DNA of 64,000 nucleotides, taken from the NCBI GenBank assembly GCA_964422385.1, contig CAYRBL010000001.1, forward strand, positions 99,049 to 163,048, in the 5' to 3' direction. This DNA is from an uncultured Bacteroides sp. (GTDB lineage: Bacteria > Bacteroidota > Bacteroidia > Bacteroidales > JACABE01). Both the position numbers and the translations under genes were made by a program. The notes below the pieces were generated by a model that was not told the origin of the DNA, did not search any database, and worked only from the letters and a program-made list of their open reading frames with translations. Positions 1-64,000 of this stretch are shown piece by piece (within the stretch, counting starts at the first letter, position 1; every line of letters starts with the position of its first letter).

Positions 1-824
1 TGGTACTTTTGGAATGAACCATCGTACCATACTTTACTGCCATCGGGAAGTTTAACTAAATTACCCATAAAATATCTAACTGGCTTACCAGTAGTTTTTA
101 GGTCATTTAAAGTCATTTCTTTAGTTTCATGATTTACGGTAAAGTTATCAAGCTTAGATTTCAACTTTAATCTTTTTATTTCGCCATTATCGAGTGTTAC
201 GATAACTTCTGCAAATAAAGCATACTCATTATAAACTTCTGCAGGACCTAATAAACCTTGCGGATATAAAGTCTCTTGCATCTGTGAATTAGCTTTAATA
301 CCTAATACACATTGACTATATTTTTCAAACATAGGAGCAGATAAGTAAACTTGTTTTGCTAAAAGTTCTACAGAAAGAGTCTTTTCATACTCTTGCCTTT
401 CTTTCCAATAAGGAATACAAGCTGCCAAAGCAGTTTCTATTCTTTTCTCGGTCATTTTCCCGGAATAATAATCGGCTTCCTTAGAAGCTTTCTCAACTAA
501 TTCACCATATTCAACATCATGCACCCACATATCGTATGCTTTTTCAGCAAACAATCCCAACTTTCCGGTTGGTTTTCTTACGGGAGAAATATTATATTCA
601 TCGGGTTGTAACACTATAGCATGGACAGCAGATCCTAATTCAAAGGATTCAGAATATTCTCCTGAATACCCTGCCAGATATTTTTCCAAGGATCCACCTT
701 CATCTGGATTTATTAACCCTAGCTTGGAGTTAGAGATATAATCTCTTTCTCCTTCGCCAAAGTATTCTTTGTCAGTCATCTTGACCAACCGTATTGATTC
801 AGGTATTATCTCAATTTGCGCCAT
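1..824 (-). CDS. hypothetical protein, 5' end in window (ATG at 822-824), continues past left edge; possible nuclease-like
   Basis: Uninterrupted minus-strand reading frame from ATG 824 to position 1 (MAQIEIIPESIRLVKMTDKEYFGEGERDYISNSKLGL...); not in ORF track because no stop in window. Confidence 0.5.
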   Translation of the reverse strand, partial: MAQIEIIPESIRLVKMTDKEYFGEGERDYISNSKLGLINPDEGGSLEKYLAGYSGEYSESFELGSAVHAIVLQPDEYNISPVRKPTGKLGLFAEKAYDMWVHDVEYGELVEKASKEADYYSGKMTEKRIETALAACIPYWKERQEYEKTLSVELLAKQVYLSAPMFEKYSQCVLGIKANSQMQETLYPQGLLGPAEVYNEYALFAEVIVTLDNGEIKRLKLKSKLDNFTVNHETKEMTLNDLKTTGKPVRYFMGNLVKLPDGSKVWYDGSFQKY

Positions 825-1300
825 AAATACAATATATTACCAATATCCAAAGTACGAATACGATATGGAGTTTGTATTCCTTGATTGTGTGGAGCATCCA
901 TTAATAAACAAAATATACCATTTTCATTACACTCTTTAAACGTTTCATATTTATCATCGACAAATATGTGACAGTTTAATTCTTTTAATAAAGCAACTTT
1001 ACTTTTACCCCAAGGTACTTGGTGTACGTTGCTTCTTCCAGGGATATCATGTTTAGCTAATGAAGCTACAGTCCATGATTTCGCTACACCTCTCGCACTC
1101 ACAAAGCCTGCAGGAATAAAATTAGGTCTGTTCTTCACAGCCAAATTCATCCAAAAGTCTTTTTCCTCAGATAAGATTTTTAATCTCTTACCCATTTCTT
1201 CTGACGTGTCCCATTCTTTTGGAATTGGTACATCAAAGCGTTCAGCATAACATCTATGCCAATCAAAAATTACGTCATCTATATCCAAAAATACGTTCAT
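806..1300 (-). CDS. 5'(3')-deoxyribonucleotidase, HAD superfamily (NT5C-like)
   Basis: N-terminal DIDDVIFDW (HAD DxDx[T/V] motif), size ~165 aa typical of phage and bacterial 5' nucleotidases. Confidence 0.65.
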   Translation of the reverse strand: MNVFLDIDDVIFDWHRCYAERFDVPIPKEWDTSEEMGKRLKILSEEKDFWMNLAVKNRPNFIPAGFVSARGVAKSWTVASLAKHDIPGRSNVHQVPWGKSKVALLKELNCHIFVDDKYETFKECNENGIFCLLMDAPHNQGIQTPYRIRTLDIGNILYLWRKLR

Positions 1301-1918
1301 ACTTTTTTCGTTTTTAATTAATTATCTATTTATGTGTTTTTTTGAGATTCAACTCCCTCTTTGTAACCTTCTTCATAACCATCATTAAATCCAGAACTAA
1401 ACATATAGTTTAATGATTTATTAATAGTTTGATTTAAATGCCTAACTAATTCATCATCAGTTAAATTTGATAAATCAATAATTTCTGTTGAAAGTTCTCT
1501 TATTTTATGCTCAATGTAAAGTCTCATTATTTTTGATTTTTTAATAGTTCGTAAAAAAACGATTTCGGAATAATAGCATACTCACCATGTGAAGTGATAT
1601 TTGTATTTCCTTCTTTCTTTTCTTGAATATTCCATAAGATACACAAAGGTTTATCTTTTAAACCAACTTCAGCATTAATTTTTTTAACGCTTGGGGTTGT
1701 CTGAGTTTTCTTTGTTTGTATATAACATGGAAGTACATTATCAGGATCTGAGATATCTATTTTCATATCATCTAATTTCTTAGATTCACTTCTTGCTGTG
1801 CATATGTTTTCATTACCAGTTAAATCTTTTAATTCATTTACAATCTGTCTTTCATAAGCTGATCCTTTTGTTTTAGAATAAGCAGCACTTCTTTGCTTTT
1901 TAGGTTTAGGAACCTCTT

Positions 1919-2932
1919 CTACTCATTCGGTAGATTCTTCTTTCTTTTTTCTTGCCATTCTTCGATTAAATTAAATGTTTTATATACGCCATACTTTTTA
2001 ACATAGTCCGTAAAATCTTTTACTTTCGGGACTAACAATACTTTTAAGCCTTTAAATTTCTTACGAATTCTATTGGCTGAACGAACTCCCGGTAAATCTC
2101 TATCATATAATATATATATTTCCTTAAATTTAGATTGTAATTTTTCGTATTGTGCTTCTGTTAAAAATAAATTCTCACTATTTGGGGCGATTGCTGGAAT
2201 GCCAAATTCATATAAAGACATAACATCTTTAAGTGATTTAGTCACTACAACAAACTCCCCTGATTTAGGAAGCTGTTTAGCTCCCTGTATCATAGTAGAA
2301 CTCCAATTACTAAGAAACCGATAATTTCTTTTCGTTGGAAAGTATAGTCGCCATAACTCATCCCCATCAGAATTTTCTCCACCATAATAACCATATATAG
2401 GAGAACTATCTGAGGAAGAAGTGAAATATGTCCCATTTAAAAATACAGATTTAATTGAAAATACTTTAAACTTTTTAAGTGTTGCTGGGCCAATGCCAAA
2501 GCTCTCCCACCATTTCAATTCCTTTTCAGAAAATTCTTTTATTTCAACTTCAATTTTGGCTTTCTCTGTTTGTTTCAACTCATAACCAGTATATTCCATT
2601 TTTGGCGGATTCTTTTCAACTTTATCAATTGAAATAAATCCAAAATCATTAGCTATTATTCGCAATGCTTTGTAATAACTAACATTAAAAATATACTCTA
2701 CGCATCCCACAAAGTCAAACGAGGGCCCAGCAAAGTCTTTGTATTTTAAATTACCTCTCTTGTCTTTATAAAAAGAGCAAGTAGGTTTATTATCTGTTCT
2801 AATAATGGAAGGACTACAAAATAATCCTTTTTTAACAGGAACTCCCAAGTAATGTTCAAAAAACGTTTCTTGGGAGTATTTAGAAAGTAAAAGTTCTTTT
2901 GTTATCTTTGGAGCTATGTCTAATTCGTACAT
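1919..2932 (-). CDS. DNA primase (zinc-binding CHC2-like N-terminus plus TOPRIM-like C-terminus)
   Basis: LFCSPSIIRTDNKPTCSFYKD zinc-ribbon-like primase motif; C-terminal ILYDRDLPG...VLLVP resembles TOPRIM acidic motif. Confidence 0.6.
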   Translation of the reverse strand: MYELDIAPKITKELLLSKYSQETFFEHYLGVPVKKGLFCSPSIIRTDNKPTCSFYKDKRGNLKYKDFAGPSFDFVGCVEYIFNVSYYKALRIIANDFGFISIDKVEKNPPKMEYTGYELKQTEKAKIEVEIKEFSEKELKWWESFGIGPATLKKFKVFSIKSVFLNGTYFTSSSDSSPIYGYYGGENSDGDELWRLYFPTKRNYRFLSNWSSTMIQGAKQLPKSGEFVVVTKSLKDVMSLYEFGIPAIAPNSENLFLTEAQYEKLQSKFKEIYILYDRDLPGVRSANRIRKKFKGLKVLLVPKVKDFTDYVKKYGVYKTFNLIEEWQEKRKKNLPNE

Positions 2933-2972
2933 ATATTAATCATTTTAAGCTTGCAAAGATAAGAAATTTTTC

Positions 2973-3689
2973 TTATAAAATTGGCATATCAAATTGAATA
3001 TCCACACCAGCACTTTCAGAACCTTGTGTAGTTCCTGCGATAGATGGCGCTGAATATGTTTTTGCTGCTGTTGGTTTAGCAGATGCTTCAGTTTCAATTC
3101 TTTGTTTTTCATATGTGCTGAAAGACAATTTATCACCGATAAAATTGTTTCTTACATATGCTTTACCTTCTTTTGTGATTCCTGCGAAGAAACCAGGGAA
3201 AGTTGCTTCTCCTTTGGTATTTCTTAACAGTTTGATTTGCATGCTAGTTCCTTTACCTGCATCAAGGATTTGAACAACTAATTTTCTTAAGCCATCCCAA
3301 TCGGTTGCGCCTAAGTTTTTAGTACCCTCATCAATTTGTTTTGCAACTGTTGGATTGATTGAGTCAATTGCGTGCTTGAATAGCAACATCATATTTTCAA
3401 CACCAGAAGTTTGTGGAATTTTTTCTTTCTTCCCTTCTTTACTAGTGTATTCATTTTCTCCTCTTTTAAAATCTTCTGGACGAGGTTCAAAAACAGTATG
3501 TTCATACGTTCCTTGCTCGTTAGCAAATTTTAATTTCAGTACTTTATATACTGCACTGGTGTCTTTAACACCTTTTATATCTTGGATTTCACATCCTTCA
3601 AATTTAACATCGTAAATATCGTTACCTGCTAATCTTGGTTTGGTACTGCTTTGTGATGCACCTGCTGTTGTATTAAATGAAAAACTCAT
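2973..3689 (-). CDS. putative ssDNA-binding protein
   Basis: Position between primase, helicase and recombination ATPase; acidic/hydrophobic C-terminal tail (DIQFDMPIL); weak. Confidence 0.3.
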   Translation of the reverse strand: MSFSFNTTAGASQSSTKPRLAGNDIYDVKFEGCEIQDIKGVKDTSAVYKVLKLKFANEQGTYEHTVFEPRPEDFKRGENEYTSKEGKKEKIPQTSGVENMMLLFKHAIDSINPTVAKQIDEGTKNLGATDWDGLRKLVVQILDAGKGTSMQIKLLRNTKGEATFPGFFAGITKEGKAYVRNNFIGDKLSFSTYEKQRIETEASAKPTAAKTYSAPSIAGTTQGSESAGVDIQFDMPIL

Positions 3690-3705
3690 AATTTCTGTAA
3701 ATTAC

Positions 3706-4263
3706 TTAAAGTTTGTATAGCAATTCATCTATTTCGTCTGTTTCATCTGTATCAACTATTAAATCTGCTTCAGTTTCTTCTGCAGCTTCGATAGCATCTT
3801 CTAAGGTTTCGGTATCAATAACTTCCCCACCTGACATAGGCACAAGTCTCCAAACACCTTCAATATCTCCGAATGGAACAATAGTAAATTCCGTACCCTT
3901 TTCTGCAAGAACAGTATTGGCTTTTCCTTTACATACTACTGTGTTAGACTTAGTTACTTTGTTACCAGCTTCATCATCTTTACGAATAGTAGGAACTAAT
4001 ATCTTACTTGCCCCAACTTTCTTCCATTCAATAACAACTCTGTCTTCATATTCTAACTCTAAGTCAGCAACAGCTTTATTATTAAATATAAGTTTATTTG
4101 GATCTAAAGTAATAATTGGTTCACTTGCCATTTCTTCAACTGCATCTTTTAATTTTTTAGTAACTGTGCGCACTTTCTTTTCTACGCTTGCTACTGTTTT
4201 AACATTAGAAACTTCTTCAGTTTCTGTGTTAAAATCAAATGTAATAGATATTTGTTTAACCAT
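3706..4263 (-). CDS. hypothetical protein with acidic C-terminus
   Basis: 185-aa ORF; overlapping plus-strand ORF 3713-4294 is Ser-rich low complexity and judged spurious. Confidence 0.5.
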   Translation of the reverse strand: MVKQISITFDFNTETEEVSNVKTVASVEKKVRTVTKKLKDAVEEMASEPIITLDPNKLIFNNKAVADLELEYEDRVVIEWKKVGASKILVPTIRKDDEAGNKVTKSNTVVCKGKANTVLAEKGTEFTIVPFGDIEGVWRLVPMSGGEVIDTETLEDAIEAAEETEADLIVDTDETDEIDELLYKL

Positions 4264-4958
4264 TAGTCTTCGTTATATTCATCAATTTTCTTAATCACAT
4301 ATGCTAAATCATTGTCAATAAGCATTTCATTGAAACAACCCATTGGAGTTTTAGCAGTTGTAGTACCATCTGATTGAGTAATAAATTTATGATCTACAGC
4401 ACCATCAACGTCACGTATTAGTGTTGTAAATAATACATAAGTGAATAAACCTTCTACAGTAATCATATTATCAATCATTTTACCGATTGTTTTGATTTTG
4501 TAAATTGGATTTAAACCATCACCGATGTTTTCTGAATGTGTCAAGACACATACTTTTAAATCATCTCTCATTGCCATAGCTTCTTTCAATACTGAATAGA
4601 AGTTACCTGCCATTTGAGTAAATTTTTCATATCCTTTTTCCGACGCTCTATCCATCGCCTCAAATGCCATAATATATTGAGCATCCTCAATAATAACGGT
4701 CTTAATTTCAGGACGACTTTTATTGATAAGTCTAAGGATTTGGCCTATCTTACTAACATCTGATGTGTTATAAAGATTGCCATCATATTGTTTTGTTTCA
4801 GGATTTAATACAAGAGGTTTGTAATTTTTCTTGAAACCTTTTATTGGTAGGGGCTTCCCAGCTACATTTACAATAAAAGTTGTTGTTGGATCTAAATTTC
4901 TTAAAGAAGTAGATTTACCACTTCCAGAATTGCCAACTATACCAATTAATTCTGCCAT
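4263..4958 (-). CDS. P-loop ATPase, AAA_24/Sak4-like (RecA-fold recombination or replication ATPase)
   Basis: N-terminal Walker A GIVGNSGSGKST, Walker B-like VIIEDAQ; ~230 aa; located between DnaB-like helicase and SSB candidate. Confidence 0.5.
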   Translation of the reverse strand: MAELIGIVGNSGSGKSTSLRNLDPTTTFIVNVAGKPLPIKGFKKNYKPLVLNPETKQYDGNLYNTSDVSKIGQILRLINKSRPEIKTVIIEDAQYIMAFEAMDRASEKGYEKFTQMAGNFYSVLKEAMAMRDDLKVCVLTHSENIGDGLNPIYKIKTIGKMIDNMITVEGLFTYVLFTTLIRDVDGAVDHKFITQSDGTTTAKTPMGCFNEMLIDNDLAYVIKKIDEYNED

Positions 4959-4960
4959 AA

Positions 4961-6025
4961 TTAAAAATTAAATACATTTTTGTTTTGTTTATCTGCATTT
5001 ATTTTATCTGGTTTTATTTTATCTAATGATAAATATGGTTCATAATCTCCAATATCCTCGGGTTTAGGCAGTTCTTTATACATACCAATCTCTCCGAAGA
5101 AAGTAGTACCTTTTGAAGCATCTGCAATACCATATCTATTTTTTAAGATTTGAACTAATCGAAATCTTTTTTTGAGGACATTTTGGATAGGATATCCCTC
5201 ACACCTAGCAATTTTTTCCCTATAAGGGTAAAATAGCCCAATAACAACTTCAGATGCATCAAGTGTTCCTGATGTATCTTTAAAGTCATCTAATTGAATT
5301 AACTCATAGCCATTCGTCTTTCTATCCATACTCTTTGCATTTCTATTCAATTGCTGAATAAAAACTCCAGTCATGGAACATTTATTTCTAAAATAGATGA
5401 AATAGTCTGTGGTTAAATCAATCTTTTCTTTCTTTGATCCTGGGCCAGTAATCAAACCAACGTGGTCAATTACTGCGACTTTATATCTGTTCGGATCATT
5501 ATCTATATAATCTTCTCTATGTTCATCGACTTGGACAAAACTCCCAAATTGTTTTAACCACTCTTTACAAGTAGCATAAATACCATTAGGGGATAACGCT
5601 TTATCATAAATCGTTAAATGTTGTTGAAGCTCGTATAGCCAACTCTCAGATTTCTTCACCAATTCTAAGTGGTGATCCGATATTGGTTTTGTTAAAGAAA
5701 GGATGTCCTCGTAAGTCACAACCTCACCAAACGTATCAAATATGTATAGTGATAATAACTTAGCAAATAAAATATCTGCCGACATCTCAAAGGAATAGTA
5801 TAATATGGAAACATCTTTATCTTCTCTGTTTTTCAATAGATTGTACACAAACACGTCTATTGCGAAGGATGTTTTTCCTCCAGAAGTATCAGCTCCGATA
5901 GTATATAAATACTTTCTTTGCACTCCATATATAATTGAATCAATAACTGGTAATCCTGTGCTAATACCAATATTTCTTCCTTTTCTACCTTCTTCTATAT
6001 TATGTAATAATTGATTTACTCCCAT
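4961..6025 (-). CDS. DnaB-like replicative helicase (RecA-fold C-terminal domain)
   Basis: GLPVIDSIIYGVQRKYLYTIGADTSGGKTSFA matches DnaB Walker A region pattern. Confidence 0.65.
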   Translation of the reverse strand: MGVNQLLHNIEEGRKGRNIGISTGLPVIDSIIYGVQRKYLYTIGADTSGGKTSFAIDVFVYNLLKNREDKDVSILYYSFEMSADILFAKLLSLYIFDTFGEVVTYEDILSLTKPISDHHLELVKKSESWLYELQQHLTIYDKALSPNGIYATCKEWLKQFGSFVQVDEHREDYIDNDPNRYKVAVIDHVGLITGPGSKKEKIDLTTDYFIYFRNKCSMTGVFIQQLNRNAKSMDRKTNGYELIQLDDFKDTSGTLDASEVVIGLFYPYREKIARCEGYPIQNVLKKRFRLVQILKNRYGIADASKGTTFFGEIGMYKELPKPEDIGDYEPYLSLDKIKPDKINADKQNKNVFNF

Positions 6026-6639
6026 TATAACAATTCAGAATTATTATAACCGTTAACGTCTCCACTACTTCTTATATACTCTATTTCTTCCCATTTATGA
6101 GATGCAATAAATTCTAAAATAGAATAATTTAGTAAATTATGTTCTTTACCAAACTCTAGTGCTTCCATAACTCTATCATGAGTTACTCCTGCAACCTTTA
6201 TTGCTTTAGCGTAATATAAGCAAAATTCTTCGAAAGTATATAGACCAGCTTTGGTAAAATTCTTTATTGAGCATAACTTTCCACCTATGTTAATAAATGG
6301 AGGATATGCATCAAATAATTCTTTTCCCATCTCATTTGATTCACGAACATACATCTTTAAGAAATTCTTATTGAATGGTATGTTCTTATAGTTTAGGGTT
6401 TCTCCCTCACGGGGTACTTTAAACGATGCTAATATAACTTTCTTTTCTTGTAGGGATTCCAGAACTTTGCGAAAAAGTTCCTTTCCGTTAGATACGTTAG
6501 ATAAATAATTTATCAGCATATCTGGTTCTCCATTAACTGCCAAGAAAAGCAGCCGGAGTATAAATAATTCTGTTGGAGTAAGTCCACTATTAATATAAAT
6601 ATTAATCTCTTCTTTAAGAGATAATTCAAATTGTTGCAT
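6025..6639 (-). CDS. hypothetical protein
   Basis: 204-aa ORF, start overlaps upstream stop (translational coupling). Confidence 0.5.
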   Translation of the reverse strand: MQQFELSLKEEINIYINSGLTPTELFILRLLFLAVNGEPDMLINYLSNVSNGKELFRKVLESLQEKKVILASFKVPREGETLNYKNIPFNKNFLKMYVRESNEMGKELFDAYPPFINIGGKLCSIKNFTKAGLYTFEEFCLYYAKAIKVAGVTHDRVMEALEFGKEHNLLNYSILEFIASHKWEEIEYIRSSGDVNGYNNSELL

Positions 6640-6864
6640 TTAAAATGTAGTTTTTAACTACGTTTCCAGTTCTTTATCGTCCTTCACAGGATTTTTACTA
6701 ATGGTTGTGGTAGGTTTATATTGTTTAATAAACTTATCTTCTAAGAACTTCTTCCTATCACTTACAGCTAAGAGGGTATCTGATTCGATATCCATCAAAG
6801 CACGGTTTTGTTCTAAAGCTCTTTCCAACATTAGGTATTCGAGTATTTCTTCACTAATCATTTT

Positions 6865-8097
6865 TTAAAACCTAAACATTAATCCTACTTCTTTTCCTTC
6901 TTGCACTATATTTTCAGACTCGTTTCCTAATAAAATCTCATCTAATTCTGCTTCGGTAATCTCTATATAATTCTTTCCCGCTGTTGATGTGTTATACCAG
7001 CCTTCCTCCATTGTTCCTTTTATTACAAGAGTAAAAACTAAAGCTTCTTTATCCTCTTCATACCTTATAACCCGTCCTAACCGTTGGGTTTTTTGGGTTT
7101 GTGAAGAAGTATTACTTAAAATAATAGCTAAGTTTAGTCCTGGAACATCAGAACCTTCATCCAAACTTTTGGCTGTATGTATAGCACCTTTTGGCATCTT
7201 TGCAAATTCCTCCATAGTAATCCTATTTTTCTTTTTAGTCTTACCTGAATGAACTACATAGCCATTGCCAATTAATTCAGCCTGTTTAATTGTTGCAGAA
7301 AATGTGATTGCTTTCTTATCTGGATAAGCAGCAAGTATTTTACGAGTTATTTCTAACTTCTTTACATGGTCCATTACATACGACTTTCGTGCACGTAAGG
7401 CTCTTCCCCAAGTAAATACTACTGCATCCAAATCAGATGCTGACATTCCCATTTTCTTTCCATAAGTTCTACGATAAATTATATTCGTCATACAACTCAT
7501 AGCAGTGTTAAAATCAAAATTGAAAATAGCAAAAGCTTCATTAAATTGTCTATTAGCTTCACGATATATTTCTATATCATTAGGCTCAATTATAACTTTA
7601 TACTCCTGATAAGGAGCAAGCCACTTATTTTCAATTGCTTCTCTTACACTGATAACATCACACACAGGACAAAATTGATCTAATAAAATATGACGACCAT
7701 CTAAACGACTAAATGTAGCAGATAAACCAAGTACAATTTTAGGTTGTCTTTTGTAAAATACTGCATAAAATGTGTCGGAAGGAATACGATGGCATTCGTC
7801 TAATATTAAGAAATCAATTGGGTTATCTGATTTAATTGCTGAGTTGATGATCTCAACAGTGACATAATTAAGTAAATCATACCGAGAAAGTTCTTGTATC
7901 CATTGAATTTTTAAATGCTCAGTGGGTACAATAACTACTATCTTTTTATTAGAATTCTTTGTTAAGAATCCTTTAATTGCAGTTAATGCAGCGCGCGTTT
8001 TCCCAACGCCTGTACACCATTGTAGAGTGCCTCTACAACCTGCTTCAATCCATTTTTTGACACCAGCTCTCTGCCTTTCGGTTCTATCCAATGTCAT
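6865..8097 (-). CDS. superfamily II DEAD/DEAH-box helicase
   Basis: Motif I GVGKT, motif II DECH, SAT-like motif III (SATF); 410 aa. Confidence 0.8.
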   Translation of the reverse strand: MTLDRTERQRAGVKKWIEAGCRGTLQWCTGVGKTRAALTAIKGFLTKNSNKKIVVIVPTEHLKIQWIQELSRYDLLNYVTVEIINSAIKSDNPIDFLILDECHRIPSDTFYAVFYKRQPKIVLGLSATFSRLDGRHILLDQFCPVCDVISVREAIENKWLAPYQEYKVIIEPNDIEIYREANRQFNEAFAIFNFDFNTAMSCMTNIIYRRTYGKKMGMSASDLDAVVFTWGRALRARKSYVMDHVKKLEITRKILAAYPDKKAITFSATIKQAELIGNGYVVHSGKTKKKNRITMEEFAKMPKGAIHTAKSLDEGSDVPGLNLAIILSNTSSQTQKTQRLGRVIRYEEDKEALVFTLVIKGTMEEGWYNTSTAGKNYIEITEAELDEILLGNESENIVQEGKEVGLMFRF

Positions 8098-8116
8098 TTA
8101 TATAAATTTAATCATA

Positions 8117-8407
8117 CTAAAGTATTGCAACCACTTTGCCATAAACTTGCTTTGTCCAGCCGTTTAAACCTCCATGATTGTTTCCTATAAGGCAACCCTT
8201 ATCATCATTTTTTGCTTTAACTAAATGCGTGTAAAATCTTCCTTTGACCTTACAATAAACAATGTCGCCCACATCAACAGTATTCCATTGAGCGGGCGAC
8301 AGTATATGTTCTTGACCTGATTTAATCTTAGGAGTCATAGAATTTCCTTTTTCCGAAGTAGTAAAGCTTTCTCCTCTCTGGAGTCTTTCTAGCTTAAAAT
8401 TTTTCAT
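8117..8407 (-). CDS. S24 LexA/UmuD-like peptidase domain protein (stand-alone)
   Basis: GNSMTP (Ser nucleophile context GxSM) and downstream Lys; short 96 aa. Confidence 0.45.
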   Translation of the reverse strand: MKNFKLERLQRGESFTTSEKGNSMTPKIKSGQEHILSPAQWNTVDVGDIVYCKVKGRFYTHLVKAKNDDKGCLIGNNHGGLNGWTKQVYGKVVAIL

Positions 8408-8492
8408 TTTCTCATTTTCATTTTTCTAATACAAAGATAAGAAAAAAATTTGACAAAAACAAATTTTTTAACATTTATTTTCATAAAAGTTT

Positions 8493-10466
8493 TTAATGTA
8501 GCCAGTGGTCACCAATTTGAGCTTCCGCACCTAAAGGTACGATTTTACAAAATTGAGAACCGGCGGCTACCATGCATTTCACGACTAATTCAGAGACTTC
8601 TTCTGCAATTTCTTCAGGAGCTTCTACATTAAATTCATCATGAACCATATTCACAATTTTTACTTTAAATAATAAATCTCTTCTTATAAGTTCATTAAAT
8701 AAAATAACTCCTGCTAATTTACTACAATCAGCAGAAGATCCTTGAATAGGATAATTTTGTGCTTTTCTTTGAATTTCGGATTTACTTTTATTATATTCTC
8801 CTTGAATACTACGAGCATCTGGTCTTCGCCAAAAATATGGGTCAGCCATATCCTCTTCATATTTGAATATAGGTTCATCAGGAGATATAAATAATTTTCT
8901 ACCAGTAATAGGATTAAATAGAATATAATGATTAGTCATAGCTAAATCCATAACATATTCAAAATAACTTTTTAATCCTGGGAATGCATTGAAATAATTT
9001 TCATATACAAAATCTCCATCTTTTTTAGAAATTCCTGTATTTTTTGCTATTGTTGCACCATTACCACCATAATTGATGGCAAATCCTGCAGTTTTAGCTA
9101 GATATCTTAAATCAGGGTATTCCGTTTTAATATACTTCAATTTAGAAGGTTCGAGTTCTTCAACTGTACATCGTCTAATATTTGGATACATTAAAAAGGC
9201 TACATAACTATGCATGTCAGTAAATCCCTTTCTATAGAAATTTATTAAATTTTCTTCACCACTAAAATTTGCTAATACAATTTGCTCCTGACTTGAATAG
9301 TCAACAGCAATATATTTACAATGTGGTTCAGCAATAAAACAACTTCTTGTCAATTCATCCGAAGGTAAATTTTGAAGATTTGGTTTATTGACTTTCATAT
9401 CACCGCTAGATAATCTACCAGTGTTCATAATTTGTTTAAAATTCGTATGAATCCTATGTGTTATTGGGTTAATCATTCGTTCCCAACTTAACCCATAAGT
9501 AGACGTTAACTTTACAGCTGCTTTATAATCAAAATATAAATCAAGGATTGGGAAGTCCTTTCGATACTTCCCAATCGCTTTCTCTTCAACAGTTTTCTTT
9601 TCAACACCTTTGTCTTTAATGGTACAATTAATACCCAAAGACTCAAACAACGTGATAACTTGCTGAGATGAATTCCAGTTTAAAATACAATCTTGTTCTC
9701 CTGTAAACATATCCAACATTCCATTGAAATATTGAGTATATCCATGCTCCATGAGCCAATTGTCCAATTTTGCTTTCTTCTGAACTACATCCTCTAAATC
9801 CTTAAGGGATTTAGTTTTCCATTTTTGCCAGTCTAACTTGATACCACAATATTCGATATAAGCGAGAACTTTTACGAACTCATTATCAAGTTTAACAGCG
9901 TTGTCGACTTTCATTCGACGAACTTGTTTCATTTGATCTATCATAATATCCTCTAAATATACAACATCATATGCTGCATATCTTATAACTGCGGCATTGA
10001 GCCCTTTTGTAATAATTTCTCCGCGAATTGACTTATCAAGGTCAACATCACAATACTTTTGTACAATAGTTTTCAAATCTCTACCGCCCTCTTGTAACCC
10101 AATAGTTAGTATTGTTTCAACTAACATAGTGTCATACACTTTTTTCAGGATTACTCCTTGACGATATAAAAATTGCAAGTCAAACTTGGCATTCTGGAGT
10201 AAGAAAGTCTGTTCTGATTTATTCAGAAAGTCTTTCAGTTCGGTGGGAATTTTACCACCATATGAAGCAATATCAAAAACTATTTGAAATTCTTTATTTC
10301 CTAATTGAAGTGTTAGCAAACTTTTCGTAAAACAATCTAAACCCTCGGTTTCAGTATCAGTACCTACAAATTCGAGAGTGCTTATCATTGCTATTGCGTC
10401 CATAAGAGTCACTTGCGTGAACTCTCCACCAAAAGCATTTGTCTGATTGCTTACTAAATATATCAT
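8493..10466 (-). CDS. family A DNA polymerase with N-terminal 3'-5' exonuclease
   Basis: Exo motif VGTDTETEGLD; motif B RYLAKTAGFAINYGG; motif C VHDEF. Confidence 0.9.
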   Translation of the reverse strand: MIYLVSNQTNAFGGEFTQVTLMDAIAMISTLEFVGTDTETEGLDCFTKSLLTLQLGNKEFQIVFDIASYGGKIPTELKDFLNKSEQTFLLQNAKFDLQFLYRQGVILKKVYDTMLVETILTIGLQEGGRDLKTIVQKYCDVDLDKSIRGEIITKGLNAAVIRYAAYDVVYLEDIMIDQMKQVRRMKVDNAVKLDNEFVKVLAYIEYCGIKLDWQKWKTKSLKDLEDVVQKKAKLDNWLMEHGYTQYFNGMLDMFTGEQDCILNWNSSQQVITLFESLGINCTIKDKGVEKKTVEEKAIGKYRKDFPILDLYFDYKAAVKLTSTYGLSWERMINPITHRIHTNFKQIMNTGRLSSGDMKVNKPNLQNLPSDELTRSCFIAEPHCKYIAVDYSSQEQIVLANFSGEENLINFYRKGFTDMHSYVAFLMYPNIRRCTVEELEPSKLKYIKTEYPDLRYLAKTAGFAINYGGNGATIAKNTGISKKDGDFVYENYFNAFPGLKSYFEYVMDLAMTNHYILFNPITGRKLFISPDEPIFKYEEDMADPYFWRRPDARSIQGEYNKSKSEIQRKAQNYPIQGSSADCSKLAGVILFNELIRRDLLFKVKIVNMVHDEFNVEAPEEIAEEVSELVVKCMVAAGSQFCKIVPLGAEAQIGDHWLH

Positions 10467-11320
10467 TAAAGTTTGTATCCTTTAGAGTTTGCTACTAATT
10501 CAATTTCTTCCATTCTTCTTTCCCATGCTGCAATGTGCTCCTTAACTGCTTCTTCAAGATTAAACAGTATTCTGTTTCTTAAAGTTTCTAGTTGTGAAGA
10601 TGTCAAGTCCATATATTTTTTATTTGACTTGATATTCAACATTGCTCTCATTTGAGTATAATTTAAACCTTTAGAATTGATATATAATTTCTCAATTTCT
10701 TTTATGTTTAATCTCTCTCTAATGACTTCCAATCTGTCTCTAACTTCTCCATTTTCATCAGTCTCAATCAATTCTTTAGATTCAGTTGGGGTGAGCCAAA
10801 TACCCTGTTTAAGGATAAAGGTTCTTGTTATGTGTTTTTTATTAAATGCACCTAATCTATCTAAGCATCCATCTATCAATAAAGATAAAGGAATTTTTAC
10901 AAATTCATTTGGTACACTTGAAAACATATCGCCTACTGTAGGCTTATAGTTTTTAAATACTTCTTTGTTGTTTTTTAGGAACTCATTTATCATTCCTAGC
11001 AGAGTGAATCTACTTAAACTATTATTTTGATCTACAAATCTCAAAAATAGCTCAGCGCCAACTCTGTCTTTTTGATCTGCTATTGTTTCTAGTACTACAT
11101 ATCTACCAGGATTTAATACATCCTTATTAAATAACATAGTCTTGCAATGGTCATAGCATTCGTTTAACTCAAACTCAGACATAGCGGTTAGCTTTTTCTC
11201 AGTTTGTTTATACTTACCTGTGGCATCTAAAACTTTATTTCCTTTCCAAATAAAACTATTTAAATCCACTCCTTTTTTATCCATTGCTTCTTTTAATTTT
11301 TCTTCCATTAACGTGCTCAT
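10466..11320 (-). CDS. hypothetical protein
   Basis: 284-aa ORF immediately downstream of polymerase, coupled start/stop. Confidence 0.5.
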   Translation of the reverse strand: MSTLMEEKLKEAMDKKGVDLNSFIWKGNKVLDATGKYKQTEKKLTAMSEFELNECYDHCKTMLFNKDVLNPGRYVVLETIADQKDRVGAELFLRFVDQNNSLSRFTLLGMINEFLKNNKEVFKNYKPTVGDMFSSVPNEFVKIPLSLLIDGCLDRLGAFNKKHITRTFILKQGIWLTPTESKELIETDENGEVRDRLEVIRERLNIKEIEKLYINSKGLNYTQMRAMLNIKSNKKYMDLTSSQLETLRNRILFNLEEAVKEHIAAWERRMEEIELVANSKGYKL

Positions 11321-11808
11321 ATCTTTTATAATATTATTTCTTTACCTACAACTACATCTGATTTTAATACAAAATTAATGAAATAAACATTAGAATATTT
11401 ATATACTATCTTTTGTCCATCCGGAGTGATATATTCATCTCCAGCATTGACTCTTTGATAATGTAGAAATCCTTTGTCTCCAACATTCATTTCAGGAACT
11501 TGCCAGTTAGGTAATCTAGTACACATTATGTATTCGGAATCTATCACAGATTTAAATACATAATTTGTATAGACACCTTGCCTAATTGCTAATAATTGTA
11601 CTTCTTTTATTGAGTCTACCATTCATCATATTCAATTAAATCAGAATCATCTTCATCTTCTACCTCAGTAAGGTAATCATCATCTAATAAATCTTCTTTA
11701 ATAATATAACTGGGGTTCTCAGCTTTAAATAAAGCTAATTTCTCAACAGAATCAAAGTCAAGTACATCGAGCATTTCACCATCTTGATCAAATACTAAAT
11801 AACTCATA

Positions 11809-12315
11809 CTAATCTCCTAATAAATCAAGTACTTTTTCAGCTCTAAGATAAATATCTGATTCTTCTTCCATGATGGTTCTAGCCATCCTTGAAGTATTTT
11901 CTTCTTCTATCTGTTCCTTTATTAATTTTTCATATAACCAAGAACTGGTCATATAATCGCTTTCTGCTTGTGCTTTTTGATAAATAGCATAAAGCATTTG
12001 TGTAGTTAAGATTTCTCTATCAATCGTTTGTTTAAACGGTGTGATATAGTCATCAAACTTCTCAGTATTTTCTTCTACTGCAGGGTATGTAAATTTAAAA
12101 TCGCCATCGGATAAATAATCCATAATCCACTGGTGGTGGTTATTTTCTTCGGCTGCACGTTTACGATAATATTCTTCAAGATCAGTCACTCCTTCTACAC
12201 TAAAATAATTAGCATAACTTAAATATAAGTTTCTATTTTTTAGTTCATGGGCCACCTGTTTCACCAACATTTCCCCCACTTCAGGACTAATCAAGCACAA
12301 TTTTCTATTTGTCAT
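11809..12315 (-). CDS. ferritin-like protein (non-haem ferritin family)
   Basis: NLYLSYANYF, EENNHHQWIMDYL (EExxH ferroxidase site), SSWLYEKLIKEQIEEE, collinear with bacterial Ftn motifs. Confidence 0.8.
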   Translation of the reverse strand: MTNRKLCLISPEVGEMLVKQVAHELKNRNLYLSYANYFSVEGVTDLEEYYRKRAAEENNHHQWIMDYLSDGDFKFTYPAVEENTEKFDDYITPFKQTIDREILTTQMLYAIYQKAQAESDYMTSSWLYEKLIKEQIEEENTSRMARTIMEEESDIYLRAEKVLDLLGD

Positions 12316-12566
12316 TACCTTCGATTTTTACATTTGTAATTTTCTTTATCTTTTCAGGTTTAACATATCTAGTAAATTCATTATCTATTAACCATTGCTC
12401 AGGAGCTGCGTACAGCTCCGAGCATATTTGGATATTTTTTGTTTTAAAGAAAGAACTTACAACTCCTTCTATATATTTTGAAGATGAGAAATATTTCTTA
12501 TTACAAAGAGAAAAATAATTCTTATGATATAAGTATACAGATGTCTCATAAATAAACCTGTTACTC

Positions 12567-13040
12567 TCATCTACCAACACGGTCTCGCCATGTTTCGTGT
12601 ATATAATGTATTCTGCTTCCAGCGTCTTTTTTATCATCTTCTATATACCTATTAATTAAATTCTCAATCCTACTATTTTGTCTTATATTGTAGGATTCAT
12701 TCCATTGATAACCGTTACGAAACGTATCAAGTTTCTTTTCAGATATTTGATAATGCCTAAGATAGTTGTAGTGCTTTCTTGCATCTGTAACTATATTGAG
12801 ACCATCAACATATCCTATTCCTGTTATATACACCATTACGTGTGCTACAGGCTGAAAATGCTCATAACTGATGTCAATTGGAACATGATTTCCAAAAACA
12901 ATTTTATGTCTAACACCTAACGCATTAAGTCTTTTACTTAAATAATACGCAAAATGAATACAACCTCCTTGATTAACACAATCAATTTGTATATTAATTT
13001 GTTTTTGTAAACTTGATATTTGCTTCCTCAACTTCTTCAT
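12567..13040 (-). CDS. hypothetical protein (Cys/His-containing, possible peptidase-like)
   Basis: 157-aa ORF; overlaps ORF 12305-12637 by 71 nt in another frame. Confidence 0.45.
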   Translation of the reverse strand: MKKLRKQISSLQKQINIQIDCVNQGGCIHFAYYLSKRLNALGVRHKIVFGNHVPIDISYEHFQPVAHVMVYITGIGYVDGLNIVTDARKHYNYLRHYQISEKKLDTFRNGYQWNESYNIRQNSRIENLINRYIEDDKKDAGSRIHYIHETWRDRVGR

Positions 13041-13041
13041 A

Positions 13042-13608
13042 TTATAGAATTTTTGTTATAATTCCATATTCTAAAGCTTGTTGTGCATTCATCCAGAAAT
13101 CTCTTTCACAATCCATTTCAACTTGTTCATAAGATTGACCAGTTTTCTCTGCAATGATATCATATGACAGCTTTTCTAAATCTTCAGTTTCTCTCAAGTC
13201 GATTTTCATATCAGTCAATTGACCGCCTGTACCACTTGAAATTTGATGAATCATAAACCTTGCACGTTTTGTAGCACAACGTTCTTTACCCATTAACATC
13301 AATGGTACACCCATTGAGCAACATTTACCCATAGCTACTGTTCTGATCGGTGCGGTTAATTTTTCCGCAATATCATAAATAGCCAATCCTGCAGTAACAT
13401 TTCCACCTGGAGTATTTATATAGATATTAATTGGTTTTTCCTGATCCAAAGAATCTAAATAGAGCATCTGTGCAATAACTCCATTTGCCAAATCATCATC
13501 AATCACATCATCAATAAAAATAATCCTTTCTTGTACCAATTTTGAAAATACATCCATTATTGCTACATTCCTTTGTCTTTCCTCAACAATCGTTCTAATC
13601 TGCCCCAT
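13042..13608 (-). CDS. clpP: ATP-dependent Clp protease proteolytic subunit ClpP
   Basis: YINTPGGNVTAGLAIYD, catalytic Ser in GKCCSMG, His in FMIHQ. Confidence 0.85.
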   Translation of the reverse strand: MGQIRTIVEERQRNVAIMDVFSKLVQERIIFIDDVIDDDLANGVIAQMLYLDSLDQEKPINIYINTPGGNVTAGLAIYDIAEKLTAPIRTVAMGKCCSMGVPLMLMGKERCATKRARFMIHQISSGTGGQLTDMKIDLRETEDLEKLSYDIIAEKTGQSYEQVEMDCERDFWMNAQQALEYGIITKIL

Positions 13609-13610
13609 AT

Positions 13611-14009
13611 TTAATCATTTACTTGGCTAGCTTGTACAGCTAACATATCACATAATTCATTATACTTATCTCCGTTATGCCCTTTGACATGAACCCAATT
13701 AACTGAAACTTTTTCAGTAACTTCGTCCATGTCAATCCACAAATCCACATTTTTCTTTCTTTTCCAACTCTGTGTCATAGTACCAATAACATACATGGAG
13801 TCAGAGTAGATAGTTATTTCATCATAACCTTCTCCTACTGCCCATTTACAAGCTTCAATTGCGGCTTGTATTTCCATGCGATTATTGGTGGTATCTTTTA
13901 CAGGGAAAAACGATGAATGTATTTTAACATCGTCTTTTAAAGCGACGAATGCCCAACCACCTTGCATACGCGAGGGTGAATAAGCTCCATCAGTATAAAT
14001 TTTAATCAT
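13611..14009 (-). CDS. rnhA: ribonuclease HI
   Basis: IYTDGA, NNRMEIQAAIEA, IYSDSMYV, WVHVKGHNG motifs. Confidence 0.85.
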   Translation of the reverse strand: MIKIYTDGAYSPSRMQGGWAFVALKDDVKIHSSFFPVKDTTNNRMEIQAAIEACKWAVGEGYDEITIYSDSMYVIGTMTQSWKRKKNVDLWIDMDEVTEKVSVNWVHVKGHNGDKYNELCDMLAVQASQVND

Positions 14010-14668
14010 TAGCTAATATGCTTTTTGATTGTTCTTTTTTCCATCATCTGCACAATTTCATCAATTGAATAAGGTCTAAATTCTTTCCAATCTATTCCTA
14101 CATCCATTCTACGATGTTTTGTGTTCGTTTCACAACTGTCTATTTGATGGTGACAGTGCCCATGTAACATAATACTACCATGACTCATATCTTCCCATTG
14201 GTCGAGAGGATAATGACTTAATACAAATAACTGTTTGTTATAAGTTATTGTAGTTAATTCTGGTAACATACGAAATAAATCTTGTGCCCCAACAACAGAA
14301 CTATTAGGATATACTATCTTTGGAATTTTATCCTCAATTGTATCATATTCATCGACATAATAACAATTAGGTAACTCCTTGTTCTTTTTTATATGTTGGT
14401 CATGGTTTCCTGGAATAAAGTAAATATTCTTACAAATCAATTGTTTCCAAAAGTTGTAAATATTTTCTAATCCAGAAAATGCAAAATCACCTAAGAAATA
14501 AATCGTATCATCTTGTTTAACATATTTGTTAATAGATTCTACAAGAGCACGACTCATTTCCGCAGTTGTATTAAAATGACGGGTTGTTCTTTCCTTATCC
14601 GGCCATACTGATTCTCCATAAGTCATATTCTTATGCCAGTAATGCCAGTCACTACTAAACCATATCAT
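14009..14668 (-). CDS. calcineurin-like metallophosphoesterase
   Basis: SDWHY, GDFAF, GNHD, HGHCH motifs. Confidence 0.7.
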   Translation of the reverse strand: MIWFSSDWHYWHKNMTYGESVWPDKERTTRHFNTTAEMSRALVESINKYVKQDDTIYFLGDFAFSGLENIYNFWKQLICKNIYFIPGNHDQHIKKNKELPNCYYVDEYDTIEDKIPKIVYPNSSVVGAQDLFRMLPELTTITYNKQLFVLSHYPLDQWEDMSHGSIMLHGHCHHQIDSCETNTKHRRMDVGIDWKEFRPYSIDEIVQMMEKRTIKKHIS

Positions 14669-15442
14669 TCTCTAGTTGTTTTAATTAATTTCTTACATCT
14701 TTTACAATGCTCTGTAGTTACTGTTTCTCCAGTTAATACATCCTCATATTTATGCCATATAGATTCTAGATGAGTACAATTCTTTTGAAATTGCAGTCGT
14801 CTCATAATCACTTGAGTTTCATATTGTCTATGAAGTTCACAAGCTTTTTTATAACAAATTTCCATTTGTTGCATTTCTTGCAATTCTTTATCTTCTTCAA
14901 TCACGCTCATTGTAGTATTTAATAAATTCAACAACGCATTTATAGACAGCTCCAATTACAGTTTCAATGGAGTCAGAATAATGATCTATATCAAATCCTT
15001 CACCATCATACTTCTTAGTAAACAAATCTTTTTCTATGATATTACAATAATTTGCATAAATTACGCAAACATATCCAAGTTTTTGAATTTTTGCAACAAC
15101 AGGCATTAACCAATCCCATTCTTTATGAAATCTAAGTTGTTCGACAGTATTAAATGCTTCGTTTATGTTTCCAAATTTAGTTACATATGCATCTCTATCT
15201 GGCCATTTCTGACAACCCATAAATTCAGCAATTAATTTATTACATTCTAAAATTTCCTCTTTTGTCATATCATAAAACGTTTTAGTTCATTTTTATCCAA
15301 AGTTTTACCACAATCATAACATCTACAATCCTGTTTGTATTCTCCATCAAGAGTCATAACTGAGACAAAATGAATATTTCCATGAAAACATTGGTCTTGA
15401 GCAATCACTAAAGATGCTCCAATCACATAATCAAATGGGACC

Positions 15443-16180
15443 TTAAGACTCTGCACTAGGTTCGCTATCGGTATCATGATCTAATTCAATATAAAAAGGT
15501 GGATAATGTGGCTGATAAAATTCATCCAAATGGCTGACATTTACAGCTTTCCATCCCTCATTAAAGTTATGGTCTCCACCATGTATATGACCGCATACTA
15601 ATAGTTTATAGTCTACATGTTCGATTCTTGCTCTTAGAGGCTGATTTCCTAAATGTTGAAACATTCTTTGTGCACGGTGTTGTGGTGCTTCTAATATTAC
15701 ATCTACATCACCACACGCATAAGGTGGGTCATGTGAGATAATAATATCTACTTTATCTGGAATTTCTTTAAATTTTTCAGTCATATAATCATCAGATCTC
15801 ATAAAAGGCCAATTACCAAATATATGACAATAAGGTGTACCAAAGATACTCCACAATTGTGCATTATTATCATAATAATGAGTTACTTGATTTTTTAAAT
15901 AAGTTAACTTTCTACATGCTTGATGTAAAGCTAAAATATTAGATTGACTTACTGATTCAAAATAAGCATCATGATTTCCAGCAATCATAAATACTCTGTC
16001 TACTGGAAGATTTTTAATCCATTCAGCAAATTCAGATTCTAACCATTTTTTACTATTAGGTTTATTGAATTGATGTTCTAATGGTATAGTATCCCCAGCA
16101 ATTATTGCTATATCAGCAGATTCAGTGATTTCTGGTAAAAAACCATGTAAATCACTAATCGCCATCACTTTTAATTTCAT
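15443..16180 (-). CDS. calcineurin-like metallophosphoesterase (second copy)
   Basis: ISDLHG, AGDT, GNHD, SHDPP, GHIHGGDH motifs. Confidence 0.7.
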   Translation of the reverse strand: MKLKVMAISDLHGFLPEITESADIAIIAGDTIPLEHQFNKPNSKKWLESEFAEWIKNLPVDRVFMIAGNHDAYFESVSQSNILALHQACRKLTYLKNQVTHYYDNNAQLWSIFGTPYCHIFGNWPFMRSDDYMTEKFKEIPDKVDIIISHDPPYACGDVDVILEAPQHRAQRMFQHLGNQPLRARIEHVDYKLLVCGHIHGGDHNFNEGWKAVNVSHLDEFYQPHYPPFYIELDHDTDSEPSAES

Positions 16181-17137
16181 CTTTTTTTATTTTTAAATCA
16201 AGAATAGATTTCTTATCAACTCGATAATAAGACATAATACTAACATCAGTTTCTTCGACTGTTGCAGCTTCCGCAGCATCTTCGATAGCTTGATTATAAG
16301 CATCATCTTGAACTGATTTTAATAGTCCATAAAATGTCATTTCACCAGTAACATACTCATTAACCCATTTATTAATGTTCTTCATTTTCTAAATATTTAG
16401 CAATCTGTTCTTTTGTTGTTTTTAAACTCATAGTACCACAGTAGATTGAATCTGCTGTATCAACTACATAAGCTGCCCAATATCCTAAAATATTTTTATA
16501 AGCAACTACTTTTATTTCTGTATTTGGAAATGATTCTTTTATTTCATTATAAGCATCTTGGACATTAGATCCAGTCATAGGTATATTAAATTCTAAGAAT
16601 AGTACTCCTGGACCGAAATAGAATCCATATCCTTTTTCTTCATTAGTTACCATAATACAATTTTTTAAAATCTCCTAACAGCACTCCTAGAGAATTACCT
16701 CGTGGTCTGTCGCCAATTGGCTCAGGGTTTCTGGTTTGAGATTATGTTACTATAAACCCTTGTTCACATAGAATTAATCAAATTTAATTAATTCTTTTTT
16801 AAGTTCATAAATAGGATCATAGATAGAATTAATTAAAACTTCAAAGTCTTTTTTAGTTTTTATATATGATTTTACATCTTTTAGTAAAGGTAAATAAGGT
16901 TCTCCTCCTGAATATTTCTTATCTTTTCTATATTTAACTACAGCAAATAAAGCATTTTCTAATTTAAGAAAGTAACCTCCTACTTTATATTTATCTGTTG
17001 CATCTTCCTTTAATTCTTTCTTATTTTTTAAAAGATTTAAAGTAAAACATCCATGTTCAAAAATAATGTTAAAATCCTTTTCTATAATCATAGTTTAAAA
17101 AAAAATAAGGGGAAAGGAATGATCCTTTCCCCATAGA

Positions 17138-18544
17138 TTAGTCAATTTCCAAACGTTCTTTCACCTGACTGATGAAAGGAACAAGCATTTCTGTGATATC
17201 TGCTACTACAGCAGTTTTCAGAGAAGCGGCAAGTTTAATTTCGTTTGTTTCAGACATATCTTTTTTACGAGATAAGTCTACTTGACGGAGATAAGACCGG
17301 ACACTGTTTTCAATATATTCGGCTTTTACAACATTGTCGTCTGACAATATCATATTCGATTTTACTGATTCAGTGATTTCTGCCATAAAGGCAGGTGCGA
17401 TGTTGCTTTTTTCAATTAAGTCCAAAACTTCATCCATACCTGTGTAATCGACTACATAATTACCTTTCGAGAATGTGAAGTCAATAAATTTACGAGCAGT
17501 TTTCTTATCTAAAAATGTTAAAGAAATAATCGAGCCAATACGTTTTCCACGAAGAAAAGTAGGTTCAATTAATTCGATGTGGTTAGTGGTGAACAATGAA
17601 ATTACATTCATTTGTTTGGAATCACCACCATCCAAGGTATTCAGGATGTCCTGCATAGCAGTATCACGATTACCTCTAGTAACTTGATCTATATCTTCAA
17701 CGAAGATAACAACTCCGTTACCGTTTTTGTCAATAACTTTTGCAAGTCTTAACGTTTGCGCAAGCAATGATGGGTCTTTCAGATACACGAAAACCCAGTT
17801 ATTTTCAATTGCATTGAGTGCAAGGTGAAAAGCTAACAGAGTTTTACCTGTTCCATAAGGACCTTCCATTAAACATCCATATTTTAATGAAATGCCTTTC
17901 TCAAGACAACGTTTAGGTTGTGTAATACGGGCACGCAACGGTTTCAAATCATACTCAGTACGATCTGATAATACCATGAATTCCTTGTGAATATTGGACA
18001 AATCCAAAATCTTAGGTTCATAAGTATTGCTTAATTCAATTGCTTGGTTTTTATAAATTGAGCCAATTGTTAACAGTTCTTTCGCTCTGTCTACAATTTC
18101 ATCAATCATCGAGGAAAAACGGAACTCACAAGACCCAGTAATCATTAACAAGTTTTTCTTGTTGTCATATTGGATTTTGATACAAGCCCCAGGACCAGCA
18201 TCAGGAAGCGCGATTGTTCCATAAGGAGCTTTCATACGCGTACCATCAGCTAATTGCACATCCACAGTTTCAATAGTGCCATCTCCAGATATGCTATTAT
18301 CAGCTTTACCTTGAGAAACACCATAAATTTCTTCAATTGCTCTATTCAATTGATAAACTCCATCGTTTTTAAAACAAAGAATTTGATAATTGAAGTTGGT
18401 CATTTGAGTCGAAGCTTTAATTTCGCCCTCTAAATAAGCCAGGATATTTTTGTAAGATTTCTTACTTTGTCCTAACTCAACAAGTTTACGCTTCTGAGCT
18501 TCCTCATACTTGTTCACCCTTTGTTTTAATAATTCTCCTGCCAT
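17138..18544 (-). CDS. AAA+ ATPase (classical AAA clade module with large N-terminal domain)
   Basis: Walker A GPYGTGKT, Walker B VIFVEDIDQ, sensor-1 TTN, arginine finger region. Confidence 0.8.
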   Translation of the reverse strand: MAGELLKQRVNKYEEAQKRKLVELGQSKKSYKNILAYLEGEIKASTQMTNFNYQILCFKNDGVYQLNRAIEEIYGVSQGKADNSISGDGTIETVDVQLADGTRMKAPYGTIALPDAGPGACIKIQYDNKKNLLMITGSCEFRFSSMIDEIVDRAKELLTIGSIYKNQAIELSNTYEPKILDLSNIHKEFMVLSDRTEYDLKPLRARITQPKRCLEKGISLKYGCLMEGPYGTGKTLLAFHLALNAIENNWVFVYLKDPSLLAQTLRLAKVIDKNGNGVVIFVEDIDQVTRGNRDTAMQDILNTLDGGDSKQMNVISLFTTNHIELIEPTFLRGKRIGSIISLTFLDKKTARKFIDFTFSKGNYVVDYTGMDEVLDLIEKSNIAPAFMAEITESVKSNMILSDDNVVKAEYIENSVRSYLRQVDLSRKKDMSETNEIKLAASLKTAVVADITEMLVPFISQVKERLEID

Positions 18545-18774
18545 TGTTTCTTATCTTTTTGATATTTTTATTTATTTCTTTTACGTTTTCAATATTTGTT
18601 GTTAAGCAAGCAAGTTGTACAATTCCTTCACTAACAGTCATGGTTAAATCTTTCTTTAATTCCATTCTGTCTATGGGAGAATCTAACAACGCAGCTTTCA
18701 TAACTTTATAAGGCATAGTTGTGTTTTTACAAAATAATATATCCTTTTCAGGAATATATATCACATCATACCCT

Positions 18775-19182
18775 TCAATCTTCCCCACTATTTCCTCTTT
18801 CATAATTCTTAACTTTTTTAATCATAGTATTCACAATAAGAATAATTATAGTCAATTCAATCGCTAACTTATAATTATCTATCCCAATTAACATACCCAC
18901 AGCAGATGTACACCATATTGTAGCGGCAGAGGTTAATCCATATACGTTCATGCCAGATTTAAAAATAATTCCTGCTCCTAGGAATCCTATGCCAGTAACA
19001 ACTTGAGCTATTACACGCGTAGGATCCGCATTAGGAAAACTCATAGAGACAATAGAAAATACGCAACAACCTAGTGATATAAGAGCCATAGTCCTTATAC
19101 CTGATTGTTTATTATGTCTCTGTCTCTCTAATCCTATCAAACCACCTAAAAAGGCAGCGAGTAATAACTTAGCTATTTCCAT
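18775..19182 (-). CDS. mgtC: MgtC/SapB family membrane protein
   Basis: LGGLIGLERQ...SGIRTMALISLG motif and four hydrophobic helices typical of MgtC N-terminal domain. Confidence 0.7.
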   Translation of the reverse strand: MEIAKLLLAAFLGGLIGLERQRHNKQSGIRTMALISLGCCVFSIVSMSFPNADPTRVIAQVVTGIGFLGAGIIFKSGMNVYGLTSAATIWCTSAVGMLIGIDNYKLAIELTIIILIVNTMIKKVKNYERGNSGED

Positions 19183-20308
19183 TACTTACTATTAAATAGT
19201 TTACTTACTAGTTTACCATCATAAAGACCCGCATGATGCTCTTTAAAATGTTTCATACATTCACCAATCGAAGTAAAGTTATAATGACTTAAAATATTTT
19301 TAATATCTAACTCATCTAATTGTTGAGGTATAAATAATTCCAGAATTTTGTTTTCTTGGGTTTGATTACATTCAATGTTAGATTCAATCATCTTCTTAAT
19401 GACTTGAATACATTGTCCATCGGTTGGAGTTTTAGTTATTCTGTCCAATTCTCCAATGACAGTTCCTAAAAGAGTTCTAGAATCAGGATTCTGATTCCGA
19501 TACTCCACTATCTTCTCTTTTATCATCTTCCTCTTCTTTTATGTAAATAGAGTTTAATGATCGTTCTACTGACTGCAGCGTTACAAGGGCATCATACAAT
19601 TCTTTGTTTTGCACTTTTGTATACAACGATTCAATATCAATCACTAAATCTTTACATTTAGTTAATAAATTTTCTTTAGAAGTAAGATATTCATCCCTTG
19701 GAATAACATATCTTACTTCTTTTATTCTTTCTTTACTAGCCCCAAACGTTCCCCACGCTATATTGTCCATCTTTTCCTTCTTGTTTTAAAAGTTCATCCG
19801 CATATTGATATGCTAAATTAGCAGCTAATTCAGGTGTTACTCCTGATAAATTTTCCAATCCAGAACCTTGCCAATAAAATCCGCTATTAGCTAATAATCC
19901 TTGCATAACTGCACATGCGGCATAAAAACGTTTGTTCATTCCTTGCTCATAGCATTCTCCAGCAGCTGCTGCGAAAGCAGGAGTGTTATTCAATTCCTGT
20001 CCCATCTTCTTCTTTTACTTTTTCTACGTGTGTAATTAATTTGGATACCTTTTCAACAACTTCTTTATATTTGGCAATATATTGAGCTACTGTCATAGCA
20101 CCACTAAATTCTTTTTGTTTAGCCATTTCTAGTCCTACAATTTGTTTCATGCAGGTCTCAAATGGTAGTCCGTAAGCTATAAGCTTCATATCCTTCCTTT
20201 CAGTTTCTTTGCCCGCATTAACTGTAGTTAAGACACTGAAATTAAAAAATGGTCCAGTCTTTGAGGACTGAACCATTTCAAATTCTTCAGTTTTAATTAC
20301 TATCATAA

Positions 20309-20779
20309 TTAAAATGGAAGATCATCTTCCGAAGGCTTTACTTTAACTGCGAAATATTTCTGAGCACGAAGTTCCATTTCTTCAAACATATCAATGAGTG
20401 TTTCAGGAACTTTTTCGTAGAAACTTTCACGGTCAACCGGATCAAGTTTCTTTGCAATTTGTGCGCGTTTAAGTGCTAAATCCAGACCTTTTACTTTGTC
20501 GAATTTATCACCTTCATGCCAGCCTTCTTTACGAGACCAACCCGGTTTGGTGTTACACATTGACCAACCAAGGATACCATCACCAATAGCAACGATTACC
20601 CCTTTCTTTTTACCCTTAACGGTTTCTAATACTGCAACTGGTTCAAGACCAGTGCCTTCAGAGTTCAACTTGTGCTGAACTTTGGCGACTAATTTGTCGG
20701 GCTCATAAAGATAAGTTACGAGCGTCTTGTCAAAATCTTTTAATATTAACATAACTATTTTATAAAAAGTGTTCTTCAA
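20309..20779 (-). CDS. hypothetical protein
   Basis: 156-aa ORF directly downstream (minus sense) of hairpin terminator. Confidence 0.5.
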   Translation of the reverse strand: MKNTFYKIVMLILKDFDKTLVTYLYEPDKLVAKVQHKLNSEGTGLEPVAVLETVKGKKKGVIVAIGDGILGWSMCNTKPGWSRKEGWHEGDKFDKVKGLDLALKRAQIAKKLDPVDRESFYEKVPETLIDMFEEMELRAQKYFAVKVKPSEDDLPF

Positions 20780-20806
20780 ATAAAAAGGAGACCCAACTGG
20801 ATCTCC
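20778..20806 (-). terminator. rho-independent terminator-like hairpin at 3' end of tRNA array
   Basis: Minus sense AGGAGAtccagttggGTCTCCT followed by TTTATTT. Confidence 0.5.
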
Positions 20807-20811
20807 TTAGC

Positions 20812-20882
20812 CGAAAGTGGGGGGCTCGAACCCCAACCTTTTCCGTGACAGGGAAATATGCAAACCATTACACCACACCCTC
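20812..20882 (-). tRNA. tRNA-Asp(GTC)-like
   Basis: T-arm TGGGG/TTCGAGC/CCCCC, anticodon arm TTTCC-CTGTCAC-GGAAA; acceptor stem needs G-U pairs, exact ends uncertain. Confidence 0.45.
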
Positions 20883-20952
20883 GTTGTGCAGATTCCTTTT
20901 AACCTGCGAAGCCAACTTAGATAAATCTAAGATTTAAATAGTGTCGTTATTG

Positions 20953-21044
20953 TATCTAAGGTGGGGATCGAACCCACGATGTTCACCACAAAGGGTATAA
21001 GATTTTAAGTCTTATGCGTTTCAGCCAAACTTCGCCACTTAGAC
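20953..21044 (-). tRNA. tRNA-Leu(TAA), type II
   Basis: Acceptor GTCTAAG/CTTAGAT, anticodon loop CTTAAAA, long variable arm, T-arm GTGGG-TTCGATC-CCCAC, discriminator A. Confidence 0.7.
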
Positions 21045-21517
21045 ATCTTCTTTTTTATTACGACCCCTATAATTATCGGTAAAAGCGTGACAATTAGGAC
21101 ATAAAATTTGTAAATTTTCTATTCTTAAATCATCTTTAATTCCATTTATATGATGAAGTTCTAATGCTATTGGTTCTTCTAACCACTTAGAATTATTACA
21201 AATTTCACACTTGTGTTCTTTAACTCCTTCTTTTAATAATCTTTCTCTTAAATGAGTTGAATTAATAAACTTTGAATTTTCTATTAAAATTTCAGTTAAA
21301 GGTTGTGCAGATTTAATAGGTTTATATCTATCACCTTGATTCCAAGCAGCTCCTGTAAAATGAGTAGTATCTAAATCAAATTCTTTTATCTTTCTTTTAA
21401 CTGTATCGTAATTAGATCCTCCTGCATAGAGGCCTAAGTGCGCATAACTTCTGCCATTGATAAACTGGTTTTAACAGCAGCAATAAATTGTTCATCGGTA
21501 TATTTTCTACTTTTCAT
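21039..21517 (-). pseudogene. HNH homing endonuclease, frameshifted (1-nt deletion after codon 27), inserted in tRNA array
   Basis: MKSRKYTDEQFIAAVKTSLSMAEVMRT-stop, then next frame LGLYAGGSNYDTVKRKIKEFDLDTTHF...LELHHINGIKDDLRIENLQILCPNCHAFTDNY; homologous to intact HNH ORFs at 31417 and 32871; stop codon overlaps tRNA-Leu 5' end. Confidence 0.7.
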
Positions 21518-21620
21518 ATATTATATATTAATACACAAAGATATAAAAAATATTTGAGATAAACAATAAAAATCTAAAAAATTTGAAATTTTAGATTAAA
21601 ACATACTTTAATCTGCTGCA

Positions 21621-21653
21621 TCTACCAATTCCGCCATCCGGACATTGGTTATT
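21621..21653 (-). ncRNA. tRNA 5'-half fragment (type II Leu-like acceptor plus D-arm), truncated
   Basis: GTCCGGA-TG-GCGGAATTGGTAGATGC-A-GCAGA then unrelated hairpin; no matching 3' half found. Confidence 0.35.
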
Positions 21654-22273
21654 TAATGAATGTCCATGTTGGGAGTTTTCCGAATAGAGTCATAAATACT
21701 ATTATTATCATTAATAATACAGTTAATACTCCAATTCTATCACTATTAAACTCAATCATTTCGGCTATAGTTTTAGGTGTAGAAATAAATGTGTACTTAA
21801 ATAATTTCTTTAATATTTTCATAATTTATTTATTTTTTTTTTATAAATAGAGCCTGCGACTGAATCTTTAATGCGCAGGCTCTAAAAAGTTTTTAACTTA
21901 AAAACTTAGTAAACGGTTTGAATGTCGTGGACGAACTACGCCTTTTTTGATGTAGTACAAAAAACGCTAAAAACTGTATTTATAGGTAAAATAACGAACC
22001 TTGTGTTTACCTAACACAAAAGACATTTTGTTGTAGTACAAAATAGTAAACTGCTACCCGTATGGTAAGGATAGCCCAACCTCAAAACTGTCACGATAGT
22101 CTTGTGCATCGCTTTTGGTATGGTCAAAAGATAATCCTCTTAATGTTATGGAACAATAAGTAAAACCTTACAGTTATGTACTGTATCAACATTCTATTTC
22201 CTATAGTGATATAGACAAACTCTGTTACGTTCACGTTGTAACCACGGCAACCTTTTAAAGAAAAGTGCAAACT

Positions 22274-22348
22274 TGGTTGCCCTGAAAGGAATCAAACCTC
22301 TTCCGCACGGACCAAAACCGTATGTACTAATCGTTATACGACAGGGCA
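22274..22348 (-). tRNA. tRNA-Gln(TTG) with encoded CCA
   Basis: Acceptor TGCCCTG/CAGGGCA, anticodon loop TTTTGGT, 3' ACCA encoded. Confidence 0.65.
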
Positions 22349-22447
22349 ATATTAATTTCTCTCGTACAGTACCCATCGAAACTGTATAGTTGGTCTGACT
22401 AGCTTTCACCTCCTAGGAGATCTTACGTTCTTTACCAAGAGAAATTG

Positions 22448-22565
22448 TGGCGAGGGTAGGAATCGAACCTACGTTGTAATTATTCACTGTAATTTTGAAG
22501 TTGTTTATGTTTTGCTGTATATGCTCTCAAGTCAGAGCACCCTAATCCATCGTTTCAACCTCGCC
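22448..22565 (-). ncRNA. tRNA-like element, 118 nt, with ~50-nt AT-rich insertion between anticodon-region hairpin and T-arm
   Basis: Perfect acceptor GGCGAGG/CCTCGCC 118 nt apart, T-arm GTAGG-TTCGATT-CCTAC; anticodon-region hairpin GCTCT/AGAGC has a 6-nt loop. Confidence 0.45.
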
Positions 22566-22596
22566 GAGTTTTTATCTGTCTTTCCAGATCGTCTTG

Positions 22597-22667
22597 CGGG
22601 AATAGTAGGAATCGAACCTACGCCCTTTGGTTAACAGCCAAGCGCTCGACCTTCGAGCTACATTCCC
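22597..22667 (-). tRNA. tRNA-Asn(GTT)
   Basis: Acceptor GGGAATG/TATTCCC, D-stem GCTC/GAGC, anticodon loop CTGTTAA, T-arm GTAGG-TTCGATT-CCTAC. Confidence 0.75.
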
Positions 22668-22788
22668 AGTGGGTGTTTAACGGGAGTCGAACCCGTGATG
22701 TGTCATTAACTGTACCAGAACCACAATCTGGCGACTTCGACCTACTAGACTATATTTACCATATTATAAGACTTGGTAAACCTTATTG
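22668..22788 (-). ncRNA. tRNA-like element (His-like anticodon arm CCAGA-TTGTGGT-TCTGG plus canonical T-arm) lacking recognisable 5' acceptor strand
   Basis: T-arm ACGGG-TTCGACT-CCCGT and GTG anticodon hairpin present; no complementary 5' acceptor within 120 nt. Confidence 0.35.
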
Positions 22789-22860
22789 AGCAGGTAGAGG
22801 GAATCGAACCCTCGTCCTCGGTTTGGAAGACCAACGCACTAACCACTGTGCTACACCTGC
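22789..22860 (-). tRNA. tRNA-Gly(TCC)
   Basis: Acceptor GCAGGTG/TACCTGC, D-stem GCAC/GTGC, anticodon loop CTTCCAA, T-arm GAGGG-TTCGATT-CCCTC. Confidence 0.8.
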
Positions 22861-22866
22861 GTTAAA

Positions 22867-23259
22867 CTAAATTAAACTAACTTTATATGGTAGAAATTTA
22901 GCATTTAAAGTTAATTGAGTTTTTGATGTAATTTCTATTCTTGGAATAGAATAACAATCTCCAGCTTCAGTTAAAACAAACAACAAATCGGAACTATTTT
23001 CAGAAAAATCTTTAATTGTGGTTACATTTTTATTTCCAGAACTAGTTCGTAAACCAACTTGAAAATAATTATCTCTAAAAGCTTTAGTTGTTTTAACTTG
23101 AACTTTTAATAAATTTGTACCTGTATCTACTATTAAATCATAATCTTGTGTATCAGTAATTGGAACTGATATAGTTCAACATAACTTAGAATAATAAGCC
23201 ATTGCATAACACATTCCTATATTTCCTTGTTGATTTGAATTTGTTGTATGTTCAAACAT
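22867..23259 (-). pseudogene. ORF interrupted by a single in-frame TGA (minus-strand codon at 23176-23178); PD-(D/E)XK-like small protein if read through
   Basis: MFEHTTNSNQQGNIGMCYAMAYYSKLC-TGA-TISVPITDTQDYDLIVDTGTNLLKVQVKTT...; same frame on both sides of TGA. Confidence 0.5.
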
Positions 23260-24323
23260 AATTTTTAATTTTAATTTTATTTCAATCTGGCGCCATCTCC
23301 GGATCTGGAGATTCTATATCATTTTCTACATAATATTCATTTGTAAAGCCTAAATCATGATCAAAACAAATTCCATCAGGTAAACCATTTACCATAATCC
23401 AATGACAGAAACCAACATATGTTTTAACCCATACTACTTCACAATCTTTGCCTATTGGTGAAAAATTCAACCAATCGTCTTCAAATGGATTTCTATAATC
23501 ATCTAACCATAGTAATACTTTCTTCATTATAAACCTGCTTTAATTTTTGTTTGTATATTTCTTACTGTTGTAAGAGTTTCTTCATCTATTTGAGTTAAAT
23601 ATTCTTCTGAGCATTTAATCAAAGATAAATATTCAGAAAAAACAATTAGCTCTCCACAGTAGAAACAGATAGATATATCTCCAGGATCTGGAGCTCCATT
23701 TTTTCCACTATGTGCATCTAAATCATGCCCACAGTGTGGACACACTTGTTCTTCTAAACGAGTTGTTTCCATTATTTTACTAAATTTATCCAATCAGTAT
23801 CTTCTGGCATTATTTCTATTTCGACATTATGTTTTTTAGCTTTTACCATAATGTCGTTGAGTACGCCTTGTGAATACAGACTCGTACCATAACAATTATG
23901 ACCTATCACACATCTATATACAGAACCTGAATAACCAATGAAATCAATATAATCATCTTCGTGTATATTAACTTCTTTGATACCGCTGTTTAAGCGCCAG
24001 CTATCTTCACCTAAATATCCGCCGTACCAAGTTCCGTAAACTTTGTATATAGGTTTATTACCATCTGTTATTTTTATAATAATCCATTTATCAGGTGTTT
24101 CCATTATTCAGGATTTTTAAAATTCTGTAATTCAATACTCTCCAATTTTTGAAAAGTAGTTTTAGATACTGGAGGTAATCCAGTTATTTCATTAATAATT
24201 TTAAACCCGCCACATACTGTACAGGTTTGATAACAACTACTTGTAGTTGTATCAGATATTTTACCAGTTCCATTACATAAAGGACATATTTGCCACATAG
24301 TTATTTTATTTTAAGTTTTTAAG

Positions 24324-24406
24324 CACGCCTGCTAGGATTCGAACCCAGGTGAGATTTCTCTGTTAGTTTTGGAGACTAATGCCATCAACCACTCGGCCAC
24401 AGACGT
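24324..24406 (-). tRNA. type-II (Ser-like D-arm, 14-nt variable arm) tRNA with anticodon CCA
   Basis: D-arm TGGCCGAGTGGTTGATGGC, anticodon arm TTAGT-CTCCAAA-ACTAA, T-arm CTGGG-TTCGAAT-CCTAG, discriminator G. Confidence 0.55.
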
Positions 24407-24648
24407 ATATTTATTCTTCAGGTCCTGACATTATATCAAATTGATCACCTATAACATTAATTGTTCCCGCTAAAGTTAAAATACAAGATTTCAACCATTC
24501 TTCGGTTCTACCATCCATTGCTTTAACTTGCTCTATTAAATCTAAATCTTCAAATACACGATTTCCCCATACACCATCTTCTTCTTGACTTCGGAAATAT
24601 ATTCCCGATAAATTTCTTTTTTCTTTCATATCATCTTCATTTTAATTG

Positions 24649-24721
24649 TGATTCCTAAGCGACTCGAACGCTTATCCTTACATTCGTAGTGTAAAATTCT
24701 AATCCATTGAACTAAAGAACC
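24649..24721 (-). tRNA. tRNA-Arg(ACG)
   Basis: Acceptor GGTTCTT/AGGAATC (two G-U), anticodon loop CTACGAA, T-arm AAGCG-TTCGAGT-CGCTT. Confidence 0.65.
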
Positions 24722-24941
24722 TTCTTTTAAATTTAATTAATAGATAAATTCCTAATAAACAAAACATTAAAATTGTTCCGTTACCAATAGGTAAAGAACG
24801 TGGTTTAACTACTTGACTAGGAGCTACAGTGTTGTGAATTGTGTTGTTACTAATTGTTTTCATTGATTTTTTAATTATTTATTTATTAGAGTGTAGTAGT
24901 GAACGTTACACTTGAGGTTACTACACGTATTATCCTCTTTG

Positions 24942-25023
24942 TACCCTCTGTGGGACTCGAACCCACACGCCCGAAGGCACTAGATCCTAAATCTAGCGCG
25001 TCTACCAGTTCCGCCAAGAGGGC
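24942..25023 (-). tRNA. tRNA-Leu(TAG), type II
   Basis: D-arm TGGCGGAACTGGTAGACGC, anticodon loop TTTAGGA, variable arm TGCCTTCGGGCGT, T-arm GTGGG-TTCGAGT-CCCAC. Confidence 0.8.
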
Positions 25024-25465
25024 CTTTAGAAAAGAGGATAACCGCATTTGAGACCGACAGAGTCCCCATAATGACTGTCCTGAAGTGCAAATGTTCACCA
25101 CATATGGCTGTGATTGTTATCCTCTTTAAACGAATTGTAGCCTTGTATACTACATGCTCCCTTTAGCTAGCCACTAACCATTAGTGTAGAGATTCGTTAT
25201 TTTAAAATCTTTGATAAAATTTAATGTACAAAGCTTGTTGTCTAATTCCATATTGTCTTGTTAAGACGTTAGGTATTAAATCTTCATTAACTACTTGAGC
25301 TACCCGTTTTGACATTTTTTCAGCATCAAAACTTATGAATCTACCTTTAATTTCAATACCTCCTGAAATTTTAAGAATAGCATCAGCTAACTCTTCTACC
25401 GTTTCACATTGATTTATTAATTGAAATTTTTCTAATTCTGTCATAATTTTATGTTTAATTGTTTG

Positions 25466-25549
25466 AGCCGCCTGTCAGATTCGAACTGACGTGTCTGTAA
25501 AGATCTACATTACAAGTGTAGCGCAATCGACCACTATGCGAAGGAGGCG
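25466..25549 (-). tRNA. tRNA-Thr(TGT)-like with 14-nt variable region and imperfect acceptor stem
   Basis: Anticodon arm CTACA-CTTGTAA-TGTAG, T-arm GTCAG-TTCGAAT-CTGAC; acceptor pairing has two mismatches. Confidence 0.4.
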
Positions 25550-25805
25550 TGGGCGGGGTCTATTTTTTAAGTGGTACACCCCTTGCCACTATATTTTTCT
25601 ACTTACTTTGTGTACCGTTTTATGTATAGCATATGAAACTAATAAAAATATAAACTTTGTTTCGCGAGTTTTACCTCCCAAGATGTAAACATCCGTTTTA
25701 CCACATAAAATAGGCTTGCTTTCGATAATTAATCCAGGCAAGAAATAAGTTAAATTGACAATTACGGCATTGTCACCAACCAGGCGTCTTACTCTTCGAG
25801 TAGCG

Positions 25806-26216
25806 CTATTTCCAAGCTATAAAGTATCTAATTCTAGAAGCGTAATTTGGCGTTCTTGAAGCATAATTTTTAATTACAATCTTTACTTGTTGTGTCCAAG
25901 TACAACTAAATGATATAATAGATATGCATGATGTATTAGCATCTTTCATAAAGAGTGAACCATCAGATAAATAAATAAACGCATCTACGTCAGTAACATC
26001 ATTATCATTACTACAAGCTACAACTGAATAAGAATTTCCAGAAGAGAAATTCATATAAGTATAAGCAGTACCACCTTGAACTAAGTCGGCATGTTGTTCA
26101 TTACCAATATTCCAACCATAAGATTGATATAAAGCTTTATATCTTTCATAATTTGTTTGAGAAAACACACACATTGATGTTATTACCAACATCATAATTA
26201 CCATAAATTTTTTCAT
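25806..26216 (-). CDS. secreted hypothetical protein (signal peptide)
   Basis: N-terminal MKKFMVIMMLVITSMCVFSQ hydrophobic signal. Confidence 0.5.
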   Translation of the reverse strand: MKKFMVIMMLVITSMCVFSQTNYERYKALYQSYGWNIGNEQHADLVQGGTAYTYMNFSSGNSYSVVACSNDNDVTDVDAFIYLSDGSLFMKDANTSCISIISFSCTWTQQVKIVIKNYASRTPNYASRIRYFIAWK

Positions 26217-26417
26217 TGTTTTTATTTTTTTTATTTTTACTAATGAGTTCCGTCTGATAAAGAAATTCCGTGGTCTAATCCCATTTTGAAATCTCTTACT
26301 TCATCTTTACTCAATTTTCCAATCACAATACCAACTTCATTTCCTATATCAGATGCATCTCCTTTATATTTACATTCAGTTAGTTGTTTAATTATTGCCG
26401 CTTTTACTAATTCAAAT

Positions 26418-26726
26418 TTATTTTCCATCAATCAATGCTTTAGTTATATTAAAAATTGCATCATACTCTCGGTATCCACACACTAATGCTTTATTTCTTG
26501 CAGCAAATGTTGCGGTTTTAAATGTATCTAAAAGTCCTTTCGATATACGAAGTACTCTTAAATGATAACGGCTATCAGTTTTTGAAAAGAATTGAGCTCT
26601 TACTTTATAATTATTAAATTCTCTATCAAGGAATCTATCCTCTGTATCAATGTAAACAACTGTAAGTTTACCAATGATTTTCTCCCACCAAGTTTGTGGT
26701 AATACGTCTAACACTCTTTCATCCAT
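26418..26726 (-). CDS. hypothetical protein (start trimmed to internal Met to avoid tRNA overlap)
   Basis: ORF track start 26774 overlaps tRNA-Met; internal ATG at 26726 (MDERVLD...) is the likely start. Confidence 0.45.
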   Translation of the reverse strand: MDERVLDVLPQTWWEKIIGKLTVVYIDTEDRFLDREFNNYKVRAQFFSKTDSRYHLRVLRISKGLLDTFKTATFAARNKALVCGYREYDAIFNITKALIDGK

Positions 26727-26743
26727 AATATTCAATTTAATTG

Positions 26744-26815
26744 TCACGAAGGGTAGATTTGAACTACCGACCAATACCTTATGAGAGTACTGCTCTACCG
26801 CTGAGCTACATCGTG
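26744..26815 (-). tRNA. tRNA-Met/Ile2(CAT)
   Basis: D-stem GCTC/GAGC, anticodon loop CTCATAA, T-arm GGTAG-TTCAAAT-CTACC. Confidence 0.6.
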
Positions 26816-27225
26816 GGGACCCATTTTAATTAATAACCTATTCCGATTAATAATTCAATAGCTGCATTTTGTGGGATACCTTGTCCCATTAAGAACCCTA
26901 AACATAAATCATGCCAGTCATACTCATTAAATTCGTCAACTTCACCACTTCTGTTAATAAGGACTTCGTGAAGTTTTTCAACTTCCTTTTGATATGGATA
27001 ATAAAATTCTTCTACCATTACTCTTCATTTTTAATATTAATTTTATCTTGATGACGTTTATCACGTCTTTCTTTTCTTTTGAAATATGTTCTTGCTCTAC
27101 ACATAGAACATCCACAATTTAATGAATGATTTTTGAGTAAACGATTAGATTGATTTCGATATCCCCAACCGAATGCATCCCAAAGTCTCTTTCTTTTCTT
27201 AATTACTCCTTGATCTCTTTTCATA

Positions 27226-27759
27226 CTAATCCCACCAATAATAAATATTTCTTTTAATCAACTCAAATAACAAATTAGAAGCTCTATTATGACGAGCATG
27301 TCCAATCATTAAAGCAGCCCAGATTTTTCTTTCTTTATCCTTATCAGGCAATCTTCGATAATAATTTGGATATTTATCCAAGTAAGTATCTAAGTCATCT
27401 CTTAAAATTTCTTGTTGATAAAAGTCATCATGGTCTACATAACCTCTTGTTTCATAATATTTTTGATATTCAAGTTCATAAATATCTTCCTCAAGAGCAT
27501 CAAAAAGTCTTATGCACAATCTCATCCTTTCTACATCACGCTGCCAATTTTCATACCTTTTATGCTTTTCAATATAATCAGCAGTATTCTTAATTTTAAA
27601 ACGTAAAGCATACATTATATAAGCATGGTCCCAATCTCTATCTTTCCAGACAATAGGTATCCATTTTATAATATTTTTAACACCTGTCCAGATTATTTTA
27701 TGAAGATGAAATCCAGTAGAGTGCCACCACCAACTTTTAAATATTTTCCAATTTTTCAT
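27226..27759 (-). CDS. hypothetical Trp-rich protein
   Basis: 177-aa ORF. Confidence 0.5.
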   Translation of the reverse strand: MKNWKIFKSWWWHSTGFHLHKIIWTGVKNIIKWIPIVWKDRDWDHAYIMYALRFKIKNTADYIEKHKRYENWQRDVERMRLCIRLFDALEEDIYELEYQKYYETRGYVDHDDFYQQEILRDDLDTYLDKYPNYYRRLPDKDKERKIWAALMIGHARHNRASNLLFELIKRNIYYWWD

Positions 27760-28185
27760 TTAGTTTTTCTAAAAATATTTCTACTAAATCATCATTATAA
27801 AAGCAATCATATTCAGTTGCTCGTAATTCATCTGTTTCTTTTGGATATAATTTATAAGATTCATTAAAAATGCTTTGTCCATATCTTATATGCTTTGGTC
27901 GAAACTTAGCCATTTCTTTAATATCCCCAATTTTATTCATAATCATTAATTTTTAATTTTTAATTTGCGGAGAAACTCATATACGATATGAACTCATTTA
28001 CACGAGCGCATTGCTTAGCAGGCAAGCCCTATTCCCCATAGGTTGTCTTCTCCAATAATAAAGGGCTTCAACAGCTAGCCCTTATTCCCCCCGTTTTCGA
28101 CTGTACCAATGCCCGTATAATAGTTATTAGAAACATTCCTTCAAAGAAATAATAACTTTCTATTCGTAGCTGGTGGGATATAGTA

Positions 28186-28262
28186 AAGAGAAGAGGACTC
28201 GAACCCCCACGCCGTGTTTAGCGACCTACTGTTTTCAAGACAGTTCCACTTAGGCCATCTGT
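28186..28262 (-). tRNA. tRNA-Ser(TGA)-like, type II; acceptor stem not resolved
   Basis: Anticodon arm ACTGT-CTTGAAA-ACAGT, long variable region, T-arm GGGGG-TTCGAGT-CCTCT. Confidence 0.4.
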
Positions 28263-28281
28263 GGGTTATACTTCCTAATTA

Positions 28282-28653
28282 CTACTGACCACTAGCTTCG
28301 TCTTCGTCAGCAACGTCTTCTTCTGATTTCCAGAGGCCTTCTAAGTCTAAATCACCATCAGTGATAAAAGGCTCAAGAACACCATAAGCTTCAGCATGAA
28401 ATGTTAAAACAGTTTCTTCAGGACTTTCTCCTCTAGCTTCAGCTATATCTAAAACTTTAGATAATGGCCATTCACTACCCCAACTTGGGACTGGATAAAA
28501 GTTTACTGCATGATTTAGTAAATACATTTTCTTATTTACTTCATCGTTAGCTACCCAAATATTTTCTGGGTCATCTCCATCTACAGTTAAGCGTACCTTA
28601 CCTTTTGGTAAAGACTCTAATGGAGTTTCATTTGTTGATCTAAATACTTTCAT
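28282..28653 (-). CDS. hypothetical acidic protein
   Basis: 123-aa ORF. Confidence 0.5.
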   Translation of the reverse strand: MKVFRSTNETPLESLPKGKVRLTVDGDDPENIWVANDEVNKKMYLLNHAVNFYPVPSWGSEWPLSKVLDIAEARGESPEETVLTFHAEAYGVLEPFITDGDLDLEGLWKSEEDVADEDEASGQ

Positions 28654-28674
28654 ATCTATAATTTTAATTGTTTG

Positions 28675-28746
28675 TGATCCGACCGAGACTTGAACTCGGA
28701 ACCTATGCCTTAAAAGGGCACAGCTCTACATTGGAGCTACCGGATC
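28675..28746 (-). tRNA. tRNA-Lys(TTT)
   Basis: Acceptor GATCCGG/TCGGATC, anticodon loop CTTTTAA, T-arm CCGAG-TTCAAGT-CTCGG. Confidence 0.8.
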
Positions 28747-28821
28747 TTTAAATAAGCACTCGCAGATAGCGACATTTACGAGTGCTTTATAGCCGTAGCT
28801 ATAACGGTCCTAAACCGTAAG

Positions 28822-28896
28822 CGGGACTACCTGGAGTTGAACCAGGATCTCTAGATTTTCAGTCTAGCGCGAACTGACCACCTGCGCTACAGTCCC
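28822..28896 (-). tRNA. tRNA-Phe(GAA)
   Basis: Acceptor GGGACTG/TAGTCCC, anticodon arm CTAGA-CTGAAAA-TCTAG, T-arm CCTGG-TTCAACT-CCAGG. Confidence 0.65.
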
Positions 28897-29027
28897 CTTT
28901 GTGTGAGTAATTTATTAGACTACTCACGTCTCTTCCTACTGGATAACTTGTAATTAAATACAGATAGTGTACATCTATCGTCATTGAGACATCGCTGGAT
29001 ACTTTCGTAGAGCCTAAGCGAACACCG

Positions 29028-29102
29028 TCGAGAATCAGGGATTCGAACCCCGGACCTTATCCTTGTAAGGGATCTGCTCTGAACCAACTGAGCTAATCCT
29101 CG
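29028..29102 (-). tRNA. tRNA-Val(TAC)
   Basis: Acceptor CGAGGAT/ATTCTCG, D-arm GCTCAGTTGGTTCAGAGC, anticodon loop CTTACAA, T-arm CGGGG-TTCGAAT-CCCTG. Confidence 0.65.
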
Positions 29103-29108
29103 AATTAG

Positions 29109-29185
29109 TTGGGAAGGCGGGAATTGAACCCGCGTGCAACCAATTAACCTTTCTACTGCTTATCAGGCAGAGGGTATACTTCCCA
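29109..29185 (-). ncRNA. tRNA-like element (acceptor and T-arm canonical, GAT-anticodon-like hairpin, no recognisable D-arm)
   Basis: Acceptor TGGGAAG/CTTCCCA, T-arm GCGGG-TTCAATT-CCCGC, hairpin TCTGC-CTGATAA-GCAGT; 77 nt. Confidence 0.4.
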
Positions 29186-29277
29186 GTTAACGCTTCTTTT
29201 TGAGGTGGAAGCGAAACCTTTTTACTTCTTCTTTGGTAGAGTGGACCAAATGCCATATGGGAGTGAAGTAAACTCCG

Positions 29278-29351
29278 TGGAGCTGAAGGGGCTTGAACCC
29301 TCGGCCTTCTGAGTGCAAATCAGACGCTCTAGCCAACTGAGCTACAGTCCC
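29278..29351 (-). tRNA. tRNA-Ala(TGC)
   Basis: G3-U70 wobble in acceptor, anticodon arm TCTGA-TTTGCAC-TCAGA, T-arm GAGGG-TTCAAGC-CCCTT. Confidence 0.8.
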
Positions 29352-29601
29352 ATAGTTACTCAACTACTTCCCAACTTGTTATATCATCAGGAGCCTGATT
29401 CCAAAACATTGGGTATATTTGAGTACTTTCAAGATCAATTTTAACAAAAAAATCTCCCATCGTCCAACCTTGCAAATAAACTGGAACATTTTCAAGTCCA
29501 TAACGAGGTAAACTAGAACGTTCATAAACGTCTTGAGGGAGTTTTACTTTTACCTTTTGCAGATTCATATCTGAAGGTAAATCATTAAGTGTTTTCATCT
29601 T

Positions 29602-30000
29602 TTATAATTTAGTTATTGATTTAAAAGGTAATTGCCATTCCTGACCTTTATCACATAATATGCAACCAACTGCTGTTTCATAGTTAATTGCATCAAATTC
29701 TTCTTTATCATCATCAAGATGTACAACAAAATCAGGATTTTCTAAAAAGAATTCTGATTTATCTTGCATATTTGTAAAATGAATATAATTTCTAGGAATA
29801 CCTAATCGAGAAGCTACATTAAATAAGTCTTTATGTCCTTTAAGAACCCATTTTGGATCAGCATAACGAGTAGGATCTTCAAATCTACTCGTTACTATAT
29901 GAACTTCATCACCTCTAGCTATTAATTCTTTGGCAATTTTTCTTACAGATTTTCTTGATAATGTGCTATCAAAATCAAAACTAATCTTCATGAGTCCCAT
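29602..30000 (-). CDS. HAD-superfamily hydrolase/phosphatase
   Basis: N-terminal FDFDSTL (DxDxT motif). Confidence 0.6.
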   Translation of the reverse strand: MGLMKISFDFDSTLSRKSVRKIAKELIARGDEVHIVTSRFEDPTRYADPKWVLKGHKDLFNVASRLGIPRNYIHFTNMQDKSEFFLENPDFVVHLDDDKEEFDAINYETAVGCILCDKGQEWQLPFKSITKL

Positions 30001-30128
30001 GTGTTATTTCTGGCAACAATAATAATGCCCATAAAGGCATTAATGATCTAGATACGTAAATAGCTATAGCTATCAACCCAAAAAATCCTAAGTAAATTAT
30101 TGCTGCGGTTAAAAAATTCTTGTCCATA

Positions 30129-31157
30129 TTAAAATGCTAATGAGTATTGACTACGTTTAAGTACAATCTTAGTATCTTCATCAATATCAAATATAATTTG
30201 GGCATCTGTTACTACATAATGATACTTCCATAGTTCTATTTCTGAATATTCAGGAAGAAGTGCTTTCAATTCAGGATCTACATCCTCATCGCTTCCGTTA
30301 TAGTATGAAACTACAAATGGTTGACGTTTATAATTGAAACTTCTACCATCATACTTATGTACGACTTCTTTATGAATAACTGCTGCTGAATAATATTCAA
30401 CTTCTTCAGTTAAGTTTAAGTGTGAAGCACAAACAATTGCATCTTCATCAAAAAGATTTACTTCTTTAATTACAGAAGTAAGTACATCCATCGTAATCAT
30501 ATCAAACTTATCAACGAAATCTTCCATAGAAGCACGTCTGTGTTTATGAACCAATAAATCATCAATAATTTCTTTAATAATTTCTGGAGCAAGTTTCACA
30601 TAAAGCTTATGATATTTAATACGATTTAGCCGGTTTTGCAATTTATTGTTAATATTTGCAGGGTTATTTGCAGTTAATAAAAATATTAACTTGGTATGGT
30701 ACATACCATCCATTAATGTAAGTACTGATTGACTATGTTCTTCGTGTTGATAAACTTTTTCAAATTCATCAATAAAGATAATAGTATTGCTAAATACCGG
30801 ATTTGATAAGAAAGCTTCAAAATCTGGACCATGAAAATGTTCAGTTATGAAGATAACAGGGAATTGTGACTTTACACAAAATAATTGTGCTGCAATCGTT
30901 TTACCTGTTCCTTTTACTCCGGAGAGTAAGATACCCATATTCTTTTCAGAATTATGTGCATAAGATTTAATCCATCGGTTAATAAAATCAAAATTACCAT
31001 ATAGCTTAGTTGGTAATTTAAAATCGTCTTGAACTTTAAGAAAAAATCCAGTTCTTTCATCGAATTGCAAAGAATAATTACCCACTGGTAATCTATCATA
31101 CGATGCAGTAATTTCACCTAATGTTAAGGTGTTGTTGTTTCTAATAATCACACTCAT
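30129..31157 (-). CDS. AAA+ ATPase (second copy)
   Basis: Walker A GVKGTGKT, Walker B IIFIDEFEK, sensor-1 LTAN. Confidence 0.75.
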   Translation of the reverse strand: MSVIIRNNNTLTLGEITASYDRLPVGNYSLQFDERTGFFLKVQDDFKLPTKLYGNFDFINRWIKSYAHNSEKNMGILLSGVKGTGKTIAAQLFCVKSQFPVIFITEHFHGPDFEAFLSNPVFSNTIIFIDEFEKVYQHEEHSQSVLTLMDGMYHTKLIFLLTANNPANINNKLQNRLNRIKYHKLYVKLAPEIIKEIIDDLLVHKHRRASMEDFVDKFDMITMDVLTSVIKEVNLFDEDAIVCASHLNLTEEVEYYSAAVIHKEVVHKYDGRSFNYKRQPFVVSYYNGSDEDVDPELKALLPEYSEIELWKYHYVVTDAQIIFDIDEDTKIVLKRSQYSLAF

Positions 31158-31183
31158 TTTATTATCTATTTAATTTATTCTTG

Positions 31184-31256
31184 AGTTTCGGCTCGGATTC
31201 AAACCGAGGAATAGGAGATTTGCAGTCAACCGCGTTAATCACTTCGCCACCGAAAC
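31184..31256 (-). tRNA. tRNA-Cys(GCA)-like (weak anticodon stem)
   Basis: Perfect acceptor GTTTCGG/CCGAAAC, T-arm CTCGG-TTTGAAT-CCGAG, loop CTGCAAA. Confidence 0.45.
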
Positions 31257-31262
31257 ATATTG

Positions 31263-31337
31263 TGGACCTTGAGGGGATTGAACCCACGACCTTCGCCTTA
31301 TGAGGGCGCTGCTACTAACCAACTGAGCTAAAGGTCC
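31263..31337 (-). tRNA. tRNA-Met(CAT)
   Basis: Acceptor GGACCTT/AAGGTCC, D-arm TAGCTCAGTTGGTTAGTAGC, anticodon loop CTCATAA. Confidence 0.7.
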
Positions 31338-31345
31338 TTTTATTG

Positions 31346-31380
31346 TGACTCAGGCTGGACTCGAACCAGCGACCGATGGT
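31346..31380 (-). ncRNA. tRNA 3' fragment (T-arm plus acceptor 3' strand only)
   Basis: GCTGG-TTCGAGT-CCAGC-CTGAGTC-A only 12 nt downstream (minus sense) of tRNA-Arg 3' end; no 5' half. Confidence 0.4.
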
Positions 31381-31382
31381 TG

Positions 31383-31454
31383 TGTTCCTAGAGGGATTCG
31401 AACCCCCACGAAATCCTTAGAAGGGATTGATGCTATCCATTACATCATAGGAAC
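31383..31454 (-). tRNA. tRNA-Arg(TCT)
   Basis: Acceptor GTTCCTA/TAGGAAC, anticodon arm AATCC-CTTCTAA-GGATT, T-arm GGGGG-TTCGAAT-CCCTC. Confidence 0.7.
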
Positions 31455-32055
31455 GTTTGTCAGAAAATGGTTTATATCGAGTTTCGCGAGCACTATTTTT
31501 ATTTTTAGATTTATAAGTATCTAATTGTGAATCACAATTTGGACAAATACACCTATAGTTTTCTCTAGTATTATTTGCAGCATTACCATCAATATGATCT
31601 AAAATCATAACTAAGGGCTTACTATTCCACATAGAATCTAATCCACAAATAATACATTTATTGTCTTGCTCCTCAAGAATAAATCTTTTAACCAGTCTTG
31701 GATTAAAATTTGCCCTTTGGTATTCTTCTGGTGAAGTAAGAAAATATTCATATTTTTCTCTACTCTTATGTTCAAATTCACATTTATTATTACAATATAT
31801 GTTATTTCCTTTATGACTAATATCTTCACCACAATTTAAACAAAATTTTTTCTTCCCAGACCCTTTGTTAAAAGTCTCAAGTTCGTTAATTTTTCTTTTA
31901 ATTGGCAAATCAATTCCTAATCTTTTAGCAACTTTTTTAATATTACTACCAGTACAATTATATCTTCTACCAATTTCTTCATAAGAAATTCCTTGATTAA
32001 GAATTAAATCTTCTAAATTTTCTTTTTCTACTTCCCATTTACTATTCATATACAA
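31417..32055 (-). CDS. HNH homing endonuclease with N-terminal helix-turn-helix
   Basis: EEIGRRYNCTGSNIKKVAKRLG; LDHIDGNAANNTRENYRCICPNCD (HNH core); 3' end overlaps tRNA-Arg(TCT) by ~38 nt. Confidence 0.8.
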   Translation of the reverse strand: MYMNSKWEVEKENLEDLILNQGISYEEIGRRYNCTGSNIKKVAKRLGIDLPIKRKINELETFNKGSGKKKFCLNCGEDISHKGNNIYCNNKCEFEHKSREKYEYFLTSPEEYQRANFNPRLVKRFILEEQDNKCIICGLDSMWNSKPLVMILDHIDGNAANNTRENYRCICPNCDSQLDTYKSKNKNSARETRYKPFSDKRSYDVMDSINPF

Positions 32056-32412
32056 TTTTTATTTTTAATTAAACATACACAAAGGTACGAATAATTTTTG
32101 AAATAAATTGTATACGAAATAGTTAAAAATTGTTAAATAGTATTTTTTTAAGCCTTAATTTCAATTACATGACCCAATGCATTTCTGTAATGAGTTCCAA
32201 ATTCAAGTTTAGCTTTTTCTGCATTAGACAATTTTCTTGTCCGTTCTTTTACCATAGGTTTTTTACCTGAATGTCCTTTTGCCATAATAGTTATTTTTAT
32301 TTATTAATCATCAGAGAAATGTCCAGGAATTGATTGATACCAATCTGGATTAGGATAATCATCATCTGAAAAATGTTTAATTACGTCTTCCATAATAATT
32401 ATTTTTAATTTG

Positions 32413-32496
32413 TCGGGATGGCGGGATTCGAACCCACGTTTGAATACTCTCTCTTGCTCCCAAAGCAAGCATGTTGACCTACTACACCACATCCCG
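32413..32496 (-). tRNA. tRNA-Pro(TGG) with 15-nt variable region
   Basis: C1-G72 acceptor CGGGATG/CATCCCG, anticodon arm CTTGC-TTTGGGA-GCAAG, T-arm GTGGG-TTCGAAT-CCCGC. Confidence 0.65.
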
Positions 32497-32699
32497 TGGT
32501 TACCTCGGAGACACTCCGAGGATTTGTTCTACGACATCGCTGCCTTAGAAAAAAAGATATACTAGTAGCGATTGCATTTTGCAGCAATACTTTAAATACG
32601 AAGGAATCCCAGAGTCACTTTCCTCATATACTACTAGAGCCCTCTGGACCTAGACTGTTTCATCTTCTTATTGTCAGGATTATGGTTTTGCTGACTTTG

Positions 32700-32772
32700 T
32701 TGCGGGGGCACGAATCGAACGTGCGTAGTCCAAGGTTTATGAGACCGGAGGCGAACCAACACGCTCCCCACG
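32700..32772 (-). tRNA. initiator-like tRNA-fMet(CAT)
   Basis: C1-A72 mismatch, 3' end CCCCCGCAAC as in bacterial tRNA-fMet, anticodon loop CTCATAA, T-arm GCACG-TTCGATT-CGTGC. Confidence 0.55.
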
Positions 32773-32786
32773 TGTGTTATATTTTG

Positions 32787-32860
32787 TTGCGGAGACTCGA
32801 CTCGAACGAGTGACCATCGGCTTATGAGACCGCTAAGCTACCAACTGCTAACACTCCGCA
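32787..32860 (-). tRNA. tRNA-Met(CAT)
   Basis: Acceptor TGCGGAG/CTCCGCA, anticodon loop CTCATAA, T-arm ACTCG-TTCGAGT-CGAGT. Confidence 0.6.
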
Positions 32861-32870
32861 ATTTATTTTA

Positions 32871-33479
32871 TTAAGAATTAAGAATTCTAGTTGTTTCTCT
32901 TAACTCTTTTAATGATGTTCTTGTACTATTTTCATTTAAATTACCATAGTTATCTGTTAAACTATGACAATTAGGACATAATAATTCTAAATTTTCTTCA
33001 GAATTATCTAAAGCATCTCCATTAATATGATGTATTTGTACTGGTACATTTTCTGAATAAGGATTTATTTCATGCCATCCACATTTTTGACACTGATTAT
33101 TATTCTTTTCTTTAAGATATCTAACAATATATCTAGATATCCCATCTTTACCTTTTTGTCCTGAAATATTTCCTAATTTCCATTCATTAATATATTCATC
33201 ATATTCAAAATCTGTTTTACATTTTCTTGTACAAAATTTTTCTTGATTTGAATTTAATTTATTACCGCAATAATAACATAATCGTATTTCTCTACTATGT
33301 TGTTTATTAAATGTTTCAGTTTCATTTATTTTTCTTCTTTGAGGTAATTCTAATCCTAATCTTTTAGCAGCTTTCTTAATAGCATTGCCTGTTACATTAT
33401 ATTTACGACCTATTTCTTCATAGGCTAAATTTTCTTGAAAGATTAATCTTTCTAATTCTTCTTTTACATATTTGTTCAT
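32871..33479 (-). CDS. HNH homing endonuclease with N-terminal helix-turn-helix
   Basis: EEIGRKYNVTGNAIKKAAKRLG; QIHHINGDALDNSEENLELLCPNCH. Confidence 0.8.
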   Translation of the reverse strand: MNKYVKEELERLIFQENLAYEEIGRKYNVTGNAIKKAAKRLGLELPQRRKINETETFNKQHSREIRLCYYCGNKLNSNQEKFCTRKCKTDFEYDEYINEWKLGNISGQKGKDGISRYIVRYLKEKNNNQCQKCGWHEINPYSENVPVQIHHINGDALDNSEENLELLCPNCHSLTDNYGNLNENSTRTSLKELRETTRILNS

Positions 33480-33559
33480 AATTTATATATTTGTAATTCG
33501 AATACAAAGATACAAATTTTTTGAACATAAAAAGTTCGAATATTAAATTATTTGAATAG

Positions 33560-33633
33560 TAATGCATATGGGATTCAAACCCATGATTTCCACCGTGAAA
33601 GGGTGACGAATTAGATCGCTATTCTAATGCACT
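33560..33633 (-). tRNA. tRNA-Glu(TTC)
   Basis: D-stem GAAT/ATTC, anticodon arm TCACC-CTTTCAC-GGTGG, T-arm ATGGG-TTTGAAT-CCCAT. Confidence 0.7.
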
Positions 33634-33834
33634 ATGTTTTATTTTCTTTGAAAGTCTTTTCCACCACAGTTATTTACTGGAAGTAGATAAAACTTATCAC
33701 ACAAATGTTTATCTGAACTTTTTGTATAAAATTTACAAGCTTCACAATTTGGCATAACTTTAATTTTTTATTAGTGGAAAATGGATACAAAATTACTAAA
33801 AATAAATTTAAAAATTTACTAAAATCATAAAAAT

Positions 33835-34818
33835 CTATAAAAATAATTTTGATAATTCATTTATTATTGTTTCTTCGGAATCTTTATAAGTAAACTTAAT
33901 TAATTCCGCATTAGGAATACTTTGACAATATTCTTTTACTAATCTATCTCTTTTTAATTGAATATTAAAATCTAATATACCACCAATATGAAAATGCGGT
34001 GTATATTTAAAATGTTGTTCTCCATCATATTCTATAAAATACTTTTTACCTTGATACTCAATATAAAAATCAATATATACTTTATTTGTTTTTCTAATAA
34101 TTTCTGATAATTCTATTAAATATTGATATGAAAATAAAATATGATTTTCAGTAAGCCAATCAAGTATTAATTGCTCTCCTTTAGATATATAAACATTCCA
34201 ATTAAATTTAGACAAATTTTTAATCCTTGAACATGTAGGACAACCTCTTCCTTGTAAATGCATACTTGGCTTTTGTTCAAACTCTGTATTACAAATATTA
34301 CAAATTATTTTAACTTTAGTAGTGGCGTTTATATAAATAATTTTAGAATAATCATAAATATCTTTATAAATTTGTTTTGCTTTTAATATAAAATCTTCCG
34401 TTGTACTTTTATGATTTTTAGCACAAGCAGGGCACCCAACTCCATGTAAATGCGAGCCCGCATTTTGCCAAAATTCACCATGTTCTGAACAAATTATACA
34501 TATTTTTTCTAAAGCACCTTTATATTCAGTTTTAGAATAATTATATTTATCTAAATGTATTAAATTAGCCTTTTCTATAAACTTTTCAATAGGTAGTATT
34601 GATTTATTTTGATTTGCACAAATTTTACAACCCTGACCATTCATATGTCCAGAAGCTATTTGATTAAAATCCCCATGAATTGGGCACGTTATAGTTATCT
34701 TATTTTTTACTGTAGTAAAAATTGATTTAGAATAATCATACTTGTCCCCATGAATGATTTTTGAGCGCTCTAAAAAAATTTCTTGATTTAACCTAAGTTT
34801 AGGGGTTTTTCGAATCAT
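33835..34818 (-). CDS. putative homing endonuclease: three zinc-finger-like repeats plus C-terminal DUF559/Vsr-like PD-(D/E)XK nuclease domain
   Basis: Three repeats of KYDYSK...C(P)xHGxFxQ...HxxGxGCxxC; C-terminal YIDFYIEYQGKKYFIEYDGEQHF...DRLVKEY resembles DUF559 endonuclease. Confidence 0.55.
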   Translation of the reverse strand: MIRKTPKLRLNQEIFLERSKIIHGDKYDYSKSIFTTVKNKITITCPIHGDFNQIASGHMNGQGCKICANQNKSILPIEKFIEKANLIHLDKYNYSKTEYKGALEKICIICSEHGEFWQNAGSHLHGVGCPACAKNHKSTTEDFILKAKQIYKDIYDYSKIIYINATTKVKIICNICNTEFEQKPSMHLQGRGCPTCSRIKNLSKFNWNVYISKGEQLILDWLTENHILFSYQYLIELSEIIRKTNKVYIDFYIEYQGKKYFIEYDGEQHFKYTPHFHIGGILDFNIQLKRDRLVKEYCQSIPNAELIKFTYKDSEETIINELSKLFL

Positions 34819-34939
34819 AAATTAGTTTAATTAATTAAAACGCAAAGTTACAACAATAAAAATAGAAAAATTCCTAAAATCTGGAATATTACCAATCTTT
34901 AGGTCTATTCTATTCTTATTGTTGTTTTCGGTATAAAGA

Positions 34940-35332
34940 TTAATCTGGATCAGTTTCTACTAAGCTATAGGAATAAGCACCTTCATCATATTGTATGGTT
35001 AGGTAAAAAACTCCCGTAGTATAAACTTGGAATGTAACTTGCATTAAGTTATAACTCCTATCCGTAGCACTTGCTGAGTAAAGTTTATAAATTCCTTTTT
35101 TTGATTCTGTTAAAGCAGTGAAGTCAATGATTTGAGGAGTATTACTGTCTATTTCAATATGTCTCCTAGCAAAATTAATCGTAACTCTTACGTTTGATCT
35201 TACCCAACCACTCCATTCACAATTTTTAGCTTTTGAATTAAAAAATAGAGCTTTATAATACTTAGTTTGCGCTTGTGTCGCTACCATTGTTAGCAACAGC
35301 ACCAGTAGTAACAGCAATTTCTTCATTTCCAA
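34940..35332 (-). CDS. secreted hypothetical protein
   Basis: Signal peptide MEMKKLLLLLVLLLTMVATQAQT. Confidence 0.5.
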   Translation of the reverse strand: MEMKKLLLLLVLLLTMVATQAQTKYYKALFFNSKAKNCEWSGWVRSNVRVTINFARRHIEIDSNTPQIIDFTALTESKKGIYKLYSASATDRSYNLMQVTFQVYTTGVFYLTIQYDEGAYSYSLVETDPD

Positions 35333-35591
35333 TAATTTTTGAAAGATTTTTACTGAACCTTGCAGATTGCTCTTTTACAGCAGTTACTGTTTCAATTTCA
35401 GTGTTGATTTTAGCAATATGAGCTTCTTTTGTCTTGATATGCGCAAGCATTTCTTCCTCAAGACGTTTAGCTTCTTCTGCTGCTTTGGCAAAAGTGCCAA
35501 TGATTTTACTGTGCTTCTGTCCAAAGTCTACTTTGAAGAAGAAGTTCCAAATTTTCTTTAACATTTTATTTATTTTAAAATTGAGCAACAA

Positions 35592-35996
35592 TTATTTATT
35601 TTCAATGAAATCGAAAGATATACCATATCCTTCATCGAATCTCTTCAAATGAGAGATGAGCTTTTGCATTTTAGTCATAGACTTCCATGTGCCCGGTTTT
35701 TCCCAGTGTGGGCATTCTGAATTTTCCCACTCATGTACAAGATCTTCCGAGATTTTAATCTTTCTATTACATTCCGTTTCAGAACGATCATTGTGTTTAA
35801 TTTTACGTGACATAAATTCTGGATGTTTTGATCCAACTGGAGTAACATCCACAGTCACGATTTGTTTGTCAGTATGTTTTTCTTGGCCCTTGACTTGGCC
35901 CTTAAGTTTAACTGTTAATAACAAGGCTGAACTCATAGTATTTCCCATGCCCTTGGATTGTTTAAGTGGCGGTTTCAGATTCTTTGTTTTCTGCAA
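35592..35996 (-). CDS. hypothetical basic protein
   Basis: 134-aa ORF. Confidence 0.45.
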   Translation of the reverse strand: MQKTKNLKPPLKQSKGMGNTMSSALLLTVKLKGQVKGQEKHTDKQIVTVDVTPVGSKHPEFMSRKIKHNDRSETECNRKIKISEDLVHEWENSECPHWEKPGTWKSMTKMQKLISHLKRFDEGYGISFDFIENK

Positions 35997-36090
35997 TTCA
36001 TCACATTTTAGTCTAGAGGTACTGTTCTTCGCTCAAATGTAAAAAGAAAGTAGAGGAGCTTCATATAGTCCACTCCTCTACTTTTAAAGC

Positions 36091-38418
36091 TTACGCTTTT
36101 GTACTTTCAACTACTTCAGCGTCGATAGCTTTTTTGTTGAAAGATTTTCCGGTTAATTTTTCGATCATTGAGATTCCTAAGAAATTCTCAACCATTCCAC
36201 TGCCTTCACCACCGCCCATGATAATGTTATCAGGGATAAGTTTGATGTTACCATCTACAATGGATTCAATCATTTTCAGTTTGGCATAATCCTGACCCAT
36301 AGCTTCTACGGATAGTTTATATGCTTCAGCTGTTGATTGACCTTTTTTCAAAATTACGTCAGCTTCTGCATTACCTACAGCGCTGGTTCTTTCTGCTTCA
36401 GCTGATGCTGCCAATTTTACCGCAGTTGCATTAGCTTTCGCTACTACTTCTGTGTTGGTTGCATCGGCCTGAGCCTTAATTTTAGTTCCCTCAGCAAGAC
36501 CTTTTGATTTTTCAATCTCAGAGTTTGCTAAGTTCTTTGAAATCTCAACTCCTCGTTCAGATTTTACAACATCTTTCTGCATTTCAGCTTGCGCTGTTGC
36601 ATTTTCGAGTTGTTTACGCTCGTTTTGAGCTTCAATCTGAGTTGTGTAAGTTGCTTTTTCTTGAACTGCAATTTGACGATCCGTTACCGGTTTAGTCAAT
36701 GCAGCTGGCAATACAACATCCGCAATCATTGTATCTTTCGATTCAATGTGGTGCACTTTAAGCACTGTTTGGATGTGAAGCTTGGCTTTTTCCTGCAATT
36801 CAGCACGTTTTGTATAAAGCTCAAGAGCTTGTACAGATTGTGCAGCATTACGGAAATGCGAGCTAATGGCAGGTTCCAAAACTTGGGAAATCATATTGGA
36901 TACTGAACCTAAGTTTGCTACAACTTTAGGAGCATCGGCCATTGCAATGTGAATAATAACGCGAACGTCCATATTTACATTGAAAGCATCAGCAGTACGC
37001 AAGGTGATTGTCTTCAATTGAGAGTCAAATTTATGAGCACTAGACTCATCATCTGCCCAACTCAACAAGATCTGTGTAGTTGGAACTACGTCCACTTTAC
37101 AGATTTGAAGATTTAATGCATGTTTACCAGGTAATAATGGTTCTTTCCAGATACCTTTTTTACCGTTTTCAACAATCTTTGCATTTACAGTGTCTTCAGA
37201 TGTATCAACACCTTCTTCACCCACAAAGTTTGTTACAACACCACATTCACCAATTTCGATTTCAACCATCTTCTGAGAAGATACTTTTGCGAACCAAGGA
37301 TTGATTGCATAAGCACCAGCACGAAGAACCGGAATCTGTAAACCTTTCTGACCACCATTCTTTAAGAATGCATCAGCATCCTGAAAGTTTTGATGAATTC
37401 CTAAAGGAAGTTCATCAGCAGCAATTTTGCTTGGGTCGTTAATTGGCTTACCTTCAAGGATGGTTACAATACCTACTTCATCAGAAGGAATTTGTACCCA
37501 TTGTTGAGGATCGCTGATTTTGAACAATAAAGTATTAATACGATAAGTTCCCGGCATCAAATGTTGGATTTGGCGACCTTTTTGACCACCTTTAGTTAGA
37601 AACTCTTCACCTTTTTCAAAGTTAGAGTGTCCTTCTACTTTATCAGCCAACAGACGACCGTCAGGAATTTGTGCACCATCCATAGCAGTAACCATACAAA
37701 TAGTTCCACCAGGAACTACAGTAACGGGAGCTACTTTAACAGTAAACAAATAAGTGTTAATACGATACATCCCTGGAGTTAATATCTGAACCTGAGGACC
37801 TTTCTGGCCACCATTTTTCAAGAATTTAACACCGTCTTGGAATAGATTACATTCTACTGATTTTGCCATAATACGGCCTGGTTCAATAGATTCACCAGCA
37901 ATCGCTTCAACAGTTGCAATTTGGTCTTGTGCTACCACAGGAGTCTTAACAACACTTACTTCAAATAAGTGAGGGTTAATTCTGTGCTCTCCCGGAGGAA
38001 TAATAGCAACTTGAGGACCTTTTTGTCCACCGTTTCTCAAGAAGGCTTCACCATCTTGAAACGTGTTTGACTCAACGTGTGTAGCCATGAACTGTCCTTG
38101 TGGAATTGGTGCACCAGTGATGGCTTTAACCAAACCCATTTCGTTAGGTTGAATGACTAGATACTTGTACTTTTTAGCAACTTGCATAAAGGGAATAAGA
38201 AAGTGTAGTCCCGGACCCAAGATTTTCGCTTGAATACCTACCTCTCCAGGGAGAGCTACGGTTCTGCCATCAGCCATTTCCTTACCAGCGTACCGTTTTT
38301 CAACGGTTGCTAACTCGTCAGCACCTACGTTGACAAAAAATTTACTTAAAATCACTAGTACGATAATCGCACCAATTCCAATCCCTATCCAGGGAAGGAT
38401 CGACATAAATGTTTCCAT
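36091..38418 (-). CDS. flotillin/SPFH (band 7) family membrane protein with four N-terminal tandem repeats
   Basis: N-terminal TM helix; four ~95-aa repeats each ending F(L/K)(R/K)NGGQKG(P/L/R)Q; SPFH core; C-terminal Ala/Glu/Lys-rich flotillin coiled coil. Confidence 0.7.
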   Translation of the reverse strand: METFMSILPWIGIGIGAIIVLVILSKFFVNVGADELATVEKRYAGKEMADGRTVALPGEVGIQAKILGPGLHFLIPFMQVAKKYKYLVIQPNEMGLVKAITGAPIPQGQFMATHVESNTFQDGEAFLRNGGQKGPQVAIIPPGEHRINPHLFEVSVVKTPVVAQDQIATVEAIAGESIEPGRIMAKSVECNLFQDGVKFLKNGGQKGPQVQILTPGMYRINTYLFTVKVAPVTVVPGGTICMVTAMDGAQIPDGRLLADKVEGHSNFEKGEEFLTKGGQKGRQIQHLMPGTYRINTLLFKISDPQQWVQIPSDEVGIVTILEGKPINDPSKIAADELPLGIHQNFQDADAFLKNGGQKGLQIPVLRAGAYAINPWFAKVSSQKMVEIEIGECGVVTNFVGEEGVDTSEDTVNAKIVENGKKGIWKEPLLPGKHALNLQICKVDVVPTTQILLSWADDESSAHKFDSQLKTITLRTADAFNVNMDVRVIIHIAMADAPKVVANLGSVSNMISQVLEPAISSHFRNAAQSVQALELYTKRAELQEKAKLHIQTVLKVHHIESKDTMIADVVLPAALTKPVTDRQIAVQEKATYTTQIEAQNERKQLENATAQAEMQKDVVKSERGVEISKNLANSEIEKSKGLAEGTKIKAQADATNTEVVAKANATAVKLAASAEAERTSAVGNAEADVILKKGQSTAEAYKLSVEAMGQDYAKLKMIESIVDGNIKLIPDNIIMGGGEGSGMVENFLGISMIEKLTGKSFNKKAIDAEVVESTKA

Positions 38419-38485
38419 AAAAACTGTTAATAGATTTATTTTATTGGCGTTACTTCCTAAGGTTTGCCAACACCTTAGTGCTTTG

Positions 38486-38560
38486 GGGAAGAAAGGGGAT
38501 TCGAACCCCTGATAACCGTCATCATGCAGCCTACTGCTTCTCCCATTTACCAGACGACTT
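38486..38560 (-). ncRNA. tRNA-like element (T-arm and acceptor 3' strand clear; 5' part unresolved)
   Basis: AGGGG-TTCGAAT-CCCCT then TTCTTCC; nearest complementary 5' strand gives a 59-nt molecule. Confidence 0.3.
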
Positions 38561-38665
38561 TAGCTCTCTGGATTAATACATGCATACTATGGTTGGTATC
38601 TCTGTATAGCTAGTTAGATTCATACTGCAGAATGTCTAACGGGTTCTTCTCTGGTGCGAGTATTA

Positions 38666-39085
38666 CTACGTCGTAGAAGGCACTTCTTTTTTCGGTACTT
38701 GATAGTTTAAAGGGCTTAACGTCAAAACACCATTATTTACGTACATTGCTGCACACTTGGCATCATCTTCGAAAGCAATAGCTACATCGTAGCCCTTCTC
38801 ACGAATAGACATTAACACCCTTTCTTTACATTCAACTGTTTTACTTTTAGGTATTTCATTGAGGTAAAGTTTATGATAACAAGCACCGTTTTTCAATAAC
38901 CAATCCTCAGTTTGAGGTCTCCCTGAAGATAAAACAATATAATAGTCACTATTGAACATAGTTTCCATTAAGTCAAACATAGCTTGAATTGGTTTATCCC
39001 CAGACAAATCACGCCAATCATATGGACTACGGTTTGTTTGGGTTAATATTGTATTGTCAATATCGAATATTACGATTTTCCTCAT
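38666..39085 (-). CDS. HAD-superfamily phosphatase
   Basis: FDIDNTI (DxDxT) N-terminal motif. Confidence 0.6.
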   Translation of the reverse strand: MRKIVIFDIDNTILTQTNRSPYDWRDLSGDKPIQAMFDLMETMFNSDYYIVLSSGRPQTEDWLLKNGACYHKLYLNEIPKSKTVECKERVLMSIREKGYDVAIAFEDDAKCAAMYVNNGVLTLSPLNYQVPKKEVPSTT

Positions 39086-39635
39086 ATGCTAATTTTTGTT
39101 CTAATTCCCCACGACTACGGGCATACACTTTTTCATTTCGATGAGTAATGGAATTATATATCCAAAACCACCATAAATGATTAAATCCTGAGTAATAAAA
39201 CTGAGGTACATAATAACCGTGATAATAGTGATAAGTAGGACTGTGACTATAATAATGTCGTCTTTCAGCAGACATTCTATTAGCAGGACCAGGATTTTGA
39301 TAAACTACTCTTTTATTACTAGCATTTGATGCAGTTGAAGTAGGTGGTTTAATTGTAGCACTTGGTCTTACTGTTGGACTAACTGAATGATTCTCAGCAG
39401 GCTTTACATTACTTGTTACTGCAGATTTTGCTGGAGCCGGAGCTGCTGTTCTACTTGGAGTAGAAAAAGATCTGCTTGGTGAACTTGAGAACGATCTACT
39501 AGGCGAACTAGAGAATGAACGACTTGACGAGCTTGAAAACGAGTGTGAACTTGAGGAACAAGATCCTCCACCTCCTCTTGCACTTAGCGCAAAGGATACT
39601 GTAATCATTAAGAATGCTAAAAATAACTTTTTCAT
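39057..39635 (-). CDS. secreted Ser/Pro-repeat and Tyr-rich protein
   Basis: Signal peptide then repeats SRSFSSSPSRSFSSSP and Tyr-rich tail. Confidence 0.5.
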   Translation of the reverse strand: MKKLFLAFLMITVSFALSARGGGGSCSSSSHSFSSSSSRSFSSSPSRSFSSSPSRSFSTPSRTAAPAPAKSAVTSNVKPAENHSVSPTVRPSATIKPPTSTASNASNKRVVYQNPGPANRMSAERRHYYSHSPTYHYYHGYYVPQFYYSGFNHLWWFWIYNSITHRNEKVYARSRGELEQKLAYEENRNIRY

Positions 39636-39811
39636 CTATTTTTCTATTATAATTGTTTGTTTCACTTTTAGAAGTGTGGCTTCATAAAATTCAATATCTT
39701 TAAATTCTGGAGTATGAGTACAGTTTTCTTCTAATTCTTCCTTCGCTTTCTCTACTGAGTTAGCTACTGCACACTCACCGTTATAAACTGCTATATATAC
39801 TTTTTCTTCCA

Positions 39812-40126
39812 TTATTTGTTTTTTGTATATAATGGAGCCTTTTCTCTCCATTTTTTGTTTTTCACTTTTACTTTATCTACAATATCTTGAAATGTAAATC
39901 CGGCAGATTCACAAGTTTCCAATAATACAGAAATAGTATTCTGCAAATAATCTGCAGATTCTTCAAGTAAATGATCTTCGTCGTAAGGTTTGTGAGTAAT
40001 GCCAATTAGTTTTCCTACTTCAGCATTATACTCACCAAACTCTTCGTTGAACTTAATAATTCTCTCAGGTAATGTTTTACCATCCTTAGAGTTAAATTCT
40101 TTTATTTCTTCAATGATTTCTTTCAT
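39812..40126 (-). CDS. MazG-like all-alpha NTP pyrophosphohydrolase
   Basis: FNEEFGEYNAEVGK and LEESADYLQ resemble MazG EExxE...EE motifs; 104 aa. Confidence 0.5.
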   Translation of the reverse strand: MKEIIEEIKEFNSKDGKTLPERIIKFNEEFGEYNAEVGKLIGITHKPYDEDHLLEESADYLQNTISVLLETCESAGFTFQDIVDKVKVKNKKWREKAPLYTKNK

Positions 40127-40623
40127 CGGTGCATTAATTGCTTAATTACTTTATCATGATTAAATGCCCACCGATATTTACCAATTTCATCAACAGGAAT
40201 CCAAGCAACTTCTTCAACTTCATCTTCTTCACCTTCTGTACCAACTTTTATATCGGTATTATCAGAACCTTCGTTAAGAACTGCGAAGTGACGAATTGTT
40301 ACATTTTGTAAATTTGCTTTGGGTTTATCACTAATTGCGAATTGAATAAAACGATCCTCTAAAAGAGTTAATCCACATTCCTCCTTAACTTCTCTTACAC
40401 AAGCTTGTGCAAGTGTTTCATCAAAGTCAAGGTAACCACAAGGAACATTCCATAAACCTTGGAAGTCTGGAGTTCCTTTACCACGTTTATTAGCCAAGAC
40501 AAAGAAATTATTTTCTTCATCTACTTTGAACACAAACGCAGATACGGCGATGGCTCGATGTACCCAGTACATTTTACCATCTTTCCCCTCAATTTGATAG
40601 TTTTGCATACTATACGTCTTCAA
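40123..40623 (-). CDS. NUDIX hydrolase
   Basis: Nudix box GYLDFDETLAQACVREVKEECGL (Gx5Ex7REUxEExGU). Confidence 0.85.
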   Translation of the reverse strand: MKTYSMQNYQIEGKDGKMYWVHRAIAVSAFVFKVDEENNFFVLANKRGKGTPDFQGLWNVPCGYLDFDETLAQACVREVKEECGLTLLEDRFIQFAISDKPKANLQNVTIRHFAVLNEGSDNTDIKVGTEGEEDEVEEVAWIPVDEIGKYRWAFNHDKVIKQLMHR

Positions 40624-49963: not shown

Positions 49964-51655
49964 TTATCGTTTACGTGAACCAATCAATTTAAGATTACGT
50001 TCTTCTACAGGATGAGATTGCCATGCCTTAAATGTTTCCGTAAAAGCCACTTCCTCTGCATATTCCTGAGCTTTTCTAATCTCAGCGATTTGTTCTTCCC
50101 AGCTCATGCACTTAGCATCAGAGATATATGTTTCTTTACCTTTTGATTTAGTAGAAATATTATCACATGAATCATATCCCATTACTGCAGATCTTCTAGT
50201 AGCACAGCCATCCATTAGAGTGCCTAATTGAGAAAGACTTTCTATTTCAGATAATGTCATCTTAATAATAGAATCATGAGAATCTCCTAATCCAGTTTTA
50301 CCAGGTTTTGTTTTAGTTGCTTCAGATCTAGTAGCCTCACTAATTTCGTGTGCAGTAAATTGTCTTGGCTCAGGAGCATCTGGAGTTGTTACCAAATCCT
50401 TATGTCCTACAGGTAAATACTTAGCAAGTTCTTCTTGGGTAGCAAGTCTTACAATTGAATCTGATTCAAAATGTAATCCACCACTACACTTACTGTATTT
50501 ATGAGTTGCTATATATTCAGAAGCATAGATATGATTTGAACTAGCACTATGGTCACACTTAACCCAATATTCAATACTAAGACATTTAATATAATACCAA
50601 ACATCTTTCTCAAACTTAGTAAGTCTTTCAAGATTTTGTACTGCGACTGATTTACCTTCTTTAATAGCAATTTCTACTCTTAAAGCTTGTACTAACTTGG
50701 ATAAATCTTCCATAGTTTTTACATCAGGAAAATCTCCACCACATTCATATCCTAAAACTTTTCCAGTAAATTCTCTTTTATTTAAACCAAGCTGGCTAAA
50801 AATCTTAGAGTTATCTCCACCAAGATTATTTAAATAATACCCATGGACTTCATAACTTAGTCCTTGTAAATTTACTTTTTGACCAATCTTTAATAGCTCA
50901 TAAGAAACTTCAACACATGCTGTAGGTCTTTCTCCTAACACATGTTCTTTAAATTGTTCAAAAGTAATTTCTGGATATTCTGATTTATAATCACTACTAT
51001 GCCAACCACGTGCGTCATTAAACATAGATAAAAGATAACCTCCAATAGCAGAGACAGGTAAACTTGCGTCTCTTCGCCATTTACCTAAAGTTACTTTATT
51101 TTCTCTAGTAACCTTAATAGACCATTTATTTGGAATAGAAGGAGTTCCAACTGCTGTTGTACTTTCATCTCCAAAGAAATGATGTGCTAATTGTCCTAAA
51201 CTGTATGATGGTTTAGCGGATTTATTATAACCCATTACCCACCAATATGTTCCTGCGTCCCAAGCAACACCAGTAGCTTGCGCTCTTGTTGTTTTATACT
51301 TGGACTTCCCAAATTTCTTCATCAAAAACTGCTCAACCCGAGGGTCTACAGTTTGACATTTTCCTTGGACTGGCCAAGGTATTTTTGTAGCTGAGCTAGA
51401 TTCGTCTTTCTTATAGTTCCATGCATTAAATACCCAAGAATCACCACCAGTATCTCGAAAATCAAACCCCATACCTTTTTCACAGTATGGAATTTTATCT
51501 TGAGGAACAGGTTGTCCTAGATATTTATTCATTTCACCTCGACCATTCCATCCATGGGGGGCTTTATCTACCCAACGTCCTTCAGCTCTAATTTCTTCTT
51601 CTGTTTTAAATCTCCACATTGTTTCCATAATTTTTAATCTTATTAAATTGAACAT
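49964..51655 (-). CDS. hypothetical protein (563 aa)
   Basis: Long uninterrupted ORF. Confidence 0.55.
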   Translation of the reverse strand: MFNLIRLKIMETMWRFKTEEEIRAEGRWVDKAPHGWNGRGEMNKYLGQPVPQDKIPYCEKGMGFDFRDTGGDSWVFNAWNYKKDESSSATKIPWPVQGKCQTVDPRVEQFLMKKFGKSKYKTTRAQATGVAWDAGTYWWVMGYNKSAKPSYSLGQLAHHFFGDESTTAVGTPSIPNKWSIKVTRENKVTLGKWRRDASLPVSAIGGYLLSMFNDARGWHSSDYKSEYPEITFEQFKEHVLGERPTACVEVSYELLKIGQKVNLQGLSYEVHGYYLNNLGGDNSKIFSQLGLNKREFTGKVLGYECGGDFPDVKTMEDLSKLVQALRVEIAIKEGKSVAVQNLERLTKFEKDVWYYIKCLSIEYWVKCDHSASSNHIYASEYIATHKYSKCSGGLHFESDSIVRLATQEELAKYLPVGHKDLVTTPDAPEPRQFTAHEISEATRSEATKTKPGKTGLGDSHDSIIKMTLSEIESLSQLGTLMDGCATRRSAVMGYDSCDNISTKSKGKETYISDAKCMSWEEQIAEIRKAQEYAEEVAFTETFKAWQSHPVEERNLKLIGSRKR

Positions 51656-51697
51656 CCCTCGCTATCATAGGATGTTTAGTTATTATGAAACAATTGG

Positions 51698-52087
51698 TTA
51701 TTTATCAGAACCGGCTTCTTTTTTGGATTTGTCGTCCTCGAACCATTCGGTAAATGTTTCTGTAGCTAAATCAAGTTCAACTTGTTTTTCAGCTATTGCA
51801 ACTTTTAATTCTTGGATTCTTTTTGTCCAAGCTTTAGGATCGAAATCCTTACGAGTTACCATAAGTGACAATTCACTTTCTGGATAAAGGTCTGTTGCTG
51901 CGACCAATTTACGATTCAACTCACGTTTTTCAGCTTCTAGATTTCTCACTAGTTCTTCTTGCGCAAAACGCGCATCATCTGCAAGGATTGTTGCTCTTGC
52001 TCCACGGATTTCTTTGCTACTGCCTGACAGTAATTTTGCAAATTTGTTCATCTTCTTTTTTGTTTTGAAATTAATAATTAAATCCAT
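51698..52087 (-). CDS. hypothetical coiled-coil protein
   Basis: 129-aa ORF, charged heptad-like sequence. Confidence 0.45.
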   Translation of the reverse strand: MDLIINFKTKKKMNKFAKLLSGSSKEIRGARATILADDARFAQEELVRNLEAEKRELNRKLVAATDLYPESELSLMVTRKDFDPKAWTKRIQELKVAIAEKQVELDLATETFTEWFEDDKSKKEAGSDK

Positions 52088-52421
52088 ATCCTACCGCCGT
52101 AGGCATACGTTGAGATGTAATGAGTTCCCGCACCCTCCGAAGGGGGATTGGAAACCCAAAACAGAATGCAGCTAGCACAGGAATCGAACCCGCTTAATGG
52201 CATACCAATAGTACTTTAGTACTTAGCCTAACTAGCCTAGACATACTTCGGATCTATTTAGTTCCCGGAGATTTACTGTCGTCTTTTGGAGTTACTTTTT
52301 TAAGCAACTCTTTGTTTCTTAACCTTTTCACATTCCATGATGTGATTTTGGCAGAAATAAAGGCAGATATAGTTACTGCCATAATAAAAAATATCCAAAC
52401 AAGTGTTGTCATAATTTTATT

Positions 52422-52886
52422 TTAAATACGTGGTGCTTTCTTTTTTAATAGTTCTTTTGAACTTGAGTCAAGGTCAGAAGTAAATACTGGTAAATCTTCT
52501 GCAGGTTTAATCGTATGATCCTCTTCATCAGTTTTCAAAGTGTTAAAAGGGTCAACTGCTAGAGGTGCTGTAACTTTTACTGGCTTCTTACCTATAATAT
52601 CATCAACTGTTTTTATTACCTTTAACTTAGTCACTTCAATACCTTCTTTTGTCAATTGTTTATCAAATGGCATAGTTCTTCTAGTACCATCAGTGTACCT
52701 TCTTGGATGATAAATATTCCATGAATAATCATAACCTAACTTATTATTAGTGCCACTTCCTGATTTTTCATTTTGGCAAATAAATATAGCACCTTCACTG
52801 TCAATAGAGATTTTTGCATCATCAATTACAATTCCTTTTAATTTACATGTAACTTTCATTCCATGTTTTAGATCATTTTGGTTCAT
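52422..52886 (-). CDS. hypothetical protein
   Basis: 154-aa ORF. Confidence 0.45.
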   Translation of the reverse strand: MNQNDLKHGMKVTCKLKGIVIDDAKISIDSEGAIFICQNEKSGSGTNNKLGYDYSWNIYHPRRYTDGTRRTMPFDKQLTKEGIEVTKLKVIKTVDDIIGKKPVKVTAPLAVDPFNTLKTDEEDHTIKPAEDLPVFTSDLDSSSKELLKKKAPRI

Positions 52887-53199
52887 TTTCTAATTGTTTT
52901 ATAAATGAGTCAAATGCTGACAATCGAACTTTAGAGTTAGGAACTTCCCACCAATAATCCAATGCAATCGGATTTCGTGGAGTTTCAAATCTATCTTTTA
53001 CAGATAAGGCCCTAACATTTTCATTAGTAAATGTTGGCAAGAAGTCATCAATACAATACATATCAGAATCATAGCCTTTATCCTTAAGGGTTATATTAAT
53101 AGCCCAGCACATACCACCACAATGCATAGTGTCAAAATACATCTTATAACGTATTCTACTTTCTTTATAGATTTCTATCTGTTCTTTAATTGTTAGCAT
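52873..53199 (-). CDS. hypothetical protein
   Basis: 108-aa ORF. Confidence 0.45.
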   Translation of the reverse strand: MLTIKEQIEIYKESRIRYKMYFDTMHCGGMCWAINITLKDKGYDSDMYCIDDFLPTFTNENVRALSVKDRFETPRNPIALDYWWEVPNSKVRLSAFDSFIKQLENEPK

Positions 53200-54025
53200 A
53201 ATTTTAATTTTTTAAAAACAAAGGTTCCATTTAACGTTACAATGCAACCTTTAAAGCAACGGCTTTTCACCACGGTAACAAACTCTTAGTTTATATGTGT
53301 TACCTACCAAGCTGGGTTCGGCTAACATTCCCGAAATCAGGCTCCAATTTAGACGCAGTAAGCGAAACGGTTGGAAAGCAAACACCATTGAGAAATTTAG
53401 GGCAATCTCGAGCCACACAGTGCTATGACCCAGCAGGGGGAACACCTAATCATGTATCCTCGCGTGTTCACTCTATCGCTAGAGTTTAGAGAAGTGTTCA
53501 CAAGTACTGGCACACGAGTTTTCTCTTTGATTATGCAGACGTAATTAAGTGGCAGAGATACCTATCTTAACTTTTAAACGGGCATGAATATACTAAGGTA
53601 GCATGCGCTCCAGATATTACTATCTATACTCGGGAGATTGTTCGTCTAGTGAGTATACCTTTTAACTCTGTCATTGCTTTACGGGCAACCCTGACAGTTG
53701 GGTATGTGGAAACAATCAATCCCTAATTTATGCTCGGACTTATTTGTCTAGGGTACCTCATTACAGAAGCCGAGGTAGCATTGATTGTTATTGGACCGGG
53801 CAGGTGGATTCACACCTGGATCATCCCGGATATGAGTAAATGGAAGCAGAAGGAGCATATAGTGTAGATACCTTCGTTAATTCTAATATCACGTCGCTGA
53901 TACTTCCATTAAAAGAAAAAATTTACAATCGGGATCAGCATACGCTATAAAAAGTGTGAGCAACCGAACAGAGTGCACTTATGAGAGAACAGTCCTAGTA
54001 TGTGTTCTCGAAGAGTCGTAAATTT

Positions 54026-54364
54026 TTATTCGTATGGATAAAATTGATGATTAGTTAACACAATTTCTTTTTGTGCCATGCTTACCATTTTTAACTCGGA
54101 ATTAGATTCCTTCATGAATTTATCATAAAGTCTTTCAGCGTTATACTTATCCTGTGCTGCAATGTAAACATCAACAGAATCTATACCTGCACTAGAACGA
54201 TACACAGTGTGAAATTGATAAATAGTTGTTTGTTGCATATAAGAACTAACAACACGATTTTGCTCACTTTTCGATGGGCTGCACGCAACCATTCCAATAC
54301 CTAGTATCAGAACGATTAAAAGATTTTTTAATTTCATTTTTGGGTTTGAATTTAATTTGAGCAC
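54026..54364 (-). CDS. putative lipoprotein
   Basis: Signal with lipobox-like LVAC (LILGIGMVACSP). Confidence 0.5.
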   Translation of the reverse strand: MLKLNSNPKMKLKNLLIVLILGIGMVACSPSKSEQNRVVSSYMQQTTIYQFHTVYRSSAGIDSVDVYIAAQDKYNAERLYDKFMKESNSELKMVSMAQKEIVLTNHQFYPYE

Positions 54365-54852
54365 CCTCTTGTCTTGATTTACTTTGCAAACTTCTATTAA
54401 AATAGTTGTTTAATCTCAAGAGTAGGGTAATGGTGAGCGAGTTCATGTTAATAAAATCTCCTTCCAGATAATTTACTATGTGCGTTTGACACATTTCCTT
54501 TCTCAAGGGAATAACACGTCTGCCATTACTGACAGTATTTCGGATTTTTCCGAGGGATTCTCTAACCTCATCAGGAATAAATCAAATTGAATTAGGCTTT
54601 CGCTCTCTCTGCAATGTTAGTGCACCTCGGAAGGCTCAATTTTTATTCCTTCATCGTCGCTTTCATAGCTAATTAAGCAACAATATCTTTATCTCTTAAA
54701 TACAAATATCGTATATAATAATCCAAGTACCCATAACGCAACTAAACCTGTACCAACAACATGGTCAGTCTGAGTGTATTGATCGTTAATCATCTGGATT
54801 TTATAAGATAATGTATCTGGAGGAATCGTAAGTAATAATGAATCTTTAAGCA

Positions 54853-55398
54853 TTATTTAAACTTAGTACAAATTGTTTTATGTGGACATTTCCAGCATTC
54901 GCTGTTGTCTTCTTGTCGACATCTCTTAGGACTATCTGGAATACCATCGTCATCATCTCGTGATCCCATATGTTCTGCCATCATTTTTAAAAGGTCTTCA
55001 AGTGGATTGCCTGGGCGTTTTCCTGAACCTAATAAATGTCGAGTAAAATCTTCCAAGTCACTATCGTCATCGTCTTTAATAGGACGACCATGTTTATCGA
55101 CTTTTTTAACATCACCATTTTCTATAAGGGCTTTAAAGAATCCTACTGCAAGATGACGTTTAGTTCCTTGCTGTTCAAGAACTTCTACAATTTGTGACAT
55201 TGTAGAGGTTAAAGGCATTTTAATATTAAGATGAATCTCTTCTTCTTTAAGGCCACAAGCCTCAAAATCAGGAAGGTCTTCACGATGATCAAAGGGTTGT
55301 AGTTTAGCAATCTCAGCTTCTAAAGCTTTGACTAAGTCAACCACTTCAAGGTCTGTTGCCAGACATATTTCAATAATTTTTGATCTAATTGGGTCCAT
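54853..55398 (-). CDS. hypothetical acidic protein with C-terminal CxxC pair
   Basis: 181-aa ORF. Confidence 0.45.
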   Translation of the reverse strand: MDPIRSKIIEICLATDLEVVDLVKALEAEIAKLQPFDHREDLPDFEACGLKEEEIHLNIKMPLTSTMSQIVEVLEQQGTKRHLAVGFFKALIENGDVKKVDKHGRPIKDDDDSDLEDFTRHLLGSGKRPGNPLEDLLKMMAEHMGSRDDDDGIPDSPKRCRQEDNSECWKCPHKTICTKFK

Positions 55399-55568
55399 AT
55401 TTTATTTATGATTAGTTATTTCACTTGCTAATAAAGTACCACTAAAGATAGCAATAATTCCAAAGAAATAAATAGGCCAATTACCCCATTCTTCAGCTTT
55501 ATTACAAGAAATAACAAGTAAAACTATTATTAAAATAGTTCCCAGGAGATACTGTGTTTTCTTTTTCA

Positions 55569-55835
55569 TTACTTTGTTTCAATAATAGTTAAATCAGTTG
55601 TTTTTAAATCAGAAGAAGTGACTGTGTAAGTTTGGGCTGAATCTTTAGAATTCATTGTACGAGTTAAATACTCAGGAGATGAACTCTTCCAAGTTACACT
55701 TATTAGTTTTCTACCTTTCGGTAGTTTTACAGGTTTTACAATGCTATTTGATTTTGCTGTATCAACAGTAATAATAGCGGCTAATACAGAGCCAGCTATT
55801 AATGCACATGCTGTGAATATTTCTTTTGCTTTCAT
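55569..55835 (-). CDS. secreted hypothetical protein
   Basis: Signal peptide MKAKEIFTACALIAGSVLAA. Confidence 0.45.
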   Translation of the reverse strand: MKAKEIFTACALIAGSVLAAIITVDTAKSNSIVKPVKLPKGRKLISVTWKSSSPEYLTRTMNSKDSAQTYTVTSSDLKTTDLTIIETK

Positions 55836-56390
55836 TTTGGGTTTTGTTTTGAATTATTACTTGTAACGTCTACCTGTAATAGGTTTAACATCACTTCTTT
55901 TTTCACTGATAACAGTATCGTAATACGCACGATTACCTAATTCAATTGCGGTTTTTAATGAAGAACTTGTTGCTATTCGTCCAGTTGGACAAATATCTTT
56001 TTCCTGAGTCTTCTCATTAAAAACTTCTTTTGCTTTTGACACTAAAAATCTTCCCTCTCCCATAATTTTTTTTGTTTTTAATTATTATTTATCAAACCAA
56101 ACTACTACAAGTGCCCACAGTATTGCTGTAACCATTGCACTTATAAGACAATACATAGACCAATCAAAATTTTGTCGATTTTGGGTACTTGTGAATGCTA
56201 GAAATACAAATGAGAGCATGAACTCTATGAGCAATGCACTCAGAAATAATTTGTTTACCAATTTCATAAGAATTTTTATTTATTGTTTTAATATTGGAAA
56301 AGAATCTCCCCTCCCCTCAGAAAAGGAGGTTGACCGAGCTTCTGAGCTAGCGGAAAACCGTACTATTTCTTCATTTGAGAGATTCTTTTT

Positions 56391-56460
56391 GTGCATCTGG
56401 GAGATTCGAACTCCCGTACCCCAATCGAATGAGGATCCTCGACCACTAGATGAAGATGCT
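56391..56460 (-). ncRNA. tRNA-like element (T-arm GGGAG-TTCGAAT-CTCCC, acceptor AGCATCT/AGATGCA, non-canonical anticodon region)
   Basis: Embedded in ~800-nt ORF-free region 56270-57085. Confidence 0.35.
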
Positions 56461-58120
56461 ACTACAGTTAATTAGACTGTAGCCAACTCAGGGGTTCGAC
56501 GCCTTGAGATTTTTTATGAGATCTAATGACAAGCAACCCAATTTTTTATTGCGTTTATTGAGGTAGGCATGGCAACTGCCGGTTGGGACTTTAACCTCTG
56601 TCATTTAGTCATTAGATTTTAAGAGCTTTAATATACAATATTTCTAGTCATGTATTAATCCAACTATGTTTTACACATCCAGGATTTATCAAAGTATAGA
56701 AATTAATCAAACGCATTCCACAAGTCTTTATTGGTAATATAAAAGAGTTTCACCTATTATATTATGATTCCAAAATTAAATCTGTCAATTCAGAGAGTCT
56801 TCTTATATTGTATATGCTACCCGAGAGTTACGCGCTTCTTTTGATTAATTATGAGAAATACAACTTGTATTAGTCCAGCGTCTCCCTACCAATGCTAACA
56901 AGATCTCATCCTTGTATAATTGGTTCATACGGTGCTAATACTATCCCTTTTCACTGAGAACGTTACTCTAGAAAGTTGTATTTATTAGAAAAACAATGCG
57001 TAACCACTAGAGCGGGCTTAACTAATGTAGATAATACTACCTACGCATTGTATATTACCATAACTTTTTATCCCAAATATCAACATTACTTAAAACGTAT
57101 AAAAGATGCAATTATAACAGCTCCAAAACAAAGTATTGTAGTAATCGTAAAAGCAGAATAGATGTTACCTCTTACTTCCATATAATTGAATGGATTACCA
57201 TAGATAATACAAAAACGAATATCAGCTATTGCTACAATAACTAATAAAATAATCATTAATAATGTTTTGACTTTCATATATTTGAGTGTTTTGAGTTTCA
57301 AATTAAAAACAGCAGTAAGATTTGAGAACCTGCTGTTATGCCTGATTTCTAAGATCCGTGAGATATTTCATCACGACAGGCTTTGTTGCTGCAAAAAAAG
57401 GAGGGATTCTTTGAGCAGTTATTTGTTATCCTCAGTAAACCAGTAATAAAATTTATGTCCGGCTAATTGAGAAAAGAAAGAAGTAATAAATATAGCCACT
57501 ATCATCCAGAAGTCTATTGCCTTTTGTTCAGGCCTAAAATAAACTATCATTAAAGGAATTTGTAAAACTATAGCTATTAATATCCCAAGGATTATTCCAA
57601 TTGTTTTCATATTAAATAAATTTTCTAACGACTTCAATGAGTTTGGTGAAGTCAACCATTTTGCGTTTGGTGTTACAAAGTCCACAACTTTCATAACACT
57701 CAAAGGGATCAATTTCGTTCTTGTTTGTATGTATAACACACGGTTGTTTTGAGTAAGGGCATTTAGTCAATTTCATAATGACCACGATTATAGCGATAGT
57801 CAAACAATTTCAATTTCCATTTCTTATTAAGCATATGATCTAACCAAAGCTGACGTTGTTCAAATTCACCTCTTGGCCAATAGAACGCATTGTGCTTTTG
57901 TCTTTTATCATAATACTTATTATAGAATTTTGGACGATTGCTTCTAATAAATGTTTTTAATTTTTCGTATTCGTCAAATTGAATAAGATTTTGAAAACTG
58001 TAAATATCAAGAGCTTCATAACATACTCCAGATAAATCTTTCAAATCATTAATTCTTCTTTGATAGTTTCTCGTTAGAACTTTCAATAGCTCTTCAATTG
58101 TTCTCATTTGTATTTGGGGT

Positions 58121-58822
58121 TTATAAATTTTCTTCAATCCATTTATCCAATAATTCTAATTTCATATCAAACTCTTTTGTTTGTATTATGTCAGAATTTT
58201 TAATAGAGTCAATTATTGATTTAATTGTTTGAAAAGGAATCTCTTCTCTATTCCAGCTATCTTTAATTGGTTTAATAGTAATATAGTTGTCTTTATCTAC
58301 TTTAAGTCTTTGTTTCATTATAACAATTTCTTTAGTATCAAAATCTGTAAAAGAACCTCCTGGCTCAATTTCAACCATAACTTTAGTAATAGGTTTACCA
58401 CTATTATAAGCTTCAATATAAGCTTTAATAAATGACTGAGATGATTGTGGTAATCCTAAAGATTTATCAGTTGTAACAATGATTTTCTTACATTCGGATA
58501 TTTGACAACCTAAATCTATTAATCTAGCATAATTACCAAATATGACATAACCTGTTTTAGATATATCAACAATTAATGCTGCAACAAATCCGCCACCTAA
58601 CATTGGTACAATAGCATATTCACCTTCTTTAATTTTTTCATCAGAAGTAATATAAAGATGTCTTTTAGTTAGATTGTCATTACTCCAATATTCATTAGAA
58701 AAATATTGAATATAATCTTCTTTTAAATTGCATAAAATAGGTGCTTTTAAATCTTTTGTAGGAAGCATAACTACATTAGCAGAGTTATAATATCTGCCAT
58801 TGATTTCTTTTAAACTTGACAT
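58121..58822 (-). CDS. hypothetical protein
   Basis: 233-aa ORF. Confidence 0.5.
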   Translation of the reverse strand: MSSLKEINGRYYNSANVVMLPTKDLKAPILCNLKEDYIQYFSNEYWSNDNLTKRHLYITSDEKIKEGEYAIVPMLGGGFVAALIVDISKTGYVIFGNYARLIDLGCQISECKKIIVTTDKSLGLPQSSQSFIKAYIEAYNSGKPITKVMVEIEPGGSFTDFDTKEIVIMKQRLKVDKDNYITIKPIKDSWNREEIPFQTIKSIIDSIKNSDIIQTKEFDMKLELLDKWIEENL

Positions 58823-58855
58823 AATGTTCTTTGTTTGTAAGATTAATAATTTATT

Positions 58856-59290
58856 TTAAGATTGATATTCTTTTAAATACTGATAAGCTTTTTGATATTT
58901 AGTAAGTCTATCAAAGTCTTTTTGTCTAAGACCTTTAAGACGTGTGATTTTACTATTGTGTTCTAAATCACGAAGTTTAATTTCTCTAGCTATTTGATTT
59001 GTAGCTAATTTCTCAATGTATTGTTCATAAGGAACAGATTCATCTGAATGGTCAAGAAGTTTTAATGCTTCAATGATTTCGAAATTAAATCCTAATTCTC
59101 TAAGATACTCATAATCAATACTTGTATCTTCAACAACATCATGTAGAACTGCAACAATCATGTATTTAGTTCCAAGATGTCTAACTTTGTGCATCACCCA
59201 AAGTGGATGAAGTATATAAGGATTTCCACCTCTATCGAATTGCCCCAAATGTGCATTTGATGCAACATTAATAGCTACTCCTAAATCCAT
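58856..59290 (-). CDS. HD-domain phosphohydrolase, SpoT/Mesh1-like small alarmone hydrolase candidate
   Basis: AHLGQFDRGGNPYILHPLWV...AVLHDVVEDT matches RelA/SpoT HD hydrolase signature. Confidence 0.7.
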   Translation of the reverse strand: MDLGVAINVASNAHLGQFDRGGNPYILHPLWVMHKVRHLGTKYMIVAVLHDVVEDTSIDYEYLRELGFNFEIIEALKLLDHSDESVPYEQYIEKLATNQIAREIKLRDLEHNSKITRLKGLRQKDFDRLTKYQKAYQYLKEYQS

Positions 59291-59561
59291 AATTATTTAA
59301 TTTTAATTGTTAAAAATATAACAGTAAGACCGTTAGAAACTGTTATGTGCTCGATTTCGTCCAGAAGTTAATATCTAATGTCGAGTCTTATATTCAGATT
59401 ATGAAGGTTGCGATCCTTGCTGTGCGAACATTCTGAATACATTAATACTTATTTTCAGTTAGTATCATACTGTGTAGAGAGCCTTAAAAGGCTCGGTCTG
59501 GTTTTATTCCGATGAGTCTCACATACTAGAGTACCACTCTATCTGTTATTGAAGATGAGAA

Positions 59562-59899
59562 TTAATCATCATCCCCCATGATTTGACTCATAATCAATTT
59601 GCCAATTGGATGATTTGTCACCCTTTGAAGCATTTGATTTTGCCCGGCAAACAAGAAAGTGATTTCTCTTTTAGGGAGTTCTTCTTCCATGATTTCAACC
59701 TGTTCAGAGAACGTGCTGGTACCACGAGTGTGCGTGCCATTTTTGTCAAGTAATACTTTGTCAATACCACATGCTTTAACATCAGCTTTTTGAGTGTGGT
59801 CAAATGGACGTGATTTAGAAATGGCATTCTCAACTGCCTGGATAAGTTCGATACTGTCAATCCTGAATTGCAGATATCAATAATTTGTTGATTCAACAT
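59562..59899 (-). CDS. hypothetical protein, possibly frameshifted (ATG frame 59618-59899 and a longer ATG-less frame reaching stop at 59562)
   Basis: Alternative frame IDSIELIQAVENAISKSRPFDHTQKADVKACGIDKVLLDKNGTHTRGTSTF...MGDDD looks more protein-like than listed ORF. Confidence 0.3.
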
Positions 59900-62800
59900 T
59901 TTGTTTTGGGATTTTGTTTGTTATTATTAGAAAATATTACTGATATAACTCAGGATGTTCTTGTTGAAAGACTAATACATCGTCCAAGAATGAATCAACC
60001 ATAAGGCCTTCTTCTAATTCTAAGTCCATTATATTAGCTATTTGCGGTCCTTTACCAGGAATGTACAAAGGCACAACTCTATCTGGAGCGTGCATTTCAA
60101 TACCACGATTTTCCAACACTCTTAAATGTATTGGAGTTCCATCGAGTTTAGTACGATGTTGCGAGTATAAGTCAGTTGATGTATCCATTTTAATGTGTTA
60201 ATTTAAGTTCTGGGATATGATATTGTTTAATTTTTTTATATAATTCTGTAGGATTATCAAGGACAGAGCCAAGTTCTTCTTCAGTGCAATTAAATTGCAA
60301 ATAGTGTTCACCTGGGAATACGAACAAATACTTAGTTGCGCGACATATGAAGCCCGATACCTGCATATCAGTGGCTGCATACACCGCGCATTTATCAATG
60401 CATTGGATGAGCTTAATCATGTTGATTCAATGCTACATTAGCTAGGAAAAAACATAGTGCTGCAAGTAATGCAGAGAATAGACCATAAGCTCCAGCTTCT
60501 GAATCATTAGTCGTAAAAAAGATTAATGTAAACATAAGGCATGCTACTATGCAAATTAGAGCTAATACTAAAGCTGTCCAGAATAATGTTGACTTTTTCA
60601 TATATTTCTTTGTTTTGGGGTTTAATTGAAAGCCTACTAACTTCACAGTGTTCGGCTGTCGTCATTATGCAAATTGTGTATAAACTATGTTCTATTAGTA
60701 TCTTTCCTGTGCTCTGTGAGCGTACCCATTATAGACTTAATAAACCATGACTAATCAAAAATCTCATTTCAGCGAGTTCTTATAATTCTCTATATTTAAT
60801 GTCTTCTACTCGTGGCTCAAAACGGCCATCTAAGTTTATGTGTTGAGTGAATGTTTCTAAACCATCCACGTTAGGATCTTTGCAAGTAACTACTCGCACA
60901 AATTGTTTGCCTTTGAAGCCTTGAGGAGTTAATCCTAAGTAGAAATAATATGTTGTCATAACTTACTTTTACAAGGTATATATTCTGTTGATACAATACC
61001 ATCTAATTCATAAGAACTTACATGTTTGTAATTACATGTAGTTATGGTACAAATACAACCACAACTTAAACATTTCTTTCTTCCTTTATTAGGCCAATTA
61101 ATCCAGGAATGCATTGCAGTCCTATCAGGTCTTTTCCTTGCCATAACTGTAAACTTAAGGGTCCTACTCACGATTACTCGTTTTCGGACCCCAAATTGTT
61201 ACTTAGTGCATAATCTGTATTTACATACAGTGTTGCCCAACATGTCAAAGTTCTCTTCTGAAGCTGCTAACTCTCTTCTGATTGCTGCAGCGACTTGATG
61301 GGGAAGTCCTGTAAATACAGCGACTTTTTTCTTTCCGGTGATTGCTATAACTGAAGCCATATGATTGTATTTAGGGGTTAATCTTTTATAGGATTTTCAA
61401 TTGGATGTAATGAAATATTTCCTTGCAGATACAAATCAAAATAAGTATCTGAATGATGTATAACTCCTTTAACAGTCTCATGTCTTGTCCAACCAATATG
61501 ATTAACCATTTCAGTTAACAATCTAGCTGCAGCTAAGCCATCTTCAAACGTTGTGAATGTAGCTTGAGTTGTCTTACGATTCACGTAAGTTTCTACTTCA
61601 ATAATGTACTTCTTCATTTTTATTTTGGGTTTTGGGGTTTCAAACTAAAACCAGTGTGATTACTCACACTGGTAAATTAGACAAGAGTTTTCGGGTACTC
61701 TAAAGTAGACATTTGATTCTCTACACCATCGTTCTTTTTACTAAATGCACGACAAACAAACAACCTGGCTGAGTTTTGGGATTCAGAAAAATAGATTCAC
61801 AAGAAATACTATAATCCAGTAAAGAACTATAAGTGCTATACCAATTCCTACAATCCATAGAAAAATATATACCACTATTGAAAAGATACTTCCAGAAGCT
61901 GCTGCAACTTCTTCACAACTACTTAATAGAATTAAGAGTGAAAGTAATACTAAAGACTTTGCCTTCATTTTATTTCTTTTTTGGGGTTTGACCTATACAA
62001 AAGTATAACGCACTAGACTTAACAACTATTTATACTCATCTAGTTGAGTTGAAAAGAATTAGTTAGGCAGCTTAGCGAGCCAGTTTCAAACAAGGATCTC
62101 ATCGTATGCGAGAACGCACACTTAGTATTCAGCCTTGTTTCTAATTCTTGTTTTCTTTCCCGGTCGGCTTACGTCGATTAAGAGAAAGAAAGTTTTAGTT
62201 CTTATGAGTCTTGAACTACAAAGGAACACGATTTATTATCCTATCATAACAGAGCTTTAGGTTAAGCTACTCAGTTGTTATGTAATAACTCAGTTCTATA
62301 ATTATTATAATCTTTTAACTCTGGTCGTCACCAGTGAAAATTGAATACAATAACCCTACATATCTTTGAATATATAGGTAAGACAACTCACTCTGCTAGC
62401 AGTGTAGTCCTTTGACTGCTAACGCCCATATCTTCCACAGCTTAATCGTTACGCTGTTTATCTTCGGGAATGTACTACGATTTTAAATGTTAGCCGCACA
62501 ACGCGGTAGATGTCGGCTCAATGGCTCGACTTAATTTAAAAACATAATTAAGACCAGCGTGATCACGACCGAGTTAATTCTCGGAATGCGCCACGTTGGT
62601 CTTTAGATTTAACAAACCAAATCAACTCCTTACGATTCAAGGTTAATTCGAAATGTCCTCCGATCAAGAGTATGAGCAAGAACATTGTCTTACTGATCCA
62701 TATATACCATTACCACAATGGGACATACTATTGGGTTTAAACTAAAGCTATACTCCGTGGTATAAGAGCTGCTTTATTATCCCGAGTTTAATTATGAAGT

Positions 62801-63381
62801 TGAGCTTTCATTCTATTTCAAAAATGATACTAGCCTTCTGGTTCTTTTTAGATTATACTGCCAAACTTTTAAGCAGTTGATTTATTAAGGAAAAATACTA
62901 TTTGGTGTTTGATAGTATATACCGAATTTTCTCGAAGTTGAAGAGCGAATAATTTTTTGATAAGTATTTTGATAGTGTGGCAGACAGCGGTAGTCGCACC
63001 TCCCCTCACTCACATACCAAATTTCTATCTCGAAATTATTCTATCTCTTTCAACAATGCAGTTCTATCATCAAGAAGAATATATTCAAAGACTGTCCAGT
63101 TCTTAATTCTACCTGATTGTTTAAGATGATAGAAACCTTTCTTGCCTTCAATCTCTCTCTTGATACGAGTGTAAGTAATGCATTCAATTACTTCACCCTC
63201 TTCAGTTGTTATCTGATTGTCCTTGAACAAGCCATAGACTAATCGAATTGGTTCTTCAGTCATAATACTTATTGGTGTTAAGGAGACTAAGTTAAGGGAC
63301 AATTCCTCAGTCCCCATTAGTTAAAAATACTAATTGGCAAAGCCAACAATCCCACACGAATGTGCAGGATTGTTGATTTTG

Positions 63382-63954
63382 TTATTCCGCAATTGTTAAT
63401 TTGTGGAATGTTTTGCGAACTGCCCGATTTCTTAATTCGGTTTCAGTTTTGGCAAAATCGGGCTTTCCGTCTTTTTCAACGTAAGGAACAACAAACCCAT
63501 CAATTTTTTCAACTGTGAATTTTTTGTCTTTCAACCACATTGCCAATTTGGCTTGGTCGTTCGCAAATGCAGGGTTTAAACGGCTACCTGAAACAAACCA
63601 CATTTTGTAACTTGCTTTGTCAGGGTTGGTCATCTGTTGCGTACCTTTAATTTCTTTTTTGTCGTCTACGAAAGACGCCGGAGAAATAAGGTTGCTAATT
63701 GATACCAATTCGCCTTTATCGGTTTTCATACGGATATGGGCTGCCGAACCTTCGACCAATTCAATTTTTCCAAAAGTTACTTCACCTTCAGTAAGTGAGT
63801 ATGCCTCGATAGCAGCATCAAGTTTAGTGTCTTTAATGCCCGCTGCTTTAGCAGCTTCCAATAATTCCTCATAGGAATCAAATTCTTTTAATTCAGCCAT
63901 TGCTTTGAAATTTAGAATGTTAATTTTTGTTTTGTTTGGTAGGTTGTGCCACAC
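63382..63954 (-). CDS. hypothetical protein
   Basis: 190-aa ORF (likely start at internal MAELKEF). Confidence 0.5.
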   Translation of the reverse strand: MWHNLPNKTKINILNFKAMAELKEFDSYEELLEAAKAAGIKDTKLDAAIEAYSLTEGEVTFGKIELVEGSAAHIRMKTDKGELVSISNLISPASFVDDKKEIKGTQQMTNPDKASYKMWFVSGSRLNPAFANDQAKLAMWLKDKKFTVEKIDGFVVPYVEKDGKPDFAKTETELRNRAVRKTFHKLTIAE

Positions 63955-64000
63955 GCACCCCTTTCCCGCCCTATAAGGCTGGGGGTAAATTTGGAGACAG

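Follow-up and report, generated by a model that had tools for sequence, protein, structure and literature searches.

Bacterial and phage tRNA arrays contain homing endonucleases (PMC8421152), and in phage T4 the gene for the homing endonuclease SegB, which recognises a motif of tRNA genes, belongs to a tRNA cluster (PMC2330249). Phage tRNAs also evade tRNA-targeting defences by sequence changes (PMC10264068, PMC11464382, PMC11555353), and YrlA RNAs, which are tRNA mimics, have been found in phages (PMC4201824). As at the locus described here, an HNH endonuclease gene lies within a tRNA array in crAss-like phage cr116_1; there a tRNA-Arg(TCT) comes 8 nt further on. We analysed a 64,000-nt window (the whole stretch of DNA to which all positions refer) from a 163-kb contig of 32% G+C. 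The region is of a known kind with a few under-described twists: it is the tRNA array of a large phage which, judging from its sequence, is probably turned over by free-standing homing-endonuclease genes (probability about 0.7). Bacteroidota-style promoter boxes hint at the host.

Composition of the array

Every gene of the array lies on the minus strand. With default settings, ARAGORN called 20 tRNAs within 20810-33633, 19 of which also scored above the Rfam threshold, and Rfam contributed two extra members, both weak (22672-22759, 37.3 bits; 29109-29185, 35.7 bits). Relaxed ARAGORN settings yielded four further elements: a CAT tRNA (32772-32699), a Ser(TGA)-like element (28274-28183), Ser(GCT) (28053-27967) and the element at 22565-22447. 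The total of about 26 agrees with the first-pass annotation, which had described a large array of about 25 tRNA genes, and since the automated finders do not fold every member as a standard tRNA, the oddity that it saw in the array stands. The regular members are:

20810-20883, minus: tRNA-Asp(GTC), canonical (ARAGORN; Rfam 51.4 bits)
22274-22348, minus: tRNA-Gln(TTG) (ARAGORN; Rfam 48.5 bits)
22596-22667, minus: tRNA-Asn(GTT), canonical (ARAGORN; 61.3 bits)
22788-22860, minus: tRNA-Gly(TCC), canonical, 7 nt past the PD-(D/E)XK gene (ARAGORN; Rfam 69.3 bits)
24648-24721, minus: tRNA-Arg(ACG) (ARAGORN; Rfam 55.8 bits)
24941-25023, minus: tRNA-Leu(TAG) (ARAGORN; Rfam 56.8 bits)
26743-26815, minus: tRNA-Met(CAT) (ARAGORN; Rfam 65 bits)
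28674-28746, minus: tRNA-Lys(TTT) (ARAGORN; 57.9 bits)
28821-28896, minus: tRNA-Phe(GAA) (ARAGORN; 56.1 bits)
29027-29102, minus: tRNA-Val(TAC) (ARAGORN; 63.3 bits)
29277-29351, minus: tRNA-Ala(TGC) (ARAGORN; Rfam 64.8 bits)
31183-31256, minus: tRNA-Cys(GCA), U73, weak anticodon stem with 3/5 pairs (ARAGORN; Rfam 47.1 bits)
31262-31337, minus: tRNA(CAT), Met or Ile2 (ARAGORN; Rfam 55.8 bits)
32786-32860, minus: tRNA(CAT), 11 nt past an HNH gene (ARAGORN; Rfam just 28.4 bits)
33559-33633, minus: tRNA-Glu(TTC) (ARAGORN; Rfam 55.4 bits)

The decoding set is near-minimal, with one U34 or G34 tRNA for each codon box, and its anticodons suit the codon usage of genes in the window, which is A/U-rich; the window also encodes a tmRNA (ARAGORN). 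Weak or missing stems had been ascribed to 31184-31256, which is correct for the anticodon stem, but this is otherwise an ordinary Cys(GCA) to both tools.

tRNA stumps and nuclease genes

Two tRNA stumps each adjoin an HNH gene, which is followed by an intact tRNA gene of the same isotype:

21610-21643, minus: orphan tRNA-Leu 5' half (alignment to Leu tRNAs)
21039-21517, minus: HNH endonuclease gene with a -1 frameshift near 21437 (three-frame translation)
20952-21044, minus: tRNA-Leu(TAA), 93 nt, intact (ARAGORN; Rfam)
31346-31381, minus: orphan 3' portion of an earlier tRNA-Arg(TCT) (aligned with the Arg(TCT) of the relative)
31417-32055, minus: HNH-type endonuclease gene, 212 aa (50% identity to the annotated cr116_1 HNH)
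31382-31454, minus: tRNA-Arg(TCT), intact (ARAGORN; Rfam 59 bits)

The break lies at the anticodon loop in both stumps. The Leu stump consists of the acceptor strand, D arm and 5' anticodon stem, ending on U33, and no matching 3' acceptor strand was found across the 64-kb window. A 5' fragment had been reported earlier at 21621-21653; the fragment is real, but it runs from 21643 to 21610. The frameshift in the neighbouring HNH gene marks either a pseudogene or an assembly error; the repaired protein matches Pfam HNH (E 4e-5), the gene has its own promoter-like box (TATCTTTGT, 21535-21543), and its best homolog is in Dulem virus 42, where no tRNA adjoins it. The start of the intact Leu(TAA) falls within the final 6 nt of this broken gene. 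Compared with the copy in a distant relative (58% identity to the window phage in a neighbouring protein), Leu(TAA) is identical at 92 of 93 positions, against 52-79% for other tRNA pairs. Upstream of it the sequences of the two phages are unalignable, and the relative's near-identical gene has no HNH gene alongside. This identity supports lateral exchange, which we would count in favour of turnover, and unusually strong constraint could be an alternative to transfer.

The stump at the Arg site extends from the 3' anticodon stem through the variable loop and T arm to the 3' acceptor strand. A hand count on the alignment gives about 29 of 37 positions in common with the relative's Arg(TCT); the stump also resembles the Arg(TCT) of the relative L271, and no 5' partner was found nearby. 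The bare 3' fragment previously placed at 31346-31380 is confirmed exactly, as the 3' part of an Arg(TCT). The HNH gene here is preceded by a TACCTTTGT box (32079-32087) and had no Pfam match of its own; its closest homolog among GenBank phages is that of cr116_1 (50% amino-acid identity). The initial 38 nt of the intact Arg(TCT) overlap the end of the HNH reading frame, and this tRNA is 71% identical to the cr116_1 Arg(TCT) behind the homologous HNH versus 60% to the relative's, a modest margin.

Other nuclease genes of the array are:

22867-23259, minus: PD-(D/E)XK (PDDEXK_5) endonuclease gene (Pfam E 1.6e-16)
32871-33479, minus: HNH endonuclease gene, 202 aa (Pfam HNH E 3.3e-5)

This last HNH gene has a TATCTTTGT box at 33504-33512. 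The window has five TAYCTTTGT boxes, and three of them sit 18-25 nt upstream of the three HNH starts. The PD-(D/E)XK gene, which a truncated cREC gene directly precedes, carries an in-frame TGA at 23178-23176, so that two nuclease genes are broken, one by frameshift and one by a stop.

Irregular members

The remaining elements depart from the canonical tRNA in different ways:

24323-24406, minus: tRNA-Trp(CCA), 84 nt (ARAGORN; Rfam 53.7 bits)
25465-25548, minus: tRNA-Thr(TGT), 84 nt (ARAGORN; Rfam 50.4 bits)
32412-32496, minus: tRNA-Pro(TGG), 85 nt (ARAGORN; Rfam 61.8 bits)
27967-28053, minus: tRNA-Ser(GCT), non-canonical yet conserved (ARAGORN relaxed; missed by default finders)
28183-28275, minus: tRNA-Ser(TGA), apparent pseudogene, 3' acceptor strand gone (ARAGORN relaxed; tRNA-Sec model 28.2 bits)
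22672-22759, minus: degenerate tRNA-His(GTG) (Rfam 37.3 bits, alignment)
29109-29185, minus: Ile(GAT)-like element (Rfam 35.7 bits, alignment)
32699-32772, minus: initiator-like tRNA(CAT), irregular (ARAGORN relaxed)
22447-22565, minus: tRNA-like RNA (ARAGORN with introns allowed; fold z = -2.97)

As the first-pass annotation had it, the surplus bases of the Pro, Thr and CCA tRNAs lie in variable regions of 14-15 nt. That of Trp(CCA), 14 nt with a 3-bp hairpin, accompanies a class II-like D loop, A1-U72 and G73; Thr(TGT) combines 14 nt with the D loop GGTCGA and a single U4xC69 mismatch, and Pro(TGG) an unstructured 15 nt with C1-G72 and A73. Isotype identity elements are retained in all three. 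The distant relative's Trp, at 82 nt, bears the extra arm CC-GAAA-GG, and its Pro (74 nt) has an anticodon arm identical to that of the window's Pro; the distribution of the arm is patchy, Pro and Thr being short in both relatives and Trp in L271. In a sample of phage loci, 497 distinct tRNAs belonged to isotypes whose variable loop is normally short; 36 of them (about 7%) were at least 80 nt long, and these long tRNAs were enriched for the D-loop motif GGT[CT]GA (p = 3e-8). Extra-arm tRNAs are a structural class common in phage arrays, with a matching D-loop signature, and the Pro, Thr and Trp members appear functional rather than products of decay. They are not the outcome of local remodelling, as the earlier proposal of active remodelling of tRNA genes would have it: the class recurs among phages, and the Trp arm is common to the distant relative.

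Ser(GCT) likewise appears to be a functional if irregular tRNA and no decay product. With G73, a long variable arm and ATCGTAT as its T loop, it preserves its stems by compensatory changes against the relative's copy, has 56 distinct phage homologs, and folds at minimum energy into the cloverleaf (z = -2.63). It belongs to a phage tRNA-Ser family that Mukai et al. reportedly described as 8/4.

Relatives carry canonical His, Ile and Ser(TGA) genes, the His of the distant relative at the equivalent place and the Ile between Ala and Val. The window's His-like element, earlier described at 22668-22788 as lacking a 5' acceptor, is confirmed as anomalous: it has three acceptor non-pairs, a broken D stem and a 17-nt variable region, and it lacks fold stability (z = -0.1). 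The Ser(TGA)-like element (fold z = +0.7) is demonstrably a deletion product against the closer relative L273, in which Ser(TGA) is intact and from which about 95 nt are deleted in the window copy. Both look like pseudogenes, a call that rests on relatives 58-82% similar because there is a single genome of this phage. The Ile-like element, already noted as deviant, pairs perfectly in its acceptor stem and T arm and carries the anticodon GAT, with 4 nt in place of the 15-nt D arm and an 18-nt insertion in the variable region. In the initiator-like tRNA(CAT) the first acceptor pair is mismatched (C1xA72), the D stem has 3 bp and the anticodon stem is bulged. This tRNA may still be functional; it and the Ile-like element are both irregular and of uncertain status. 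No nuclease gene adjoins the Ser(TGA) pseudogene or the Ile-like element.

Probable endonuclease-driven turnover

From the anatomy, homologies and comparisons with relatives, which are direct observations, we infer a course of events that includes cleavage specificity, direction of transfer, and the expression and charging of these genes. Each HNH gene has its own promoter-like box and leads straight into an intact tRNA gene; the nuclease would cut the resident tRNA gene in a genome that lacks it, and repair would copy the nuclease gene and its linked same-isotype tRNA into the cut genome. Repair that was homologous on one side only would leave half of the resident tRNA gene, which would account for the Leu 5' and Arg 3' stumps. 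Redundant or damaged neighbours would decay next (the His-like element, the 3'-deleted Ser(TGA) and perhaps the fMet-like copy), as would the nuclease genes themselves, one by frameshift and one by in-frame stop. The adjacency of HNH and tRNA genes says little by itself, since some open reading frame closely precedes nearly every tRNA of the array. Decay driven by homing endonucleases, which the first-pass annotation had suggested, gains its support from stumps that end at the anticodon loop and adjoin an HNH gene followed by an intact tRNA of the same isotype, from the likeness of the Arg stump to the Arg(TCT) of related phages and of the intact Arg(TCT) to that of cr116_1, from the two broken nuclease genes and from the Ser(TGA) deletion. 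Against turnover by these nucleases speak the Dulem virus 42 homolog with no adjoining tRNA, the relative's Leu(TAA) with no HNH gene alongside, and the Ile-like element and Ser(TGA) pseudogene with no neighbouring nuclease gene.

The tRNA-like element and alternative explanations

Element 22447-22565 is a tRNA-like RNA or mimic, neither a decoder nor an intron-bearing tRNA. ARAGORN and Rfam did not call it at default settings, relaxed ARAGORN labelled it (22565-22447) Ser(TGA) with a 26-nt intron, and the tmRNA model matched both ends only (19.6 bits). The perfect acceptor stem noted earlier at 22448-22565 is confirmed (7 bp), as is a non-tRNA middle enclosed by it and a perfect T arm: there is no D arm, and a hairpin with a 6-nt loop at the place of the anticodon arm is followed by about 50 AT-rich nt bearing the motif CTGA..AGA..ACAGCAA. 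Possibly, though we hold it doubtful, this element, and perhaps the Ile-like one, is a functional mimic and not a dead gene, its acceptor/T-arm half being kept for RNase P, RNase Z, the CCA-adding enzyme or a Ro-like partner, with kinship to Y-RNA-like modules upstream of the tmRNA. A divergent middle framed by a perfect acceptor stem and T arm is consistent with this, as is the stable fold, and the motif recurs in five tandem units (42041-41461) where chance would give 0.2 matches; two of these units match the YrlA model (E about 1e-4; acceptor hairpins 7/7). Those matches, however, score 30-32 bits against a family threshold of 69 and leave the Ro-binding helix unmatched; no Ro60 gene was seen among the scanned window proteins, the element is single copy, and in the relative nothing corresponds to it between Asn and Gln.

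Less probable, and in our view unlikely, is that the irregular members are variants selected in anti-defence remodelling, the extra arm and altered D loop making Trp, Thr and Pro poor substrates for host tRNA-cleaving defences, and degenerate or anticodon-less tRNA-like RNAs serving as decoys. Such escape has precedent in phages (PMC10264068, PMC11464382, PMC11555353). A conflict over tRNA is plausible because the window encodes a PNKP-type phosphatase, a cyclic-phosphate receiver domain and the tmRNA, and because two RNA ligases, PNKP and Thg1 adjoin the same AAA gene in relatives. The retained identity elements, the Trp arm shared with the relative, the recurrence of extra-arm tRNAs with a matched D-loop type among phages, and tRNA-like RNAs with 4-6-nt 'anticodon' loops in both phages point the same way. 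Against it stand the patchiness of the arm and the canonical-looking anticodon loops of the intact tRNAs, and the broken acceptor stems of the His-like and Ser(TGA)-like elements fit decay better than design.

That the stumps and chimeric elements arose from reads mis-joined over repeated tRNA-like sequence is very improbable. The window does come from a metagenome contig, and 20129-23889 lies outside the coverage of a second assembly, but where that assembly, made independently from another run, does extend (34035-23889) it is 100% identical, so that the array is no artefact of assembly over this stretch, which takes in the Arg stump, the two HNH cassettes that are intact, and the fMet-like, Ile-like and Ser elements. 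Between the two versions of the contig a single base differs, and it falls in a T run beyond the array.

Bacteria are not known to have the splicing endonuclease on which short tRNA introns depend. Least credible of all is that the interrupted elements represent genes with introns, or split or circularly permuted genes, whose products are spliced or joined into working tRNAs: ARAGORN does set its 26-nt 'intron' in 22565-22447 at the canonical site past base 37, and upstream of the tmRNA 3' halves do precede matching 5' halves with 7/7 acceptor pairing, but the inserts (26-60 nt) are much below group I intron size, Rfam found no intron or ribozyme at them, partner halves for the Leu and Arg stumps are absent from the 64 kb, and the permuted arrangement (T arm, then closed acceptor hairpin, then D arm) is how YrlA mimics are known to be built (PMC4201824).

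Further observations

The Ser(TGA) pseudogene, the Ser(GCT) tRNA, the HNH frameshift and the in-frame stop in the PD-(D/E)XK gene had been overlooked in the first-pass annotation. A further gene marks the array's upstream edge:

33835-34818, minus: zinc-ribbon protein (Pfam DUF4379; DUF723 in precomputed hits)

To us its C-terminal sequence looks endonuclease-like.

The tRNA array and its relatives

The window derives from a 163-kb metagenome contig with a G+C content of about 32%, and its genes are typical of a large phage, including a family A DNA polymerase, helicases and a primase-like protein. Under default settings ARAGORN identifies 20 tRNA genes between 20810 and 33633, all on the minus strand, and relaxed settings recover four further elements:

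tRNA genes and tRNA-like elements called by ARAGORN in the array
20810-33633, minus strand, default settings, first half: Asp, Leu-TAA, Gln, Asn, Gly, Trp, Arg-ACG, Leu-TAG, Thr, Met
20810-33633, minus strand, default settings, second half: Lys, Phe, Val, Ala, Cys, Met, Arg-TCT, Pro, Met, Glu
32772-32699, minus strand, relaxed settings: initiator-like CAT tRNA
28274-28183, minus strand, relaxed settings: Ser(TGA)-like element
28053-27967, minus strand, relaxed settings: Ser(GCT)
22565-22447, minus strand, called solely with introns allowed: tRNA-like element

We defined canonical tRNAs as those scoring at or above the 29-bit gathering threshold of Rfam RF00005 and aligning to the full cloverleaf. 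This definition covers 19 of the 20 ARAGORN genes (47-69 bits, the Pro, Thr and Trp genes among them), and Met 32860 (28.4 bits), the initiator-like (fMet-like) element, both Ser elements and element 22447-22565 fall below it. RF00005 adds two weak, marginal matches, a His-like element at 22672-22759 (37.3 bits) and an Ile-like element at 29109-29185 (35.7 bits). Judged on structure (seven acceptor pairs, a D arm, an anticodon stem of 5 bp closing a 7-nt loop, and a T arm), the His-like, Ile-like and Ser(TGA)-like elements and 22447-22565 fall short of a tRNA. The first-pass annotation had described an array with non-canonical members, and this observation was largely correct. An assembly artefact is largely excluded, as 34035-23889 is identical in an independent assembly. 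The anticodon set, with one U34 or G34 tRNA per codon box, fits an A/U-rich codon usage.

Among GenBank phages we found no close relative and one short HNH match only, and the only relatives recovered by searching IMG/VR and JGI metagenomes are 58% identical in the AAA protein encoded at 30129-31157. The best large one, hereafter “the relative”, comprises IMG/VR contigs of 213 and 112 kb with that 58% identity. Its array is syntenic, reading Glu, Pro, fMet, Arg-TCT, Cys, Ala, Ile, Val, Phe, Lys, ... in its first part and Trp, Leu-TAG, Ser-TGA, Tyr, Met, Thr, Gly, His, Asn, Gln, Leu-TAA, Asp in its later part. A search with a 177-aa array protein returned distant phages only. A 123-aa protein led to a closer relative fragment, L273, with a nucleotide identity of 78-82% and the order Ala-Ile-Val-Phe, 123-aa protein homolog, Ser(TGA). 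Another relative, L271, carries 24 canonical tRNAs.

Most array tRNAs have a small reading frame 3-15 nt before them or overlapping them (20800-33650). Few of these small tRNA-linked genes are common to the window and the relative, which marks the array as a hotspot of gene turnover composed of gene-plus-tRNA modules.

Nuclease genes and half-gene stumps

The array contains three HNH genes and one PD-(D/E)XK nuclease gene, with a fifth nuclease-looking gene at its upstream edge. Two of the HNH genes match Pfam HNH (E 3e-5 and 4e-5), and the PD-(D/E)XK gene matches PDDEXK_5 (E 1.6e-16); the 212-aa gene at 31417-32055 has no Pfam match and is 50% identical to an annotated HNH. Each HNH gene is directly followed by an intact tRNA. 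Of the window's five TAYCTTTGT boxes, which we take to resemble the Bacteroidota -7 promoter element, three belong to the HNH genes, one lying 18-25 nt before each start. Two of the nuclease genes are broken, one HNH gene by a frameshift and the PD-(D/E)XK gene by an in-frame TGA. We rejected an alternative genetic code for this TGA because the sole Trp tRNA has a CCA anticodon and neighbouring genes stop at TGA; a pseudogene is simpler. Separately, a cyclic-phosphate receiver (cREC) gene (23527-23282, minus strand) matches the first half only of its Pfam profile and ends about 20 nt before the PD-(D/E)XK gene (23259-22867, minus strand), by which it appears to have been truncated.

At three places an HNH gene stands beside a tRNA gene that is broken or irregular:

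21643-21610, minus strand: Leu 5' half ending at U33; the broken HNH gene comes next, then Leu(TAA)
32055-31417, minus strand: HNH gene overlapping the start of Arg(TCT), which is followed by a 36-nt Arg 3' part at 31381-31346
33479-32871, minus strand: HNH gene followed by a CAT tRNA, with the irregular initiator-like copy beside it

The Arg 3' part starts at the 3' strand of the anticodon stem and matches the Arg(TCT) of relatives. We dismissed a group I intron or a split gene as the source of the stumps, having found no partner halves for the Leu and Arg stumps within the window and no match to an intron family in Rfam.

The closest GenBank homolog of HNH 32055-31417 (50% identity) resides in the tRNA array of cr116_1, a crAss-like phage, where Arg(TCT) likewise follows after 8 nt, and the intact Arg(TCT) of the window has 71% identity with the cr116_1 copy versus 60% with that of the relative. 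Leu(TAA) is identical to the relative's copy at 92/93 positions, compared with 52-79% for other tRNA pairs and an unalignable upstream sequence, a pattern that strong constraint on the tRNA could also give. A host origin of this near-identical Leu(TAA) was considered and set aside, as it has no exact match among 185,579 representative genomes. In the relative's syntenic array, no nuclease gene precedes Arg(TCT), the initiator or Leu(TAA); the HNH genes that it does have lie at other places, upstream of Phe and Asn. The best homolog of the broken HNH, in Dulem virus 42, has no adjacent tRNA.

The simplest account of the stumps would be a double-strand break in a resident tRNA gene, through putative cleavage by the nuclease, followed by one-sided homologous repair from a donor carrying the nuclease gene together with a linked tRNA. 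Since nearly every tRNA of the array is closely preceded by a reading frame, adjacency of nuclease genes proves little by itself. The case for cassettes rests instead on the stumps, on the HNH-Arg(TCT) cassette held in common with cr116_1 and on the outlying identity of Leu(TAA), which together support the earlier suggestion that homing endonucleases drove the decay of tRNA genes here.

The proposal follows the same logic as T4 SegB (PMC2330249), and nuclease genes are found in tRNA arrays more generally (PMC8421152). As in the window, SegB is encoded by a free-standing gene in a phage tRNA cluster and is patchily distributed among relatives; it is inherited together with flanking tRNAs and has its target within tRNA genes, as the window nucleases would. 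SegB is, however, a GIY-YIG enzyme that recognises a T-arm motif, whereas the window genes are of HNH and PD-(D/E)XK types. Unlike in the T4 region, the putative insertions in the window left half-gene stumps broken at the anticodon loop, and each nuclease gene is paired with a same-isotype replacement tRNA, an arrangement for which we found no description in T4. The tRNA region of phage T5 also contains homing endonucleases. The region is thus a new example of an already known kind of system, and a clear natural one of selfish nuclease genes reshaping the tRNA set of a phage, in which each nuclease gene would travel with a replacement tRNA and leave behind stumps of the gene it displaced.

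Decayed and irregular copies

In L273 the Ser(TGA) gene is intact, with a GGAAGTA/TACTTCC acceptor and G73; the window's Ser(TGA)-like element retains the first ~80 nt, has lost the 3' acceptor strand with a deletion of ~95 nt relative to L273, and shows no tRNA fold (z = +0.7). The His-like element, with three acceptor non-pairs, a broken D stem and z = -0.1, occupies the slot of the relative's canonical His beside Gly. An 8/4 reading of these two elements was rejected, as pairing is poor in every register. The Ile-like element combines a perfect acceptor stem and T arm with the loss of the D arm and an 18-nt insertion in the variable region. Both the relative and L271 have a normal Ile between Ala and Val; the Ile-like segment cannot be aligned with L273 and so may derive from elsewhere. 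The initiator-like CAT tRNA at 32772-32699 keeps the C1xA72 mismatch; its D stem is 3 bp long and its anticodon stem bulged, but it may still be functional.

A Ser(GCT) tRNA with features of the 8/4 family

The Ser(GCT) gene at 28053-27967 folds into a clean cloverleaf (z = -2.63), with the T loop ATCGTAT. It has the anticodon GCT, G73 and a long variable arm with a 5-bp stem, traits of (8/4) tRNA-Ser. Mukai et al. 2017 (PMC5389517) reported such tRNAs, along with other irregular ones, from the tRNA clusters of phages, and the window gene also resembles them in its short or odd T arm. The twelve pairs of the acceptor branch can be read in two ways, a 7/5 split giving a U-G pair and an 8/4 split an A-G mismatch, and one family member parsed by hand has the 8/4 layout. 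In the relative's homolog the anticodon arm is identical, the acceptor and D stems differ by compensatory changes, and a wholly different T arm is nonetheless paired. The same anticodon arm occurs in 56 distinct phage sequences, 14 of which are called by ARAGORN at default settings. On these patterns of conservation, Ser(GCT) is a functional-looking tRNA that default finders overlook. Default finders thus miss irregular, functional-looking tRNAs such as this family while also passing over pseudogenes, and phage tRNA counts and the codon-usage inferences drawn from them can mislead as a result.

A recurrent class of tRNAs with extra arms

The tRNAs for Pro (85 nt) and for Thr and Trp (84 nt each) score well, and their surplus of 9-10 nt lies in the variable region, which measures 14-15 nt and is accompanied by class II-like D loops. 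They do not belong to class II, in which a long variable arm goes with the anticodon and identity elements of Leu, Ser or Tyr. Trp combines the pair A1-U72 with G73, Pro the pair C1-G72 with A73, and Thr the pairs G1-C72 and C2-G71. In anticodon, 1-72 pair and discriminator they carry the identity features of Trp, Pro and Thr, respectively.

Across relatives the arm is patchy, given that Pro and Thr are short in the relative (where Trp has 82 nt with a small extra hairpin and Asn 88 nt) and that Trp, Pro and Thr are all short in L271. More widely, 75 phage loci chosen solely by a shared Trp anticodon arm contain 497 distinct tRNAs of isotypes whose variable loop is normally short, and 36 of these (~7%) measure at least 80 nt. 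The D-loop motif GGT[CT]GA, common to the window's Thr, Trp and His-like element, is found in 9 of these 36 long tRNAs versus 5 of the 461 others in the same loci (p = 3e-8). Extra-arm tRNAs of other phages include Asn, Cys, His, Lys, Met and Val. When the same Trp anticodon arm was sought in cellular genomes, 19/20 Trp tRNAs measured 71-77 nt, and three of the five long tRNAs of short-loop isotypes seen there lie in dense arrays of 8-12 tRNAs. We conclude that the extra-arm tRNAs form a recurrent phage-associated structural class, rather than local damage. We found no description of such recurrent extra-arm tRNAs in the open-access literature, and the report of (8/4) tRNA-Ser (PMC5389517) does not include extra-arm Trp, Pro or Thr, which are ordinary 7/5 tRNAs.

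A parallel is provided by nematode nev-tRNAs, which likewise place a class II-like body and an extra arm under the anticodon of an amino acid with a short variable loop. The nev-tRNAs are, however, charged with leucine and so mis-decode (PMC3333845), whereas the acceptor and discriminator of the window tRNAs fit their own anticodons; the window's extra arms, whose stems comprise 0-3 bp, are far shorter as well. Given these own-isotype identity features, faithful decoding is expected for Trp, Pro and Thr, and mis-decoding of the nev type is unlikely.

Phage tRNAs are known to evade tRNA-targeting defences through anticodon-loop changes or by supplying a specific tRNA (PMC10264068, PMC11464382, PMC11555353), and the window resembles these cases in that many phage-encoded tRNAs share a genome with genes for RNA repair. 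Nuclease evasion by irregular tRNAs is plausible from this genomic context. In the window the context comprises a tmRNA alongside genes for a PNKP-type phosphatase and a cyclic-phosphate receiver domain, and in relatives it comprises RNA ligases, PNKP and Thg1. As a more specific proposal, extra-arm tRNAs (class II-like D loop, short arm, own identity elements) might constitute a distinct phage-borne class, kept because their altered shape protects them from tRNA cleavage by host defences or allows repair enzymes to recognise them as phage tRNAs, with homing-nuclease cassettes spreading such variants between unrelated phages; we regard this as a long shot, at roughly one chance in five. If extra-arm tRNAs do resist tRNA-targeting defences, they would represent a new route of phage counter-defence, and their recurrence is the most useful lead, and the most interesting loose end, of the region.

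Concerning repair genes, the window encodes a stand-alone PNKP-type phosphatase domain at 39085-38666, and in three database loci of relatives (L062, L063, L065) the AAA gene of the array adjoins PNKP, Thg1 and two RNA ligases, one of them a T4-type RNA ligase 1. This lineage thus carries a tRNA-repair toolkit.

A tRNA-like element and YrlA-like modules

Element 22447-22565 pairs perfectly in both its acceptor stem and its T arm but has no D arm. In the place of the anticodon arm it has a 7-bp hairpin with a 6-nt loop (or a loop of 8 nt), after which comes an AT-rich stretch, and its middle carries the motif CTGA..AGA..ACAGCAA. An intron-bearing tRNA was rejected, the inserts being 26-60 nt and matching no intron or ribozyme family in Rfam. 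The same motif recurs five times in tandem at 42041-41461, upstream of the tmRNA, where 0.2 occurrences are expected by chance; the wider region 42200-41340 (minus strand) contains at least five tandem units with the motif CTGAAAAGAAT-N5-CAGCAAT.

In several units of the tandem region, a T arm with its 3' acceptor strand precedes the 5' acceptor strand that pairs with it (7/7 pairs); a linker of 15-19 nt separates the two strands, and a D arm comes after them. We seriously weighed circularly permuted tRNA genes as an explanation for this order, and dropped them when the YrlA model (Rfam RF02553) matched two of the tandem units at 30-32 bits (E ~1e-4), because the YrlA layout has that same order: YrlA Y-RNA-like RNAs are tRNA mimics in which a T arm, a closed acceptor hairpin and a D arm succeed one another (PMC4201824), as they do at 41605-41479 and 41438-41364. 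The scores lie below the family threshold of 69 bits, the positions of the Ro-binding helix are non-pairs, and no TROVE domain or Ro60 was detected among the 30 window proteins scanned; we therefore name the tandem modules YrlA-like, not YrlA. Element 22447-22565 shares the motif that flanks these modules, but is itself in normal tRNA order rather than permuted. It is best read as a tRNA-like RNA of the tandem-motif family, or a remnant of one.

The relative has a protein-coding gene in place of the tandem units. The tmRNA itself, which ARAGORN places at 40963-41336, is phage-encoded (40961-41336, minus strand, 87 bits), with the tag DKKVISFARPVAVMAAA; that of the relative has the similar tag GNKTISFARTAFMAAA.

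Other RNA elements

Further non-coding elements were noticed in the array and elsewhere in the window:

32672-32582, minus strand: 91-nt stretch, 90% identical to L048:10775-10865, a locus of the relative
~20940-20893, minus strand: element between Leu(TAA) and Asp, conserved at L052:8580-8625
22446-22349, minus strand: ~100-nt stretch with the inverted repeat AATTTCTCT/AGAGAAATT at its borders and internal hairpins
22273-21830, minus strand: ~440-nt stretch with a terminator-like hairpin at its end
56460-56391, minus strand: tRNA-like gene
61987-62049, minus strand: pistol ribozyme

The surroundings of the 91-nt stretch are ~70% identical or unalignable. With a possible pseudoknot, CCAGAG..[AGGAA..CTCTGG..TTCCT], and no match in Rfam, it is a candidate new structured RNA. 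The element between Leu(TAA) and Asp contains a hairpin, CTTAGAT/ATCTAAG, that echoes the Leu acceptor strands, and thereafter GCAG-GTTAAAAGGAAT-CTGC, which reads GTGG...CCAC in the relative, amounting to two compensatory pair changes. The stretches at 22446-22349 and 22273-21830 have no Rfam match and no counterpart in the relative.

The tRNA-like gene at 56460-56391 has normal acceptor, D and T arms and a 6-nt “anticodon” loop, TTCGAT; an unrelated tRNA-like gene of the relative, L048:16280-16361, has an anticodon arm ending in a TTCG tetraloop, and both would be unable to decode. L273 carries a tRNA with a CTA anticodon (4151-4224; an amber suppressor, labelled Pyl by ARAGORN) where the window has tRNA-Lys(TTT), which hints at stop-codon recoding in the sister lineage. 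The pistol ribozyme at 61987-62049 scores 50.2 bits, over the Rfam threshold, and has a counterpart in the relative at L001:2974-3035 (41.6 bits).

Follow-up and report, generated by a model that had tools for sequence, protein, structure and literature searches.

A phage tRNA of class II shape that carries a tryptophan anticodon and tryptophan identity elements

The 64,000-nucleotide stretch of DNA analysed here (the window) carries on its minus strand an 83-nucleotide tRNA gene in which the anticodon CCA and the acceptor end of a bacterial tRNA-Trp are combined with a long variable arm and a D-arm of class II type. In bacteria such long arms are limited, by the textbook account, to the Leu, Ser, Tyr and Sec tRNAs, in which they act as a synthetase identity signal. 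Judging from its sequence, we think it likely that this tRNA(CCA) serves UGG codons faithfully as a tRNA-Trp with a class II core, that the host TrpRS charges it, and that its acceptor end and its arm guard it against SerRS. Such a molecule should surprise tRNA specialists, and it is part of a recurrent, testable pattern: Trp, Thr and Pro tRNAs of one array and a Gly tRNA of a cultured jumbo phage bear a long arm yet have proper identity elements, and such tRNAs turn up on dozens of phage contigs but hardly at all among 185,579 species-representative genomes.

ENA contig ERZ4223863 NODE_25 (163,047 bp) contains the window, which wraps across the contig ends, an arrangement that points to a circular or terminally redundant genome. 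Its PolA is 36–40% identical to those of crAss-like phages, and the size of about 163 kb, the 33.6% GC content, the block of tRNA genes, the homing endonucleases and the opal suppression match the Zeta crAss-like phages; the genome is that of a Zeta-type crAss-like phage in which TGA specifies tryptophan in some genes. The Zeta group is known for reassignment of TGA to Trp or of TAG to Gln, mostly in late genes, and for suppressor tRNAs (PMC7886860, PMC12386605). We examined 84 kb of this genome, the window and about 10 kb on either side, and the ORFs scanned (the annotated part of those 84 kb) include no release factor, aminoacyl-tRNA synthetase or CCA-adding enzyme of the phage's own. A PNKP phosphatase domain is encoded in the genome.

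ARAGORN calls the gene tRNA-Trp(cca), at 84 nucleotides because one extra 3' C is counted, and the Rfam tRNA model RF00005, run across the whole window, scores it at 53.7 bits (E=9.4e-9). The gene, supported by ARAGORN, Rfam, RNAfold and family covariation, and its parts are as follows.

24324..24406, minus strand: tRNA(CCA), class II-shaped tRNA-Trp, 83 nt
24406-24400, minus strand: 5' strand of the acceptor stem
24381..24397, minus strand: D-arm of class II type, GCCGAGUGGUUGAUGGC
24379-24363, minus strand: anticodon stem-loop
24370..24372, minus strand: anticodon CCA, positions 34-36, in the loop CUCCAAA on the 5-bp stem UUAGU/ACUAA
24349..24362, minus strand: variable arm, 14 nt, CA-GAG-AAAU-CUC-AC, with a 3-bp stem and a 4-nt loop
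24348-24332, minus strand: T-arm, CUGGG-UUCGAAU-CCUAG
24331-24325, minus strand: 3' strand of the acceptor stem
24324, minus strand: discriminator base G73

The acceptor stem (ACGUCUG/CAGGCGU) has 7 bp and the T-stem 5 bp (a 7/5 branch), the T-loop is canonical, the D-loop has G18-G19, and the 7-nt anticodon loop has U33 and A37; the gene does not encode the 3' CCA end. RNAfold gives as its minimum-energy structure the identical cloverleaf, anticodon loop included, which leaves no other fold that would shift the anticodon to another triplet; a fold with a different anticodon, which had been named as a refuting outcome, is ruled out by Rfam, ARAGORN and RNAfold together. A first-pass annotation of this DNA had described a type II tRNA with a 14-nt variable arm and the stem-loop TTAGT-CTCCAAA-ACTAA, placing CCA at positions 34-36. 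That description holds in every respect: all of the sequence elements it quoted are present (on the minus strand, which it left unstated), including the D-arm TGGCCGAGTGGTTGATGGC, which divides into GCCG-AGUGGUUGA-UGGC, and CAGAGAAATCTCAC, the variable region of 14 nt, whose hairpin has a 3-bp GAG/CTC stem and a 4-nt loop.

What tRNA(CCA) lacks is the class I body, with its variable loop of 4-5 nt, that goes with tRNA-Trp. The class I tRNA-Trp(CCA) of E. coli and B. subtilis has the same CUCCAAA loop, 5-bp anticodon stem, G73, A1-U72 pair and 7/5 branch, and the anticodon arm of the window tRNA, TTAGTCTCCAAAACTAA, is identical to those of 57 class I phage Trp tRNAs; the window tRNA differs from them in having a 14-nt hairpin where theirs is a 4-5-nt loop, and a D-arm of 17 nt and class II type where theirs has 15-16 nt.

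Bacterial Trp identity consists of G73, the CCA anticodon and the first pair A1-U72, and bacterial Ser identity of a long arm, G73 and the pairs G1-C72 and G2-C71 (PMC9976931). In several systems no Ser determinants are stronger than the long arm and G73 (PMC9976931, PMC5389517), and a C2-G71 pair counteracts E. coli SerRS (PMC9976931), an effect that was demonstrated in E. coli tRNA-Leu and is extrapolated here to the window tRNA. In tRNA(CCA) we find A1-U72, C2-G71, G3-C70 and G73, which together with CCA make up the bacterial Trp identity set; the Ser pairs G1-C72, G2-C71 and A3-U70 are all missing, and CCA is not a serine anticodon (NGA or GCU). tRNA(CCA) and tRNA-Ser have in common a long variable arm, the shorter one being that of tRNA(CCA), as well as G73 and the class II D-arm (GNNGAGUGGUUGAWGGC in tRNA-Ser).

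We quantified this with position-specific isotype profiles made from 774 distinct phage tRNAs called by ARAGORN in the fetched loci, covering the acceptor stem, positions 8, 9 and 26, the T-arm and the discriminator and leaving out the anticodon arm, D-arm and variable arm. With profile labels that are ARAGORN anticodon calls and not measured charging, tRNA(CCA) reaches 33.7 bits with the class I Trp profile and 5.9 bits with that of Ser, and its acceptor stem and discriminator by themselves score +12.5 bits for Trp and -18.2 bits for Ser. The phage Ser tRNAs of the same loci have G1-C72 in 37 of 46 cases, G2-C71 in 41 and A3-U70 in 34, and their variable regions span 14 to 23 nt, with at least 16 nt in 43 of the 46; that of the window tRNA has 14 nt and a 3-bp stem. 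Among its traits that recall serine, G73 is common to Trp tRNAs (44 of 45 class I phage Trp tRNAs have it) and the class II D-arm to all long-arm tRNAs. The D-arm GNNGAGUGGUYGAWNNC occurs in long-arm tRNAs of any anticodon (Trp, Asn, Thr, Cys) as well as in Ser tRNAs, and thus marks the class II core and not Ser identity.

The core does resemble tRNA-Ser, as had been claimed: over positions 7-72 the best GenBank phage matches are tRNA-Ser genes of Synechococcus phages (76.5% identity, with phage S-RSM4). As a reading of the whole molecule, "Ser-bodied" does not hold, since the acceptor end scores as Trp. By affinity of its parts, tRNA(CCA) is a mosaic, in which the D-arm and variable arm are class II and Ser-like and the acceptor branch and anticodon are of Trp type. 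The suggestion that such a tRNA could be mis-charged finds no support in these parts: a proposed comparison of SerRS with TrpRS identity elements turns up A1-U72, G73 and CCA on the Trp side, and on the Ser side no G1-C72 or G2-C71, a C2-G71 in their place, and a strongly negative acceptor score.

tRNA(CCA) has relatives. An IMG/VR scan with the anticodon arm returned 77 loci, 10 of them with a tRNA(CCA) of 81-90 nt; a pattern requiring a long variable region in addition matched 31 metagenome contigs, and the same pattern matched only 2 contigs, both short MAG contigs, among the species-representative genomes. At least 17 distinct long-arm CCA tRNAs of 7/5 type lie on phage and metagenome contigs. 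In an alignment of 17 of these, chosen as having G73 and selected also on the anticodon stem (which is invariant for that reason), 98.2% of stem cells are paired and 13 of 20 pairs have changed on both sides, far more than chance would give: none of 500 shuffles did as well, and slid alignments were 36-46% paired. Pair 1-72 is A1-U72 in 14 of the 17 and G-U in two, and G2-C71 occurs in only one. The variable arms of the family are hairpins unrelated in sequence (GAG/CUC, AAAC/GUUU, AGC/GCU, GUAGG/CCUAC and CC-GAAA-GG), so that the arm itself covaries too. One metagenome relative (L111) differs from the window tRNA at 1 of the 14 bases of the variable arm though its other stems have diverged, and a relative with 58% ATPase identity (a 213-kb contig; L070, L078) has an apparent ortholog of tRNA(CCA) with compensatory changes. 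On another contig (L110) a class I and a class II tRNA(CCA) occur together, with nearly identical acceptor stems. By ARAGORN length, with few cases checked by eye, long tRNAs make up about 6% (33/525) of the non-Trp class I isotypes in unselected flanks.

Compared with GenBank phages by Megablast, the tRNA region of the window gave a single match, a crAss-like HNH fragment, and nothing in GenBank phages matched the common gut type of long-arm Trp tRNA. As the origin of the mosaic, a single recombination that imported the anticodon branch of a tRNA-Ser is not supported in that form, since the anticodon arm is that of class I Trp and is flanked by the D-arm and variable arm; two exchanges could have produced the mosaic, or the insertion of an arm followed by adaptation of the D-arm.

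tRNA(CCA) lies within a large array that contains other long-armed tRNAs.

20810..33633, minus strand: tRNA array of about 22 genes (ARAGORN, Rfam)
22672..22759, minus strand: His(GUG)-like tRNA with G-1, an 18-nt variable region and three acceptor-stem mismatches (Rfam 37.3 bits)
25466..25548, minus strand: long-arm Thr(UGU), 83 nt, with G1-C72, C2-G71 and U73 and the variable arm A-UCU-UUAC-AGA-CAC
32413..32496, minus strand: long-arm Pro(UGG), 84 nt, with C1-G72 and A73 and the variable arm A-GAG-AGUA-UUC-AAAC
40961-41336: tmRNA (Rfam)

The array, otherwise near-complete, has tRNA(CCA) as its sole Trp tRNA; no class I Trp tRNA was found in it (84 kb of the genome of about 163 kb being examined), nor any Ser or Tyr tRNA within those 84 kb. 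The Thr(UGU) and Pro(UGG) variable arms each have a 3-bp stem, a 4-nt loop and short flanks. Their top profiles are Thr (38.6 bits) and Pro (40.2 bits), respectively, and their acceptor ends, G1-C72 with C2-G71 in the one and C1-G72 with A73 in the other, bear the bacterial Thr and Pro signatures. Thr(UGU) is likewise a mosaic, with an acceptor branch nearest to Thr and a D-arm and anticodon stem nearest to Ser. The His(GUG)-like tRNA, which ARAGORN passed over, is possibly a fourth long-arm tRNA or else a decaying gene. Also in the array are an Ile-like gene that lacks a D-arm and a tRNA-like gene whose anticodon loop has 6 nt.

The first-pass annotation had proposed that a CCA tRNA with an altered body might serve as a UGA suppressor, and had pointed to a nearby ORF interrupted by TGA. 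We therefore list the genes that bear on the reading of TGA, as found in a scan of the 84 kb.

22867..23259, minus strand: PDDEXK_5 homing-type endonuclease ORF with one in-frame TGA, at 23178-23176 (Pfam 61 bits)
GIY-YIG endonuclease with two TGAs, at ...KYS[W]ESF... and ...GGYL[W]KY...
Endolysin-like protein, 409 aa, with a TGA at ...DGV[W]GNRSEAAF...; public calls split it into 152-aa and 205-aa proteins
Virion-protein-like ORF, 144 aa, containing TGA
L119:4436-4527, plus strand, roughly window 69374-69466 and so about 5.4 kb past the window end: tRNA(UCA), 92-93 nt

The interrupted ORF is real; its TGA aligns with a Trp of the solved homolog I-Ssp6803I (2OST). The hunch that UGA matters in this genome was right: at least four genes are whole only if TGA is a sense codon, Pfam and PHROG matches cross the TGA sites, and the TGAs stand at typical Trp positions. 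Counted in residues, the TGAs fall at 51 and 175 of the GIY-YIG protein, 28 of the PDDEXK_5 protein, 153 of the endolysin-like protein and 72 of the 144-aa protein. A look at in-frame TGA codons, which had been proposed as a check on the full genome, bears out recoded genes in the 84 kb and speaks against a global change of code in the window, where TGA is usually a stop. The standard code gives an ORF coverage of 0.95-0.96 in the first 16 kb of the window, which led us to reject global recoding there; TGA terminates 11 of 107 coding-strand window genes, which reading through it would lengthen by 1-31 codons; in some of them the stop overlaps a start as ATGA. No pair of coding-strand ORFs with at least 50 codons on each side is split by a TGA in the window. 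With TGA mostly a stop in the window and, by a finer scan, four genuine TGA-containing genes in 84 kb, the recoding is partial. TGG usage is normal, at 13.8 per 1000 codons.

The reader of UGA in this phage is most likely a dedicated Trp-type tRNA, the tRNA(UCA), and not tRNA(CCA). It has A1-U72, C2-G71, G3-C70, G73, the loop CUUCAAA and a long variable region; its anticodon stem is down to 4 bp, C27 and A43 being mismatched; it scores 49.8 bits with Rfam, and its acceptor profile is positive for Trp only (+7.0). ARAGORN labels it "SeC", an assignment that we reject, since the branch is 7/5 and not 8/5, the D-stem has 4 bp with a 7-nt loop where tRNA-Sec has a long stem and a 4-nt loop, and the TGAs stand at Trp positions. 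A long arm is not a requirement for opal suppression either, as 75-nt class I UCA suppressors occur in other phages. The opal suppressors (SUP-TCA) of Zeta phages come from the same type of genome and the same recoding as seen here (Yutin 2021, PMC7886860; Lera phage, PMC12386605), and the phage's own tRNA(UCA) shares with the window tRNA the Trp-type acceptor end and the long variable region. With its CCA anticodon and 5-bp anticodon stem, the window tRNA should be a reader of UGG and not a suppressor. Variants of tRNA-Trp(CCA) that do read UGA (Hirsh G24A, A9C and a form whose anticodon stem has 4 bp) owe this to the hinge, which residues 9-12, 23-26, 44 and 45 make up (PMC13092985). None of these features occurs in tRNA(CCA), in which position 24 is G (C11-G24), position 9 is G, and U27-A43 is paired within a 5-bp stem; with a separate tRNA(UCA) present as well, the suppressor proposal loses its footing.

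These observations are consistent with the following course of events. tRNA(CCA) would be transcribed as part of the minus-strand array and matured by host enzymes, and its 3' CCA, not being encoded, must be added. Host TrpRS would charge it by way of G73, A1-U72 and C34-C35-A36; SerRS would be repelled by A1-U72 and C2-G71, which replace G1-C72 and G2-C71, and probably also by the short 3-bp arm; and tRNA(CCA) would then decode UGG, with the similarly long-armed tRNA(UCA) handling UGA. That TrpRS charges it, SerRS rejects it and the ribosome uses it is what we infer as most likely, the identity elements being the one ground for charging and for the use at UGG. A further role in near-cognate reading of UGA would be compatible with tRNA(CCA) being a normal Trp tRNA too. 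The class II core remodels the hinge between D-arm, anticodon stem and variable arm, the site of A9C and G24A, so that a contribution to UGA reading is conceivable: loosened or pre-shaped by that core, the hinge would let UGA be read along with UGG, which would aid recoding or have originally enabled it. The genome does reassign TGA to Trp, the hinge hit by A9C, G24A and the 4-bp stem variants is the region that the class II core alters (PMC13092985), and several Zeta crAss-like genomes have opal reassignment but no detectable suppressor tRNA (PMC7886860, PMC12386605); ctvkg4, ctPTU4, ctddo16 and 3075_90106 are opal-recoded Zeta genomes reported to be without one. We nevertheless hold this role to be unlikely, given the five Watson-Crick pairs of the anticodon stem, G24 and G9, with no known UGA-reading feature present, and given the Trp-type tRNA(UCA) nearby, which itself has the 4-bp stem; the long-arm Thr and Pro tRNAs of the array have no link to stop codons, and other phages are served by ordinary 75-nt suppressors of class I.

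A Ser-charged mistranslator, in which SerRS sees the long arm and G73 so that UGG is read partly or wholly as Ser, in the manner of nev-tRNAs and allo-tRNAs (below), is in our view very unlikely. Both of these strong Ser determinants are present, and some serylation is for that reason possible, notably with the uncharacterised SerRS of Bacteroidota or Firmicutes; the D-arm and core are 76.5% identical to a phage tRNA-Ser, the anticodon is ignored by SerRS (PMC9976931), and nev-tRNAs are a precedent for a class II body that overrides the anticodon (PMC3333845). Against this stand the absence of all three pairs that most phage Ser tRNAs have (37, 41 and 34 of 46), the Ser acceptor score of -18.2 bits, the C2-G71 pair that counteracts E. 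coli SerRS (PMC9976931), and an arm of 14 nt with a 3-bp stem where 43 of 46 Ser tRNAs have at least 16 nt. Moreover, the family keeps A1-U72 and G73 together with CCA, as expected under selection by TrpRS, and a mistranslator would here be the only Trp tRNA of a near-complete array. That last point also weighs against a tRNA-like RNA with no part in translation (a nuclease decoy or regulatory RNA) or a decaying pseudogene, to which we give hardly any credence: the cloverleaf is intact, down to a canonical T-loop, the G18-G19 of the D-loop and the U33 and A37 of a 7-nt anticodon loop, 17 divergent relatives covary strongly in their stems, and the Trp identity elements are conserved. What such a reading has in its favor is the company of degenerate neighbors (the His-like gene with three acceptor mismatches, the Ile-like gene without a D-arm and the gene with a 6-nt anticodon loop), the pressure on tRNAs suggested by the PNKP phosphatase domain and the tmRNA, and the fact that some allo-tRNAs seem not to be used in translation (PMC5389517).

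The nearest analogues of tRNA(CCA) are the nematode nev-tRNAs. These and the noncanonical V-arm tRNAs of eukaryotes are also class II tRNAs with an anticodon other than Leu or Ser (Hamashima 2012 and 2016; PMC3333845); nev-tRNAs have Gly or Ile anticodons, keep the Leu determinants and are charged with Leu only (PMC3333845). The window tRNA differs in that its acceptor identity agrees with its anticodon and in that it belongs to a phage, not a eukaryote. Among metagenomes and phages, the bacterial allo-tRNAs and selC* tRNA-Cys likewise combine a long V-arm with anticodons for many amino acids (Mukai et al. 2017; PMC5389517). In allo-tRNAs, however, the branch is 8/4 or 9/3 and the identity of Ser type (PMC5389517), where the window tRNA has a 7/5 branch and Trp identity. 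A different long-arm CCA tRNA of gut phages (L006 type), which has an 8-bp acceptor stem and a 4-bp T-stem in the ARAGORN drawing, may be nearer to the allo-tRNAs.

We most likely have before us a tRNA that decodes normally, in a context of Zeta recoding that is already known, and the interest lies in the plasticity of its body. If these tRNAs are charged correctly, the division between class I and class II is more plastic than it seemed, and a class II core is acceptable to TrpRS, ThrRS, ProRS and GlyRS; otherwise phages mistranslate deliberately. Rather tentatively, and with more doubt than conviction, we suggest that phages have time and again put class I isoacceptors (Trp, Thr, Pro and Gly, and probably Asn, Cys and Val) onto a class II core, keeping acceptor and anticodon identity, and that the arm is adaptive and not neutral. 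Such an arm might evade host nucleases or modification aimed at tRNAs, or tag the tRNAs for a phage factor; it might also retune the UGA hinge in opal-recoded crAss-like phages, including those for which no suppressor has been found. Some of the "missing" suppressor tRNAs of recoded crAss-like phages may simply have an unusual structure, and automated annotation can mislabel such genes, as the "SeC" call on a Trp-type suppressor illustrates. Scaffolds that look naturally orthogonal could be of use to genetic-code engineering.

We found no description in the literature of phage tRNAs for Trp, Thr, Pro or Gly that have a class II shape, in a search whose incomplete coverage leaves room for an earlier mention. 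One further example lies in the genome of the Xanthomonas jumbo phage XacN1, where an 86-nt "tRNA-Gly" (AP018399.1 39053-39138) has a class II shape and a class I isotype; it was annotated without comment, and the genome paper is silent on it. It differs from the window tRNA in isotype, phage lineage and host. Its anticodon is UCC, and G1-C72, C2-G71, G3-C70 and U73 give it the full Gly acceptor identity that fits that anticodon; its D-arm is one base off that of the window tRNA(CCA).

Across the 84 kb of this genome that we examined, four genes need TGA to be read as tryptophan, and in most of the remaining genes TGA is a stop codon or is avoided. These four genes, in window coordinates (L117 and L119 are the loci that reach past the window's two ends), are as follows.

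About -2319 to -1744, minus strand (L117): GIY-YIG homing endonuclease with two TGAs
22867-23259, minus strand: TGA-containing PDDEXK_5 endonuclease
About 66932-67366, minus strand (L119): TGA-containing virion-protein-like ORF
About 67401-68630, minus strand (L119): TGA-containing endolysin-like protein gene

The same genome carries a tRNA gene with a UCA anticodon, which lies outside the window.

About 69374-69466, plus strand (L119:4436-4527, minus strand of that locus): tRNA(UCA) of 92-93 nt, labelled 'SeC' by ARAGORN

This tRNA has a 7/5 architecture and a Trp-type acceptor end. A C27-A43 mismatch reduces its anticodon stem to 4 bp, and its variable region is about 24 nt long. The tRNA is likely an opal suppressor that inserts Trp, and this unusual shape may explain why suppressors have gone undetected in some recoded crAss-like phages.

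We compared the long-arm tRNA-Trp(CCA) of the window with that of L111, a contig from our long-arm tRNA(CCA) searches. The variable-arm hairpins (24349-24362 in the window) mismatch at only 1 of 14 bases, and the acceptor and T stems mismatch at 11 of 24 positions; moreover, the variable arm U-CC-GAAA-GG-UUC is common to four acceptor-stem lineages. The arm's sequence may be under a constraint of its own, or the arm may have been exchanged between genes.

A class II-shaped tRNA of a class I isotype is also present in a cultured phage, Xanthomonas phage XacN1.

AP018399.1, 39053-39138: class II-shaped tRNA of 86 nt, annotated as tRNA-Gly(UCC)

Its acceptor end reads G1-C72, C2-G71, G3-C70 and U73, and its D-arm is one base apart from that of the window's Trp tRNA. 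Among the contigs from our searches, ARAGORN gives the common long-arm tRNA(CCA) of gut phages of about 185-190 kb (L006, L011, L051, L086 and others) an acceptor stem of 8 bp and a T-stem of 4 bp, as in allo-tRNAs. One contig (L110) carries tRNA(CCA) genes of both classes, I and II, whose acceptor stems are almost the same, a Draconibacterium MAG contig (L081) has a CCA anticodon on a Leu-bodied (A73) tRNA, and another (L096) has a tRNA(CUA) with a long arm.

Three degenerate or odd tRNA-like genes lie in the window.

22672-22759, minus strand: His(GUG)-like tRNA with G-1 present, three acceptor-stem mismatches and an 18-nt variable region
29109-29185, minus strand: tRNA-like gene whose anticodon loop is that of Ile (GAU) (Rfam, 35.7 bits), uncalled by ARAGORN
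56391-56460, minus strand: tRNA-like gene whose anticodon loop has 6 nt, labelled 'tRNA-???' by ARAGORN

The second has good acceptor and T arms and almost no D-arm; its 18-nt variable region includes the D-loop-like UAAUUGGUU.

The window holds the following further features.

38666-39085, minus strand: HAD phosphatase domain of PNKP type (Pfam match of 53.9 bits)
39057-39635, minus strand: unannotated 192-aa ORF with a TGA stop, overlapping the adjoining PNKP-type ORF
41364-41584, minus strand: two matches to YrlA (Y RNA-like), of 31.8 and 29.4 bits, below its gathering score of 69
43030-44124, minus strand: adenylosuccinate-synthetase homolog (PurZ PHROG phrog_1211, E=2.5e-55)
47093-48850, minus strand: 585-aa ORF near the YrlA-like matches, matching PHROG 850 'RNA-binding protein'
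61987-62049, minus strand: match to the Pistol ribozyme (Rfam, 50.2 bits, above the gathering score of 34.5)

The phosphatase and the 192-aa ORF have the tRNA array on one side and the tmRNA on the other, and they may belong to a module for RNA repair. Directly upstream of the tmRNA, the YrlA-like matches overlapped with a weak 130-nt 'tRNA' match; with the PHROG 850 ORF they may form a phage Ro60/Rsr and Y-RNA module. Finally, the PurZ match raises the possibility of a genome with 2-aminoadenine (Z).
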